From: an uncultured Methanomicrobiaceae archaeon
GTDB lineage: Archaea; Halobacteriota; Methanomicrobia; Methanomicrobiales; Methanoculleaceae
NCBI GenBank assembly: GCA_963826525.1
Contig: CAWGXH010000004.1
Span: forward strand, 352,001 to 416,000
DNA: 64,000 nt
Direction: 5' to 3'
This document shows, in pieces, positions 1 to 64,000 of the stretch; within the stretch, counting starts at the first letter, position 1; each line of letters begins with the position of its first letter. The notes beneath the pieces are model-generated. The model saw only the letters and a list, made by a program, of their open reading frames with translations. It did not search any database and was not told where the DNA came from. Position numbers and translations under genes: made by a program.

Positions 1-966
1 AGGCACCTCCGTCCACCTTCTCGACCGTCGTGATGCAGGTGCTCCCCTCAACGACGTGCGCAGCGTCCTGCCCGCAGGCGATGAAGACGGCCGCGACGAC
101 GTTGGCCGCTTGGGCGTTGAACCCGAGCGAGGCCGCGCGGGCGGAACCGACAAGATTCTTTCGATAGTTGACTGCTGCGAGGGTCTCGGCATCGGTCTTG
201 AGGAGGCCCGTGATGAGATCGTCGGAGAGCTTACCCCCGCAACAACCGTCTTGCCCCGTCCTTTGACCAGATTGATCGCTGCAGGCTTTTTATCGGTGCA
301 CATATTTCCGGAGAGTGCGACGAGACGGGCGCCGGTCTCCCGCTCGACGAGTTCCCCGACCTTTGCCGACGCTATCGTCACCATATTCATGCCCATGGCA
401 TCTTTGGTGTCGAACTCCATCCGCAGGAAAACACTTGTTCCGGCGACGTACGGGACGATATCGAAGAGTTTGCCGTGCGACGTGGTGCTCTCGGCCGCCT
501 CCCGTATCTCGGCCACGTGCTCTTCCACCCAGGTGACGATCTCCCGGGCATGGATGATGTCGCGGGCGGCAAAGACCGGTGCCCGGGTCATGCCGTCACG
601 CATGATCCGCACGTCCGCTCCGCCTGCCCGGGAGATCAGGGCGCAGCCCCGGTTCACCGACGCCACCAGCGCACCCTCGGTCGTCGCCAGAGGGAGGTAG
701 TACGACGCTTTCGCATACTCGCCGTTCACGGCGAGCGGGCCGGCGACGCCGACCGGCACCTGCACCGCACCGATCATATTCTCGATATTTTTCCTGACCG
801 CCTGGTCGATCGGGATCGTGAACGAACCGAGCGCCGCAAGGTCAGAACCCGTCTCGGATTCGATATATTTCCGGCGTATCCGGACGGCCTCAACGGCTCC
901 AAGTTCTTTCTCCAGGGCATAGAGTTTCAGCGAACCACTCCTGATGCGCTCGAAATAATCATCCAT
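1..966 (-). CDS. hmgA: HMG-CoA reductase (class I, NADPH); 3' end runs off the window; apparent 1-bp deletion near 231
   Basis: Not in the ORF track. Manual minus-strand translation from ATG 966 (alternative 975) gives MDDYFERIRSGSLKLYALEKE, ENMIGAVQVPVGVAGP, PLATTEGALVASVNRG, DAMGMNM, SGNMCTDKK and, after a frame change, KNLVGSA..GFNAQAAN..ACGQDAAHVVE. Confidence 0.95.
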   Translation of the reverse strand, partial: MDDYFERIRSGSLKLYALEKELGAVEAVRIRRKYIESETGSDLAALGSFTIPIDQAVRKNIENMIGAVQVPVGVAGPLAVNGEYAKASYYLPLATTEGALVASVNRGCALISRAGGADVRIMRDGMTRAPVFAARDIIHAREIVTWVEEHVAEIREAAESTTSHGKLFDIVPYVAGTSVFLRMEFDTKDAMGMNMVTIASAKVGELVERETGARLVALSGNMCTDKKPAAINLVKGRGKTVVAGVSSPTISSRASSRPMPRPSQQSTIERILSVPPARPRSGSTPKRPTSSRPSSSPAGRTLRTSLRGAPASRRSRRWTEVP

Positions 967-1000
967 GAATACCATTAGGACTCAAACATAAAGAGGACTG

Positions 1001-1930
1001 GTGGTTCGTATCAGAAGGACGCAATGGTGCATCGCCGTAGAGAGAACGGATGCCGAAGCAGCGCGACGCCGCCTTGCCGGAGTCGGCATGCTGGATCGGA
1101 CGCTGAAACCGAGGGTGGAAGGAGAACTCCTCCTGCTGCCCGTCGTCGAGCCCTGCGAGGGGGCCCGGGAGTGCGAGTTCGAGGCGTTTCCGGCGCGAAC
1201 CGAACTCCCGCGGCACGAACTCGTGGGCGGCATCGCGATCATGCAGGAGGACGATCCGGCCGGAGCGAAACGGCTGCTCGCCTCCCGCCCGTCGCTCCAC
1301 ACCGTTCTTCTCCCCGAGAGCGCCGTCGAGGGAGAATACCGGACCCGGCGCTACACCGTCCTTGCGGGCACTCCCACCACCAAAACCCGGTACACGGAGT
1401 ACGGTCTTCGGTTCGACCTCGACCTCGGCCTCGCCTACTTCTCGGCCCGCCTCTCCACCGAGCGGCAGCGGCTGCTCTCCCTGATGGGGGAGGGAGAGTG
1501 CGTCCTCGATATGTTCGCCGGCGTCGGGCCGTTTGCGATCACGCTGGCGCGGCGGGCCCGGATCGTCTTCGCCGCCGATATCAATCCCGCCGCCGTCCAC
1601 CTGATGATCCGAAACCTCACCCTCAATCGCACCGAGAACGTGGTGCCCATCCTTGCGGATGCGGGACACCTCGACCGCATCGGCATGCCTCCCGTAGACC
1701 GGATCATCATGAACCTGCCCCTCGCAGCACCGCAGTTTCTCACGGCAGCGGCAAACCTCTGCCGGGACGGCGGATGGATCCACCTCTACGCCCTGCAGGA
1801 GCAGCCCGGTGAGTTCCTGCCGCTGATCGATGCTCTGCCGGTCGACGACGTCCGCGAGCAGGAGGTCAGAACATACTCGCCGGGAAAATGGCATGCGGTC
1901 TACGATATCCACATTGAAAAAGAAGAGTAG
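1001..1930 (+). CDS. trm5: Trm5/Tyw2 (Met-10+) family SAM-dependent tRNA methyltransferase
   Basis: EYGLRFDLDL..YFSARLSTERQR, VLDMFAGVGPF (SAM motif I), DINPAA, IMNLP. Confidence 0.85.
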   Translation: MVRIRRTQWCIAVERTDAEAARRRLAGVGMLDRTLKPRVEGELLLLPVVEPCEGARECEFEAFPARTELPRHELVGGIAIMQEDDPAGAKRLLASRPSLHTVLLPESAVEGEYRTRRYTVLAGTPTTKTRYTEYGLRFDLDLGLAYFSARLSTERQRLLSLMGEGECVLDMFAGVGPFAITLARRARIVFAADINPAAVHLMIRNLTLNRTENVVPILADAGHLDRIGMPPVDRIIMNLPLAAPQFLTAAANLCRDGGWIHLYALQEQPGEFLPLIDALPVDDVREQEVRTYSPGKWHAVYDIHIEKEE

Positions 1931-1935
1931 AGAAG

Positions 1936-2328
1936 TTATTCTGCAGGAACGAACTTCGTCCCGTAGTGGATGACACCGCTCTCACCGTCGGCGGCGATAC
2001 GGCGGAAGACGCTTTTAACCCGCATCCCGATATGCGCCTCGTCGGGGGTGCAGACGATCTGGGCGGTGAGGTTCGGCCCCTCGTCCAGTCTGACGATGGC
2101 AAGGACATAGGGCGTGGCGCTGTCGAACTGGTCGCTTGCCGTCCGGATGACCGTGTAGGTGACGACCTCGCCGTCGCCCTTGAACTGGTGGTCGATGACC
2201 TTCCCGCCACGGCGGCAGTCGGGGCAGAGCGACCGGGGCGGGTAGAAGTGCCGCCCACAGTTGGTGCAGACTGTGCCGATGAGGTTGTAACGCTGCGGAA
2301 TCTTTCTCCAGAACCGTGCTACCGACAT
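1936..2328 (-). CDS. DUF35 Zn-ribbon/OB-fold protein (thiolase/HMG-CoA synthase scaffold)
   Basis: MSVARFWRKIPQRYNLIGTVCTNCG..PPRSLCPDC, then OB-fold GEVVTYTVI and YGTKF; lies directly after the thiolase. Confidence 0.92.
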   Translation of the reverse strand: MSVARFWRKIPQRYNLIGTVCTNCGRHFYPPRSLCPDCRRGGKVIDHQFKGDGEVVTYTVIRTASDQFDSATPYVLAIVRLDEGPNLTAQIVCTPDEAHIGMRVKSVFRRIAADGESGVIHYGTKFVPAE

Positions 2329-2329
2329 G

Positions 2330-3493
2330 TTAGCACCCTCCGAGAATGTGGACGACGACCGTAGCGCCGGTGCCACCGACGTTATGCGCCATACCGATAT
2401 TCGCGTCCACCTGCCGACCTCCGGCTTCACCGCGGATCTGCTGGACAATCTCGTAGATCTGCTTGATCCCGGTCGCCCCAACAGGGTGGCCGCAGGCCTT
2501 CAGGCCACCGCTCGTGTTCACCGGGAGTGCCCCGTTCAGGGCCGTAACACCCTCTTCGGTGAGCTTGCCGGCCTCTCCCTTGTCGCAGAAGCCGAGGTCT
2601 TCGATGGCGCAGATCTCTGCGATGGTGAAGCAGTCGTGCACCTCGACGAGATCGATATCGCTGTGTTTAAGCCTCGCCTGTGCAAAGGCACGGCGGCCGG
2701 CGGCGACCGTAGCATCCAGTGTGGAGATGTCGCGACGGTCATGGAGCGCAATCGTATCGCTCGCCTGTGCACTCGCAAGCACCCGCACCGGAGAGTCGGT
2801 GAACTCACGGGCGCGTTCGAGCGGCACCACGACGACCGCCGCGGCACCGTCCGTGATCGGCGAACAGTCGAAGAGACGGAGCGGATCGGCTACCAGCGAG
2901 GAGTTCAGCACGGTGTCGATCGTGATCCGCTGCCGGAACTGGGCGATCGGGTTGTGAACGCCGTTCTCGTGGTTCTTCACCGCCACCTGCGCAAGCTGGT
3001 CCCGGGTGAGGGAGTAGCGGTGCATGTAGTTGTTCGCGATCATGGCGTAGAGGCCGGGGAACGTCGCACCGGCGAACCCTTCCCACTCACGATCTGCGGC
3101 GCCGGCGAGCGTGTCGACGCTCGCTCCCGTGCCGACGTCCGTCATCTTCTCGACACCGGCCGCGACGACGATATCCTCCATCCCGCTCGCGACGGCGATA
3201 ACGGCCTGCCGGAACGCAAGGCCGCCCGAAGCACACGCTGCCTCGACACGGGTCGAAGCGGCGTGGTTGCTGGCAAGACCGGCATAGTCGGCAATGAGCG
3301 CTCCGATGTGCTCCTGCTCGACGAACCTGCCGGCACTCATGTTTCCAACGTAGAGCGCGTCGATCTGTTCACCGGTAACGCCGGCATCATCAAGTGCCAG
3401 CGCTCCGGCCTCTACAAAGAGGTTTCGGAACGATGTGCTCCAGTGTTCGCCGAACTCCGTACATCCGACTCCGATTACTGCTACGTCTCTCAT
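2330..3493 (-). CDS. Acetoacetyl-CoA thiolase (archaeal, SCP-x type)
   Basis: [37 protein letters not shown] motifs; clustered with HMG-CoA synthase and DUF35. Confidence 0.95.
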
Positions 3494-4543
3494 CGCTGCA
3501 TCACGATCTTTCCTTTGTGTTTGGCATACAGTGCATAGTCGATGTATATGGGATTTGCAAGGAGTTTCTCGACGGATGGAGCTCTTGCCCTGTCGAATGA
3601 GTCCGATGCGATGGCGTCGGTCACTTCGATATCGAAGGCGTCGCTCCCGGCACCCGACCCGAACGAGGTGACGAAGATCCGGTCACCCGGACTCTGCGAT
3701 ATCGAGCGTCGCGGCAAGGCCGACCATGGACGCACCGCTGTAGGTGTTGCCGAGCCGCGGGACGACGAGTCCCGGCTTGATCTGTTCGCCGGTAAAACCG
3801 AGCATCTTCGCCACACGCTGCGGGAACTTCGCATTCGGCTGGTGAAAGACCGCATAGTCATAGTCGGAGGGCGTCTTTTCCATCTGCTCGAGCATCAGGC
3901 GTGCAGCCCCCTGGACGTGCTTGAAGTATCCCGGGTCGCCGGTGAACCGCCCGCCGTGCCGGGGGAAGTTCTGTCCTTCACGCCGCCAGAAATCCGGTGT
4001 ATCGGTGGTGAACGAACAGGTGTGGTTGATAACGGCGATGGGATCGTCGTTACCGAGCACGAACGCAGCTCCGCCGGCTGCGGCAGTGTACTCGAGCGCA
4101 TCGCCGGGTGCCCCCTGGGCAACGTCGGCACCGACGGCCATCCCGAAGGTCACCATCCCGCTCTTGACAAGACCCATACAGGTCTGAATCGCAGCGGTTC
4201 CGGCCTTGCAGGCGAACTCGTAGTCAGCAGCGGTCATGTACGGTGTCGCACCTATCGCCTCGCCGACCGTACAGGCAGTGGGTTTAACCGCGTAGGGATG
4301 CGATTCGCTCCCAACGTAGATCGCACCGATCTTCTCCGGATCGACGTTTCTCCGCCGCATTGCCGCCCGTGATGCCTCGACGGCGATCGTGGCGGTGTCC
4401 TCGTCCATATCGGGGACGGACTTTTCAAAGACGCCGAGCCCTTTTGTAATGTCGTCTGCGTTGGCACCCCATACCCGGGCGATCTCGGGGATCTTTATCC
4501 GAAACCGCGGGATATAGACGCCGTATGAATATATGCCTACCAT
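3490..4543 (-). CDS. hmgB: HMG-CoA synthase (archaeal); apparent +1 frameshift near 3691
   Basis: [46 protein letters not shown]; C-terminal [17 protein letters not shown] continues in the adjacent frame. Confidence 0.93.
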
Positions 4544-5249
4544 AACTCCCCTCGTAAGGAACTGATGATCGTCTCGACATCCATCTGCGTGCACAGCACG
4601 GTAATCCTGTCCTTCTCTGCAAGTCTCGGTATCAGCGGATGCACCTGTTCGGAGGTTATCCCCTGCAGGATGACACAGCGGGGCTTGAACGGCGTGACCC
4701 GGATCGCCACCATCGGAGACTTTCCGTTGGAGACGTCGGTGAATATCAGCGCCCGTTCGGGTACTCCAGCCATAGATCCGGTTGAACTCGCTCGAAGAGA
4801 GCTGCAGGATGGCATTCAAGCTGTTGATGATCGTATACCCGAAGATCGTCTGGTCGAGCGAGCCGCAAAGAAGCGTGCAGTCGATGGCCTTTGAAAAATC
4901 TTCGAGGGTAACGGGTGATGCATACTCGTGGATGTCGTAGATGACGTCTTCGTCAAACTCACTGTACAGAATTTTCGCAAATTTGTTGATGTACTTACTG
5001 CCGCTGTCCTCGTCGATGTTCAGGATGGTATCGACGATCTTACCGACAATGGCCGTTCCGGGACTCTTTCGACGTCCACTTTCATAGTCGCTGATGACTG
5101 AAGGAGAGACTCCGAGGCGATCTGCCAGTATTCCCTGGGGAATATTAAAGACTCATCCGCCATTTCTTCAAAGCCTTTCCTGGAGAGTCCGAAAGCGTAA
5201 TCTCACCCGCCATTTTCTCAGCAAGCTGATGACGCACTCCGGATTTCAT
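4537..5249 (-). CDS. XRE-type HTH transcriptional regulator (COG1709-like); two apparent frameshifts near 5150 and 4760
   Basis: Joined translation: [78 protein letters not shown]; overlaps the HMG-CoA synthase start. Confidence 0.85.
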
Positions 5250-5385
5250 GCCATCTATGTTGGTAGCGATACTTAAAAAATTAGCGTATCACACATCGAC
5301 ATTTCACGAAGAGGATCCGGCGGGAAGGCAAAAGCAGACAGGACATAGCAACCCATATATAGTATGCATCTCAATTTTGATGCAT

Positions 5386-6057
5386 ATGGTCGTGGCAGAA
5401 GATCTGCAGTGCCTCAAGACGATCGCCCTGCTCGGCGGATGCAGCGGAGCGATATGGCTGTCATCCCAGACATTCGGGAGATCGCTGGATATCAGCCCCC
5501 AGACCGCCTCCCGCCGCCTCATCTCGCTCGAGCGCCAGCACCTGATCACGAGGTCGCTCCGGTCGGACGGCCAGTACGTCGCCGTCACGCCGCAGGGCGA
5601 GAGCGAGCTCAAGCGGGAATATGCCGAGTATGAAAGAATATTCACCCGGAAGAAAGAACGGCATACCCTGACCGGCACTGTAATCAGCGGTCTTGGAGAA
5701 GGCCGCTACTACATGAGCATACCCCATTACCGTGAACAGTTTGCAGAGAAACTCGGGTTTGAACCATACCCCGGCACGCTGAACATCCGGCTCAACCCGC
5801 TCAGCATTCAGGTGCGAAAAGAACTTGATGCGCGGAACTGGATCGAGGTAGACGGGTTTACTAACGACAACAGAACCTTCGGCGGCGCATATGCCCTTCC
5901 ATGCCGGATAGGAGGGCACTCCTGTGCGATAGTTGTACCGACACGATCACACTATCCCGAAGACATCATCGAGGTTATCGCCGGACGCGAGCTCCGCAAG
6001 GAGCTTTCGCTCACCGATAATGATACCGTCGAGGTGGAGGTTACCTATGATGCATGA
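5386..6057 (+). CDS. ribK: CTP-dependent riboflavin kinase with N-terminal winged HTH
   Basis: ISPQTASRRL HTH; GTVISGLGEGRYY, EPYPGTLN, VVPTRSHY; followed by ribB. Confidence 0.93.
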   Translation: MVVAEDLQCLKTIALLGGCSGAIWLSSQTFGRSLDISPQTASRRLISLERQHLITRSLRSDGQYVAVTPQGESELKREYAEYERIFTRKKERHTLTGTVISGLGEGRYYMSIPHYREQFAEKLGFEPYPGTLNIRLNPLSIQVRKELDARNWIEVDGFTNDNRTFGGAYALPCRIGGHSCAIVVPTRSHYPEDIIEVIAGRELRKELSLTDNDTVEVEVTYDA

Positions 6058-6712
6058 AGCACTACGAGCACTGGCAAACGGCGAATTCATTCTGCTGTAT
6101 GATTTTGACGATCGAGAACGGGAAACTGACCTTACGATTCTGGCGGATGCGGTAACTCCCGCCCATGTGCGACAGATGCGAAAGGATGCGGGCGGCCTGA
6201 TCTGTACCGCCGTCCACCCCGAGGCCGCAAAGAGGCTCGGCCTCCCGTTTGCGAGGGATATCCTCAGTGCCAGCAGCCTCGTCGAGAAAGACGGCGATAT
6301 CCCCTATGATCGGAGGAACCACTCCTCCTTCTCCCTCTGGGTCAACCACCGGGAGACGTTCACGGGGATCACCGACAACGATCGTTCGCTTACGATACAG
6401 GCCGTTGCCGAACAGGTGAAGCGTTCCCTCAACGGCGGCGGCACGAACTTCAGCGCTTCGTTCCGGACGCCCGGGCACGTCCCGCTCCTCCGGGCTGCCG
6501 ACCATCTGCTCGATGAGCGATGCGGACAGACCGAACTCTCCATTGCTCTCGCCGATCTTGCCGGAGTAACGCCGGCGGTCACGGTCTGCGAGATGCTCGA
6601 CGATGAAACGGGCATGGCACTTTCGAAGGAGGATGCCCGGGCGTATGCCCGAAAACACGGACTTGTCTTCATCGAGGGCAAAGACGTTGTGGAGAAATGG
6701 AGTTCCCGGTAA
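6047..6712 (+). CDS. ribB: 3,4-dihydroxy-2-butanone-4-phosphate synthase
   Basis: DFDDRERETD, AGGLIC, TGITDNDR, FRTPGHV, GQTE, VCEMLD. Confidence 0.95.
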   Translation: MMHEALRALANGEFILLYDFDDRERETDLTILADAVTPAHVRQMRKDAGGLICTAVHPEAAKRLGLPFARDILSASSLVEKDGDIPYDRRNHSSFSLWVNHRETFTGITDNDRSLTIQAVAEQVKRSLNGGGTNFSASFRTPGHVPLLRAADHLLDERCGQTELSIALADLAGVTPAVTVCEMLDDETGMALSKEDARAYARKHGLVFIEGKDVVEKWSSR

Positions 6713-6845
6713 TTCAGGAAACCAACTCTTTTTACTCTCAAATACCGCCACGGACCGCCCCACCATCCCCGAGGGCTCTTTTCAGAGGAGAACTGCCGCG
6801 CAGCTTCGTAAATCATAAATAGTAGTATACAATACCATTTGGCGA

Positions 6846-7499
6846 ATGAAAAGAGATGCAGTCGTGTATCTAAATACAAAAAGGAAGGGGGACTTCGAGG
6901 TTCAGAAGAGTGAAGTCGAGAACTTCTGTAAATATCGATTTAATATCGCCAGGATCTACCACGACCACCGGATGAACGCAATCCCCCCTGAAAAGCGCAG
7001 GTCATACCAGGAGATGCTGGATTACTGCTGCGCACACGGCCAGGATACCATTATTCTCTACAATTTCTGCGACCTTGCGAAGAATCCGGATCACAGTCTC
7101 CAGGCACTCAAAACATTGAACGATGCTAAATACTGCATTTACTCTGCCACAAAGGACTTCTTCGGCGCGACGGATGACCAGACCCAGCGGCAGGAACTCA
7201 TCGGCAACTTCCTCGAATTCATGGACCATTACCGGGATACCGTCCAGAAGGTGCCGGCGGCCGGGGCGAAGAAGGCGGTGCGAAAAGGGATCAATACGAT
7301 CGGAAGGCCAAAAGCACTCAATGAAGGGCAGATCGAGGCACTGCTCACCATCAGGCAGGCAGGCACGAGTATCAGCCAGATCTGCAGGATGTTCGACGTC
7401 AGCAGAAGCACGGTGAGCAAGATCCTCGCCGACTACCCCGAGCTCAAAGGCGAGTGGAAAGGAACCCGGGCGGAGTCTGAACTCGAAAGCAGCGATTAA
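6846..7499 (+). CDS. Resolvase-like (serine recombinase fold) protein with C-terminal Hin-type HTH; catalytic motif degenerate
   Basis: N-terminal AVVYLN where YxRVS is expected; GRPKALNEGQI..GTSISQICRMFDVSRSTVSK HTH; AT-rich putative promoter at about 6810-6835. Confidence 0.6.
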   Translation: MKRDAVVYLNTKRKGDFEVQKSEVENFCKYRFNIARIYHDHRMNAIPPEKRRSYQEMLDYCCAHGQDTIILYNFCDLAKNPDHSLQALKTLNDAKYCIYSATKDFFGATDDQTQRQELIGNFLEFMDHYRDTVQKVPAAGAKKAVRKGINTIGRPKALNEGQIEALLTIRQAGTSISQICRMFDVSRSTVSKILADYPELKGEWKGTRAESELESSD

Positions 7500-7589
7500 C
7501 TATTGAGGAACAGCATCGCAACCGATTTTTTCCCGGCAGGGGCAGGGAAAACGGTGTTGAAAAATAAAGAGGAGAGAGGGATCCCGGAT

Positions 7590-8159
7590 CTATAACTGGA
7601 TCTGGGAGAGGGCGTCGTAGACCATCTTCCGGGAGATGGGCGGCTGATTTTCGTACTCCTTCTGCGCTCTCTGCGAATCCTCGGTTGTCCCCATCGCGTC
7701 GATACGGTCGAGCGTATTCCGGGCGGTATCGAGCACCCAGATATCACGAGTCTCCCGGTCGACGACGGAGATCGACTCGACGCGGATGGATAAGAGAGAC
7801 TTCCCATCGGGCGTCTCGAAGATATTCGGCTTGCCGATCACGGCAACGAATGCCGGAGGTTCGATTCTGGCAATCTGCTGCATCGCCTCGGGGTTATACG
7901 AACCGGCCATGATGAAGAACGTACCGGTCGGATCGGCGACCCGGCCGCGGTAGAAGATGTTCTGGTCACCCTGCCGCTGCTTCTCGGTGAGCGTCCCGAC
8001 AATAAGGATACGATTTGCCCGAACCCCGCTCGGGAGGAGGACATAGGTAGGGCTTTTTTCGTCCTCGCCCTCCTTGAAATGGACGCGTGTCTCGCGGAGC
8101 TCCGATGCAAAGACCCTGCGTGCGGGCTCACGCTCGTAGGAGATCTGCTGACGGTTCAT
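7590..8159 (-). CDS. RPA-associated OB-fold protein (RPA32-like)
   Basis: REPARRVFASEL, NRILIVGTLTE, VADPTGTFFIMAG; overlaps the rpa stop. Confidence 0.85.
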   Translation of the reverse strand: MNRQQISYEREPARRVFASELRETRVHFKEGEDEKSPTYVLLPSGVRANRILIVGTLTEKQRQGDQNIFYRGRVADPTGTFFIMAGSYNPEAMQQIARIEPPAFVAVIGKPNIFETPDGKSLLSIRVESISVVDRETRDIWVLDTARNTLDRIDAMGTTEDSQRAQKEYENQPPISRKMVYDALSQIQL

Positions 8160-9382
8160 GCCGTTTCACCTCCGGCACGGTTCAGCAGCAAAGCAAGTTC
8201 CGCGGAGTCGAAGGTCACCGGGGCACACTGCTCCACCAGCAGCCGCCCATCGAACTCGTTGCCGATGCAGGTGTAGTAGCGTCCGAGGACTGCATTTGAG
8301 ATCCGATTAAATACCTCATCCACCCCGAGAGGATTATTCTCCGCAACCTCGATCGCCTCGTCCAGGGTGAGGGAAGCAAGTCCCTCGACGATCTCGCGCT
8401 GGGCAAGGATATTTCTCGCACGGGTGCCGTCGTCGAGCACAGCCTTCAGGCGCAGATCGTAGCGGAAGTTCGGCTGGATCTCGTGCACGGGACAGTAGTT
8501 CTGCCGGGAGAGCGTGCGGCTGCACCCCTCCACCGGGCAGCGCTTGATCAGTCCCGAACCGGGAGCGACGTGAACTATCGCGCCTGAAACTCCTGTCTCG
8601 CTCCTGCCGACCTCGATATCGCCCTCGTCTGCGATATACATGGCGGAGTTTAAGGTGAGGGAGAGCCTGCCGTTGTACTCGTCGACAACGGCATAGTAGA
8701 TGTTGTAGACGGTATCGGGTTCGAGTTGCTCTTTACCGTCCTCTTTCCAGATGACGAACCTGAGAGTTCCGGTCTCATCACCGAGAATACCAGCCTGCAG
8801 CATCCGGTCGTGCGTGCCATCCCTGACCTGCACTGTTTTCGCCCGGATGCTGCCGACTCCCGGCTTGAGCTCCGCAATCGGTGTGATCGACGGGATAAGC
8901 GGTACATCGCTCTCAACTGTCGTGATGGTCGTCCCGGAGTGGATCGTCAGGTTCGGTGCACCCCGGTACTCGTTGATGACGGCGGACTCGATCCGATACC
9001 ACTGCCCGTACTCCATCGTGGGAGGATTGCCGCGGCTCCAGGCGACAAAACGGATAGCACCCGACGAGTCGGCTATAATGCCGTTCTGGGCGATGGACGG
9101 CGAGGGGGAGGGGCTCAACGCGACGATCTTACCCTCGATCGTCACCCATTCTCCGGGTGCGACATCGTGGATCCGACGCTCCTCAGTCGATGTACCACTG
9201 ATGTCGGTCAGCTTGTGCTCGCGGGCAAGGTCGCTCATAACCGTCCGTTCAGCTTCGGCGAGATTGACGCCGAACTCCTCCACGAGGCGCCGGAGTTTGG
9301 ATTCGATCTTCTGCCGGTCGACAGAAGCACCTTTTGCTTCGATTTTCTGGGAGATTCTCTCAGCTACTTCAGACAATGTCAT
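8156..9382 (-). CDS. rpa: Replication protein A large subunit (multiple OB folds plus Zn finger)
   Basis: OB motifs GIIADSSGAIRFVAW and GILGDETGTLRFVIW; GSGLIKRCPVEGCSR..CPVH; DLRLKAVLDDG. Confidence 0.9.
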   Translation of the reverse strand: MTLSEVAERISQKIEAKGASVDRQKIESKLRRLVEEFGVNLAEAERTVMSDLAREHKLTDISGTSTEERRIHDVAPGEWVTIEGKIVALSPSPSPSIAQNGIIADSSGAIRFVAWSRGNPPTMEYGQWYRIESAVINEYRGAPNLTIHSGTTITTVESDVPLIPSITPIAELKPGVGSIRAKTVQVRDGTHDRMLQAGILGDETGTLRFVIWKEDGKEQLEPDTVYNIYYAVVDEYNGRLSLTLNSAMYIADEGDIEVGRSETGVSGAIVHVAPGSGLIKRCPVEGCSRTLSRQNYCPVHEIQPNFRYDLRLKAVLDDGTRARNILAQREIVEGLASLTLDEAIEVAENNPLGVDEVFNRISNAVLGRYYTCIGNEFDGRLLVEQCAPVTFDSAELALLLNRAGGETA

Positions 9383-9647
9383 ACTACATCTCCAGTGAGT
9401 ACTTCGTTCTGCGTATGTATTAACCATCGTCGCGCGGGGCGAAAATGAACCTCGCGGACCTCTCCCTGGTGCCCGGTGGCGGCTCCGCCGGCACCTGATC
9501 GCTTACCCCGGTACCGATCTTCGCAAGGCGGATAAAAACACTGCTACGAACTCCCGGATAGCGTAGCAGACTTCTCTCCCCCGTTTCCTCGCCCGATCGG
9601 GGAGTTCACTCGAATGTATATATACCGGGAACAACAATAAAAATGGC

Positions 9648-9842
9648 ATGGCGTTAACAGCAGACAGTACGATTGCAGAACTCCTGCGTGAGAAACCGGA
9701 GTCTGCACAGGTTCTCTTCCGGTTCGGCATGGGCTGCCTCGGGTGTGCCATTGCAAACAACGAAACCGTCAGGGAAGCGGCTCAGGCTCACGGTGTCCCG
9801 CTCGAGGAGATGCTCTCGGCACTGGGCATCCCCGAGAAATAA
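9648..9842 (+). CDS. DUF1858 small redox-disulfide domain protein
   Basis: 64 aa with FGMGCLGC..ETVREAA..HG; TATA-like TATATATA about 30 nt upstream. Confidence 0.85.
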   Translation: MALTADSTIAELLREKPESAQVLFRFGMGCLGCAIANNETVREAAQAHGVPLEEMLSALGIPEK

Positions 9843-9848
9843 CACAAT

Positions 9849-10727
9849 TCACAGACGATCCCGGAAGCGCTTCACTTCAGTGAGTGACGCTTCCGGATTT
9901 CTTTTTACATACTCCGCTACTTCCGGAATATGCAGGAGCGGGCACCCTGTGCACGCCCAGACCTTGCCGCAGTTCGAACTCTTCACCCATTCGCCGAGTG
10001 TCTCGTCCGCACACGGATAGTACGGGCAGTAGCAGAAGTCGCACCGCTGTCCTTCGAAATGACAGGGATAATACGGGCACGCTTCGGGCATCCACTCCAC
10101 CCAGTGCTCTCCACCGTACCTGCTAAATATGAAGAATGAAGGGCGACTCCGGTGCACTTGACCCTCCTGGCGTTTCAGCGCCTCCTGAACGCCGAAGAGC
10201 ACCGCAGCATAGACACGCCTGCCGACCTCGGTCAGCGTCCCGGCAAACTCATGCAGATGGCCGCCACCCTCGCACGCAACCACCACGGCATCGGTCGTCG
10301 TACCGGTGAAAGTATACCCCATGCACCGGAGCGCCTGTGCTTTCGCCTCCGTCACCGTGATGATTGTCTCGAGGAGCGCCGCATCGACCATACCCTCCCG
10401 GGAGGAGACGATGACGTTGATCGTATGGGGCGGATCGGGATTCGGGTTGGTCACCCCGGCGGTGACGAAGACCGTGATGAAGTCATACTGAAGGATACAG
10501 AGGTTTCGCATCTCCACTGCCGTCAGCAGCCCGAAGTATTCGTTTGAAAAACCCTGTTCGGTAGCGATCCCATCCATGTACCGGGAAACTTCTGCATGGT
10601 CGAAGTTCTTCGGAACGGTGTGGTTGAAGATTGTCGTGACCTGGCCAAGGCCGCCGCCGATGCCGGTGCTCGCGGCGCGGAAAGCACCCCGAAGAAAAAG
10701 AGTGGTATCCCGAAGAAAGTATCTCAT
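9849..10727 (-). CDS. cbiZ: Adenosylcobinamide amidohydrolase CbiZ fused to a C-terminal cysteine-rich (zf-like) domain
   Basis: FGLLTAV, VTAGVTN, HTINVIV, TEAKA, TGTTTDAV; C-terminal CPYYPCHFEGQRCDFCYCPYYPC..WACTGC..H. True start is MRYFLRD at 10727. Confidence 0.85.
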   Translation of the reverse strand: MRYFLRDTTLFLRGAFRAASTGIGGGLGQVTTIFNHTVPKNFDHAEVSRYMDGIATEQGFSNEYFGLLTAVEMRNLCILQYDFITVFVTAGVTNPNPDPPHTINVIVSSREGMVDAALLETIITVTEAKAQALRCMGYTFTGTTTDAVVVACEGGGHLHEFAGTLTEVGRRVYAAVLFGVQEALKRQEGQVHRSRPSFFIFSRYGGEHWVEWMPEACPYYPCHFEGQRCDFCYCPYYPCADETLGEWVKSSNCGKVWACTGCPLLHIPEVAEYVKRNPEASLTEVKRFRDRL

Positions 10728-11087
10728 ACGGCGGAGTAGTGGACTCGATCCTTCAGTTCCTGCTGTTTCCCCGCATTCCAGCCGGCAACGTCCTGCATGT
10801 AGCCGGTCACTCTGCTGATCTGCACCACATCGTGACTGCCGCACTCCGGACAGACGGCACAGCCACAGAGCGGACAGGTACTCAATCCGCTCGACGATGG
10901 TGTGGTGGCAGGAGCAGTGATCGAGTGGGCACATGATCTCAAGGTGCACCTCGCCGCAGTGGGGGCACGGGGTTTCGTCCACAACAAAGTGACAGGTGTG
11001 GCACTTGTATCTCCGCTCCTCAACGGGGATATCCTCGAGCCTCTGATACTTTTCTGCAATTGTTCGCTGCTGTGGGCTCCAGTTCAT
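10724..11087 (-). CDS. Small Cys/His-rich protein ending in an NrdD-type Zn-ribbon/glycyl-radical motif; apparent +1 frameshift near 10877
   Basis: Joined: CHTCH..CPHCG..CPLDHCSCHH..EYCPLCGCAVCPECGSHDVVQISRVTGYMQDVAGWNAGKQQELKDR, about 120 aa. Confidence 0.8.
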
Positions 11088-11222
11088 ACTATCACCTTAT
11101 ACAGGACTGTATTTAAAATCTTCAGAAGCAGGCCGTCTGTATCCGCCTCAGGCAACTCATAGGGTTCATCATTCCCGTCAGTGCCAATGTACCGGCGGGA
11201 TCAGAACGGAATACAATACTCA

Positions 11223-11861
11223 TCATTGGCGGATGCGGGCGGCGTAACTTGCAGCCTCGGCTGCCGGGTCGGGTGCCTCATAGATGCTTCGTCCCACGAT
11301 CACGCCGTCGACCAGCCGTGCCACCAGAGCGGGGTCGCCCCCCTGCACACCGACACCCGGGGAGTAGATCGTCCGGGATCCGATGATCTCACGGAGAGTC
11401 GCGATCCGTTCCGGCCGGGTTGCCGGTGCGATGATACCGTCCGCCCGGGATGCGACCGCGAGCTCGGCAAGCCGTTCGGCGATGCCCCCGTGGAAGAACT
11501 CAGTCGCCCCCGGATGGCTCATCTCCGCAACGATATAACACGCCCCGCCGACATCGTGCGCTGCTGCAACGCACGCCCGTGCGGCATCAGAGCCGGTGAA
11601 ACCATGGGCGATGATCGCATCGAATCCTGCCGCGAAGACCTGTTCGCAGATCAGGCGATTGGTATTCGGGATATCGGCCACCTTGAAGTCCGCGATCAGC
11701 GGGAGGCCGAGGCCGCCGAGGTCGCGGGCGATCCCGAGACCTGCGGAGAGAACCAGCGGATACCCGATCTTTACCGCATCAACGTGAGGAGTACAGACCT
11801 CCGCTATGGCAATCGCCCGCTTCCGGTCGAGGACGTCGAGGGCGAGGATAAGTTCCGTCAT
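11223..11861 (-). CDS. pyrF: Orotidine-5'-phosphate decarboxylase
   Basis: ILALD, VKIGYPL, DFKVADIPNT, EMSHPG, SPGVGVQGG, IVGRSIY. Confidence 0.96.
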   Translation of the reverse strand: MTELILALDVLDRKRAIAIAEVCTPHVDAVKIGYPLVLSAGLGIARDLGGLGLPLIADFKVADIPNTNRLICEQVFAAGFDAIIAHGFTGSDAARACVAAAHDVGGACYIVAEMSHPGATEFFHGGIAERLAELAVASRADGIIAPATRPERIATLREIIGSRTIYSPGVGVQGGDPALVARLVDGVIVGRSIYEAPDPAAEAASYAARIRQ

Positions 11862-12794
11862 CGTTCCAGCCTCTCGAGTACCGCCGCGACGAGCAAGGGC
11901 AGGTTGATGGTAGCATCTCCGTATACGGTCACGGCTTTCGCCTCTTCCGTAATCTTCCCCCAGGATCGGGCTTCGTCAAGCGTCGCCCCGGAGAGACCCC
12001 CGAGGTCCGGCCGGTCGCCCGTTAACTGGACGGCATAGTCAAAACCCTTCTCAGTCATGAGCATGCTCTGGAGGATGTAATTCTTCGGGACACCCCCGCC
12101 GACAAGCAGCGCACCCGCACGCTCCGCCGTAAAGCAACGGTCGAGCAGGGCGGGCATATCGGCGAAGGCATCCACGACCACGCGGTGCGTCTGGGAGAAG
12201 AGCCAGGTCCTGGAGCCCTATCATCGAGTCCTGAATGGCGGGACAGTACACCGGAATCTCTTTTTCAGCCGCCGCCGCAAGGATGCCGCTCTCCAGACGT
12301 CCGCCGATTGCCCGGAGCAGATCGCTGATCGAGATGGTGGAGCCCTCTGCGAGCTCTCCGTAGACATCCTGCATAAATTCTTCAAAACGGATGAATGCTT
12401 CATTTGGGAGGAAGACATCGTAGATCCGGTTGATCTCCTCTTCGCGGAGCTCGATGTCGGAACAGACGGCGGTACCGTGGTAGTGACGGCACCCTATCCC
12501 CTCGATGATGTCGTGCGTGAGGTTGGCACCGGTAGAGACGAGGACGTCGATATGTCCCCGGCGGATCAGATCCGAGACGATGCCCCCCATTCCTGCGGGC
12601 ACCATAGCACCGGCAAGCCCGAAGAACCGCGTTGCCCCCTCGTCACGAAGCATCCGTTCATAGATGCCAGCTGCCTTCCAGAGTGACCCGGCATTATAGG
12701 CACCCGCCCGGCCGAGCTCATCCAGAAGTTCCCCGACCGTCATCCCGGGGCGAATCTCTGCCTGCTCTACCGCATCCCCGCAGTGTATAGTCAT
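11858..12794 (-). CDS. dys: Deoxyhypusine synthase; apparent frameshift near 12207
   Basis: LAGAMVPAG, STGANLTHD, INRIYDVF, CPAIQDSMIG; then GGGVPKN, GGLSGATLDEARSWGK, GDATI in the next frame. Confidence 0.92.
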
Positions 12795-13005
12795 GATGAA
12801 TTACACCAGTTAATTATAGCGTTGGCGCTCATACACAATTAAACGATAACACCGCCTCCGGGAAGCCGACGGATGGTGAATGCCGGTGCAACGATTTCTG
12901 TTCGGTGACGTCAGGAGAGATTCGACGGATCCAGAATATCTCTGAACGCCTCTCCTCGATAACCAGGTCGTTATCCGCGGTCAGATTCCTGCTTGGTAGC
13001 GTCGG

Positions 13006-13043
13006 AAAATAAAAAAGGGTGTCAACAGGGGATGTTGGCACCC
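13006..13043 (-). terminator. Hairpin plus T-tract, putative terminator of a minus-strand transcript
   Basis: GGGTGTCAACA-GGGGA-TGTTGGCACCC (13017-13043; 11-bp stem, one imperfect pair) next to AAAATAAAAAA, which reads as a T-run on the minus strand. Confidence 0.5.
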
Positions 13044-13423
13044 GGCACGGGGCGATCCCGTCTACACCGCACCGGGAATATCGAGGTTAGAACAACCATC
13101 TCTTTTTGCAGCGGGTGCAGAGGAGGTCACCGGAAGAGCTTCCGGAGGGCATTCCTGGCCTCATCAGCACCCGCTTGGGCAGCATGCCCCGGAGATCGTT
13201 GATCATCGGTTCCGATCCGTCACATGCCGGGCGATAGAGCGCTCCGACCGTTCCGTCACGTACATCCGTTCCGGGATCACCATACCTAATTAGCCAATTC
13301 AGCTTAAAATAAGAATAAGTTAAATAAGTCAGTCTTTTTCCTTTGACATCTTCAGGCAAGTCCTCCCGGGATAAAGACCAGAGGACGGAAGTGCACGGGG
13401 CACCAGGAGACGGAAAAGATCGA

Positions 13424-14691
13424 TCATAGCCCGGAATTATCGGTAGCCCGCCGGAATACGGAGAATTCGGATGCATCAGGAACCCCCCGGACCAAGGGTT
13501 TTGCGAGGTGCCGCCGTGCCGTCGGGGGCACTTCGTACCACCCCGGCTGCACCCCACGAGGCCTCGAAACCTTCTCGGGCTCATCCGTCCGTGCACCGCA
13601 GGCTCTGCACTTGTATCCTTTTTCCTTCCCCGCGCTGGTCATCCGCTTCCCACAGATCGCGCAGAGAGGCGGTCGGAAGGCGGCCGGATCGGCAAGGGTG
13701 CAGACACAGATCTTCTCAAGGTTGATGCTGCCGCCCTTGAAGCTCCCGACAGCGATCACCTCGTCCCCAGGAAGAGCTGCCTGACAACACCCCGGAACTG
13801 TTTGGTAGGTTCATAGGCCATGCAGCGGACGGCATCTCCCCGATCTTCGAGCGGAACCGATACGTGGCCGCCGATGCCGGTCACCGGTTCGGTGGCGACC
13901 CGCCCCCGGGCGAGGTACGAATGCCCCTCGAGCAGAGCGCCGATCGAGCCTGCGAGCAGGTGAGCGTCCGTACCCTGGTTGGTGACGTAGATCTCTTCGT
14001 AGATCGGCTCTTCGGAGACGACAGACTCCCGCGCCCGCAAAACCCAGGCAGGGCTCTCGCCGCGGATCCCGAAGAGTACCGGGTCGGGCGTATGCGGAAC
14101 ACAGACAACCACCCCGTTCTCGCGGTCGACCGAATCCCAGGTATGCGGATACGTCGCCGTTTCCGCACGAAAGAGACTGTCCTTCTCCACCTGCCGCGGG
14201 GTGCCCCACCGGTCCTGCTTTCGGTACGCCAGCAGTTCATAGGTACGGTCGGGCAGGTGGCTGCAGATTGCCGCAGTCGCACCGATCAACCCGCGCCGGT
14301 TCTTGTAGCCACGGTAACGTGCACCGATATCCTCAAGCACCCCGCACGCATCGTCGATCGTACAGAAACTCCGGAGCGCGGCATAGTAGAAATCGGGGGG
14401 CGGGACGGTCTCCGCGACCACCACCCCCGGATTCGTCTGCTCCGCAGGGAACTCCGCAAGCTCCTCGACACACCGGCAGGCGACGGAAAAGCCAAGGTCG
14501 GCATCTCCTTCCGCCTCAAGGCAGATCGCTGCATTCCCCCGGGTTTTGTAGATCACATTCGGGTTTAAGCGGATCAACCGCGCTTCCCGGACACGGATAC
14601 CGACCATTTCGAGCCGGCGGATAAGCTCGGCTCCCAGGTACGTCGTGCACATTCCTGCCGGCGAATCCGTGTCGTCGATCCCGATCCGCAT
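13424..14691 (-). CDS. tiaS: tRNA(Ile2) agmatinylcytidine synthetase; apparent frameshift near 13773
   Basis: IGIDDTDSPAGMCTTY, RLNPNVIYKTRGN, PDPVLFGIRG, TNQGTDAH, AYEPTK; C-terminal CAICGKRMTSAG..GYKCRAC and PPTARRHLAKP. Confidence 0.94.
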
Positions 14692-14739
14692 AACCCTCTA
14701 TTTTATATTGTTCCCACACTATATCGATTCTTACGGGAA

Positions 14740-15651
14740 ATGTCACAGGATCGTCTACCCCAGATGGTCGTCAGTATCATGCTTCTCGCCGGATACGATG
14801 TATCGGAGCGGTGCAATATCCGCCCCCGGAGTTTTGATATCATCGGAAAGCGCGGCGATATGCTCCTCATCATCAAGGTAGTCTCCCATATCGACAGTGT
14901 GAGTGCCGATATCGCCTTCGATCTAAATCAGGTCGCACGCTACATCGGGGCAACGCCCCTCATCGTCGGTGAGCGAGCCCGGGATGCTGAGCTCGAGCGT
15001 GGCGTCGTCTACCTCCGGTACGGCCTCTTCGCTATCAGCCCCGAGACGCTGTACGATTATTTTACCGAAGGTATCTCCCCGATGGTCTATGCATCGCCAG
15101 GGGGGCTCTACGTCCGGATCAAGGGCGACCTGATCCGCGAGATGCGGGAGCGCTCACAGATGTCGCTCGGGGATCTTGCATCGAAACTCGGCGTCTCACG
15201 GCGGACGATCAGCAAGTATGAGAGCGGCATGGGTACGACACTTGATATCGCCATCAAACTCGAAGAACTTTTCAACGCATCCCTCGTTGAGTCGATCGAT
15301 ATCGTCGATTACCACACGCCGTCCGAGGATACGCCTGACCAAACCAGAGCCGGGGCTCTCACCGACCTCGAGCGGATGGGCATGGAGATCCACGCCATGC
15401 GGCAGGCACCGTTCCAGGCGCTCGTGCTCTTTGAAGAGCACACGATCCTGACCGCCTACGGGTCGGCGCAGAAGGTCATCAAGCGCGCCTCGCTTATCGG
15501 CAACATCTCACAGATTACCAGAACCCATGCCATCTGTGTCGTAACAGACTATAAAAAACAGAAAAAGATCGGGAAAACGCTTCTTATCGGAGAAGAGCAT
15601 CTTCACTCCCTCGAAGAGGGCTCGGAACTCATCGATATGATTCAAGACTAG
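14740..15651 (+). CDS. Archaeal HTH transcriptional regulator (COG1395-like)
   Basis: RPRSFDI, VYASPGGLYV, SLGDLASKLGVSRRTISKYE, APFQAL. Confidence 0.88.
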   Translation: MSQDRLPQMVVSIMLLAGYDVSERCNIRPRSFDIIGKRGDMLLIIKVVSHIDSVSADIAFDLNQVARYIGATPLIVGERARDAELERGVVYLRYGLFAISPETLYDYFTEGISPMVYASPGGLYVRIKGDLIREMRERSQMSLGDLASKLGVSRRTISKYESGMGTTLDIAIKLEELFNASLVESIDIVDYHTPSEDTPDQTRAGALTDLERMGMEIHAMRQAPFQALVLFEEHTILTAYGSAQKVIKRASLIGNISQITRTHAICVVTDYKKQKKIGKTLLIGEEHLHSLEEGSELIDMIQD

Positions 15652-15656
15652 GAATG

Positions 15657-15703
15657 TTTATATAGAACCACAAACCTACATTTCTATCGCTTAACAACGG
15701 TGA
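15657..15703 (+). promoter_or_regulatory. TATA box and SD-like site of the thermosome gene
   Basis: TTTATATA at 15657-15664; GGTGA at 15699-15703 just upstream of ATG 15709. Confidence 0.6.
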
Positions 15704-15708
15704 TAGCA

Positions 15709-17374
15709 ATGTCGAACTTAGGAGGACAACCGATTTTTATTCTGAAAGAGGGTAGCCAGCGTACCCGCGGTCGTGACGCACAGGGAGCAAACATTGCAGC
15801 AGCAAAGGCCGTTGCAAATGCAGTCCGGACAACACTCGGTCCGAAGGGCATGGACAAGATGCTCGTCGACACCATCGGTGATGTCGTCATCACCAACGAC
15901 GGTGTAACCATCCTCAAGGAGATGGATATCGAGCACCCCGCAGCAAAGATGATGGTCGAGATCGCAAAGACCCAGGACGATGAGGTCGGCGACGGTACCA
16001 CCACCGCAGTTGTCGTTGCAGGCGAACTCCTGAAACGTGCCGAGGACCTCCTCGAGCAGGACGTGCACCCCACCGTCATCGCCCACGGTTACCGCATGGC
16101 AGCAGAGAAGGCACAGGAAATTCTCAAGAGTATTGCAATCGATGTCAAGCCTACCGAGATCGATATGCTCCGGAAGATCGCCGACACCGCCATGACCGGC
16201 AAGGGTGCAGAGGCATCAAAGGAGAAACTCACCGACCTCGTCGTCAAGGCGATCACCATGGTCGCCGATGCAGACGGCACTGTCGACACCGACTTTGTCA
16301 AGGTCGAGAAGAAGGTCGGCGGCTCCACCGACGCTTCCGAGATCATCGAAGGCATGATCATCGACAAAGAGCGTGTCCACCCCGCCATGCCCCGCAAGGT
16401 CGAGAGCGCTCGGATTCTGCTCCTCAATGCAGCAGTCGAGTTCAAGAAGACCGAGGTCGACGCGGAGATCAGCATCACAAGCCCCGACCAGCTCCAGATG
16501 TTCCTCGATGAAGAAGAGCGGATGATTCGCGGGATCGTCGACAAGATCGTCGCGAGCAATGCGAACGTCCTCTTCTGCCAGAAGGGTATCGACGACATCG
16601 CCCAGCACTACCTCGCAAAGGCAGGCATCTTCGCGGTCCGCCGTGTCAAGAAGAGCGACATGGAGAAACTCGCCCGTGCAACCGGCGCATCCCTTGTCAG
16701 CAGCATCGACGCCATCGCCCCCGAGGAACTCGGAAAGGCAGGCGTTGTCGAGGAGAAGAAGGTCTCCGGCGAAGAGATGATCTTCGTCACCGAGTGCGAC
16801 AACCCGAAGGCAGTCTCGATCATCATCCGCGGCGGTACCGAACACGTCGTCGACGAACTCGACCGTGCCATCGAAGATGCACTCCGTGTGGTCAGCGTTG
16901 CCGTTGAGGATAAGAAGTTCGTCGCCGGTGGCGGCGCACCCGAGATTGAGCTCTCGCTCCGGCTCAGGGAGTATGCAGCCAGCGTCGGTGGCCGGGCTCA
17001 GCTCGCCATCGAGGCATTCGCAACCGCCCTTGAGATCATCCCGCGTACGCTCGCAGAGAACGCCGGTCTCGACCCGATCGACATGCTCGTCGCACTCCGT
17101 GCAGCCCACGAGAAGGGCGGCAAGAACGCCACGTTCATGGGTCTCAACGTCTTCCAGGGCAAGCCCGACGACATGCTCGACGGCGGGCGTCGTTGAACCC
17201 CTCCGGGTCAAGACCCAGGCTGTCGCCAGCGCTGCCGAAGCAGCCATCATGATTCTCCGGATCGACGACGTCATCGCTGCCTCCAAGATGGGCGGCGGCG
17301 GCGGACCAAGCCCCGAAGAGATGGCCGCAATGGGCGGCATGGGTGGCATGGGCGGCATGCCCGGAATGATGTAA
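15709..17374 (+). CDS. thsA: Thermosome (group II chaperonin) subunit; apparent +1 frameshift near 17183
   Basis: [28 protein letters not shown]; [17 protein letters not shown] and a GGM tail in the next frame. Confidence 0.96.
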
Positions 17375-17404
17375 GCACCGTAGAGAACAGATACAACACC
17401 TATC

Positions 17405-17440
17405 GGGAGCCGTCCAGAAGGCTCCCCAATCCTGTTTTTC
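17405..17440 (+). terminator. Hairpin followed by T-run after the thermosome gene
   Basis: GGGAGCC-GTCCAGAA-GGCTCCC followed shortly by TGTTTTT. Confidence 0.5.
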
Positions 17441-17656
17441 AACCATTCCTGCGAGAGAGACCGCACTTATGCAACATATTTCGCTCAAATAGTCTCAGAG
17501 CATCCTTCGGAGTGCGATCAAGCAGATATAAAACCCCTGAATTCAAATCTCGGCGAGTAAACCGCACGCTCTAAATAGGTAGAGATAAATCTAACACTAC
17601 GGGACACTATGGTTCCTCTGGGGGGGAGGACGTATTCCGGGAGAAATGGCGGCGAG

Positions 17657-19579
17657 ATGGAGATGAAGGAAAACAAGACCCATGCAGCACGGCCACTCTC
17701 CTTCATCCATTACCTGATCATCGCCATTCTGCTGATACTGATCCCGGTAGTCGCGCTCATCTCCTACATCGACTATACCGAGGTCGGGCAGGAGCAGGCG
17801 GCGAACGACAGGATGCTCCAGAACCAGACCGAGCAGAGCATTATCCTCTCCATCACGCTCGTCGATACCGGCCTGAAGATCTTCGACGACAGCCTCACAA
17901 GGGAGATGCAGGAGGGATTTTCACCGTTCCTCGCTGAATACAAGCGGGCCGGGGGCGATCCGGCGGGGATGGATCTTGCAGCCGTCAAAGCAGAGCTCGG
18001 CGGGGTTATGGATCTCTATATCATCAACGAGACAGGTATTATCGAGTACACCACATTCGAACCCGATCTCGGCTTTGACTTTACAACAATCCCCTACTTT
18101 TACGAGTACATCACCGCCCTCCGGCAGAACGGCAGCTTCGCGGCGGACAGGATCGTCAACGAGATGTCGACCGGAGAACTGCGGAAATACGCTTACATGC
18201 CGACACCCGACCGCCGCTACCTCCTCGAACTCGGTCTTGCCGAGTCGGAGTTCCAGAAGTACCGGTCGATGCTGAAGTACAAGGATACCGCCGCACGGGT
18301 GATCGAGCTCAACCCGAATATCGACAGCCTTCGGATATTCAACTGGCGCGGAAAGCAGGTCACCAAACAGACGGTGCCCGACGAGGACGCCCGGCAAGCG
18401 ATGGTCATGCAGGCATACGAGCAGAAGCAGGACCTCGAGCTCGTCAACGAAACGACGGGAGATGCGATCCGGTTTATCTTCATCGACCTGGCCAGTCCTG
18501 ATTACGCCTCTGACATGAGCCTGATCGTCGAACTTGCCTACAACACGAGGCTCGCCGCAGAGCATCTCGATCATCTGCTGTTCACGCACGGCCTCATCGC
18601 CTTCATCGCGATCCTCCTTGCCGTCGAGCTGACGGTCATCGCGGCCCACCGGGTCACCCGGCCAATCCGCGATATTGCCGATGACGTCGACGTGATCGCC
18701 CGGGGGGATCTCGACCATACGATCCGGGCGTCGGGAGGTGCGGAGTTCGTCAGACTTGAGCGGAGCATCACCACGATGGTTGCCGCCCTAAAGGCGCATA
18801 TCGAGCGGCTCGGGGCCTCGGAGGAGCGAGAGCGCGAGTACAGCGAGCACCTCGAAGAGCAGGTCAGGACGCGAACGGCAGACCTGCAGACGAGCAACGA
18901 GAAGGTCAACCTGTACCTCGACATCATGACCCACGACATCAGCAACGCCAATAATGTCGCAAGCCTCTACGCAGACCTCCTCCTCTCCGAGGTCGCCGGG
19001 GAGCCCGAAGAAGTGTACGTGCAGAACGTCAGGAAAGGGCTGCAGAAGAGCGTCCAGATCATAAGGAACGTCAGCACCATACGGAGAATCCAGGAGAAAC
19101 GCCGCCCGCTTATCAGTGTAAGCCTTGATTCTATCATCCGAAACGAGATTGGCCACTATCCCTGTGCCACAATCAATTACACGGGAACGGACGCGTACGT
19201 CCTCGCCGACGATCTCCTTGCAGTTGTATTCACCAATCTCCTCGGAAACGCCGTAAAATTCGGCGGGTCTGGCGTTACGATCGCGATACGGGTCCAGGAT
19301 GGGGAGGAGACCGTCCTCGTCTCGGTCGAGGATACCGGCCCCGGGATCCCGGAAGACCTGAAAGAGACGATCTTCAACCGGTTCAGACGGGGGAACAGCA
19401 GAGCGAGTGGCAGTGGCCTCGGCCTTTACATCTGCCGGATGCTCATCGAGCGCTACGGCGGCAGGATATGGGCCGAAGAACGGGTGCCGGGCAGACCGGG
19501 AGAGGGGGCTCTGTTCCGGTTCACCCTCATACGGGGAGAATCCCAATCGGAAGGCGACGGGCAGGTGATCGGAGAATGA
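17657..19579 (+). CDS. Membrane sensor histidine kinase 1 (TM, extracellular sensor, TM, HAMP, HisKA, HATPase)
   Basis: Two TM segments; HAMP RPIRDIADD..GDLDH; H-box LDIMTHDISN; NLLGNAVKF, DTGPGI, GSGLGL. Confidence 0.92.
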   Translation: MEMKENKTHAARPLSFIHYLIIAILLILIPVVALISYIDYTEVGQEQAANDRMLQNQTEQSIILSITLVDTGLKIFDDSLTREMQEGFSPFLAEYKRAGGDPAGMDLAAVKAELGGVMDLYIINETGIIEYTTFEPDLGFDFTTIPYFYEYITALRQNGSFAADRIVNEMSTGELRKYAYMPTPDRRYLLELGLAESEFQKYRSMLKYKDTAARVIELNPNIDSLRIFNWRGKQVTKQTVPDEDARQAMVMQAYEQKQDLELVNETTGDAIRFIFIDLASPDYASDMSLIVELAYNTRLAAEHLDHLLFTHGLIAFIAILLAVELTVIAAHRVTRPIRDIADDVDVIARGDLDHTIRASGGAEFVRLERSITTMVAALKAHIERLGASEEREREYSEHLEEQVRTRTADLQTSNEKVNLYLDIMTHDISNANNVASLYADLLLSEVAGEPEEVYVQNVRKGLQKSVQIIRNVSTIRRIQEKRRPLISVSLDSIIRNEIGHYPCATINYTGTDAYVLADDLLAVVFTNLLGNAVKFGGSGVTIAIRVQDGEETVLVSVEDTGPGIPEDLKETIFNRFRRGNSRASGSGLGLYICRMLIERYGGRIWAEERVPGRPGEGALFRFTLIRGESQSEGDGQVIGE

Positions 19580-21468
19580 AGAAGGACGGTACGGAGAGCC
19601 GGGAGCGGCTCTCCTTCTCCTGGTACCTGCTGTTCGCGATCATCCTGATCACCCTTCCCATCATCGGCTTCATCTCGGTGATGGACAGCCAGAAGGTCGA
19701 AAACGAGCTCATAGCAAACCATCTCCTCCTGCAGGAGCAGACGGAGAAGAGCATCGGCCAGTCGATACTCCTGATCGATACCGGGCGTAAGCTCTTCGAC
19801 ACCTCCCTCGACCGGAGGATGCGGCAGGGGTTCGATCCATTCTTAGCGGAGTACGAACGATCCGACCGGAATCCGGCGGCGATGGATCTCCCTGCAGTCA
19901 GGGAGCGGATCGGCGAGGATACGGATCTCTTTGTCATAAATGAGAACGGGATCATCGAGTACACAACCTATGAGCCGGATCTCTTGCTTGATTTCAAGGC
20001 TTTCCCGGAGTACTATGCATCCATTACCGCGCTGCGCCTTGGAGACACCTTCTCCGCGGATCGGACGGTCCAAGAGTCCGATACCGGACGAGTGCGAAAG
20101 TACGCCTACATGCCGACGCCGGATCACCGCTATCTCCTCGAACTCGGCACGACGCTCCCGGAGGCCTCTCCATACGCCGCCGAACTCGGGTATGCATCCA
20201 GAATCAACGAAACTCTGGACATGAATCCGGACCTGCTCGCCATCAGGATCTTCAACGAATTCGGGCTGCAGGCTGCCGTGAAACACGAGGGAGTATCGAT
20301 TAATCATTCAAGGGCTCTGCCGATTGTGGCGTCCGTGCTCCGGGATAAAAACACCGTTGAGATCGCGGACCCGGAGAGCGGAGCACTCTCCCGGTTTGTC
20401 TATATCGATCGCACCGACCAGGATTATTCCCTCGACATGAACAGTGTCGTCGAGCTGACCTACACTACCGCACCTCTCGCGGAGGAGTTGTACAGGACAC
20501 GGCTGCACCACCTGCTCCTCGCTCTCGTTGCCATCATGCTGACCGCAGGGATTGCTTTTCCCATCGCAACCCGTATCACGCAGCCAATCCGTGAGATCGC
20601 GGACGACGTCGATGCGATCGCCCAGGGGGATCTCGACCACGCGATCCGGGCATCGGGAGGTGCGGAGTTAATCAGGCTCGAGCGAAGCATCACCACGATG
20701 GTTGCCGCCTTAAAGGCGCATATCGAGAGGCTCCGGATCTCGGAACAGAGACTACGCGAGCACAGCGCGCACCTCGAAGAGCAGGTTGGGGAACGGAAAG
20801 CAGACCTCGAAACATCCAACCAGGAGGCAAACCTCTACCTCGATATCCTCATCCATGACGTCAACAACGCCAATGCCGTTACCCTCGGCTATGCCGCCCT
20901 TCTCACCGAGTTATTCGAGGGAAAACGACGCGACCATGCAGAGAAACTGCTCCGGAGACTGCAGGTGAGCAGCGATATCATCAATCACGTATCGGCGACC
21001 AGAAAAGCACTGGAGGAAGGGGTAGAGTTCAAGGTGGTCAATCTCGACGAGATCATCAGGACCTGGACTGCCGGTCATCAAACAGAGGCTATCCGGTACG
21101 AACCGCAACCGGTCACCGTATACGCCGACGAGCTCCTCGCCGAGATCCTTGAAAATCTGATCGGGAATGCCGCCAAGTTCGGGGGGGCCGGCGTCGGGAT
21201 TACGATTCGCGTCGAAGAACAGGGAGATACCGCCATCGTTTCGGTCGAGGATACCGGCCCCGGAATATCCGATGAGCTGAAAGAGGTGCTCTTCAACCGG
21301 TTCAAAAAGGGTGCGGAGGCCGGAAGCGGGAAAGGACTCGGACTCTATATATCCCGGATGCTCGTCGAACGCTACGGCGGCAGGATATGGGTCGAAGACC
21401 GGGTGCCGGGCGCGCCGCACGAGGGAACGGTCATCCGGTTTACCCTGAAGAAGGCGTCCGGGCAATAA
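19576..21468 (+). CDS. Membrane sensor histidine kinase 2 (paralogue)
   Basis: ATGA overlap with HK1; H-box LDILIHDVNN; NLIGNAAKF, DTGPGI, GKGLGL. Confidence 0.92.
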   Translation: MKKDGTESRERLSFSWYLLFAIILITLPIIGFISVMDSQKVENELIANHLLLQEQTEKSIGQSILLIDTGRKLFDTSLDRRMRQGFDPFLAEYERSDRNPAAMDLPAVRERIGEDTDLFVINENGIIEYTTYEPDLLLDFKAFPEYYASITALRLGDTFSADRTVQESDTGRVRKYAYMPTPDHRYLLELGTTLPEASPYAAELGYASRINETLDMNPDLLAIRIFNEFGLQAAVKHEGVSINHSRALPIVASVLRDKNTVEIADPESGALSRFVYIDRTDQDYSLDMNSVVELTYTTAPLAEELYRTRLHHLLLALVAIMLTAGIAFPIATRITQPIREIADDVDAIAQGDLDHAIRASGGAELIRLERSITTMVAALKAHIERLRISEQRLREHSAHLEEQVGERKADLETSNQEANLYLDILIHDVNNANAVTLGYAALLTELFEGKRRDHAEKLLRRLQVSSDIINHVSATRKALEEGVEFKVVNLDEIIRTWTAGHQTEAIRYEPQPVTVYADELLAEILENLIGNAAKFGGAGVGITIRVEEQGDTAIVSVEDTGPGISDELKEVLFNRFKKGAEAGSGKGLGLYISRMLVERYGGRIWVEDRVPGAPHEGTVIRFTLKKASGQ

Positions 21469-21757
21469 CTCCCGTTACCGGAGAGCGCTGCCGGATAGAA
21501 ACACCGAGGGATTGCACCGCCCGACGCAGGAAAGGGACGGCATGGATCTTCCGCGTGCCGATGCCTCCTCCGGCAGATTCGTGCTGCCCGACCGGTGAGC
21601 AGATCCTGCAGGCAGCAAGTGTTAAAACGCGGAAGTACAATACGGGGTGATGATCGCAGGGAGCGTCCCTGCCCCGGCGGACTGCTCACGCCGGCGATAT
21701 TCAGTCTAGCGATACCGGGCAGCGCCTCCAGACCCCGCCTCCGCCTATCCCCGGCTC

Positions 21758-23647
21758 ATGACAAGATCCACACCTGCTGAACAGAGAGACTGGCCGTTCA
21801 CCCACACCATTATCCTGGCCATGCTCCTCATCGTCATCTCCACGGTAGGAGCCATCTCGATCCACGATTATTTCCAGGAGCAGGAGAGGATGACGTCGGA
21901 TCTCGGCACCCTGCAGAATGTTACGGAGAAGAGCATCCGCACATCCGTCGTAAACGTTGATGCCGGACTGAAACTCTTCGACGACGCTCTCAACGACAGG
22001 TTGAAGACCGGGTTTACGCTCTTTCTCCAGGAGTACAACCGGTCCGGCGGAGATCCTTCAAAGATGGATCTTGCAGGGGTAAAGGAGAAGATGGGCGGAA
22101 CGATCGACCTCTACGTCATCAACGAGAGCGGGATGATCGAGTACACTACCTACCCGCCCGATCAGGGGCTCGATTTTAAGAAAATTCCCGACTTTTATGC
22201 CGAGATCACGGAACTGCGGCTTGGAAATACTTTCACCGCCGACAGGGTCGTCTACGAGCAGGCGACCGGGCAGATCCGGAAGTACGCCTATATGCCGACC
22301 CCGGACCATCGCTATCTCCTGGAGATCGGGTTTGTCCCGGCGGCGTTTGCCGACGAGCGAACCCGGATACAATCCCTCGAGAATATGCAGGACCTCGTCG
22401 CGCTCAACCCGTACCTCGAATCGATCAGAGCCTATGATATCTTTGGAAACCCGGTCGGAGAGCGAGGCCCGGCGGTCGACCCCGAGACGAAGAGGCTTGT
22501 GACGGAGGTGATCCTGCCCTCCCGGTCGGATTACCAGGTGCAGGACGCCGGTAGCGGAAGACTGATCCGCTACCTCTTCATCGACCTGAAAGACCCCGAG
22601 TATCCGTCGGATCCGAGCCTCATCGTCGAACTGACGTACAATACGGCACTCATTCAGCGACAACTCGAGCAGCTGCTCCTCTACCGGACAGCCATAGCGC
22701 TTCTGGCGATCACCCTCTGCGGCGCCGCAATCTTCGTGGTGACACGCAGGCTTACACGGCCCATTGCCGAGATCGTCGATGACATCGAGATCATTGCACG
22801 CGGAGACCTCGATCACACCGTCCGGGTCGCGGCGACACGAGAGGTCAGGCTGCTTGAGCAGAGCATCAACAGGATGGTGGGCACCCTGAAATCGACCATC
22901 CGGCGCATCAAAGAATCGGAGGAGACGATCCGGGAGTACAGCGACGGCCTTGAAGAGCAGGTCCGGGAGCGGACGGTCGATCTGCAGGAGTCCACGGAGC
23001 GGGCGAACCTGTACCTGGACGTCCTGACCCACGACATCAACAACATGACGAATACCGCCAGCCTCTACGCCGATCTTCTGCTGGAGGAACTTGACGGTGA
23101 GCCGCGGGAGTATACGGAGAAGATGCAGCGGAGCCTCAGGAAGAGCACCCAGATCATCAAAAACGTCAACACCATCCGGCAGATCCATGAGGAAGAGACC
23201 GCTCTCGTCCCCGTTGCGCTGGACGAGGTTATCCAGGCAGAGATCGGCCATCACCCCGATATCCGCATCAGGTGTGTGGGCACCTCCGCAACCGTACTCG
23301 CCGATGGCCTGCTCTCCGAGATCTTCACGAACCTTATCGGGAATGCCGCTAAATTCGGCGGCCCTGACGTCGAGATCGCGATTCGCGTCGAAGAGAATGG
23401 GGATGAGGCCCGCGTCACAGTCGAGGATACCGGCCCAGGTATTCCGGATGCTATGAAAGGGCAGCTATTCAGCCGTTTCACCAGAGGCGACGGTGAGAAG
23501 AGCGGCCGGGGTCTCGGGCTATACATCTGCCGGATGCTCGTCGAGCGCTACGGCGGCAGGATATGGGTCGAAGACCGGGTGCCCGGTCACCCAGAACGCG
23601 GGGCTGCGATCCGGTTTACTCTGAGAAAAGCCACAGTGCAGAATTGA
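21758..23647 (+). CDS. Membrane sensor histidine kinase 3 (paralogue)
   Basis: Same architecture; H-box LDVLTHDINN; NLIGNAAKF, DTGPGI, GRGLGL. Confidence 0.92.
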   Translation: MTRSTPAEQRDWPFTHTIILAMLLIVISTVGAISIHDYFQEQERMTSDLGTLQNVTEKSIRTSVVNVDAGLKLFDDALNDRLKTGFTLFLQEYNRSGGDPSKMDLAGVKEKMGGTIDLYVINESGMIEYTTYPPDQGLDFKKIPDFYAEITELRLGNTFTADRVVYEQATGQIRKYAYMPTPDHRYLLEIGFVPAAFADERTRIQSLENMQDLVALNPYLESIRAYDIFGNPVGERGPAVDPETKRLVTEVILPSRSDYQVQDAGSGRLIRYLFIDLKDPEYPSDPSLIVELTYNTALIQRQLEQLLLYRTAIALLAITLCGAAIFVVTRRLTRPIAEIVDDIEIIARGDLDHTVRVAATREVRLLEQSINRMVGTLKSTIRRIKESEETIREYSDGLEEQVRERTVDLQESTERANLYLDVLTHDINNMTNTASLYADLLLEELDGEPREYTEKMQRSLRKSTQIIKNVNTIRQIHEEETALVPVALDEVIQAEIGHHPDIRIRCVGTSATVLADGLLSEIFTNLIGNAAKFGGPDVEIAIRVEENGDEARVTVEDTGPGIPDAMKGQLFSRFTRGDGEKSGRGLGLYICRMLVERYGGRIWVEDRVPGHPERGAAIRFTLRKATVQN

Positions 23648-23892
23648 ACCGGTTGCCCCGGAAGAACGATCGCCGCTTTCGGGAGGAAGCCCCGGCGGTT
23701 CGGGTTCCCACCTGCAGGAATGGTTATACTTCCGGCGCCTCGAACAACTTCAGCATATCGATGATCTACAGAAATGGATGATACTATCCATGAAATGTCA
23801 AGAGCACCGGATCTGCACGAAGCACACTTCTTTCCGGGCAGCGCGGGTCGGCGGACGATCCGAAAGAAAAATGAAACGATTCAGGGAAAACG

Positions 23893-24093
23893 CTACTCGG
23901 CAGAGAGAATATCCTGCACCCGTCCTACCCGCCCGTCCTGCAGCCGTACCTTGATACCGTGAGGGTGCTCCGCCGAGTTCGTCAGGATCGCCGCAACGAC
24001 ACCGCGAGTACGCTTTCCTGTCCGCTGATCGCACTTCAGGACAATCTCGACCGTCATTCCCGGCCGGATCTCCTCACGCCGTCTTCCCTTCAT
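23893..24093 (-). CDS. YwbE family protein
   Basis: VEIVLKCDQRTGKRTRGVV..ILT..HPHGIKVRLQDGRVGRV. Confidence 0.88.
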   Translation of the reverse strand: MKGRRREEIRPGMTVEIVLKCDQRTGKRTRGVVAAILTNSAEHPHGIKVRLQDGRVGRVQDILSAE

Positions 24094-25630
24094 CCTCGCA
24101 CACGGGCAGGTCTACCTGCCCAGTCTCATTTTCATCCGCCTTTTCACGCGGCTGGAGTGTCTTCATCTGTGGGAAGAGGAGAACTTCCTTGATGGAATTT
24201 TTGTTGGTGAGCAGCATCACCAGCCGGTCGATGCCGATACCGACACCTCCGGTCGGGGGCATCCCGTAGCCGAGCGCGTTGATGAAGTCGTAATCGATCA
24301 TCTGTGCTTCGAGGTCACCCCGACGCCGCTTTGCATCCTGGAGCTCGAGTCGTGCCTTCTGATCGAGCGGGTCGTTCAGCTCCGAAAAGCCGTTCGCCAT
24401 CTCCATACCGTAGATGAAGAGCTCGAACCGCTCGGTCAGCCCCTCGTGCTCGCGGTGCTTCTTTGCAAGCGGCGAGTTCTCGATGGGAAAATCGTAGATG
24501 AACGTCGGCTGAATGAGCTGTTTTTCGGCGAAGTGCTCGAAGAAGAGGACAAGGTACTCCCCCCACGTCGCCGCCTCTTCGTAGCCCTCGACGTTATGCT
24601 TCCGTGCAAATTCCCGGAGCTCGTCGACGGCGTGATCCCGGACGGAGATCCCCGCATACTCGCGCACCGCCTCGTCCATACTCATGCGTTTCCACGGCCG
24701 CTCGAAGTGAAGAGTCGTCTCCTCGAACGGAATCTCCGTCGAGCCGCAGATCTCGCCGGCGAGCTCTGAAAAGATCGCCTCGGTGAGATCCATCATATCG
24801 TTATAGTCCCGGTACGCCTCGTAGATCTCGACCATCGAGAACTCGGGGTTATGGTTGGTGTCGATATCTTCGTTGCGGAAGTTCTTGGCGATCTCAAAGA
24901 CTTTGTCGAATCCACCGACGAGAAGGCGCTTTAAGTAGAGCTCCGGAGCAATCCGGAGGTACAGCTTCTGCTCGAGGTAGTTGTGGTAGGTCGTGAACGG
25001 CCGTGCGTTCGCCCCCCCGTAGATCGGCTGCAGTGTCGGTGTCTCGAACTCTAAAAAGTCGCGATCCAGCAGGAATGTGCGGAGACGGGATATAATCCTG
25101 CTCCGTGTCCTGAACGTCTCGCGGCTCTCCTCGTTCATGATGAGATCGATGTACCGCTGCCGGTAGCGCGTCTCGACGTTCTTGAGACCGTGGAACTTCT
25201 CCGGGAGAGCGCAGACGGACTTTGCAAGGAGAACGACATCGTCCACCCAGATGGTGAGTTCGCCCATCTTTGTCCGGAAGACGTGGCCGGTCACCCCGAT
25301 AATATCTCCGTTGTCGAAGTAATCCTTAAAGAGGTCGAACTTCTCCTCGCCAAGGTCGTTCTTCCGGATATAGAGCTGGATCTTGCCGGTCGCATCGCCG
25401 ATATCCGCAAAGATCGTCTTCCCGTGATGGCGAATGATATAGATCCGGCCTGCGGTGGAGACCGCACCTTCGCTCTTCTCATGGGTCGCACCGTCGAAAC
25501 GCTCTTTGATCGTCTGAACCGTATCCTTTCGGTCGAACGAATACGGATAGACCGTAACGCCGCGCTCCCTCAGGATCTGTATTTTATCTATCTTCGATCT
25601 CTCAAAACAGAGATTGTCCGTGTCATTCAT
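24074..25630 (-). CDS. lysS: Lysine--tRNA ligase, class II
   Basis: LPEKFHGL, RYRQRYIDL, YGGANARPF, LRIAPELYLK, FRNEDID..HNPEF, YGMPPTGGVGIGIDRL. Confidence 0.97.
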   Translation of the reverse strand: MNDTDNLCFERSKIDKIQILRERGVTVYPYSFDRKDTVQTIKERFDGATHEKSEGAVSTAGRIYIIRHHGKTIFADIGDATGKIQLYIRKNDLGEEKFDLFKDYFDNGDIIGVTGHVFRTKMGELTIWVDDVVLLAKSVCALPEKFHGLKNVETRYRQRYIDLIMNEESRETFRTRSRIISRLRTFLLDRDFLEFETPTLQPIYGGANARPFTTYHNYLEQKLYLRIAPELYLKRLLVGGFDKVFEIAKNFRNEDIDTNHNPEFSMVEIYEAYRDYNDMMDLTEAIFSELAGEICGSTEIPFEETTLHFERPWKRMSMDEAVREYAGISVRDHAVDELREFARKHNVEGYEEAATWGEYLVLFFEHFAEKQLIQPTFIYDFPIENSPLAKKHREHEGLTERFELFIYGMEMANGFSELNDPLDQKARLELQDAKRRRGDLEAQMIDYDFINALGYGMPPTGGVGIGIDRLVMLLTNKNSIKEVLLFPQMKTLQPREKADENETGQVDLPVCEDEGKTA

Positions 25631-25856
25631 GGGGTCACCATCTCCCTTCTCACCGTGCAGCCGTGCTCCCTCGGGCTCCTTCACGGCAACCCTCCTCTGG
25701 GCCAGGAAACGGATCGCAGTCGTCTGCGATCGATACCATACATATTCCACGCCATTGCTATTTAATGTGGGGTGAAACGCAGTTCTCTCCCTCGGGCACC
25801 GCCGTCGGAAATCTCCGCGGATCAGGCAGAGAGAACTGAATCCGGATACTGCCGGC

Positions 25857-26438
25857 CTATCCCGGATGCCCGCCACGGCACGCCCGCATGAACGCACGGA
25901 TCTTCTCCCGGTCTTTGACACCGGGGCCGGCCTCGAGCCCCGAACAGGCGTCCACCGCATACGGGCGGACGGTATCGATCGCCTCCTCCACATTCTCCGG
26001 CGTGAGCCCGCCGGCGAGGATGACCGGGACGGGCGACTCCTCGACTATCCGCCGTGCAAAGACAGGGTCGTAGAGGCATCCGGTGCCCCGGCTTGCATCC
26101 ACGATCACCGCATCGCAGTCACCCCGCGGCATATCAGGGGGTTTTATGACCCTGATGAACGCCACGTCCCGGACAGCGGGGAGCGGGAAGTCGTGCGAGA
26201 TCTGTACGGCCGCAGGGCAGAGCGCGAGGATACGTTCGAGGTCTTCGGGCGAAGCCGTATGCGTGACGCAAACCGTCCGAACCCGGGAGCCGACGGCTGC
26301 GATAATCTCCCCTGCCTGCTCAAGCGTAATCTCCCGGGGCGAGTCGCTGCAGACGATCATCCCGATGGCATCCGCTCCGAGAGATGCACTATACACCGCA
26401 TCGTCCACCGTCATGACCCCGCAGATCTTCACGCGCAT
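25857..26438 (-). CDS. trpF: Phosphoribosylanthranilate isomerase
   Basis: MRVKICG, GADAIG, SPREI, ILAGGLTPENV, PYAVDACSGLE, GVKD. Confidence 0.92.
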   Translation of the reverse strand: MRVKICGVMTVDDAVYSASLGADAIGMIVCSDSPREITLEQAGEIIAAVGSRVRTVCVTHTASPEDLERILALCPAAVQISHDFPLPAVRDVAFIRVIKPPDMPRGDCDAVIVDASRGTGCLYDPVFARRIVEESPVPVILAGGLTPENVEEAIDTVRPYAVDACSGLEAGPGVKDREKIRAFMRACRGGHPG

Positions 26439-26535
26439 ACAGATCACAACTCCACTTTCCTTCCCGACAGGTAGGACGCCATCGATGATGAATGGACGTG
26501 TCGGCATCGAAACGCAACACATAAGAGTTTGGCGA

Positions 26536-27162
26536 ATGAGTGTGATTGAAGAGCATATGGATGAGAGTCGAAACCGAAGGGAACGGATGGACGAACTCTC
26601 TCAGGTGATACGCGAATGCAGGAAATGCCCTCTCTGGGAGGATACGCATAACGCGGTCCCGGGAGAAGGGAACGCCACGGCAAGACTGGTCTTTATCGGT
26701 GAGGCTCCGGGCAGGCAGGAAGACCTTACCGGAAGGCCATTCGTCGGCCGCGCAGGTTCCCTCCTCGAGAGACTCCTCGCCGGGATCGGGCTTGCACGAT
26801 CGGATGTATTCATAGCGAACATCGTCAAACACCGGCCTCCGGAGAACCGTGATCCACGGGAGAGCGAGATCGAGGCCTGCACCCCCTACCTCGACCAGCA
26901 GATCCGGTTGATTGAACCCGAGATTATCGTCACGCTCGGGCGGCACTCGACCCGGTACATCCTCTCCCGGGTGCCGATTGAGTTTGAGAAGATCACCGAG
27001 ATCCGTGGGAAGGTCTTCGCTGTTACGTTCGCCGGTCAGAAGGTGCGCATTATCCCGACACTTCACCCTGCAGCGGCCCTCTACAACCCCGCATACAGGG
27101 CAGACCTCGAAGAGGACTTCCGGACGATCCGGGACGAACTCGCAGTCACGGAGCCGCGTTAG
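26536..27162 (+). CDS. udg: Uracil-DNA glycosylase family 4
   Basis: CRKCPL, GEAPG, PFVGRAG, RPPENRDP, HPAAALY. Confidence 0.93.
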   Translation: MSVIEEHMDESRNRRERMDELSQVIRECRKCPLWEDTHNAVPGEGNATARLVFIGEAPGRQEDLTGRPFVGRAGSLLERLLAGIGLARSDVFIANIVKHRPPENRDPRESEIEACTPYLDQQIRLIEPEIIVTLGRHSTRYILSRVPIEFEKITEIRGKVFAVTFAGQKVRIIPTLHPAAALYNPAYRADLEEDFRTIRDELAVTEPR

Positions 27163-27174
27163 GAGACGCCCGGT

Positions 27175-27603
27175 ATGCCGAAAGAGAGGTCCTGCGGTGC
27201 CGTCGTCTTCCGGAGAGATCGGGAGATCGAGTATCTGCTCCTGCAGTACGGGGCGGGCCACTGGGATCTCGTCAAGGGACACGGGAGGCGGGGAGAGAAA
27301 GAGAAGCAGACCGTACTCCGGGAACTCGAGGAAGAGACCGGGATCGTCGACGCGTGGTTCATCCCGGATTTCCGTGAGGAGATCCACTACTTCTTCCGGC
27401 GCCGCGGAGATACGGTCTACAAGGAGGTCGTCTACTACCTCATGGAGACACGCAGCCGGGACGTGCTCCTCTCGGACGAGCATATCGGCTACCGGTGGCT
27501 GCCGTTCGAGCAGGCGATCAGAACAGTCACCTTTAAAAATTCACGTGACGTTGTCAAAAAGGCGCAGGGACACCTGAAAGCGGAGATCTCACCCAACGGG
27601 TGA
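27175..27603 (+). CDS. NUDIX hydrolase (Ap4A hydrolase-like)
   Basis: SCGAVVF, GHWDLVKGH..GE..TVLRELEEETGI Nudix box, LSDEH. Confidence 0.9.
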   Translation: MPKERSCGAVVFRRDREIEYLLLQYGAGHWDLVKGHGRRGEKEKQTVLRELEEETGIVDAWFIPDFREEIHYFFRRRGDTVYKEVVYYLMETRSRDVLLSDEHIGYRWLPFEQAIRTVTFKNSRDVVKKAQGHLKAEISPNG

Positions 27604-27615
27604 CCACTCTCACAT

Positions 27616-28869
27616 CTACCTGCGATCCGCTGCAGGGGCGGAACCACCCCTCTCCGCCCCCTCCCCTGACCGGACGGCCAGCAGGAAATCCTTGAGCAGC
27701 GGGATCTCCGTCCGGACAACCTCGATTCCTGCTTCGGCAAAAAGATATGCCGGCCCCTTTCCCTCCATACTTTCCCGGGTGACGACGATATCGGGCTTCT
27801 CGGCAAGAAGCCATCGTGCCGTCTGCAGGCCCTTCCCCTTCTCAACCCCGGTATAGGGATTGGCAATGAACCGCATCTCCTCTACCCTCCCGGAAGATCG
27901 GTCGATGTCGACGACGGCAAACGAGGGGGCCTCCCCAAAGTGAGGACTGATCGTGCCCTCCCCGTCCCCAAGTGCCACGGCATACCGCATGTGCGTCGAC
28001 GACGACGGCTCAAGGTGCAGGACGACCCGGTCGACGCCGGGTATGGCATCCCGTATCTTCTCCTTGATTCGCTCGGCGATCCGGTGCGCCTGCTCGAGGT
28101 CGCCGATCCTGAAGGCGACATCCGCCTCGACAAAGACGTATCTGCCCGAGTTGCGGCCGGTGATGCGCCGCACATCGGCGACCGCAGGTTCGGCGAGGAT
28201 GATCCTCCGAAGCGCCTCAAGCGTCTTTTGATCTACCGACGCATCGAGGAGCACCCGCATTCCGGAAATGAGGATGCCCCACCCCGCCCGCAGAATAAAG
28301 AGTGCGACGATGACGGCGGCAACCCGATCAAGAGGAAGACCGGACGCACTGCCCGCCAGGGCAACAAAAACGATCGCTGATGAGAGGACATCCGCCGTGA
28401 ACTGATTGCCGTCGGCAACGAGGCTCGGGGAGTTGTACCGGCGGCCGACACGCATCTCGTACCGGCCGAAGAGAAACGGCACGGGAATCAGGAGCGCCAC
28501 TGCGGCGAGCACCAGCGGATCATACGATACCACCGCCCCTTCACGGAAGAGCGCCTCCCGCACGATCTCGTAAGCGGTCAGGAAGAGGAGCAGCGCGATG
28601 ATCACCGAAACGACGTTCTCAATCTTATAGAGGCCGTAGGGAAACTGCGGGCTCTTCCGCGTCGAGATGACGAGGCCAAGGATCAGGGCGATCGACGCGA
28701 AGACATCGACGAGGGAGTGAACCGCATCAGCCTGCAGCGCCAGACTTCCCGTGATCAGCGAGAGCAGGTATTTGATAGAAACCAGCGAGATATTGAGCGC
28801 CAGTGAATAGACGGCCACCCGGCGGATGGGTGAACCGAATACTCCGTCCGCTTCCCTATCTCTCTCCAT
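27616..28869 (-). CDS. Cation diffusion facilitator transporter with C-terminal NifB/NifX-like domain
   Basis: ADAVHSLVD, FPYGLYKIE, dimerisation domain ..HLEP, then ISPHFGEAPSF..ANPY. Confidence 0.9.
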   Translation of the reverse strand: MERDREADGVFGSPIRRVAVYSLALNISLVSIKYLLSLITGSLALQADAVHSLVDVFASIALILGLVISTRKSPQFPYGLYKIENVVSVIIALLLFLTAYEIVREALFREGAVVSYDPLVLAAVALLIPVPFLFGRYEMRVGRRYNSPSLVADGNQFTADVLSSAIVFVALAGSASGLPLDRVAAVIVALFILRAGWGILISGMRVLLDASVDQKTLEALRRIILAEPAVADVRRITGRNSGRYVFVEADVAFRIGDLEQAHRIAERIKEKIRDAIPGVDRVVLHLEPSSSTHMRYAVALGDGEGTISPHFGEAPSFAVVDIDRSSGRVEEMRFIANPYTGVEKGKGLQTARWLLAEKPDIVVTRESMEGKGPAYLFAEAGIEVVRTEIPLLKDFLLAVRSGEGAERGGSAPAADRR

Positions 28870-29046
28870 ACAATCACCGACAGAGGCTCTCGCGCAGCAA
28901 TCGGGATTTTTCTCCCGAATACCATTTAGGTCTTTGTGCCGTGACATACAGAACCGGATCTGGCCAGTGTTCAGATATGCCCGGAGTGCCTAGCCAGAGT
29001 CATGCACAAACCTTATCCTCCCGCTCCCCGTATGGCTCCCTGAACC

Positions 29047-29379
29047 ATGGTGCTCGAACAGGTCATCGGGGTCATCGAGTCGGGGATCGGCATCTTCGGT
29101 GCGATCTTTATCGTTTACGGAGCAATTATCGCAATCTACCAGCTCCTGAAACGGGAGACCCGCATACAGTGGTTGAGTTACCACGACATCAGGTGGACGT
29201 TCACCACGCGGATCCTGATCGGCCTCGAGTTCTTCGTGGCCGCCGATGTCCTCAAGACCATCCTCGAACCGACGTACCAGGATCTGGCCGTGCTCGGTGC
29301 CATCGTCGCCATCAGAACCGTCTTGAGTTACTTCCTCGGGAAAGAAATGCAGGAGATGCCGGAAGACAAAAAGATGTAA
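29047..29379 (+). CDS. DUF1622 membrane protein
   Basis: ILIGLEFFVAADVLKTI..LGAIVAIRTVLSYFL. Confidence 0.9.
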   Translation: MVLEQVIGVIESGIGIFGAIFIVYGAIIAIYQLLKRETRIQWLSYHDIRWTFTTRILIGLEFFVAADVLKTILEPTYQDLAVLGAIVAIRTVLSYFLGKEMQEMPEDKKM

Positions 29380-29570
29380 TCAGACCTCGTGCTCCGCCGG
29401 AGGAGCGACGGATCACCTTTTCTCAGGTCTTCCCACCAACACCTGCACGCGGGTGTATCGATCCGGATTGGCCTTTCACCCGGGATCTGGTCGGCATCCC
29501 CAAAAGAAACAATGTTCCGGGAGATGCAACAGGTCTCGTAAGGCATATCGCCAGCATCCGGAGCAGCACG

Positions 29571-30175
29571 ATGGAGGAGAAGAAGATAAGGAGAGAATCA
29601 GAGGAGAGCGTCAGGGAAGCGTACCGCGTTTTTAACGTTCTTTTCATATCCGTCTTCTCGGCCGTGCTGGGCCTCGGGATCATCGTTCCGCTCCTGCCGT
29701 TTTACGCCGAAAGCCTGGGGGCGAGCGGCATCTGGATCGGGATCATCTTCTCCGGTTTGGCCGTATCGAGAGCCGTCTTCATGCCGATCATCGGAAACCT
29801 CTCCGACCGGAGAGGACGACGATCGTTCATTCTCGTCGGCCTGTTCATCTATACTCTTCTCCCCCTGGCCTACATCGCCGCAGACTCGGTCTACCTGCTG
29901 ACGGCCGTCCGGATATTTCACGGGTTCGCCTCGGCGACGGGGTAGCCGTCCCGGCCGCAACGGCGGTCGTCACCATCGCTGGCAGGGAGATAGGCCAGGG
30001 GGCAGCGATGGGAGCCTTCAACACGGCAATGAGCATCGGCATGGTCACCGCCCCGCTCATCTGCGGGGCGGCGATGGATCTTGCCGGAGTGCAGTATGTC
30101 TTTCTCTTCTCGGGGATCGTTTCATTCCTCTCCATCGGAGTCTTCCGGTGGATGGCCGCGGATCAGAGCCTCTGA
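29571..30175 (+). pseudogene. MFS transporter reduced to about half length, with a frameshift near 29940
   Basis: N-terminal helices and motif A (GNLSDRRGRR) up to RIFHGFASA, stop at 29945; the next frame gives VPAATAVV..GAAMGAFNTAMSIGMVTAPLICG..WMAADQSL*. Total about 200 aa versus about 400 for a typical MFS. Confidence 0.7.
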
Positions 30176-30349
30176 GAAGACTACCACCCCTTCATACCAG
30201 GTCTCCGCCACCCGAACCGGGGCGGGAGCGCATGCAGAATCCCGAGCATCCGGTGGCGGAAACTATTATTAGTGGCATCGTTAATGCTCTCGTGGTAGCA
30301 TCGCCGACCATGCGGTGACGCCGCAGAACCATGCCTACGGGGGATATCT

Positions 30350-32467
30350 ATGTCGGAGAGAATGCTGAGTGAAACTGAAGGATACGACCTGCTGAACAAA
30401 CGCGGTATTCCGGTACCGCCGCACCGTCTGGTGACGAGCGCCGAAGATGCTGCAGAGGCCGCAGAGTCCATCGGCCGCCCGGTCGTCATGAAAGTCATCT
30501 CTCCGCAGATCGTTCATAAAAGCGATGTCGGAGGCGTGATCACCGGTATTGAAACAACAGAGAATGCAAAAGCGGCGTTCCGTGACATTATGGAGAAGAG
30601 TACCTCACGGGCACCGGGAGCAGAGATCACCGGCATCGTCGTCGAGAAACAGATGCCTCCGGGCCTGGAGGTGCTGATCGGCGGAAAGACCGACCCCTCA
30701 TTCGGGAAGATCATCACCTTCGGCCTCGGCGGCAAGCTGGTCGAGCTCCTGCACGATGTCTCGATCCGCGTGCTGCCGATCTCCCGCGACGATGCACGGG
30801 ATATGATCAAAGAGATCGACGGCTACCGCCTCATCCAGGGTTACCGAGGTGAAACAGCCAGAGATGAGGATGCGCTCGTCGATATCATCGCCAGCATGTC
30901 GGAGATCTTCACGGATAATCCGGCAATGCACGAGTTTGACTTAAATCCGGTCATCCTCTACGAGAAAGGCGCCCGTGTCGTCGATGCCAGGATCATCATG
31001 AACGAGGCGGTGATGCCCACAAGCACCCGGAAGGTCGCCGAGGTCCCGGAAGAGATCTTCTTTCCCCAGTCCATCGCCGTCATCGGAGCGTCATCGAACC
31101 CGAAAAAGGTTGGGTATGCCGTATTTCGTAATCTCCTCGAATTCCCCGGGCACCTGTACCCTATCAACCCAAACCGGACCGAACTCTTCGGAAGAGACGT
31201 CTATCCCTCGATGGATGCCGTTCCCGGGCCGGTAGACTGCGCCATCATCGCCGTCCCTGCCCGGTACATACCCGGCACCATTGAGGAATGCGGGAAGAAA
31301 GGTGTCAAACTGGCCGTCATCGTCACCGCGGGTTTCCGCGAGGCCAGCGAGGACGGAAAGAAGCTTGAGGAGGAGATAGTGAGAATTGCCGGCACCTACG
31401 GGGTCAGGATAGTCGGCCCGAACTGCCTTGGAATTATGCTCCCCCACCAGGGCATCAACGCGACCTTCGACCCGGTATCTCCAAAACCAGGGCACATCGC
31501 CTTCATATCCCAGAGCGGTGCGATCATCACCACGATCGTCGACTGGAGCCTGACCGAGGAACTCGGGTTTTCAGCCGTTTTCAGCGTCGGCAACCAGGCC
31601 GATCTCGGATTTGAGCAGTATCTGAAGTTCGCGGAGAGTCACCCCGTGACCCACGCGATCACCCTGTATATCGAAGAGATCCGGAACGGGCGATCGTTCA
31701 TGAAGATCATGAAGGAGGTTGCGGAGACGAAACCGGTCATCGTCATCAAATCGGGCTCGTCACAGAAGGGGAAACAGGCGGCCTCGTCGCATACCGGATC
31801 GCTTGCAGGCAGCCACGACGTCTACATGGCGGCGTTCAGACAGGCGGGAGTGATCCCGGCGAGCGATCTCCGCGAGGCGTTCCAGCTCGCAGAGCTCCTC
31901 TCCTCGGAGGGCTACCCGAAGGGGAAACGGGCGATCGCAATCACGAGTGCCGGAGGATTCGGCGTCCTCGCCTCAGACTATGCCGAGAAGTACGGCCTCT
32001 CAATGGTCGATCTGCCGGACGACGTGAAAGAGAAGCTCAACTCGTTTCTCCCCAAGTGCTGGAACCACGCAAACCCCATGGATCTCCTCGGGGATACCGG
32101 TGTCGACCGATTTGCAGCGGTCTTCGATATCATGATCAGGCACCAGGACTTCTGGGATATCGCATTCGTCATCGCCGTTCCGACGATGCTCACGAACCCG
32201 ACGCATCTGGCGAACGAGATGGTCAGGTTTTCACGCCATACCGAGAAGATGGTCGTCGGCTGTGTTCTCGGCGGCGACAGCATGAGGAGCGGCCTTCGGA
32301 TTCTCCGGAGCTGCAATATCCCGAACTTCTCGGAGCTCGAGGACGCATTCAAGGCCGTCGGCAGCATCTTCGAAGCCCGGGGCGAAAGTCCCGACAGCGG
32401 CCGCATGTCCCCGGTTTCCGAGGGGCAGTGCATGTGGAGGGAGGCCGGCAGCCAGCAGGCACGCTGA
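30350..32467 (+). CDS. acd: ADP-forming acetate/acyl-CoA ligase, fused beta-alpha form
   Basis: N-terminal ATP-grasp (HKSDVGGV, FGLGG, DLNP); CoA-binding IAVIGAS, VGPNCLG, SQSGA; phospho-His motif SHTGSLAG. Confidence 0.92.
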   Translation: MSERMLSETEGYDLLNKRGIPVPPHRLVTSAEDAAEAAESIGRPVVMKVISPQIVHKSDVGGVITGIETTENAKAAFRDIMEKSTSRAPGAEITGIVVEKQMPPGLEVLIGGKTDPSFGKIITFGLGGKLVELLHDVSIRVLPISRDDARDMIKEIDGYRLIQGYRGETARDEDALVDIIASMSEIFTDNPAMHEFDLNPVILYEKGARVVDARIIMNEAVMPTSTRKVAEVPEEIFFPQSIAVIGASSNPKKVGYAVFRNLLEFPGHLYPINPNRTELFGRDVYPSMDAVPGPVDCAIIAVPARYIPGTIEECGKKGVKLAVIVTAGFREASEDGKKLEEEIVRIAGTYGVRIVGPNCLGIMLPHQGINATFDPVSPKPGHIAFISQSGAIITTIVDWSLTEELGFSAVFSVGNQADLGFEQYLKFAESHPVTHAITLYIEEIRNGRSFMKIMKEVAETKPVIVIKSGSSQKGKQAASSHTGSLAGSHDVYMAAFRQAGVIPASDLREAFQLAELLSSEGYPKGKRAIAITSAGGFGVLASDYAEKYGLSMVDLPDDVKEKLNSFLPKCWNHANPMDLLGDTGVDRFAAVFDIMIRHQDFWDIAFVIAVPTMLTNPTHLANEMVRFSRHTEKMVVGCVLGGDSMRSGLRILRSCNIPNFSELEDAFKAVGSIFEARGESPDSGRMSPVSEGQCMWREAGSQQAR

Positions 32468-32529
32468 AAGATACGAAGAACTATATCATCTATCGGCACA
32501 CCGGAGCCGTATCTGATGAGGTAGAGTAG

Positions 32530-33900
32530 ATGTTATTTGAAAAGGTGGTATCCGAACTCCTCGCCCACAACTCGTATATGATCGGCTCGGGGGGGGAAGC
32601 TGCGGTCATCGATCCGCGGCGCGACTGCCAGGTGTACACGAATATCGCAGAAAACCGGAATATGAAGATCACCCACATCTTCGAGACGCACAGAAACGAG
32701 GATTATGTCGTTGGGTCACGGGAACTGGCACGCCCGACCGGAGCCGCGATCTACCATAGCAGGAAAGCGGATTTCGGATACGGAAACAGCGTCTCGGAGG
32801 GGGATACCTTCTCCATCGGAACGCTCAGGCTCCGGGTGCTCGAGACGCCGGGACATACGAAGGAAAGCCTCTCATTCGTCCTCTCGGATACCTCCGTCTC
32901 CGACGACCCGCTCATGGTCTTCACCGGGGATGCACTCTTTGCCGGTGACGTGGGGCGAACCGACCTTGCCGGAGACGAGATGCGGGAGAAGATGTCCGGG
33001 ATGCTGTACGACAGCCTCCATGAAAAGATCCTCCCACTCGGAGACGGCGTGATCGTATGCCCCGCTCACGGAGCAGGGTCGGTCTGCGGCGGCGATATCA
33101 GCGACCGGGAGTATACCACCGTCGGGTACGAGAAGAAGCATAACCCGCTCCTGCAAAGGACGAAACCTGAGTTTGTGGAGTACAAAATACATGAACATCT
33201 CTACGTGCCGCCGTATTTTGCGAAGATGGAAGAGGTGAACCTGCACGGTCCGCCGCTCATATACAACATCCCGTACCTCGCGGCGCTCACGCCGCAGGAG
33301 ATCCTCGAGTATCGAAAGCAGGCTGCACAGATTGTCGATATCCGCTCGCCGACGAGCTTCGGCGGCGGCCATATTCCAGGAAGTATCAATATCTGGCGGG
33401 AGGGACTCCCTGCGTTCATGGGGTATGTGGTAAACTATGAAGACCCCATCATCCTCATCGACGACTTCAATCTCGACCTTGACCATGTCATCCGCCACTT
33501 CATCCGCCTCGGGTACGATAACCTGACCGGGTACCTTGCAGACGGGTTTGCCACCTGGTTCCGGCAGGGGAAGCATATCGAGAGAACCGGCATCTGGTCG
33601 CCGTACGATCTCAAAGAACACATGGAAGATCCGTCGATCTACATCCTGGACGTGCGGGATATCGCCCACCGGGAGAGGGATGGCTCTATTCCCGGGTCGC
33701 ACCACATCTACGTCGGTCACCTCGAAGAGAGGCTCGATGAAATCCCGGAGGATACGCAGATCGTCGTGCACTGCGATGTCGGGTTCAAGGGAAGTCTCGG
33801 GGCCAGCATTCTCCAGAAGAACGGGTTTCCAAACGTCACCAACCTGCTCGGCGGAACACGCGGCTGGGAAGGGGCGGGTTTCTCCCTTATCCGGGATTAA
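32530..33900 (+). CDS. MBL-fold metallo-hydrolase with two rhodanese domains (persulfide dioxygenase-like)
   Basis: ETHRNEDY, TPGHT, FTGDALFAGDVGRTD, PAHGAGS; rhodanese GHIPGS and HCDVGFKG. Confidence 0.9.
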   Translation: MLFEKVVSELLAHNSYMIGSGGEAAVIDPRRDCQVYTNIAENRNMKITHIFETHRNEDYVVGSRELARPTGAAIYHSRKADFGYGNSVSEGDTFSIGTLRLRVLETPGHTKESLSFVLSDTSVSDDPLMVFTGDALFAGDVGRTDLAGDEMREKMSGMLYDSLHEKILPLGDGVIVCPAHGAGSVCGGDISDREYTTVGYEKKHNPLLQRTKPEFVEYKIHEHLYVPPYFAKMEEVNLHGPPLIYNIPYLAALTPQEILEYRKQAAQIVDIRSPTSFGGGHIPGSINIWREGLPAFMGYVVNYEDPIILIDDFNLDLDHVIRHFIRLGYDNLTGYLADGFATWFRQGKHIERTGIWSPYDLKEHMEDPSIYILDVRDIAHRERDGSIPGSHHIYVGHLEERLDEIPEDTQIVVHCDVGFKGSLGASILQKNGFPNVTNLLGGTRGWEGAGFSLIRD

Positions 33901-33925
33901 AAGCTCTTCCTCCCTGGAGGACGCC

Positions 33926-34456
33926 TCACCGCTTCGCCGGCATCTCCTGCTCGAGCCGCACCGTGACGGGCACCGGATTTATCAGCGTATCGGTGACCGG
34001 TGATGTGCTCCTGCTCCGCCAAACAATCTCTGCGATCTTCTCAGGCGACGCATCGGCATCCACCCGGACGGTCACGCGGATGCTCTGGAAACCCGGCCGG
34101 ACGTCCGTCGGGAGCTGTCGACTAAAGAATCCCTGCAGATCGATATCCCCCTCAAGGTCGAGTTCGACCGATCGGAGCTCGACCCCGTCTTCGGCAGCGC
34201 TGTAGGCGATCCCGACCGTGATACATGCGCCGAGAGCCGCAAGCACGAGTTCGGGCGGACTTGGCCCCCTATTCGTCCCGCCGACATCTTCGGTTTCGTC
34301 CGCGGCGATGACGAAGTTCCGGAAAAGCCCGGTTGAATGCGCCCCTTCATTCCAGTCCGTGATCCCGGTGAACGTGAGCAGGCCCTCATCCGGGTTCTTC
34401 CGGAGAGCGTTCACCGTAGTCCGGACGCGCTCCATAGCAACCCCGTTATCTATCAC
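33926..34456 (-). CDS. OsmC family protein
   Basis: GTG start after GGAGGT; DE..VGGTNRGPSPPELVLAALGAC, EGDIDL.GF, RPGF, TSPV. Confidence 0.88.
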   Translation of the reverse strand: MIDNGVAMERVRTTVNALRKNPDEGLLTFTGITDWNEGAHSTGLFRNFVIAADETEDVGGTNRGPSPPELVLAALGACITVGIAYSAAEDGVELRSVELDLEGDIDLQGFFSRQLPTDVRPGFQSIRVTVRVDADASPEKIAEIVWRSRSTSPVTDTLINPVPVTVRLEQEMPAKR

Positions 34457-34541
34457 ATTGATACCTCCGCCGAACGGGCATACCCGTGAGAGGTCATAAC
34501 CGTTGCCCTCACGGCGGGATAAGGTGGTGAGGAGGCCGCGC

Positions 34542-36710
34542 TCACCTTCCCGGCAGAGGCGCTTCCCTCTCCACCCGGAGCAGCGAGAGCATCTCGCCGG
34601 CATCGGTCGTCGGGATGTCGCAGGCGTAGTTCGTGCAGACGTACGCGGTCGCCCGGCCGTCGAGCGGAACGATGTCCTGCGTGAAGGGGGCGACCGAGGC
34701 GATAGCAGGCGGCTCCTCGCCGGCAGGCCGGAAGAGAACGACTGCGTTTGGAATGAACTTCGAACGGAGTGTCCGGATCAGTGCATCGGTATCTTCGGCG
34801 CCGGGGTTGCCGGTGATAATCACCTCGTAGTTCGGGCCTATGGCAAAATCAAGTGCGATCAGGAGGAACGTATGGGCTGCCGGCATCGAACGGACGATCT
34901 CGGAGAATGCCCGTCCGGTACTGCGGGCAATCTCCTCAAACTCGAGGTTGACCGTCATCCTCCCGAGGATGAACAGGTCGAGCATGGCGACACTGTTCGC
35001 CGACGGTACCGCCCCGTCGTAGACCTCTTTCTGCCTGACCGGCACATCCTCCGCATCCTCCGGCATCGTATAGAAACCCTCCCGGGCGCTGTCCCGGTAG
35101 TGCGCGATCAGGTCGGCCGCGAGCTCGAGGGCAGCGATGAGATAGTCGACCCGGAACGTCGTCTCGTAGAGCTCCCGAAGCCCCCAGATCAGAAACGCGT
35201 AGTCGGCGGACGTTGCCGTTATACCGGCATCCCCTTCCCGATACCGGTGGAGAAGGCGGCCGTCGGGGCGGCGCAGGTGCGCAAGAACAAACGAAGCGGC
35301 CTTCTCGGCAGCGTCACGGTATTCGGTGGAGGAAAGCACCCTTGCGGCCTTCGCAAGTGCGGCGATCATCAGCCCGTTCCAATCGGTCAGGATCTTGTCG
35401 TCCTTCTGGGGAGGTACGCGCTGCTTCCGGGAATCAAAGAGCCTTCGGCGTGCCGACTCGATGAACCGCGACAGTTCATCCTCCGTCATGCCAAGTTCGG
35501 CGGCCCACGCCCGACGCGATCTCCGCATACGGAGGATGTTGCTCCCTGTCCTCTCCCCGGCCGCCTCTCCGGCGAAGTTGCCGGCCTGCCGCATGTCAAA
35601 TATCCTCGCAAAACGCTCACCGTCTCCTCCCCCGAGAACCTCTCTGATCTCATCCTCTGTCCAGAGGTAAAATTTCCCTTCGATGCCCTCACTGTCCGCA
35701 TCCTCGGCAGCGTAAAACCCACCATTCGGATCGGTCATATCCCGGAGGACGTAGGTGATGGTCTCCTCCGCCGTCCGACGGAACGCTTCGTCGTCGAACG
35801 CCTGGTAGGCCTCGACGTAGGCCATCACGAGCAGTGCCTGATCGTAGAGCATCTTCTCAAAGTGCGGTACGAACCAATCCGCATCGGTCGAGTAGCGGTG
35901 AAAGCCAAACCCGATGTGGTCGTATATGCCGCCCTGCTGCATGGCGCGGAGGGTCTTTTCCACCATGGCAGAAGCAGGCTCCGCCCCGGTTCTATTCCCG
36001 TAGCGCAAGAGAAAGAGAAGGTTTTGCGGCGACGGGAACTTTGGGGCGCTCCCAAAACCTCCGCGGTCTGCATCGAAACTCTGAAGCAGGGTCGTGTAGG
36101 CTTCTTCGAGAACTCCGGCATCGAGGTCTTCCCCGCCCGAGGTGCTCGCCACCTTTTCGATAGCCTCAATAACACTGCTCCCGGCCTCTTCGAGGTCGCT
36201 ACGCTGCGATACCCAGGCGCGGTGAATGCGGGGGATCAGATCGAGCATACCGGTCATGCCATACCGGCTCTCCTTCGGGATGTAGGTCGCGGCAAAGAAC
36301 GGCTTTCTCTCCGGAGTCATCAGGATGGTGAGCGGCCACCCTCCTCTGCCGGTCAGCAGGTGTGCGGCGGTCATATAGATCTGATCGAGGTCGGGGCGCT
36401 CCTCCCGGTCGACCTTGATGCAGACGAAGACATCATTGAGAAGTCTCGCCACCTGGCGGTCTTCAAAGGACTCGTGCGCCATGACGTGGCACCAGTGGCA
36501 CGTCGAGTACCCGATGGAAAGGAAAATCGGTTTATGCTCCTCTCGCGCCTTTAAAAAGGCCTCTTCACCCCACGGATACCAGTCGACGGGATTGTGTGCA
36601 TGCTGCAAAAGATACGGGCTCTTCTCCCGGATGAGCCGGTTTGGCGCTGCTGCCTGCTCATGTACAGCAGTTCCTTCTGGATTTCCACGGCCTCTGTTCA
36701 TACGCTTCAC
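34542..36710 (-). CDS. Thioredoxin-domain protein, YyaL/SSP411 family
   Basis: [62 protein letters not shown]. Confidence 0.95.
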
Positions 36711-36804
36711 GCACTGACCTGAAGGTACAGTTTAATAAAGGTACCGGAGAGGCCGGCATCTCCCAAAGAGCGGTTGAAAAGAGGAACGAATTGGTAAGAC
36801 TATC

Positions 36805-37107
36805 TCATTCCGAGATTGGAATCTCCACAACCTCTTCGGGGGGCTGCTGCTTGTAGGGTACGTCCACCGCCAGAAGGCCGTTCCTGAAGGTTGCCTTCGC
36901 GCTGTCCGGATCGATGGGACAGCAGACGGCGTAAGTTCCGACATATCGGATATCCTCCCGCGACGCATCGATCGTGAAGCTGTCCTCCTGCATCTTGAAC
37001 GAGATATTCTCTTTATCCACACCGGGCAATTCAACCTCGATGTGAAGTTGTTCACCGGCCTCATCAGCGTATGCACAGACACTCGGGGCTACTCTCACTG
37101 CTACCAT
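36805..37107 (-). CDS. Small heat-shock protein (Hsp20/alpha-crystallin)
   Basis: IEVELPGVDKENI..AKATFRNGLLAVDVP. Confidence 0.88.
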   Translation of the reverse strand: MVAVRVAPSVCAYADEAGEQLHIEVELPGVDKENISFKMQEDSFTIDASREDIRYVGTYAVCCPIDPDSAKATFRNGLLAVDVPYKQQPPEEVVEIPISE

Positions 37108-37313
37108 AACCACACCTCCGACTCGCACCAGAGATCACTTCCGGATACTTAAACATTCCCGGGCCAGCGGGGAAGACCCCTGGAAGAGTTCAACCCTGCG
37201 AAGAAGAAACCCGGCAGAGTGCCCTTTCTGGCGATCCGGCAGACTTCCGTGCCGGGAGCACCGTGGCACCGGGAGGAGAAAGATATTTTATCACAGAGTC
37301 CAGAACTACCGAT

Positions 37314-37694
37314 ATGAGCGAGCGGTTCATCTTCACGAAGCACCGGACGAAATGCTATGCCTGTGGAGAAGTTGCTGACCAGAAAATCAAGGCGGTCTCG
37401 GCGCAGGCGCAGGTGGTCTGTTCGCACTGCGGCGCCACGCGGATCTTCCTCCCGAGAGTCGAGGATGTCGGGGCGGAGGGGTCATACACCCCTATCGGCT
37501 GCTACGATATCTGGGAGCTGGAGGCGGATGCTCCCTGCAAACGGTGCACCGTGACCGGGCCGCATGATCTCATCATTGGGTGCAACCACTTTACGACACG
37601 GTGCAGGAACTGCGGCTACACGCACTTCTATAAATTCAATCTCGAATACGTCGCCCAGTGTCCGATCGAAGAAGAAGGGGAAGGAGAAGGCTAA
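37314..37694 (+). CDS. Hypothetical double Zn-ribbon protein
   Basis: Four CxxC pairs (CYAC, CSHC, CKRC, CRNC) in 126 aa; TATA-like TTTTA upstream. Confidence 0.7.
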   Translation: MSERFIFTKHRTKCYACGEVADQKIKAVSAQAQVVCSHCGATRIFLPRVEDVGAEGSYTPIGCYDIWELEADAPCKRCTVTGPHDLIIGCNHFTTRCRNCGYTHFYKFNLEYVAQCPIEEEGEGEG

Positions 37695-37936
37695 CGGTCT
37701 TCTCTCACCATTGCAATTGCTTTCTTCGGGCATTCGGCGGCGCAGATACCGCAGCCCTTGCAGAACTCGAGATCGATAACGAGTTCCTGATCGATAACGC
37801 CATCCGGGCAGAACTGGGCGCAGAGCCCGCAGGCGTTGCACCGTTCGCGGTCTACTTCGGGGCGGAACGTCCGCCACGATCCCGTCTTTCCCGACGACGC
37901 TTCGGTCGGTCTGCTGATCGCAAGTCTCTCTCTCAT
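37691..37936 (-). CDS. porD: 2-oxoacid:ferredoxin oxidoreductase delta subunit (2x 4Fe-4S)
   Basis: TGSWRTFRP, CNACGLC..CP, FCKGCGICAAECP. Confidence 0.9.
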   Translation of the reverse strand: MRERLAISRPTEASSGKTGSWRTFRPEVDRERCNACGLCAQFCPDGVIDQELVIDLEFCKGCGICAAECPKKAIAMVREDR

Positions 37937-38460
37937 ATCTTCAACTCCTCGTAGGCCTTCTCAGCGGCCTGCACGTTTCGTTCGTCCGCAAACGTCTCAC
38001 CGATTACCGCCTTCACCGAGGGGAGCGAGACGATCCCCATCCGGGCGAGGGCGCCGAGCACCGGTGTATTGAGGATGGGGCTCCCGGCAATCACCAGGTC
38101 GAGCGAGAGCGCGATCTCCGTCAGATCGACGTGGTGGGTGGTGCGACCGTCCCCGTCCATATCGTGCGAGCTGTTCAGCAGCACCACGCCGCCCTCTTTG
38201 AGTCCCTGCAGCACGTCTACAACGTCCATGATGCTTGTATCGAGGACGATGACGAGATCGGGCTTCTGAATCTGGGAGTAGACGCGGATCGGCTTATCGT
38301 CGATCCTGACGAAGGAGACGACCGGCGCACCCCGGCGCTCCGCACCGTAGAATGGGCAGGCCGTCGCATGTCTGCCGTCGCGGAATGCCGCGAGCGCTAA
38401 AAGCCGTGCGGCCGTTACGCCGCCCTGACCGCCGCGGGAGTGAATCCGGATCTCATACAT
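37933..38460 (-). CDS. porG: 2-oxoacid:ferredoxin oxidoreductase gamma subunit
   Basis: [33 protein letters not shown]. Confidence 0.92.
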   Translation of the reverse strand: MYEIRIHSRGGQGGVTAARLLALAAFRDGRHATACPFYGAERRGAPVVSFVRIDDKPIRVYSQIQKPDLVIVLDTSIMDVVDVLQGLKEGGVVLLNSSHDMDGDGRTTHHVDLTEIALSLDLVIAGSPILNTPVLGALARMGIVSLPSVKAVIGETFADERNVQAAEKAYEELKI

Positions 38461-39566
38461 TGCTGCTCACCCCAAACCAGAACTCCTCTCCGGGCTTTCG
38501 TGTCCTCACGAACCCGGCGATATCGTCGTACGTGACCTCCTGGCCGCCGAGCCCCGCAATCACGCTGTAAGGCTCGGCACCGGTCGTCGAGCGGATGGAA
38601 TGAGCAAGGACACCGCCAAAGCCGAAGGAGTAGTCGCGATCGATGACGACGACATCCCGACCGGCGAGGTCGAGCTTCGGGAACGGGCGGAACCAGCGCA
38701 GGCGCATGGAGCCCGCGGCAATCCCTTCCTCCCTGAGGAGATCCACGGCGACCTCGGCCTCCTTGCCGAGCGTTCCCATCGCAACGATGACGACCTCGGC
38801 GTCCTCGCAGCGGTAGTCTTCGGTCACGCCGTACGTCCGCCCGAACCGCTCCGCAAAATCACGCTCGACCTCGGCGATGACGCCCACGGCGTCACGCATG
38901 GAGCGCTCCATATCCCAGCGGAACTTGTAGTACCTGGTCGGCCCGGTCAGCGGCCCGTAGACACAGGGGTTCTCGACGTCGATCGCATGGGGAACCCGTA
39001 CCGGCGGGACGAAGTCCCCGGGGTCGACCGCTTCGAGCGACTGCGTGATGTGGCTTAAGGTGAACCCGTCGAGGTTGACCATCACCGGCAGGAGGACATC
39101 CTCGTGCTCGGCGATCCGGAAGGCCATCAGGGTTGCATCGTACGCCTCCTGGACGGTGCTCACGAAGACCTGCAGCCAGCCGGTATCCCGCTGGGAGAAC
39201 GCATCCGTAGTGCTCCGCCCAGACGTTCCACCCGGGTCCGAGCGCACGGTTGACGTTCGCCATCACAATCGGAAGGCGGGCGCCTGCCGCCCAGTGGACC
39301 ATCTCGTGCATATAGAGGAGCCCGTGAGAGCTCGTCGCGGTGAACGTCCGCACGCCCGCCGCGCTAGCCCCTATACAGGCGGCCATGGCGGAGTGTTCGC
39401 TCTCCACCGGAATGTACTGGGCCGCAAGGTCTCCGGCCGAGACGTACTCTGCGATCTGCTCGACAATCTCCGTCTGGGGCGTGATCGGGTACGCGGCGAT
39501 GACGCCGGGTTTAACCGCCTTCACCGCTGCGGCCACCGCTTTGTTTCCTGTTGCAATCGTCAGCAT
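38453..39566 (-). CDS. porA: 2-oxoacid:ferredoxin oxidoreductase alpha subunit; apparent +1 frameshift near 39209
   Basis: [28 protein letters not shown]; then DGFTLSH, FRPFP, AGLGGQE in the next frame. Confidence 0.92.
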
Positions 39567-40441
39567 ATGCCTTCCGCCTCCCGGGAGAGCCGCGTGTTCG
39601 TCGCCTGAACCTGCCGGCGCATCTCTTCGAGAATCTCCGGAGTGATACCTTTGAAGCGCCCCTGTCCCTTGATGTAATCCTCAATCGGGAGGGGGTTCTT
39701 CATCGCTGCCTTTGAGGGGCCGTTTATTGTAAGCGCGCCGTTTTCACGCTCATAGAGAACCCACGTGCCGCTCCTGACCGCCAGTTTTCCCATCTCGACG
39801 GTCTTCTCCGAGGAGTACCGCCACCCGGGAGGGCACGGAGCAAGAATATGGATGAACTTCGGCCCCCGGATCGAGAGCGCCTTCTTCACTTTCTTATAAA
39901 GGTCGAGGGGATAGGCACTGCAGGCCGTCGCCATATACGGCGGGTTGTGCGCCTCAACGATCCGGTCGAGGTCTTTCTTCGGCGTCGGTTTGCCGCCGGG
40001 GGTCGTGGTGGTACGGGCACCGAGCGGGGTTGCGCCTGACCGCTGCATCCCGGTGTTGCCGTACGCCTCGTTATCGTAGCAGATATAGAGAAAGTCGGTG
40101 CCACGTTCGAACGCTCCGGAGAGGGACTGGATGCCGATATCAACCGTCCCACCATCACCGGCGTAGACGATAACGTTCGTATCTCGCCCGAGAGCACGGA
40201 ATGCATTGCTCATCCCGGATGCGCAGGCAGCTGCCGCGGCGAAGGCGATATTGTAGACGGGGATGTCCATCGCCGTGTTCGGGTAAATTCCCTGAATGAC
40301 ACTGGTACAACAGGCCGGGACGACCAGAACAGTATCAGGCCCTGCGGCTTTTGTAACGTACCGCAGGCACAGGGAAGAACTGCACCCCGCACAGGCGGAT
40401 GTACATTTCAACAGGTATTCTTCTTTCGGGATTGCGGTCAT
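39560..40441 (-). CDS. porB: 2-oxoacid:ferredoxin oxidoreductase beta subunit (TPP-binding)
   Basis: [35 protein letters not shown]. Confidence 0.93.
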
Positions 40442-40597
40442 TCACATCCTCCTTCACTAATCTGTCATCAATTATAATGAGGGTTTTGCAGTTACCCGGG
40501 TTCCGGAACAAAGGTGTCCCCACGGAATACGACGATATATACCTGCACAATACCGTTAAATACTTCAAACGTGCCCTTTTGGTAAGGAGAACTTCTT

Positions 40598-41263
40598 ATG
40601 TCCGATTATACCAGTAACGGCGAGCGGGGCGAGGGTATCATCCCCCCGCCACCCGACACCGGGGAACCTGAGGAGAGGCCGCATGGAGACGCACCGGCGC
40701 TTGAGGAGGGAACAGAGCAGGAGAGCAGGATCGTCAGGCCCGCCCCTCCACCGCCAGCAGCACCGAAACCGACGCCGGTCGCGACGTCAAAACGAAAGAG
40801 CACGCATACGGGGCTTAAGATTGCTCTTGCCATCATTGTTGTCGTTGCCGTTCTCGCGGTTGCCGCAGTTGCCACCCTGAACGTAGAGGAGACGGCAGCG
40901 AGCACCTCCGTATCGTATCCGTATACCGTCACCTACGATGTCCTCTTCCCGAACTCCGAGGTCGTCAGGCTCGGCAACGTCGAGATCCTCGCGATCCCCC
41001 AGGCAGACAAGGTGACGCTCTCCGTCAATAAACAGCCCATCGAACTTGCGATCGGTGAGAAACAGGAGATCTCTGCAAAGCACGCCGTCATACGCACGCT
41101 CGGTGTCCAGGTGGTAGCGTTCGACTTCAAGATCGACGGCACCTACCGCGGGATGGTGGGAGACCGCGCCGATTTCTATCTCGCGTTCCAGACGTCACGG
41201 CAGGTACCGTCATTCCTGATCGATCAGCTCCTGCCGCGCAACGTCGAGGCGAGACCCGTCTAG
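40598..41263 (+). CDS. Hypothetical membrane-anchored protein (Pro/Glu-rich N-terminus, one TM, beta-rich C-domain)
   Basis: 221-aa ORF after AAGGAG; hydrophobic IALAIIVVVAVLAVAAVA. Confidence 0.7.
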   Translation: MSDYTSNGERGEGIIPPPPDTGEPEERPHGDAPALEEGTEQESRIVRPAPPPPAAPKPTPVATSKRKSTHTGLKIALAIIVVVAVLAVAAVATLNVEETAASTSVSYPYTVTYDVLFPNSEVVRLGNVEILAIPQADKVTLSVNKQPIELAIGEKQEISAKHAVIRTLGVQVVAFDFKIDGTYRGMVGDRADFYLAFQTSRQVPSFLIDQLLPRNVEARPV

Positions 41264-41391
41264 ATAGGGGTTCTCTCCCACCTCCCCTCTCAGAGAAGAG
41301 TCTCTCCCGACCCTTCTTCGCAGACAGTCACGCCGACGCCCATGACGGCGAGCGACAGATATATCAATAAGAAGCAGCCATTCCCCTCACG

Positions 41392-41658
41392 ATGGGACGC
41401 TGGTTGACGAGACTCGGCCTGAGCCTGCTTGCGATCGGGCTGGTTGCCGCCCTGCTCTGGCTGCTGTACCTGTACCCGGAGATCGTTCTCGTATACGAGC
41501 TGGGCCTTATCGGCCTTGTATGCGGCCTTGAACTGCTCAACAGCTCGTCACTGAAAGCACGTCCGTTCGTAGGCTACCTCAGGATCACGCTGGTCGCCGG
41601 TCTTGTCATCTTCGGCCTTATCGTGATAAACAAGTTCCTGGTTCTGCTCGGGGGATAG
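41392..41658 (+). CDS. Small hypothetical membrane protein (about 3 TM)
   Basis: 88 aa, three hydrophobic segments; AT-rich promoter-like GATATATCAATAA upstream. Confidence 0.6.
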   Translation: MGRWLTRLGLSLLAIGLVAALLWLLYLYPEIVLVYELGLIGLVCGLELLNSSSLKARPFVGYLRITLVAGLVIFGLIVINKFLVLLGG

Positions 41659-41965
41659 CGCCCCGGCACCCCTCTTTCTCTCCGAAAAATCCTCTCCGCC
41701 CGTCAGAGAAGAAGGCCGGACGGTAACGGCACTGCCGGTAGTCCCGGCCGCTCTCCCGCACCCTCACGAGGGCAGGATTCGATATGCGGGAGAGGCGAAG
41801 AATTAAATAGGTGAATGGGCTTCATCAGAGTATCCTCATCATATGGAGATGCCCTGCACCAGAGACGAGTCGGCAGGAAGAGAGCACCCTGCCGACGAAG
41901 ATTTACTGCCGGCGGAGGAAACCGCACCGGGATTACCGGGAACAGGGCTGAAGGGAGACGATAAC

Positions 41966-43216
41966 GTGGTTTTCGAAGATCTCATCAATAAAACAGTCTG
42001 TGTCGCAGGCCTCGGCTACGTCGGCCTTCCGCTTGCCGACAGCTTTGCAGAACACCTATCGACAATCGGCTTTGATATCGACCAGAGGAAGATTGCCGCC
42101 ATTGAAGCACGGGAGAGGAACCGGATCACCGCCACATCCGACCCTGCCCGGATACGCGAGGCGGACTATGTGCTGCTCTGCGTCCCGACACCAGTCACGC
42201 GGTCGAAGGAGCCGGATATGCGCTTTGTCACGTCCGTTGCAGAAGTCGTCGGGAGAAACCTGAAACCCGGAGCGATCGTTGTCCTCGAATCGACCGTGTA
42301 TCCCGGGGTGACCGAAGAGGTGGTAGCACCGATCCTCGAACGCGAATCGGGACTCCGGTGCGGGACCGACTTTAAGGTGGGCTACTCTCCGGAGCGGATA
42401 AACCCGAGCGACGAGGCCCATACGCTCGATAAGATCACCAAGATCGTCTCGGGGATGGATGCAGAGACGACGGAGATCCTTGCCGGCTTGTATGGACTGG
42501 TCACAACCGTCTACGTGGCACCCGACATCAGGACCGCAGAGGCGGCAAAGGTGATCGAGAACGTGCAGCGCGATCTCAACATTGCCCTGATGAACGAACT
42601 TGCAATCATCTTCCACAGAATGGGCATCGATACGGCATCTGTCCTGAAAGCGGCAGGAACGAAATGGAATTTTCATCAGTACACGCCGGGTCTCGTCGGC
42701 GGCCACTGTATTCCGGTCGACCCCTATTACCTCGTCTATCGGGCGAAAGAGCTCGGGTACCATCCGCAGGTGATCCTCGCCGGACGGGCGATCAACGACT
42801 ATGTCCCCCGGCACATCGCCGAAATGGTTGTCAAGGGACTCAATGAGCAGGGAATGGTCATCAAGGGATCGAACGTCCTGATCATGGGACTGACCTACAA
42901 AGAGAATGTGCCCGATACCCGGGAAAGCCCGGTCAAAGAGATCGTCGCCTATCTGAAAGAGTTCGGTGTCAACGTATACGGCCACGACCCCCTGCTCTCC
43001 CTGAGCGAGATGGAGACCTTCGATCTTGTGCCGCTCGAGGAGATTGACGTCAAGGCCGATGCCGTCGTCGTCGCCGTTGCGCACGACCAGTTCAGGGATC
43101 TCTCGCTCGATCAGGTAGGCAGCATCATGAATTCGAGCAGAGTTCTCATCGATGTACGGGGAGTCTTTGCCGACAGAAACCCCGCCGGGGACGGGTTCTA
43201 TTATAAGCGGCTGTGA
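41966..43216 (+). CDS. Nucleotide-sugar (UDP-HexNAc) 6-dehydrogenase, TviB/WbpO type
   Basis: GLGYVGLPLA, VPTP, ESTVYPGVTEE, SPERINP, AKVIENVQRDLNIALMNEL, PGLVGGHCIPVDPYYL, GLTYKENVPDTRES. Confidence 0.93.
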   Translation: MVFEDLINKTVCVAGLGYVGLPLADSFAEHLSTIGFDIDQRKIAAIEARERNRITATSDPARIREADYVLLCVPTPVTRSKEPDMRFVTSVAEVVGRNLKPGAIVVLESTVYPGVTEEVVAPILERESGLRCGTDFKVGYSPERINPSDEAHTLDKITKIVSGMDAETTEILAGLYGLVTTVYVAPDIRTAEAAKVIENVQRDLNIALMNELAIIFHRMGIDTASVLKAAGTKWNFHQYTPGLVGGHCIPVDPYYLVYRAKELGYHPQVILAGRAINDYVPRHIAEMVVKGLNEQGMVIKGSNVLIMGLTYKENVPDTRESPVKEIVAYLKEFGVNVYGHDPLLSLSEMETFDLVPLEEIDVKADAVVVAVAHDQFRDLSLDQVGSIMNSSRVLIDVRGVFADRNPAGDGFYYKRL

Positions 43217-43246
43217 CTGCTCGAAAAGAGCGATTTTAACACATAC

Positions 43247-43274
43247 GGGAATGCGGGGGTGTATCCCGCATCCC
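43247..43274. terminator. Hairpin between convergent genes
   Basis: GGGAATGCGGG..CCCGCATCCC inverted repeat between the dehydrogenase stop and the beta-helix 1 stop. Confidence 0.35.
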
Positions 43275-43355
43275 CTCATCCTGCGGCAAACCGGCGTTGG
43301 TTCGCCGCCGTTCTCCAAGAGGTGGTAACCAGGCGGATTTTTCTGCCGCACACCG

Positions 43356-44730
43356 TCAGGATGACGGCACGGCGGCAAGGTCGCTGGTTATGAGAAGTTT
43401 ATCCAGTTTGGTACCGTCCTCTCTCCACATCACTTTCAGCGCGTGCTTGCCTGCGGAAAGGGTGTACTGACCTACTTTGTTCCACGTCCAGACCTTGCCG
43501 GTGGCGGGCTCCCACTTGAACGCCGCACCACCGTCGATAGAGACCCAGAACGAGTCCGTCGTGCTGTCCGGGGCGAGCGTTCTGCCGTGGATGGCATACT
43601 GACCGGCCGCAGACAGATCGAACGTGTAGGTTGCAGTTCCCGTGGTCGGCGCGGAGGCGCGTGCACCGGTGCCGGTCGGGACGACAATATACTTCCCGCC
43701 CGATGCGGCAACATCGTTGAGCGCCTGCATGGGTGCGACGAGCGTGCCGCTCTCCGCCTCAATCACAATATCTTTCTCGACCGGGATGTCGATGGGAGTT
43801 CCATCGCCCATACCTTCCGGTACAAAGGTCGGATCGCTGCTGACGACGACCTTGTCGATCTTCGTGCCGTCCTCACGTAGCATCACCTTCAGGGTGTGCG
43901 TGCCGGCGGCCAGCGGATAGGATCCCATCTTGTTCCAGGTCCACTCCGAACCTGTGCCCGGTTCCCACTTGAAGGCCGCACCACCGTCGATGGAGACCCA
44001 GAACGAGTCGTCCGTGCTCGACGGGGCGAGTGTCCGTCCGTGAACGGCATAGGTGCCCGAGGCGGGGACGGTGAACGTAACGGTTACCGCTCCATCCACG
44101 GGGGGCGAGGCCCGGTTGCCTGCACCCTGCGGTGCCCAGACGTACTTGCCGCCGGATGCGGATGCATCGGATGCAACGACCATCGGGCTTGCCGGGACTG
44201 CAGACTCCATCTCAACCCAGACCTGGGGGCTGGTCGGAGTCGGGGTCGGTGTGGGGGTAGGGCTCGGCGTCGGGGTCGGCGTCGGCGTCACAACCGGATC
44301 GGCCGCTCCGCCGGTGCCGGTCGGCACGAAACCGGGGTCATTGGTGGCGAGGAGCTTGTCGAGTTTCGCTCCGTCCTCGCGCCACATCACCTTCACGGTG
44401 TGGTCACCGGGGGTGAGCGAGTACGAATCCGACCTTCGTCCACTGCCAGTCGGTGCTCACGACGGGCGCCCAGCTGAATGCGGCTGCACCGTCGATGGAG
44501 ACCCAGAACGAGTCGCTCGCGCTGTCCGGAGCACTACACCGGCCATAGATGGCGTAGGTGCCTGCCTCGGAGACGCTGATCCGGGAGGTCGCGGTTCCCT
44601 CGGTTGCCGGGGGCTGCACGGAATGTCCGGTTCCCTCAGGAACCCCGATGTACTTCCCGCCGGAGGCTGCTGTATCGGCAGCTGCCGTCATCGGTGCGGT
44701 TATGCCGGCCGCTTCAGCCTCGTACCAGAG
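43356..44730 (-). repeat. Three tandem approx. 125-aa CBM-like modules
   Basis: Each has E[AM]E, AASGGKY/SASGGKY, YA[IV][YH]GR..AP, DSFWVSIDG, W.W.K[VM]G.Y.L..G.H..KVM.REDG.K.DK; the DNA word GAGACCCAGAACGAGTC occurs three times (about 43540, 43993, 44498). Confidence 0.9.
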
Positions 44731-46306
44731 GTACACCGGATTATCGACAGGAGTCGGCGTCGGGGTAGGTGTCGGTGAAATCACACCGGAGCCGACAACG
44801 ACACCGCTTGTGTCGACAGCCGTTCCGCCGATGACCTTGACGGCGCTCGTGCTGGTCGTGGCGATCGTACCGGTCACCTTAACGCGCTGGGCGTTCTCAA
44901 AGCAGAGAACGATCGATGACTTACAGTTCTGGGCGTGGATATCGATCGTGCTGTCGGTCAGCGGGCCGTTCCACATACTGTAGGCAAACGGATCGTCGGA
45001 TGCCGTCGTCGCCGCGAACTTGGCTGCCGTGACGGTCGAAGAGCCCGTGTGCAGCGGGTAGCCTGCAGCACCGTTCAGGTAGAAGTCCTCGACCTTCATG
45101 TTCCAGGCCTTCGAGAGGACGATCCCCTGGCGGACGGCGTCGTTCGAGGTGCAGTTCGTCATGGTGATATCATGGCCGTGCCTGACCACGAAGCCGTACC
45201 AGGAGGCGTCGTCCCGGCAGTTCACGAAGGTGTCGTCGGAACACTGGCTGACACTACCGCCGCTGACCAGATACCCGTGCTTGTTGTTGTACGAGTAGCA
45301 GTTCTCGAGGTTGCATCCCTTCGGGACGGTGAACCCGGCGCCGAACATGCACTTGTCTTTGCCCTTCTGGGCGTTGTTGACGCTGACGCAGTCCTTGAAG
45401 TTCACGTTCTTGCTGCTCAGGTATGAGAAGCCCTCGAGGTGGAACCCGCTCTCCTGGTTGCCTTCTGCGTAGCAGCCGACGATCCAGGCATTCTCGATGT
45501 TGTTCTTCTCGAGGATGTCAAACCCGGTCACCCACGGCCCCGTCGAGACGGAGCTGTATCTGCCGCAGTTGATGAGCTTCGCAGTTGATGTACCGGACGT
45601 TCTTGATCAGGTTCGGGCTTCCCTCACCGCTGTTCAGGAACCCGTAGCGGCCGCAGTCGATCGCCTTGCAGTTCACGAACTCGACGTCCTCGACGACTTT
45701 GTTGGCCGCCCAGACGTAGAATCCGCCGATCCGCGAGTTGTCGACCGTCATCGTCACATTACGGACACGGGCGTGGTTGGTCTCGATGAGCATGTCGGCC
45801 TTGCCGGTCACCTTGAAGTCGGCGAACGTCACGTACTGTGAACGGATCCGAAGGCCCCCGTCGCCCGGAAACTTCAGGATTGTGGCGTCAGGCCCCTCGC
45901 CTTTCAGCGTCTTGTACGCGGCGGGCTGCAGGTTGCCGGCACAGTTGTACGTTCCCTTCAGCAGGAGAACCGTTCCGCCGCCGGCAGGGAGGGCATTGAG
46001 GGCGGCCTGAATCTCGACATGGTCGTTAGACCCGTCGCAGACGTATTTGGCCGACGCCTTTGCTGCTGCACTGCTGTCGCTTGCTGCTACGAGGATTGTC
46101 GTCGTGCTTCCGCCGGACTCAGCCCAGTTCGAGCCGGTAGCGGTGCGAAGCTGCGTCACGGTATCCGCGACCTTTGCATCGGAATACCGGAGATCCTGGA
46201 AATCTGTCGATGTCGCTGCTGATGCACTCATCGGCACAATGGCCGATGCAAAACAGAGCACCAGAAATACTGAGATTACTTGTCTTGCTGATGGTCGATC
46301 TCCCAT
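43356..46306 (-). CDS. Secreted right-handed beta-helix protein 1 with Pro/Thr linkers and three CBM-like modules (about 980 aa); apparent +1 frameshifts near 45574 and 44427
   Basis: Three ORFs (45518-46306, 44404-45531, 43356-44396) join into one protein collinear with its paralogues; signal peptide; DHVEIQAALNALP..GGTV.L..GTY pectate-lyase-3-like N-cap; periodic NC/FxxC coils. Confidence 0.85.
44229..44290 (-). repeat. Pro-Thr dipeptide linker (second copy at about 44750-44780)
   Basis: TPTPTPTPSPTPTPTPTPT encoded by imperfect 6-bp repeats. Confidence 0.9.
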
Positions 46307-46799
46307 TACTCACCTCCGTTTCTGGGGTTGATGCATTATCTATGGAGAATTGTATAAGAAGTTTCTTAATTTTATCTGACTATTATTATAAGTCGCATGC
46401 CCAAAATAATGGGATATATTAGTCCTTTTTGCTAAATCTAAGAGAATCAGGAAAGGAGGGTTTGGGTTAATTATTAATACTAAGAATCGGCCGCGGTGCA
46501 GCCCGATAATGCGTCCGTAGGGCGGGGCGATTCCGGAGTACGGGGGGCGGATAGCGACCCCCCATGCCCCGTGCAGGAGCCTTCCCAAGAGAGAGGCCGC
46601 CTGCCGGACCCTGGAAAACACGCATACCTTACCCCATCCGATAGCAGGAATCAAGACCGTGCCGCACCAGCGCACCACTCGGGCATAATCGCCGGGGTTG
46701 ACTGTCCCGCCTCTCCCGGGAAGGCGTCTGGGTGCTCATCGGCGTATGCAGAAACGATAACGGCACCGCCTGTAAAAAAAGAGAAGGGAATTTAGAGTC

Positions 46800-48359
46800 T
46801 CAATCGATCAGCGGTATCAGAATCGGTACCAGAATTGGTTTCAGTTCCGGAATAGCGCCGCCGTTCGAGACCACAACACCGGAGACATCGACGTTCGATC
46901 CCCCGATGACCTTCACCGCATTGGGGCTGCTCGATACGATGTTGCCGGTTACGGTCACTCTTTCTGCGTTCTCAAGGCAGATGACGGTATCCGATTCACA
47001 CCCTTCAGCATTGATATCGATCGTGCTGTCGGTGACCGGCCCGTGCCACATGCCCCCGGCGAAGGGATCGTCGGCAGTCTTGGTTCCGGCGAACTTTGCA
47101 GCCGTGACGGTCGAAGACCCGGCATGCAGTGGGTATCCTCCGGCGTTCCTCATGGTGAAGTTCTCGACCGTGAGGTTCCAGGCCTTCGAGAGGACGATTC
47201 CGTCGCGTTCAGCGTCGTTTGAGACGCAGTCGGTGATCGAGCTGTCGTAGCCGTGACGGAACATAAAGCCGTACCAGGAGGCGTCGTCCCGGCAGTTCTT
47301 CATGGTGATATCATAGCACTTGCTGATGCTGCCACCGCTGACGAGGAAACCGTGCTTGTTGTTGTACGAGTAGCAGTTCTCGAGGTTGCATCCCTTGGGG
47401 GTCGTGAACCCGGCGCCGAACATGGCATTCTCTTTGCCCTTCGCGGCATTGTTGATGCTGACGCAGTCCTTGAAGTTCACGTTCTTGATGTTCAGATACG
47501 AGAAGCCCTCGAGGTGGAACCCGCTCTCCTGGTTGCCTTCCGCGTAGCAGCCGACGATCCAGGCATCCTCGATATCGTTCTTCTCGACGATATCAAACCC
47601 GGTCACCCAGGGGCCGGTATTGACGTAGCTGTCCCGTCCGCAGTTGATAGCTTCGCAGTTGATGAACCGGACGTTCTTGACGAGTTTCGGCGACCCTTCA
47701 CCGCTGTTGATGAACCCATAGCGGCCGCAGTCGATCGCCTTGCAGTTCACGAACTCGACGTCTTCGACGACTTTGTTGGCCGCCCAGACGTAGAAGGCAC
47801 CGATCCGCGAGTTGTCCACCGTCATCGTCACGTTGTGGACGCGTGCATGGCTCTGGGCAACGAGCAGGTCGGCGGTGCCGAGGATCGTGAAGTCTGCAAA
47901 GGTTACATAGGACGAACGGACTCGTGGTCCGCCCACACCCGGAAACTTCAGGATTGTGGCGTCGGCGCCCGAACCTTTCAGCGTGGTGTAGGCACCGGGC
48001 TGCAGGTTGCCGGCACAGTTGAACGTACCCTCCGTCAGGAGGACGGTTCCGCCGGCGGGCAGCGCCTTGAGAGCGGCCTGAATCTCCAGGTGATCATTGA
48101 CCCCGTCACAGGTGTAATCTGCCTGAGCCTTTGACGCTTCACCGGCATCGTATGCCGCCACAACGAGCGTCACCGTGCCTGCTTCCGCGGTAGCCCATTC
48201 CGAGCTCTCCGTGCGCAGGCTGTTTGTGTATTCCGACACTTGTTCTTCGGTCAGGCGCAGATCTTCGATAGGCGTGGCAGCGGTTCCGGCTGCTGTACCG
48301 GCCGGCATCATCGCCGACACCAGGCACAGCACCAGAACCGTGCTTATCACGTGTTTCAT
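46800..48359 (-). CDS. Secreted right-handed beta-helix protein 2
   Basis: Signal peptide MKHVISTVLVLCLVSAMMPAGTAA (the GGAGGTGA SD fits an in-frame CTG at 48377 better); conserved core MTVDNSRIGAFYVWAAN..GNQESGFHLEGFSYL. Confidence 0.88.
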   Translation of the reverse strand: MKHVISTVLVLCLVSAMMPAGTAAGTAATPIEDLRLTEEQVSEYTNSLRTESSEWATAEAGTVTLVVAAYDAGEASKAQADYTCDGVNDHLEIQAALKALPAGGTVLLTEGTFNCAGNLQPGAYTTLKGSGADATILKFPGVGGPRVRSSYVTFADFTILGTADLLVAQSHARVHNVTMTVDNSRIGAFYVWAANKVVEDVEFVNCKAIDCGRYGFINSGEGSPKLVKNVRFINCEAINCGRDSYVNTGPWVTGFDIVEKNDIEDAWIVGCYAEGNQESGFHLEGFSYLNIKNVNFKDCVSINNAAKGKENAMFGAGFTTPKGCNLENCYSYNNKHGFLVSGGSISKCYDITMKNCRDDASWYGFMFRHGYDSSITDCVSNDAERDGIVLSKAWNLTVENFTMRNAGGYPLHAGSSTVTAAKFAGTKTADDPFAGGMWHGPVTDSTIDINAEGCESDTVICLENAERVTVTGNIVSSSPNAVKVIGGSNVDVSGVVVSNGGAIPELKPILVPILIPLID

Positions 48360-48735
48360 GGTTTGTCTGTATCTCAGGATTTCACCTCCGAGGTGACACC
48401 AGCTCATATAATAATAATTTTATAAAAACCTATTGAAAATAAACAGGAGTATGAGCACAAAGATCCAAAGCATTGAGGAGATATAGCGGAACTAAAGGCC
48501 TGTGAGAGGTTTTTTAGCAGAGATTACACCGGAGATAGTTATAAATATGCGATACTGCAGCAGTGCTGGCGGGCCCGGGAGGTTTGTGATGAACACTTCC
48601 CCGAACGAGATCACCGGGGACGAAAAACGCAGACGGAAGTGTAGACAGAAAAAAGATCGATGGCGGGGATGGCCGCCACCGGGCGGTGCTATCGGTGCGG
48701 TTTACCCACGAGGGGATCCCGCAACACTATTCCGC

Positions 48736-50229
48736 TTATGCGGTTGGGATAAAGACCGGGGCGCTTAATGTCTCTGCCACAGGTGCGTCGACCGTTGCAG
48801 AAGATACTTCTGCATTCACGCTTCCCGCAGCGGTGAATCCTGCAGTATCGACTGCCGTTCCACCGGCGACCCCTACCGGGTCTGCACTGGTGGTGACAGC
48901 GTCACCGGTGAGGGTAACCCGCTCGGCGTTCTCAAGGTAGACGATTGTGTCACATGTAACACCCTCGGCATGGATGTCAAGCGTGCTGTCGGTGACCGGA
49001 CCGTCCCACATACTGTAGGCGAACTGGTCGTCCGATGCCTTCGTTCCGGCGATCTTCACCGCAGCCATCTCGGAAGACCCTGCATGGACTTTATAGCCTG
49101 CAGTGCCGACCAGCCTGAAGTCCTCGGCTCTGATGTTCCAGGCCTTTGAGAGGACGAGACCCTGTCGTGCCGCATCCTTTGACTCGCAGTTCGTCAGGGT
49201 GCAGTCGTAGCCGTGGCGGATCGTGAACCCGTAGTCCGATCCTTCATCGGTGCAGTTCACAAAGGTGTTGCCGAACCCCTTGCTGACGCTGCCGCCGCTG
49301 ACGAGGTAGCCGTGCTTGTTGTTGACTGAGGTACAGTTCTCAAGCGTGGTACCCTTCGGGACGGTGAACCCGGCGCCGAACATGCAGGCATCCTTGCCCT
49401 TCGCGGCATTGTTGACGCTGACGCAGTCCTGGAACCGGACGTTCTCGATGTTCAGGTACGAGAAGCCCTCGAGGTGGAACCCGCTCTCCTGGTTGCCTTC
49501 CGCGTAGCAGCCGATGAGCTCGGCGCCGTCGATATCGTTCTTCTCGACGATATCAAACCCGGTCACCCAGGGGCCGGTCTTGACGTAGCTGTCCCGTCCG
49601 CAGTTGATCGCCTCGCAGTTGATATACTTGATATCCTTCACGAGCCGGGGCGACCCTTCGCCGCTGTTGATGAACCCGTAGCGGCCGCAGTCGATCGCCT
49701 TGCAGTTCTCAAAGACGGTGTCTTCGACGACATCGTTGGCCGCCCAGACGTAGAAGGCACCGATGCGGGAGTTGTCCACCGTCATCGTCACGTTACGGAC
49801 GCGGGCGTGATCGTCCTCGATCATCATGTCGGCCTTGCCAACGACCTTGAAGTCGGCGAACGTCACCGACGGTGCACGGATCCGAAGGCCGCCGTCGCCC
49901 GGATAGTTCAGGACGGTGGCATCTTCCCCGGCACCCTGCAGGGTCTTTCCTTCCCCGGGCTGGATGTTGCCGGCGCAGTTGAACGTACCCTCCGTCAGGA
50001 GGACGATTCCACCAGCAGGCAGGGCATCGAGAGCCTGCTGAATCTCCACGTGATCGCTTGTACCGTCGCAGATGTAGCTGGCCTGAGTTTTTGCTTCTTC
50101 GCTGCTGTCATATGCAGCCACGACAAGCGTGGTTGATCCCGCTGCCGCCCCTGCCGGTGCAAAAACCGGAATGAGGCAGAAGACCAGGAGCACTGCAACC
50201 AGTCGTTTCATACTTCGCGTGTCTCTCAT
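48736..50229 (-). CDS. Secreted right-handed beta-helix protein 3
   Basis: Signal peptide MKRLVAVLLVFCLIPVFAPAGAAA; same core motifs. Confidence 0.88.
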   Translation of the reverse strand: MRDTRSMKRLVAVLLVFCLIPVFAPAGAAAGSTTLVVAAYDSSEEAKTQASYICDGTSDHVEIQQALDALPAGGIVLLTEGTFNCAGNIQPGEGKTLQGAGEDATVLNYPGDGGLRIRAPSVTFADFKVVGKADMMIEDDHARVRNVTMTVDNSRIGAFYVWAANDVVEDTVFENCKAIDCGRYGFINSGEGSPRLVKDIKYINCEAINCGRDSYVKTGPWVTGFDIVEKNDIDGAELIGCYAEGNQESGFHLEGFSYLNIENVRFQDCVSVNNAAKGKDACMFGAGFTVPKGTTLENCTSVNNKHGYLVSGGSVSKGFGNTFVNCTDEGSDYGFTIRHGYDCTLTNCESKDAARQGLVLSKAWNIRAEDFRLVGTAGYKVHAGSSEMAAVKIAGTKASDDQFAYSMWDGPVTDSTLDIHAEGVTCDTIVYLENAERVTLTGDAVTTSADPVGVAGGTAVDTAGFTAAGSVNAEVSSATVDAPVAETLSAPVFIPTA

Positions 50230-50624
50230 GCTGCTCACTCCTCACATGGAGGTAGATCTGCATCTCTGAATCGCAATATAAATAATTATCCTATAATATC
50301 ACCTTTATAAAAATTGAGATCTGAGGAATAGGGCATATGATAATGGGAGTTTTTTATTTCAGGTTGAGAATAATAATTAAATCCGTGATGAGATGTAATA
50401 TATACTAGAACTTCGATCAATATCGGAGCGTTTAAATAATCGCGCTGATTGGCCGGCGCCATCCCCGGTGAGTTTCGAGAATAGCGGGGAAAAACAGGTT
50501 TTTGCGGGCAGGGAAGACTGCGCAAGCCGCCTCTGCGAGAAAGCTTTCAGTTCAGGGGCAACTTCCTCTTTCCCGGCCTACCTGCTTACAGACGTGGGTT
50601 TCGGAGAGAAAGGGGGGTTGTGAA

Positions 50625-52259
50625 CTACTTTCTCCGCCGGAGGAGGAAGATCACGGCAAAGCCTGCCAGAGCAAGACCGATACCAAAGCCGGGCTGCTGT
50701 GTCGGCGTCGGAGAGGCGGTCTCTGCTTCAGCAATGATATCGCAGTTGACAAAGGAGGTCTTCGCCCCGGTCACGAGGACGTTGCTGACCTTTACCTTCT
50801 CCCCGGCACGGTTCTCGATCCCGGCATCGAAGGTTTTCGCGTCCGTCTCTGTTCGAATAGTGCTGTCCTTAATCTGGATGGTACCGGCCTCGGAGACATC
50901 GTTATTCACAAAGATACCGTAGACGATATCCTTCTGCCCGCGAGAGACTACCGTGATATCGTGTAGCGTGACCTCCCGGCTCTCAGGCCCGGTCACTGTC
51001 AGGGCATGCGGCCGGGATGTTACGATATCACCACTCATAATAACCCCGTATGAGTCCTGAATCAACACGTCGTGGTGATCGTCGGCACCGCTTCCGACCG
51101 GCGCAATTCCGGCTCCTTGCTCCGAAGGTCTGCTCTTAAACGCCTCGACACTGATGTTGTGGGATCGATCGATGGTCAGGGAGCGGAGCTCTGCTCCGAT
51201 AGCCTCGCATTCCTTAAGCGTGAACCCGGAACCATGATCGACGGTGAACCCGTAGTCGGAGCCGGTGTCGGTGCATCGGATAAAGGAGACATCGTGACCC
51301 TGTACGCTTGCGCCGTTGATCAGGAAGCCATGCTTATTGTTCTCCGAGGTGCAGTTCTCAAACGTGACCCCCTTCGAGACGGTGAACCCGGCGCCGAACG
51401 TTGACGCATCCTTACCCTTCTGGGCGTTGTTGACGCTAACGCAGTCCTGGAACCGGACGTTCTTGATGTTCAGGTACGAGAAGCCCTCAAGGTGGAACCC
51501 ACTCTCCTGGTTGCCTTCCGCGTAGCAGCCGATGAGCTCGGCGCCGTCGATGTCGTTCTTCTCGACGATGTCGAACCCGGTCACCCAAGGCCCCGTGGAG
51601 ACGGAGCTCGCCCGCCCGCAGTTGATCGCCTCGCAGTTGAGGTACGTGATATCTTTTACGAGCCGCGGTTCGCCTTCGCCGCTGTTGAGGAACCCATAAC
51701 GGCCGCAGTCGATCGCCTTGCAGTTCTCAAAGACGGTGTCTTCGATTATGGTGTTGGCCGCCCAGACGTAGAAGGCGCCGATCCGGGAGTTGTCCACCGT
51801 CATCGTCACGTCACATATGCGAGCATGGCTCTCGGCGATGAGGATATCGGCAACCCCGGTGACGGTGAAACCTTTCAGCGTAACCGACGGGTGATAGACC
51901 CTGATTCCGCCGGCCTTCGGGAAGGCAAGCGTGGTGGCCTCAGGCCCGGCTCCTTCGAGCACGGCTCTTGCCGGGGGTTCGATATTGCCGGCGAGGTTGT
52001 ACGTCCCTCCCGCGAGGCGGACGGTACCACCGCTACCAGGCAGGGTGTTGAGAGCCTGCTGGATCTGAACGTGATCGTTGACTCCATCGCAGATGTAACT
52101 GGCCTTCGCTTTTTCGGCTGCGTTGCTATCGCTCGCAGCCACAATAACGGCAGGAACATCGGCACCGACACCTGGGTCTGTCAGAAACGGAGCCAGAATC
52201 ATTCCGAAAATCAGGAGTACCACTGCAATCAAGAGGATCACGCTACCGGTTAACTTCAA
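50625..52259 (-). CDS. Right-handed beta-helix protein 4 with PGF-CTERM archaeosortase signal
   Basis: TTG start, N-terminal hydrophobic segment, same core; C-terminus SPTPTQQPGFGIGLALAGFAVIFLLRRRK (PGF, TM helix, basic tail). Confidence 0.88.
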   Translation of the reverse strand: MKLTGSVILLIAVVLLIFGMILAPFLTDPGVGADVPAVIVAASDSNAAEKAKASYICDGVNDHVQIQQALNTLPGSGGTVRLAGGTYNLAGNIEPPARAVLEGAGPEATTLAFPKAGGIRVYHPSVTLKGFTVTGVADILIAESHARICDVTMTVDNSRIGAFYVWAANTIIEDTVFENCKAIDCGRYGFLNSGEGEPRLVKDITYLNCEAINCGRASSVSTGPWVTGFDIVEKNDIDGAELIGCYAEGNQESGFHLEGFSYLNIKNVRFQDCVSVNNAQKGKDASTFGAGFTVSKGVTFENCTSENNKHGFLINGASVQGHDVSFIRCTDTGSDYGFTVDHGSGFTLKECEAIGAELRSLTIDRSHNISVEAFKSRPSEQGAGIAPVGSGADDHHDVLIQDSYGVIMSGDIVTSRPHALTVTGPESREVTLHDITVVSRGQKDIVYGIFVNNDVSEAGTIQIKDSTIRTETDAKTFDAGIENRAGEKVKVSNVLVTGAKTSFVNCDIIAEAETASPTPTQQPGFGIGLALAGFAVIFLLRRRK

Positions 52260-52899
52260 GGTCTCACTCCGCTCACATGGTGCATTGCGTCCGATATGCT
52301 GTATGCGGATACCAACGAGGTAACCACCTGTAACCCGGATAAACTATATAAACATTTCCTTTAAAGGCCAAGTTCTCCATTCGCCAGCCAGAGGCATTCA
52401 CACCCTCGGGAAGACCGGAATTTCCAAAAAACTCCGAGAATCATACGGTGGAAGACACCCAAAAAGCGTATATCGAGGAGTTCCCATCCCGTTGCAGCAC
52501 CGGTCATAACGGCATCGAGCCAACCGGCTTCCGGGAATCCTCTGCCGATTCGCCCCGGTGACCATAGCGCCCGCCCGGGAAGGCAGGGGAGACCGGATGC
52601 ACAATGTATAAATATACGAACGGAGCTGACAACGAGACGACCTGCATAGATGCGGATTGAAGCGACCGGAGATGGAAGGAGAAGAGCCAGCCTCTCACAA
52701 TCTTCCCATACCGTTCATCATGATCTTCCACCCCGCATCAGTTTCGATCGTGAGCCACGGCATGGAGACTACCGGGCTCTTCTGCCCACCTTCAGGTATA
52801 TCCGGAGGAGCCGAAGCTCCGCAGGATAGCGTAACCATATACCAGGGTATACAGGACATATCCGGCACTGACAGATGAAAAAGGAGTCGACGAGTAATT

Positions 52900-54144
52900 A
52901 TGAAACTACCCATACCGAAAAGCATCGACGATGTACGGCAGCTCCTTACCGATCCACTCTTTAAAAACTCGTTCTTTATTCTGTCCTCCAATGTCATGGG
53001 GATCGTCTTTAGTTTCCTCTTCTGGCTCGTTGCCGCAAGGCTGTACCCAAAAGAGGACGTCGGTGTCGCAACCGCTCTTCTGTCGGCAACGGGACTCCTT
53101 ATCCTCCTCACGCGGTTCGGGCTCGATCAGTCTATCATCCGGTTCTTCCCGCATGGGAACAAGGATAAGATTCTGAGTACGACCATCATGGTGTCGACGG
53201 CGTTCGCACTGCTGCTCGGCGTGATCTTTATCACGGGCATCGACACCTGGTCTCCCGACCTCCAGATCGTCAAGCTCTATCCGCTGATCTTCCTCGGCAT
53301 CCTCGGCCTCGAGTCGACCGCCCACTACGTCGGCCTCTCATTCCTCGCCATACGTAAGTCGGAGTATACATTCATCAGAAACCTCTTTGCGGGGACGCGG
53401 ATATTCTTCCTCTTCCCACTTGTATTCTTCAGCGCACTCGGCATCTACTCCTCCTACGGGCTTGCCGTTCTGCTCTCGTTCCTGGTCTCGCTCATCTTCC
53501 TCGCCCGCGCCGGTCTCAAACCGGCCGGTATCGACAGGCCGTTCCTCCGAGAGTCATTCCGGTATTCTTCAGGCACCTACGTCGCCGGGCTCCTCGCCCT
53601 GCTGCCGGCTCAGATCCTGCCGCTCATGGTGCTGAACGTCCTCGGTGCAACGGAGACGGCGGATTACTACATCGCCTTCACCATGACCTCCGTCCTCTTC
53701 ATCATCCCCCAGTCGGTGACGATGTCGCACTTCGTCGAAGGTAGCCACGGTGAATCATTGAAGAGCATCACCAAAAAGTCGCTTGCGGTCATATTCATAA
53801 CCCTGACACCCGCAGTCATCCTGCTCTACATCTTCGGCGGGTTCTTCCTCGCACTCATCGGAAAGAGCTACGTCGAGGGGCTCGACCTCCTCCGGGTCAT
53901 GGTCCTTTCGAGTTTCTTCGTCGCATTCCAGCAGACCTATCTCTCCATCAAGAAGATTCAGAAGGATATGAGAGAACTCATCGCTATCAGCGCTCTCTCA
54001 TTCGTCCTCCTCATTGGCCTGAGTTACATATTCATGGTGGAGTTCGGGATCGTCGGGATCGGGTATGCGTGGGTGCTCGGGTATGGGATTCTCGCTCTGA
54101 TCATCGGGATACAGATACGCCGGAGCAACTGGCTCAAGGGGTGA
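52900..54144 (+). CDS. Oligosaccharide flippase (Wzx/RfbX-like, MOP superfamily)
   Basis: DPLFKNSFF, FLFWLVAARLY..DVGVA, FGLDQSIIRF; about 12 hydrophobic segments; FGIVGIGYAW. Confidence 0.88.
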   Translation: MKLPIPKSIDDVRQLLTDPLFKNSFFILSSNVMGIVFSFLFWLVAARLYPKEDVGVATALLSATGLLILLTRFGLDQSIIRFFPHGNKDKILSTTIMVSTAFALLLGVIFITGIDTWSPDLQIVKLYPLIFLGILGLESTAHYVGLSFLAIRKSEYTFIRNLFAGTRIFFLFPLVFFSALGIYSSYGLAVLLSFLVSLIFLARAGLKPAGIDRPFLRESFRYSSGTYVAGLLALLPAQILPLMVLNVLGATETADYYIAFTMTSVLFIIPQSVTMSHFVEGSHGESLKSITKKSLAVIFITLTPAVILLYIFGGFFLALIGKSYVEGLDLLRVMVLSSFFVAFQQTYLSIKKIQKDMRELIAISALSFVLLIGLSYIFMVEFGIVGIGYAWVLGYGILALIIGIQIRRSNWLKG

Positions 54145-54519
54145 GCAGCCACTCCGGCCGACCTCCCCCCCATAGAGTGAGTGCGTCCTGGAAGTGTCTG
54201 GGGATTGAAGATCGATCCGGATCGGAGTTCTCTTACGTAATGTCTCGCGCAGCCAATCCCCGGGCTATCGCATCGGGTCAGCCCCCGCCTGCCGGGGGTA
54301 TCTATGACCTCATTCATTCTTCCGGCAGCAGGTTTCCGGCACGGTGAGCGCACCCGGCGTCCAGGGTATCTCTTTGCCGACTGCGGAATCCGGAAATGCC
54401 GGGGAAGTGTTAATCTCTCCCGGCCGAAGCACCGTATCGAGGAGTGGGTCGGCACGAGATGCCTGACGGGAACCCGCAGCTGCTGGCGCTCCGGGAGGCG
54501 TAATAAAAAAGAGGTGATT

Positions 54520-56359
54520 TCAGGCAGCATTCAGGTTTTTCGGCACCGGGTAGAGATACCAGGTGTCGAACTCCCCGTTTGCATACGTCTTATCGAGGCC
54601 GGGATCACTGGAGAGACGGACGAAATCCGGAGCTGAATACTGATGCACCTGCGCCCGGACACTCTCCGGAAACGCCATATATGGGTACCTGGTTCATCTC
54701 CGTCGTCATCAGGTAGAGCGGGGGGTTGGTATCGAGCGATACCGCCAGCGTCCGGTTCGTATCGTACCCGAAATGCGAAGGGATGAAACTATCGAGCTGC
54801 GGCCGGTTGAAGTATTCCGGTGTCCCGTAACCGAAGTAGTACATCTCGTACCTGCCGAGCGGGAGGTCGGTGGTGAGCAGGGGAGTTTTGGTGTCGGCAG
54901 CGGTGAGATACCAGACGACCCCGTCGAGTTCCGACGTCGTGAGTTGAGCGTTTGCTTTCACGATATTCGGGCTGAAGTAGACGTTGAAAACGCCAAAAAA
55001 ACTTGCCCCGATGAGGAGGAAGACCATCGCCCCGAGGAATATCTTCCGCACCGTCGGCCGGTCGATCACCCGGTACTTATGGTAGAAGGTATAGCCGCAG
55101 AGGACAGGGATCACGACCACGGCGTACCGGGCGACCCTGATAGGTTCGAACTCGATGAAGTAGCCGACGACCATCGCAACAGCAAACGCCGTTGCCGCCA
55201 GGACCTGGACGCCATAGTACACTTCAAATCTTCGCGCCTTCCCCTTCAGGAAGAAAACGAGCACCAGCACCAGTGCAATGTACGCAGCGAGGAAGGAGAA
55301 GAGAAGCTGCCCGTACTGGGCAAGCGCTATTCTTCCCATCTCGATGAGCGAGATGTTCGCCTGCTCGGCAAGCCCGCCGTAGTATGAAGCGATCCCCGTG
55401 CTCTCCCCGAAGAGCCCGCCCAGTATTGCTTTCAGTTTCCAGTCGAGCCCTTCAAACGGATTCAGCCAGGTGAAAAGCCCGAGGACGATGGCCAGTATGA
55501 AATAGCGGACGTCGGGCTCGGGTGTGAGAGAGCCTCTCCCGAAGAACCTCTGCGCGACGATACCGGTGAGCCCGAAGACCGTAAAGATGATCAGGGCGAT
55601 GAGGGCGGTCATGGGATGAAAGAAGACGAGGAGGAGCGTCAGCAGCAGTGCAAGGGCCGTGAACGCAACCGGCGAGGTCGAGAGATTCTTGCGGTGGTAG
55701 CACCCGAGCAGGAGCGGGATCATGAAGACCGAGAGGATCGAGGGATGGATGGACTCATGGAAGTATGAGAGGAGCAGCGGAATCGAGAAGGCCAGAATGA
55801 AGAAGAGCGGCCCTTTGCACGGCGAGACTGTCTTTGCCAGAAAGAGCATGAAGACGATGAAGGCGAGCGAGAAGAAGATAGCCAGAAACATCGCCGCTTG
55901 ATCGAGCGATATGCCGATGTAGTCGAGAACCGAGACGAGGATATGGACCACGGGGTAAAAGTCGTTCGTGGCGATATGGCCGTATTCCACGATCGTCCTG
56001 CTCCAGCCGATATGCGAGAGAACGTCGTTGTTGCCCCGGCCGTAGAGGACGTATCCCCGTATCGCGGGCAGGCCGAGAAAGATCACGTAGGTCAACAGCA
56101 GCGGGATGAGGCCGAAGAGCCAGTACCAGGTCACCTCCGTTGCCCGGGTGCCGGACCAGACGATGAGCAGGAGGCCGAGCAGGATGCTCACGACGATCGC
56201 CGCCCAGAAGTAGACGGGGTAGGCATCGTAGATGGAGAGCTCATACCCGGTCGCAGGGCCTGATCTGATGATGGTCAGCAGAAGAACGAAGATACAGGCC
56301 ATCTGGCCGAGGGCAAGTATTTTTGCAAGGCGGTAATCGGGCGGGACGACGAAGGCCAT
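54520..56359 (-). CDS. Polytopic membrane protein (DUF2206-like; polymerase/GT-C candidate); apparent +1 frameshift near 54684
   Basis: About 13 TM segments; PATGYELSIY, GRGNNDVLSHIG, FYPVVHIL, FFHPMT; C-terminus continues as DFVRLSSDPGLDKTYANGEFDTW to TGA at 54520. Confidence 0.75.
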
Positions 56360-57492
56360 TAAGAGCCTCCCTCCTGCCGCCCCAGCGCCGCCCGGTACTT
56401 CCGCACAGCCTCTTCGAAGGTGAACATCGCCTGGACAAGGCTCTGTCCCCGATCTGCCACCTCCGCAAGATCGCTCCGCTGGAGGCATTCGAGGACGGCA
56501 CCGGCGATCGCGTCAGGGTTATTCTCCGCCATAAGATATCCGGTCTCGCCGTCTCTGATGATATCCGGAATAGAACCTACCGGTGTCGCGAGAACCGGTG
56601 TTCCGCAGGCCATCGCCTCGAGAACGATATTCGGGAGGCCTTCCGAATAAGACGGCACGACAAGCAGTTTCAGCTCGCTGAGCACCTCCGGCAGTCGGTC
56701 GCGGGGCGCCCACCCGGGAAGGCATACGTGATCGTGGAGATGGTAGAGGTCTAAGAGTTCCTCAACCCTTCCGCGCTGGGGGCCGTCTCCCACGATCATG
56801 AAGGAGAGATCACCCTGTTCCTCGAGCACCCGGGGTATCGCCTCGACGAGATTGAGGATCCCCTTCACCTCACTGAGGCGCCCGACGTACCCGACAAGGT
56901 TTTGCCGCTCACCGACCGGCTTTCTGCTCGAAAATAGGGCAAAATCGAGATAATGCTCGTGGGCAATCGCAATTTTGGGGATGAAGGGTTCAAGACCCCG
57001 CTCCCTGACGATCCGGTCTGAATAGATGATGATGGTGTCTGCCAGGTGGAAGTTGATCGATGAGAGGAGCGAGAGCGATCCTGCAAGGTTCTCGCTGTCC
57101 GCGGCAGGATCACGTGTCGGGAACCCGGCAAGACCGATGGCGGTACGTGCCCCGGTGATCTTTGCCGCGAGCATGGGGAGAATGAGACCCTCTCCCCCGA
57201 TGAAGAAGACCCAGGTATCCACGTCTCTTCCGGCTTTCAGCACGGCGTAGGACATCCGGAGCTGGGCGTGAATATACCGTGCGATCTTCGGTCCGATCTT
57301 CTCGGTGTACTGGTGATCTACGCCGGATACCTTCACCCGCGGGTCGTCCCGGAAGGCCAGATATCCTTCGTTCCCCGTGATGAGGTGGAGGTCGCCGCCG
57401 AGCATGGCCATGATAGCCACGAGGTGAGAGAGCGGCGTGGTGCCGCTTGTGGAGAGAGGGAACGTGATAATACCGAGGCTGGAACGCTTCAT
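56359..57492 (-). CDS. Glycosyltransferase family 4
   Basis: YVGRLSEVKG, IVGDGP, PSYSEGLPNIVLEAMACG.PV. Confidence 0.93.
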   Translation of the reverse strand: MKRSSLGIITFPLSTSGTTPLSHLVAIMAMLGGDLHLITGNEGYLAFRDDPRVKVSGVDHQYTEKIGPKIARYIHAQLRMSYAVLKAGRDVDTWVFFIGGEGLILPMLAAKITGARTAIGLAGFPTRDPAADSENLAGSLSLLSSINFHLADTIIIYSDRIVRERGLEPFIPKIAIAHEHYLDFALFSSRKPVGERQNLVGYVGRLSEVKGILNLVEAIPRVLEEQGDLSFMIVGDGPQRGRVEELLDLYHLHDHVCLPGWAPRDRLPEVLSELKLLVVPSYSEGLPNIVLEAMACGTPVLATPVGSIPDIIRDGETGYLMAENNPDAIAGAVLECLQRSDLAEVADRGQSLVQAMFTFEEAVRKYRAALGRQEGGS

Positions 57493-58673
57493 GAGCCCCG
57501 CTCCTCAAGGACTGTTTTGTACAGATTCTCCATCCGTTCCACGACACTCCCCCAGCCGAACTCGGAGAAGACCATCGTGCGTCCGTCTTCTCCAAACCTT
57601 CGCCGGCCTGCATCGTCCTTGAGCATATCGATGATTGCGGAAGCGAGCTCGTCCCGGTCGTACCGGACGACCCTGCCGCCCCGCCCGTCGATCATCTCCG
57701 CGATGCCGCAGCGATCGGTGAGAATAGCCGCCGTGCCGCAGGCGTTCGCCTCGAGAACCGTATTCGGGAAGGTCTCGTAGAGCGACGGGAGGACATAGAC
57801 ATCAGCATCGATATATGCGCTGAGCTTATCGCGGGTCTCATAGAGGGGGCCGGTGAAGAGGATCCGATCGGCTATACCGAGTGCCGCTATCTGCTGTTTC
57901 AAGGAAGGAAGCAGCCCCCCGTCGGGCCCGACGATGACGAGCCGTGCACGATGCCCCTCCCGGAGGATATCCGCGAACGCATCGACCAGGAGGTCGGTGC
58001 CCTTGATACGGTTGATCCGCCCGAGGAAGAGAATGATCTGCTCGTCGTCCGGGATACCGAACGCCTCCCGGAACCTCCCGGGTTCCGGAAGATCCCGGAA
58101 GAGAGAGAGGTCGACCCCGTTCGGAACGGTGACGATCCTCTCTCTTTCGACGCCCATTGCCTCGTACTGCTCTACCTCCCGTGGGTTGAGGGCAATGACG
58201 CGGGACGCACCCCGGAGCATCCGTTCCCCCCAGATACTGTCGAAGAACCCTTTCAGCCGCTGTACCTGCATAATCTTCGGGAGCGAACCACGCGCCTGCA
58301 GCACGTAGGGGACGTCGTATTTGCGTGCATAGCGGCAGACACCGGCGGTCAGGAGTGCCCGGTACTCGTTCATATGGATGATATCAAATGAGTCAATCTC
58401 CCGCCGGGCCACAACCGGCGAGTAGTAGGGCGTCGGCGGGAGCAGGGACGGCGCATACCTTCGAAGGTTTTCAAAGTAGTATACCCGGACGCCCTCGACA
58501 TCGACCGGAGCGTTGGTCGTAAGGTCGTAGTCCTGGTATGCCCAGTTGGTGGTGTAGACGGTGACCGCATGGCCCCGCGCCGCAAGGTGCCGGGAGAGCT
58601 CATATGTCGAGCGGGCGACACCGCCCGCCTCCCAGATCGGCTTATAGAAGTTCGCTACCTGGAGAATGTTCAT
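57489..58673 (-). CDS. Glycosyltransferase family 4
   Basis: Start MNILQV at 58673; PNGVD, FLGRINRIKG, PSLYETFPNTVLEANACG. Confidence 0.93.
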   Translation of the reverse strand: MNILQVANFYKPIWEAGGVARSTYELSRHLAARGHAVTVYTTNWAYQDYDLTTNAPVDVEGVRVYYFENLRRYAPSLLPPTPYYSPVVARREIDSFDIIHMNEYRALLTAGVCRYARKYDVPYVLQARGSLPKIMQVQRLKGFFDSIWGERMLRGASRVIALNPREVEQYEAMGVERERIVTVPNGVDLSLFRDLPEPGRFREAFGIPDDEQIILFLGRINRIKGTDLLVDAFADILREGHRARLVIVGPDGGLLPSLKQQIAALGIADRILFTGPLYETRDKLSAYIDADVYVLPSLYETFPNTVLEANACGTAAILTDRCGIAEMIDGRGGRVVRYDRDELASAIIDMLKDDAGRRRFGEDGRTMVFSEFGWGSVVERMENLYKTVLEERGS

Positions 58674-60637
58674 TGACGCTGTACCCCCACACCCACAAAT
58701 CCTTTCCCACTCACTCCGCCCGACTGCCCGGCGGCGAGTTCCGGGATCGACCCCTGAGCCGGTACCCCGGCACCTGCCGAAGCCTCCCCGGGGATCGCGG
58801 CTTCGTGCTCCCGGAGAGCGAGGGCGAGAACCAGCATCCGGAAGAGATATTTGGAGTTCAGGTAGGGATACTTCACAAAACCGGAACGAATGAGCAGGCA
58901 TTCGAGGCGCGCCGATAGGCCAGGGCTCTTATCTGCGATATCGCGGAAGATGCGCAGCAGGTTGTAGGATCGGTTCTGCGCCCGTATCCTGCCGTCCCCC
59001 TCTGTGAGAATCGACTCAACCCAGACTTCGGTCTTCTCCGGGTCGAGCACCTTCCGGAGAGCCGCCGGCGGGTTCCGTATGAGAGCGTCACGGATCAGGG
59101 CCTGAATATGCGGGTCGCGGTAGATCCGATCGAAACGGGTGCCTTCCGTCATATAGGGGTTCGGCGCGTTCGTATCCCGGAAGAGCTCCGGAAACCGATC
59201 GCGGTTCATCGCCACGAAGAGAGATTTATCCGTCCTGAGGCGGCTCGGTGTTGCGGCTATCACGTCGATGGTATGCCCGAAGAGGAACGGAGCGAACTGC
59301 GGTATGTAGACACGCCGGAAATAGGCCATCGTCTGCAGAAGGCGGGGACTTCGATGCCGCCAGAAGATGTAATCACGCAGATCGTCCATCTTCCGGATAG
59401 ACGAAGGGCACTCCCGGACGTACCGGTTTCGCTGTCTGCGTAAGTAATCCACTCCCTGTGCAAAGGCATCGGGGAGAAGAATCCGTTCCGGTTGGGCGAA
59501 CTCTCTGAGCGTGTAGAGGTAAGTGTTGAGGAAGACCAGATCGAGGTTTCCCGCAGGCAGTCGCCCCCCCCAGACCTCGTCCCCGCGTAGAATATAGTCA
59601 TACCGGCGGGATGCGTCCTGATAGAACCGGATGCCGAGGAACGCATCCTGGCTGACGACCGTATCGCATTCTCCGCCGGTCGCGGCGATCACGCGATGGA
59701 TATCATCGATGAGGCGAGAGGTTTCGGTCAGGTCGGCATCATAGAAGAAGTGATCTGCACCGAGCTTTTTTGCATAATACTCCCCGACCGAAGCGTCGCT
59801 CGCGGTATAGGCATCCCCGAAATTATAACTGACGGCACCGAAAGGAACCTTCAGTGCATCGAGAAAACCAAGGAGCGATCGCGAGTCGGTTCCGCCGCTC
59901 AGCGTTAAAAGCCCTCGTCCAGGAGGGAGCGCTGCAATATCCTGCGCTATCGCTTCGGCAAGCCTCTCTTTCAGGCTCTCTTCACCCTCGTCCGACGGGC
60001 TGAAGGTCATCTGCCAGTAGAACCGGCAGGCAAGACCGGCACTGTTGGCATAGACGGTACTGCCCCGGCCCCAGGCGGAAGACTTCGTTCCAGAATGTTC
60101 CGTCGCCCCAGAGATGGCCGCTGGCCATAAACTCATGGACCGCACCTTCCCGGATGCCCGGCTGCCACCCATACTTCGCAAGGGCACGGAGCGAGAGCGT
60201 TTCGGGAGAGACGGCGACGTAGCACTCCCTCCATCGGTATAGTACACCGGGTGAGTGCTGAGGTTGTCTGCGGCCACAACGATCTCGTGGTCTTTGCGGG
60301 AGTAGACCACCGCCTGGAAGTGACCGTACCAGTCCCGGAAGAACGATTGTACATCGCCTTCTGCGAGGTTTTCTGCGCAGTTTCGGAGAATATCCTGGGT
60401 GACCGGATTTCCTTTATACAGCGGCCACCCGTACCATGCAACCAGCCAGTCCTCGGAGTCGATGCATCCGTAGGAGTCCTTCCCGGTATGGAGTATGATC
60501 ACCGAGAGATCGTCCCACCGTGTGATGACGTGGCGTAAAAGCCCCGATGACTCGTACATCGTATCTGCAATACCCTCGGCAATCTCCCGCGATAATCCGG
60601 TGGGTTCTCTCTCGAGAACTGCGATGATTCCTGGCGT
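58670..60637 (-). CDS. Asparagine-synthetase-related amidoligase (degenerate Ntn domain plus ATP-pyrophosphatase domain); compensating indels near 60222 and 60056
   Basis: PP-loop LTLSGGTDSR, RGDEVWGG, FAPFL; the 60222-60056 segment reads YVAVSPE..EFMASGHLWGDGTFWNEVFRLGPG in another frame; start uncertain (ACG at 60637 or GTG at 60676). Confidence 0.75.
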   Translation of the reverse strand, partial: TPGIIAVLEREPTGLSREIAEGIADTMYESSGLLRHVITRWDDLSVIILHTGKDSYGCIDSEDWLVAWYGWPLYKGNPVTQDILRNCAENLAEGDVQSFFRDWYGHFQAVVYSRKDHEIVVAADNLSTHPVYYTDGGSATSPSLPKRSRSVPLRSMGGSRASGKVRSMSLWPAAISGATEHSGTKSSAWGRGSTVYANSAGLACRFYWQMTFSPSDEGEESLKERLAEAIAQDIAALPPGRGLLTLSGGTDSRSLLGFLDALKVPFGAVSYNFGDAYTASDASVGEYYAKKLGADHFFYDADLTETSRLIDDIHRVIAATGGECDTVVSQDAFLGIRFYQDASRRYDYILRGDEVWGGRLPAGNLDLVFLNTYLYTLREFAQPERILLPDAFAQGVDYLRRQRNRYVRECPSSIRKMDDLRDYIFWRHRSPRLLQTMAYFRRVYIPQFAPFLFGHTIDVIAATPSRLRTDKSLFVAMNRDRFPELFRDTNAPNPYMTEGTRFDRIYRDPHIQALIRDALIRNPPAALRKVLDPEKTEVWVESILTEGDGRIRAQNRSYNLLRIFRDIADKSPGLSARLECLLIRSGFVKYPYLNSKYLFRMLVLALALREHEAAIPGEASAGAGVPAQGSIPELAAGQSGGVSGKGFVGVGVQRQ

Positions 60638-61017
60638 GATTGGTCCCCCTTGAGAATGTATGTGGTTCTGACGCACCGGCCGAGCCGTGACGGATGCACG
60701 ATCGCGTCATGGAAGCCCGGAATAATCCCCCCGGTTCCGTATACTACCGGAGCCTCCCTGCCCTGTGAAGGCGGGCGACGCGCGCTAACGGGTGTAATAG
60801 CAAAACACCTATATATAGGTTACCCACGGCCGGGAGAGCGCCTCGGACAATCCGTTTTTCCCGGAAAAACGGTGGCAGAAGGTAAAAACCAGTGAGCAGC
60901 AGGGCAGCGGTTCCAAGAGAGGGATATAAATATATACCCATATCGACCTAAAGAATAAAAATAAAGAAATAAAATTTATCCCGCTGTTTTCATCAGATAA
61001 AAGAGAATAATGGCAGA

Positions 61018-62094
61018 TTATTCAGCTCCGTTTCCGCCCCGGAGCCTTCTCCGGAGCAGACCACCGTAACACTGCAGACAGAACGGCGTTGTGAGCCACA
61101 CACCGCACTCGAGGAGCGGCAGGACTCCATGCTGCCGTATACGAAGCCGATAACTTTCAAGATTCATCTTCATATAGTTCTCAGCGATCTGCTCGAACCA
61201 CCAGCGGTTCGTAATCCTGCCCTCGGTCACCGCCCGTGAGACATCCGCTATGTGATCGCGAATCCTTCCGGCATCGGCCGGTTCTGCGGGCGAAGGAACA
61301 AAATCGTCATCGACGGTGATGGGAATCGTGGAAAAGTCGTCCACGCCGTCCTTCCCGAGGTCAACGGAGAGGATGCATGAATCGTGCGAGATCCCGTGCG
61401 GCCAGTTCGGATCGAACTGGAACAGGCCGAGCGAATATGCGATCAGTCCGCCGTGGTAGCGTTCCACAGCCTGAATGGTATGGGGGTGGTGCCCAAGGAT
61501 AAGGGTTGCACCGGCATCGACAAGGCTTCTTGCCAGCCGTATCTGCTCTGGAGAGGGATAATAAACGAGCTCCGTACCCCAATGGAGCGATACCGCGACG
61601 TGATCGCACGACTGCTTCAGTGCCCTGATCTCGGAGACCATCCGCTCCTCGATCAGCCTGCTCACGAATACCCCGGCGGGCATGGCACCTCGTCCGAGGG
61701 TGTAGCCGAGAAACCCGATCTGCATGCCGTTCCGCTCGAAGACGGCATGCGAGGACGGGTACCGGGACGTCGACCCGCCGACGAACCCGATGCCGCTCCC
61801 GGCAAGGGTCTTCAGGGTATTGGAAAAACCAAGGGCGCCCATATCGAGAGTATGGTTGTTCGCCACGCTGACGACATCGAAACCGGCATCCGTGAGGTAC
61901 GATGCCCGGGCAGGTGGGACAGCGATGACGTGATGCTTCGGCGCCGGTTCCCCCTCTGTCGAGAGAGCGGTCTCGAGGTTCCCGAAGAGAATATCCTTAT
62001 TTGCGAGGAGATTCCGGACATGCTCGAAAGGGTGGGAACCGTTTACCGTCTGCAACCAGATATCGCCGACCGCCACCAGTCTGACTGTGTCCAT
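61018..62094 (-). CDS. CapA/PgsA family (PGA_cap) metallophosphoesterase-fold protein
   Basis: AVGDI, FGNLET, VANNHTLDMG, SLHWGTE, GHHPH, AYSLG.F.F. Confidence 0.92.
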   Translation of the reverse strand: MDTVRLVAVGDIWLQTVNGSHPFEHVRNLLANKDILFGNLETALSTEGEPAPKHHVIAVPPARASYLTDAGFDVVSVANNHTLDMGALGFSNTLKTLAGSGIGFVGGSTSRYPSSHAVFERNGMQIGFLGYTLGRGAMPAGVFVSRLIEERMVSEIRALKQSCDHVAVSLHWGTELVYYPSPEQIRLARSLVDAGATLILGHHPHTIQAVERYHGGLIAYSLGLFQFDPNWPHGISHDSCILSVDLGKDGVDDFSTIPITVDDDFVPSPAEPADAGRIRDHIADVSRAVTEGRITNRWWFEQIAENYMKMNLESYRLRIRQHGVLPLLECGVWLTTPFCLQCYGGLLRRRLRGGNGAE

Positions 62095-62103
62095 CCCGAT
62101 TCC

Positions 62104-63531
62104 TCACAGGTCAGAATTCTCGAGCGGAAGCTCCTGGATCAGGAAACGGTACTTACCCCGTTCCGTACGAGGTATTGAGTCGACGAAGCGGATGGTTATC
62201 TTCACATCCTCACCGAGCTTCTTCTGGGATTCCTGCCGGATGGACTCGGTATCACGGTCGGTATAACCGGGTTTACGCACAATCCTGAGTATAACCTCAC
62301 CCTCTCGTTCCTGGTAAAACTGGAATTGAATAACATTATCAAAGACCGCAGAGTGCATGTTCACAGCGGTCATGGGGATCAGCCGGTCGTTGCTGGTGAC
62401 GATGAACTCCTGCAGCCTTCCCTCCACCTTCTTCAGCAGCGGATACGCCCGTCCGCAGCGGCAGTGATCGGTATCCCTGACGGCGAGGTCCATCGTCCGG
62501 TACCGAATGAGCGGGCAGACGAAGTTGGTCAGATTCGTCGCGACCACCTCGCCGAGTTCTCCGGAACCAGTCACCGGGAGGTTGTCTTTGCCGATCAGTT
62601 CGACGATCCCGTACTCGGGGAAGATGTGGTAGCTCGAGCTCTCCTCGCACTCCCCGGCAAGGACGGTCTGTTCGCTGTTGCCGTACCAACTGTAGACCCG
62701 GCACCCAAAGACGTCCTCGATCAGCTCGCGCTGCCAGGGGTAGAGGTTCTCCGACCCGCAGAGGACGGCCTTCAGCGTCAGAAACGGTTCCACCTCGTGC
62801 TTCTGCATATACGTCGCGAGAATGCTGATGATGGAAGGATAGGCCTGGATATACTTCGGCCGGAACGATCGGATCCGGTCGATATACGCAGGCAGTGTCT
62901 CCTCGGTCATGTGGTATGACGACATGATAAGCCAACGGCCGAAGAGAGCCTTCTTCCAGAATATGCGGCTCTCGGCCGAATCGACGATCTGCCCGCGGAG
63001 GACGACGCACCGGTCGCTGAACCGGTAGCCGACCCGGTCCCACTGCGCCTTCATGAACGCCCACTCCTTCGCTCGCGAGACCCCTTTTTCGTAGTAGAAC
63101 CCCACCGGAATACCGGTCGAACCGCCGGTCGTTACGTACTCAAAGGCGCTCTCCGGATAGTTGGTCGCCCGGAGTTCCGGGAGGTTGTTCTGGATGATCT
63201 CCTTCGTGAGAAAGGGGAGCAGGCGGAGATCGGCGAGGTCCCGGATATCCTCCGGTTTGAGACCACGCTCGTCGAAGATACGCCGGTAGTAGGGGACATG
63301 CTCGTACGCGTGGTCGAGCAGCCGTGACAGTTCGGCACGCTGGTAGGCCTCGAGCTCCTCACGGCTCCACCACTGCGAATGCCGCAGAAAGGCATACGTT
63401 CTTCGGAAGGTGTCGTAGGTCGGGAGCAGGCCGAGAGCCTTAGCCGTAACCGACTCCCGATTGTACACGCGGTCCCAGATCTGAGATATTCCAATTCCCC
63501 CGTTCCACGGCATGACTTCCGCCAGCCACAA
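62104..63531 (-). CDS. CapK-like adenylate-forming enzyme (phenylacetate-CoA ligase family)
   Basis: AYEHVPYYR, LPFLTKE, TTGGSTG.P, YGNSE, PLIRYRTMD, VEGR, IPRTERGK. Confidence 0.9.
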   Translation of the reverse strand: MWLAEVMPWNGGIGISQIWDRVYNRESVTAKALGLLPTYDTFRRTYAFLRHSQWWSREELEAYQRAELSRLLDHAYEHVPYYRRIFDERGLKPEDIRDLADLRLLPFLTKEIIQNNLPELRATNYPESAFEYVTTGGSTGIPVGFYYEKGVSRAKEWAFMKAQWDRVGYRFSDRCVVLRGQIVDSAESRIFWKKALFGRWLIMSSYHMTEETLPAYIDRIRSFRPKYIQAYPSIISILATYMQKHEVEPFLTLKAVLCGSENLYPWQRELIEDVFGCRVYSWYGNSEQTVLAGECEESSSYHIFPEYGIVELIGKDNLPVTGSGELGEVVATNLTNFVCPLIRYRTMDLAVRDTDHCRCGRAYPLLKKVEGRLQEFIVTSNDRLIPMTAVNMHSAVFDNVIQFQFYQEREGEVILRIVRKPGYTDRDTESIRQESQKKLGEDVKITIRFVDSIPRTERGKYRFLIQELPLENSDL

Positions 63532-63618
63532 TTCTCCTATATACTCATTTCCCTTCCGGGATGCACCACCCGCATCTTCCCCGGAACACTAATACATGGT
63601 TATGCACGCCCTGCTCCA

Positions 63619-63804
63619 TCAGAAGAAATTCTCAGACGGAGGTATCACTTCTCGATCCTCTCCCCACATAGAGTAAAAATGCTTCAAAAACTCAGGGAAC
63701 AGTTGCTTCTCCGTAAAAACAACCCAAACGTCGCCACTCGCGTTGTGACATGTCCAGGACTGAAAAGAAACATCATCCATGGCCAACAGGCGGAGCGTAA
63801 CCAT
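63619..63804 (-). CDS. Possible small hypothetical protein (61 aa)
   Basis: ATG preceded by GAGGTAGGG and a TTTTTAAATA box about 25 nt upstream; no recognisable motif. Confidence 0.25.
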   Translation of the reverse strand: MVTLRLLAMDDVSFQSWTCHNASGDVWVVFTEKQLFPEFLKHFYSMWGEDREVIPPSENFF

Positions 63805-64000
63805 GTCCCTACCTCATCCATACCAGTATTTAAAAATATCCTACCATCCGGTGAGATACCGGGTGACGAATTTCATTCTGACGAGTTTTTCCCCATTCCG
63901 AATAAAAAAACGGCGAGAGGATAGGTGTGCCAGGAAACTTCCGTGCAGGAGCGAGGGATTTGCACGATAATCGGCAGCGTATCGGCCATATACCCGGGAG

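Follow-up and report, generated by a model that had tools for sequence, protein, structure and literature searches.

Gene content of the locus

The locus occupies positions 41392..63531 of the window, the 64-kb stretch of DNA analysed here, whose host is a methanogen of the Methanoculleus lineage. Pfam and NCBIfam profiles recovered the whole gene set that a preliminary description had listed for this interval, the first ~450 nt of which (from 41392) hold no open reading frame. The gene cluster continues for ~16 kb beyond the window end; a UDP-GlcNAc 2-epimerase and another dehydrogenase are encoded just outside the window. Profile searches of the 39-kb locus detected neither an initiating phosphoglycosyltransferase nor a recognisable Wzy or chain-length regulator. 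A conserved hypothetical protein (40598..41263, plus strand) with a Pro-rich N-terminus and one hydrophobic segment has no Pfam or NCBIfam match; its membership of the locus is uncertain, and its 80% identical copy in M. frigidifontis (L001) also adjoins a dehydrogenase gene. The assembly is error-prone and frameshifts occur in many genes, so that the in vivo state of the β-helix protein BH1 and of several enzymes is uncertain.

The plus-strand gene at 41843..43216 encodes a TviB/WbpO-like UDP-HexNAc 6-dehydrogenase with three UDPG_MGDP_dh domains (Pfam). It matches TIGR03026 with 385 bits (cut-off 190), and TviB is its best specific model with 362 bits, below the equivalog cut-off of 592. The HexNAc-uronate precursor enzyme claimed for the locus is present according to NCBIfam. 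On the minus strand, 58670..60676 encodes an AsnB-like PP-loop protein (Asn_synthase, 22.7 bits, cut-off 21) with weak NCBIfam matches and no relative found in the PDB. Its SGGTDS PP-loop is visible, an N-terminal Cys nucleophile is missing, and residues ~150-200 appear out of frame.

Two further minus-strand genes encode a CapA-like protein of the PGA_cap metallophosphatase family (61018..62094; PGA_cap, 201 bits) and a PaaK/F390-synthetase-type adenylate-forming ligase, or 'CapK' (62104..63531). Homologues of the former, 52-55% identical, occur in 16 of 51 related loci, and its nearest solved relative is PDB entry 8gq9 (E 6e-12; MslH-type epimerase by NCBIfam naming). The ligase matches NCBIfam models below their cut-offs and PaaK in the PDB with E 4.2e-30; a second, 84% identical copy lies shortly beyond the window end. 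The PGA_cap domain and the CapK-type, PaaK-like ligase are shared with poly-γ-glutamate capsule systems (CapA/PgsA and 'CapK'), but no CapB or CapC was seen in the locus and the CapA-like protein lacks an N-terminal hydrophobic segment or membrane anchor. The names 'CapA' and 'CapK' are not evidence of a capsule, given that CapB and CapC were not seen and that 'CapK' belongs to the adenylating ligases of PaaK type.

Flippase and glycosyltransferases

A Wzx/MOP-type flippase is encoded at 52900..54144 (plus strand; Polysacc_synt, 47.4 bits), with 46-51% identical homologues in 27 of the 51 related loci. Two GT4 glycosyltransferases follow on the minus strand. The first (56359..57492) matches Glycos_transf_1 with 138.5 bits. 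The second (57489..58901; likely true start at Met ~58673) matches it with 120.9 bits, carries Glyco_transf_4 in addition, and has 42-47% identical homologues in related loci.

The minus-strand gene at 54605..56362, whose start may lie as far out as 56488, had been described as coding for a protein of approximately 13 transmembrane segments. It does encode a polytopic membrane protein, to which a GT-C glycosyltransferase fold can now be assigned. In Foldseek and VIA-align searches, the top matches of its AlphaFold2 model (pLDDT 81.1) were exclusively GT-C enzymes, which filled the first 14 rows of the structure search; AglB was best (Z 19.1), followed by protein mannosyltransferases, and the closest enzymes overall were AglB, PMT and ArnT. 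STT3, PglB and AftA are likewise GT-C enzymes. Pairwise BLASTP gave no match to DUF2206, and hhalign aligned the two over 445 columns (89.9% probability, E 1.7e-6), placing the invariant D113 opposite the invariant D228 of DUF2206. We therefore describe the protein, for which only 24 homologues were found, as distant DUF2206 kin. A Wzy polymerase is not recognisable in it, the fold being GT-C.

As judged from the model, the match to AglB would be no less compatible with protein glycosylation than with polymerisation. In such a scheme, the GT-C enzyme, working in an accessory pathway beside the canonical AglB, would pass a flipped lipid-linked glycan to the S-layer or to other proteins of the surface, and the locus would supply glycoprotein glycans rather than a free polymer, with the β-helix proteins serving as trimming enzymes or lectin-like partners. 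We consider this possible, though rather unlikely. The nearest structural neighbours AglB, PMT, STT3 and DPY19 are all protein glycosyltransferases, and the lack of a recognisable Wzy and chain-length regulator points the same way. There is also a precedent in Haloferax N-glycosylation, where a flippase-like protein is paired with a polytopic outer-face transferase (AglR/AglS). However, the protein differs from AglB/STT3-type enzymes: it has no STT3 Pfam match, it lacks the WWD motif and its C-terminal domain is small. The canonical STT3 homologue is encoded ~96 kb away.

Secreted β-helix proteins

Four tandem minus-strand genes encode β-helix proteins (BH1-BH4) that are 48-69% identical among themselves and each begin with a hydrophobic, signal-like segment. 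Besides its β-helix, BH1 (43356..46306) contains a PT linker and three repeats that resemble CBM6/35 modules (Golvesin_C-like), identified by Pfam on three ORF pieces. Inspection of the DNA revealed two single-base frameshifts, at ~45577 and ~44427, and frames -1/-2/-3 together give a colinear match to an intact orthologue of 981 aa from M. frigidifontis (L001). The repeats weakly match (E 5.6e-4) the C-terminal region of PDB entry 8zvk, which is PT-linked and resembles binding modules. BH2 (46800..48407) matches Beta_helix with 48.6 bits, and BH3 (48736..50238), which is 91% identical to a hypothetical protein of M. taiwanensis, was modelled with AlphaFold2 (pLDDT 87.4). BH4 (50625..52259) carries a PGF-CTERM-like anchor signal with scores just short of the cut-offs (Pfam 16.7 vs 18.8; TIGR04126 23.4 vs 24.5). 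The PGF motif, hydrophobic helix and RRRK tail are visible at its C-terminus, its orthologue bears the NCBI name PGF-CTERM protein, and the genome encodes archaeosortase A. With two to three N-glycosylation sequons each (0.4-0.6 per 100 aa), the β-helix proteins are not obvious dedicated N-glycan acceptors, which argues against the transfer of glycans to surface proteins, as does the fact that CBM6/35-bearing β-helix enzymes normally act on long polysaccharides.

The proposed relation of the β-helix cores to AlgE was borne out by both structure and sequence, the A-module of the AlgE4 epimerase being the best solved relative. It was the top VIA-align match of the BH3 model (Z 35.7, rmsd 1.7 Å over 309 aligned residues) and matched the family profile in the PDB with E 6.5e-9. 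The right-handed β-helix is common to BH proteins, AlgG and the A-modules of AlgE4 and AlgE6, mannuronan C5-epimerases of Azotobacter vinelandii, and both the AlgE and BH families are secreted multi-paralogue sets encoded alongside polysaccharide synthesis genes. Epimerase chemistry of the AlgE type was not supported for the family, as the catalytic DPH motif of AlgE/AlgG is present in 0 of 48 family members; the chemistry of the BH proteins is thus not predictable from AlgE. Their conserved polar residues share a coil with the YG(F)DPHE segment of AlgE4, but comprise Glu/Ser/His/Glu instead of Tyr/Asp/His, at an overall identity of 18%. Moreover, the Ca-binding R-modules of AlgE were not found in BH proteins by Pfam, and alginate is not the substrate here.

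All further VIA-align matches of BH3 were polysaccharide-active β-helix proteins, NosD or adhesins. The adhesins (PfbA, pertactin-type; Z 24-28) raise the alternative that the BH proteins are non-catalytic adhesins or envelope scaffolds in a 'surface island' and do not act on the glycan. The PGF-CTERM anchor on one paralogue, as in S-layer proteins, and the PKD, CARDB and cadherin-like modules fused to some relatives agree with such a role. We nevertheless find it improbable, because the closest structural and sequence relatives are enzymes and a series of invariant residues (acidic, His, Lys) on successive coils persists down to ~33% identity. Among 48 family members, E232, E247, E251, N277 and N307 are conserved in all, H255, E257 and K280 in 46, and H144, D155 and D331 in 45. 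The 30 long homologues include fusions to CBM6/35 (6), PKD (4), Laminin_G_3 (3), GDSL esterase (2), dockerin (2) and CARDB (2). The CBM6/35, dockerin and SGNH esterase modules fused to relatives make a carbohydrate-active role likely for the family, and those of the CBM6/35 and SGNH esterase types weigh further against the non-catalytic alternative.

Another secreted β-helix protein of an archaeal methanogen is the disaggregatase of Methanosarcina mazei, described in a review (PMC12369344) as an extracellular enzyme degrading the uronate-containing matrix polymer methanochondroitin. BH proteins share an N-terminal cap motif (CDG..DQVEIQ.AL) with the Disaggr_assoc family (hhalign 96.7%, E 3.3e-10), an alignment that covers only ~98 N-terminal columns and whose partners are Disaggr_assoc proteins, not the characterised enzyme. 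Pfam detected neither Disaggr_assoc nor Disaggr_repeat in the BH proteins, and both are missing from the genome.

Conservation and gene neighbourhood

Gene neighbourhoods were compared across the 51 related loci, 23 of them at least 15 kb long, by counting partners within 10 kb of a β-helix gene. Two to four β-helix copies are present in 39 of the 51. In the long loci, the β-helix gene lies near a GT4 in 21 of 23, Wzx in 19, DUF2206 in 19 and a CapA-like gene in 13. The conserved core of β-helix, Wzx, GT-C and GT4, to which CapA can be added, is thus present in 19 of the 23 long Methanoculleus loci. The anticipated polyuronate-specific role of the β-helix family found no support, since a uronate dehydrogenase accompanies it in 3 of 23 long loci and AsnB-like and CapK-like genes in 0 of 23. 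A specific tie between the family and polyuronates is thus not indicated, and these genes are lineage-specific extras.

Linkage of β-helix genes to glycan loci elsewhere, the test named in the preliminary description, proved consistent in Methanoculleus and three other genera. Both β-helix sites of this genome are within glycan loci, and in the other genera Wzx, GT, rhamnose or deacetylase genes adjoin β-helix genes in 4 of the 5 loci examined. This recurrence, with Wzx, GT-C and GT4 linked in 19-21 of 23 long loci, weighs against a degradative explanation in which adjacency to glycan genes is incidental and the BH proteins attack foreign polymers that digesters and sediments contain, such as bacterial EPS or plant polysaccharides, clearing space or gaining access in consortia. 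Dockerin and CBM6/35 fusions do resemble cellulosome-type degradative enzymes, and the habitats of relatives include digesters and sediments. To our knowledge, however, sugar use is not known from this group of methanogens, and we regard this explanation as very unlikely.

Of 201 genomes of the order, 61 carry the β-helix family; in one genus of the window's family, probably Methanoculleus proper, 33 of 37 genomes do. Such near-universal occurrence fits a core envelope function, for example S-layer glycosylation, over accessory EPS, and so also speaks for the protein-glycosylation alternative.

Proposed pathway

We tentatively propose, with somewhat less than even confidence, that the locus directs assembly of a cell-surface polysaccharide and encodes its own extracellular processing enzymes. 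Counting against this proposal are the failure to detect an initiating phosphoglycosyltransferase or a Wzy in the 39 kb searched, the missing DPH motif of the BH proteins and the position of the uronate genes outside the conserved core. Cytoplasmic enzymes, namely the TviB-like dehydrogenase and the dehydrogenase and UDP-GlcNAc 2-epimerase beyond the window, would produce HexNAc-uronic acids, from which the GT4s would build a dolichol-linked repeat unit. Amide-linked groups would probably be added by the AsnB-like, PaaK-like and FemAB-like enzymes. The Wzx-type flippase, assigned by family, would transfer the unit outward, where the DUF2206-related GT-C enzyme, assigned by fold, may transfer or polymerise it as a stand-in for bacterial Wzy. 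Finally, the four secreted BH proteins, one membrane-anchored through PGF-CTERM and one with three binding modules, may bind the product and cut, trim or epimerise it, as suggested by their fold, their gene linkage, the binding modules fused to them or their relatives, and the acidic and His residues conserved in the groove.

By analogy with the Methanosarcina disaggregatase, Vibrio RbmB and Pseudomonas PslG, we favour the BH proteins as putative glycanases for chain length, release or remodelling. RbmB is among the structure matches of BH3 (Z 30.4). WcaM/AmsF and PslG are further β-helix or other glycanases encoded in bacterial EPS or capsule loci. As in Wzx/Wzy loci with a glycanase such as RbmB, a flippase, GT4s and nucleotide-sugar enzymes are encoded here beside secreted polysaccharide processors. 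In contrast to the bacterial loci, a GT-C/DUF2206-type protein takes the place of the polymerase, Wzy, Wzz and Wza are not recognisable, and the locus combines an archaeal lipid carrier and PGF-CTERM anchoring with four β-helix paralogues rather than one. The literature searched contained no report of a Methanoculleus EPS or capsule, and we know of none. A coat-building cluster that also encodes secreted proteins remodelling the coat would represent an archaeal version, not previously studied, of an arrangement familiar in bacteria.

Gene content and extent of the glycan locus

Pfam and NCBIfam scans recovered every gene that the preliminary description had listed for this region (41.8-64 kb of the window). 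These genes encode a nucleotide-sugar dehydrogenase (best specific model TviB with 362 bits, below its equivalog cut-off of 592 bits; TIGR03026, 385 bits), four right-handed β-helix proteins arranged in tandem on the minus strand (BH1 to BH4; 43356-46306, 46800-48407, 48736-50238 and 50625-52259), a Wzx/MOP flippase at 52900-54144(+) (Polysacc_synt, 47.4 bits against a cut-off of 28.2), a large polytopic membrane protein at 54605-56362(-) without a family match, and two GT4 glycosyltransferases. They are accompanied by an AsnB-like PP-loop protein, which lacks an N-terminal Cys and has a visible SGGTDS PP-loop with a marginal Asn_synthase score (22.7 bits versus a cut-off of 21), a CapA-like protein (PGA_cap, 201 bits), and the gene previously called CapK, a PaaK/F390-synthetase-type adenylating ligase at 62104-63531(-) (E 4e-30 to PaaK in the PDB). 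The glycan genes extend for approximately 16 kb beyond the window, up to a pseudouridine synthase gene. This stretch (L052) encodes FemAB-like acyltransferases, a Gfo/Idh/MocA oxidoreductase, a GT4, a second UDP-sugar dehydrogenase, a UDP-GlcNAc 2-epimerase, a GT2 and a second PaaK-type protein. The second PaaK-type gene (G000:C4:418668-420051; L052:4668-6051) lies in two frames, shares 66-84% identity with the window copy and adjoins two FemAB-like (Acetyltransf_6) genes. No initiating phosphoglycosyltransferase was present among the Pfam matches of the 41.8-64 kb region and L052, and this enzyme may be encoded outside the locus. No flanking tRNA genes were found, and the base composition gave no island signal.

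The CapA-like protein has no N-terminal anchor, and among solved structures and NCBIfam models it is closest to PGA_cap/MslH-type proteins. Since the Pfam matches of the window part and the next 16 kb include no CapB or CapC beside it, poly-glutamate synthesis is not indicated. Enzyme types that form amides or esters are represented by the two PaaK-type ligases, the AsnB-like protein and the FemAB-like proteins. Combined with the two uronate-forming dehydrogenases, they suggest by analogy a glycan containing uronic acids with amide-linked substituents; uronic acids bearing such substituents occur in the N-glycans of Methanococcus.

Elsewhere in the window, three tandem paralogous histidine kinases with a HAMP domain (about 630-670 aa) are encoded at 17609-23647(+). 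A serine recombinase gene (Resolvase and HTH_7; 6846-7499(+)) adjoins riboflavin genes within a stretch of lower GC content (0.556-0.558 at 4001-8000 versus about 0.59-0.63 nearby), which may be a small mobile remnant.

Assembly quality and the split BH1 gene

The window corresponds to G000:C4:352001-416000 of the source assembly, which comprises 3.06 Mb in 16 contigs, with an estimated completeness of 87.6% and contamination of 5.3%; the GC content of the window is about 59%. The closest database relative of one β-helix protein is a hypothetical protein from Methanoculleus taiwanensis (91% identity), and all its named relatives are from Methanoculleus or Methanomicrobiales, which places the source organism among the non-halophilic methanogens, in the Methanoculleus lineage. 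Five DNA sequencing runs share sequence with the window, each at no more than 0.10 of the sampled words, and no RNA run sharing window sequence was among the runs listed.

The presence of a β-helix gene at the BH1 position was borne out, but it is one gene split over three frames rather than three genes. The intact 981-aa orthologue from M. frigidifontis (L001:9380-12325) is colinear, through three successive frames, with 46306-45575, 45579-44428 and 44426-43359, and two single-base shifts are seen in the DNA. Broken genes are also found at 38453-39566(-), 12051-12794(-) and 13756-14691(-) of the window, and these include the POR α subunit (two overlapping ORFs), a truncated deoxyhypusine synthase (176 of 288 profile positions covered) and a broken or truncated TiaS. 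In L052, the UDP-GlcNAc 2-epimerase and one GT4 are truncated, and L053, another glycan locus of this genome, has most of its genes in fragments. Indel errors are thus probably numerous in the assembly, and because split genes are common across it, sequencing error is the likelier cause of the split genes, BH1 included.

The β-helix proteins represent a separate archaeal family

The four paralogues share 48-69% identity, and each has a signal-like hydrophobic segment at the N-terminus. BH4 ends with a PGF motif, a hydrophobic helix and a basic tail, which score just below both curated cut-offs, and the genome encodes archaeosortase A (ArtA, 287 bits). By these sequence features, BH4 qualifies as a putative PGF-CTERM substrate of archaeosortase A. 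Intact BH1 consists of the β-helix, a PT linker and three repeats of about 110 aa with weak Pfam matches to Golvesin_C, GH115_C and CBM_35, as well as a weak match to the PT-linked C-terminal region of PDB 8zvk (E 5.6e-4). Sequon counts, a weak line of evidence, do not mark the β-helix proteins as heavy N-glycoproteins, and the upstream regions of the four genes have no alignable promoter element in common. A word-indexed search returned 75 relatives, whose database names are "hypothetical" or generic only, and an exhaustive profile search gave 376 representative clusters (E ≤ 1e-30). The source genome has no match to the Pel9A-like Pfam family, to which some homologues are assigned.

A confident AlphaFold (AF2) model of BH3 was produced from a 48-sequence alignment (pLDDT 87.4, pTM 0.84). 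Foldseek matched this model solely to polysaccharide-active β-helices (GH87, PL6, Sf6 tailspike and AlgE4/6), and VIA-align, a structure search independent of Foldseek, gave the AlgE4 A-module the highest rank (Z 35.7, 18% identity, rmsd 1.7 Å over 309 residues); next came phi29 gp12 (Z 32.3), tailspike depolymerases, an alginate epimerase/lyase, NosD and RbmB. In a profile search of PDB sequences, AlgE4, AlgE6 and two further mannuronan epimerases were at the top (E 6.5e-9 to 2.8e-7). Because AlgE4 leads both the structure and the sequence-profile searches, the analogy to AlgE drawn in the preliminary description is retained as the best available structural comparison, and the predicted fold of BH3 is the right-handed parallel β-helix of the AlgE/AlgG A-module. 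Membership in the epimerase family does not hold. The catalytic motif of AlgE/AlgG is YG(F/I)DPH(D/E) or DPHD, and the DPH string occurs in none of the 48 aligned family members, which therefore fail on the defining motif. In contrast to AlgE, the matching coil in the HMM alignment reads E-S-G-F-H-(L/F)-E, and the four paralogues have no Pfam match to RTX/HemolysinCabind or any other R-module.

Instead, the family has its own set of conserved polar residues, including Glu232, Glu247, Glu251, Asn277 and Asn307 (48 of 48 sequences), His255, Glu257 and Lys280 (46 of 48), and His144, Asp155 and Asp331 (45 of 48). These residues fall on consecutive coils, and their pattern looks like that of a predicted extended substrate groove. 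Among 30 long homologues, fusions to CBM6/CBM35 (6 proteins, up to seven copies), PKD (4 proteins), Laminin_G_3 (3 proteins), GDSL/SGNH esterase, dockerin and CARDB domains (2 proteins each) were found. Some Methanoculleus paralogues carry CARDB and dockerin domains, and one homologue from another genus has three CBM6 and one CBM35. These fusions point in the same direction as the conserved-residue pattern.

A functional precedent in archaea would be the disaggregatase of Methanosarcina mazei, an extracellular enzyme which, according to a 2025 review (PMC12369344), degrades methanochondroitin. Disaggr_assoc proteins from other genomes of the same phylum are also β-helix proteins, but the part they share with the present family is the N-terminal cap only (hhalign probability 96.7%, E 3.3e-10, 98 columns). 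Disaggr_assoc (PF08480) and Disaggr_repeat (PF06848) are absent from the β-helix proteins and from the whole 87.6% complete genome. Given the cap-only similarity and the absence of these domains, the β-helix proteins constitute a separate, uncharacterised archaeal family.

The β-helix genes are linked to glycan assembly genes

The family was detected in 61 of 201 genomes sampled across the order, usually with 2-7 matches per genome. Within the window's family, 37 of 43 genomes have it, including 33 of 37 genomes of one related genus (probably Methanoculleus proper) and the two further genomes sampled from the window's own genus. Species-representative genomes yielded 51 loci when scanned, of which 23 are at least 15 kb long. 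In tblastn counts, the long loci contained a counterpart of the Wzx encoded in the window (19 of 23), a DUF2206 protein (19), a GT4 (21) and the CapA-like protein (13), whereas a UDP-sugar dehydrogenase was found in three and AsnB-like and PaaK-like genes in none. The corresponding numbers for all 51 loci were 27, 27, 37, 16 and 3, again with no AsnB-like or PaaK-like gene. The gene order is fixed across four Pfam-annotated loci (β-helix, β-helix-CARDB(-dockerin), Wzx, DUF2206, GT4, β-helix, GT4, PGA_cap). The two other β-helix copies of the source genome lie in L053 with DegT, 4,6-dehydratase and GT4 genes. In three other genera, the β-helix genes at four of five loci have as immediate neighbours Wzx-type flippases, GT2/GT4s, genes for rhamnose synthesis, a polysaccharide deacetylase or a PaaK-like gene, with L064 as the only locus lacking adjacent glycan genes. 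Thus, the proposed association of β-helix genes with glycan loci, which the preliminary description had itself named as a point of possible refutation, recurs both in Methanoculleus and in other genera, and the link with glycan assembly is real. The more specific tie to uronate synthesis that had been proposed does not hold generally.

This recurrent linkage and the conservation of the predicted groove also bear on two other explanations of the β-helix proteins. Both observations speak against a role as non-catalytic adhesins, which we consider improbable, and against enzymes directed at foreign polymers, a possibility more remote still.

In L053 (G000:C4:111000-126000), the two β-helix paralogues are each broken over more than one frame and occur with a DegT aminotransferase, a 4,6-dehydratase and several GT4 fragments; a group II intron reverse transcriptase/maturase and a DDE transposase fragment interrupt the locus. 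In L064 (G177:C14:1-20000), the β-helix gene is flanked by two group II intron reverse transcriptase/maturase genes and a DDE transposase.

The polytopic protein has a predicted GT-C fold

The polytopic protein has 24 detectable homologues and belongs to no Pfam family. Its AF2 model (pLDDT 81.1) was matched by Foldseek exclusively to GT-C proteins among the top 35 hits (yeast and human STT3, PglB, AglB, AftA and ArnT). The first 14 hits of VIA-align were also all GT-C, with Z scores from 19.1 down to 10.2, including AglB (19.1; 372 aligned residues, rmsd 3.8 Å), Pmt4 (17.2), Pmt1/2 (16.6), STT3 (16.5) and ArnT (16.4). The model thus assigns the protein a GT-C membrane fold. Glu41 and Asp113 are invariant in 22 sequences, and Asp113 aligns with the invariant Asp228 of DUF2206. 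Its identity as AglB was ruled out, as the protein has neither a match to the STT3 Pfam family nor the WWD(YG) motif, and the STT3 match of the genome is located elsewhere (C4:511935-512624).

In the locus, the polytopic protein occupies the position taken by DUF2206 in other Methanoculleus loci, and it matches DUF2206 profiles with 89.9% probability (E 1.7e-6, 445 columns). Pairwise BLASTP detected no similarity of the protein to DUF2206 or to a 638-aa neighbour in L010. From the shared position and a profile match aligning Asp with Asp, we read the polytopic protein and DUF2206 as one divergent GT-C-like family, with lipid-linked sugars as presumed substrates on the outer side of the membrane. 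A 638-674-aa protein without a Pfam family is encoded after the GT4 genes in a second type of β-helix locus (L010:11757-13673 and L063:12212-14236); with its location at the DUF2206/GT-C position, it possibly belongs to the same group of membrane proteins as a further divergent member.

The window part and the next 16 kb gave no Pfam match to Wzy or O-antigen ligase, although Wzy proteins are so divergent that one could have gone unrecognised, and the GT-C protein is the sole large polytopic protein in the locus. Its AglB/PMT-like fold, as well as the near-universal presence of the cassette, would suit a route of protein glycosylation, with the S-layer decorated by the GT-C enzyme. We consider this route rather unlikely, albeit the most serious of the alternatives; if the locus merely decorates an S-layer protein, it would be an ordinary, though uncharacterised, glycosylation island.

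Proposed role of the locus

Our tentative explanation, held with somewhat less than even confidence, is that the locus directs the production of a self-made surface polysaccharide. The polymer would be assembled on a lipid carrier, Wzx would flip the lipid-linked sugar outward, and the GT-C enzyme would transfer or polymerise the flipped glycan. Outside the cell, the β-helix proteins would process it, most likely as glycanases, with one of them tethered via PGF-CTERM and one targeted via its binding modules. Such a system would be of the same kind as alginate, Vibrio VPS/RbmB and methanochondroitin/disaggregatase, in which a glycan synthesis locus has its own extracellular processing enzymes. 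Its distinguishing features would be its archaeal setting, the GT-C partner replacing Wzy and a β-helix family with a different conserved site.

To our knowledge, the envelope of Methanoculleus and related Methanomicrobiales is thought to consist of an S-layer only. A more far-reaching proposition, which we regard as speculative and probably incorrect in at least some part, is that these organisms produce an outer heteropolysaccharide so far unseen, made by an archaeal route with Wzx and a DUF2206-type GT-C protein in place of Wzy and remodelled outside the cell by an AlgE-like family of multiple secreted β-helix paralogues with a new Glu/His active site. We know of little on methanogen surface polysaccharides beyond pseudomurein and methanochondroitin, and of no established synthesis genes for the latter. 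The available part of the review PMC12369344 yielded no methanochondroitin synthesis genes, and no description of the present cassette was found there or among titles and abstracts of the literature. The literature search likewise found nothing on DUF2206.

The cassette of β-helix, Wzx, GT-C/DUF2206, GT4 and CapA-like genes is present in most of the Methanoculleus genomes sampled, and Methanoculleus dominates many biogas reactors. If the β-helix proteins are glycanases or epimerases of a self-made polymer, they would represent the second such enzyme family in archaea, after the Methanosarcina disaggregatase. DUF2206 would then gain a function, and the β-helix proteins would offer handles on aggregation, on phage receptors and on syntrophic contacts in digesters.
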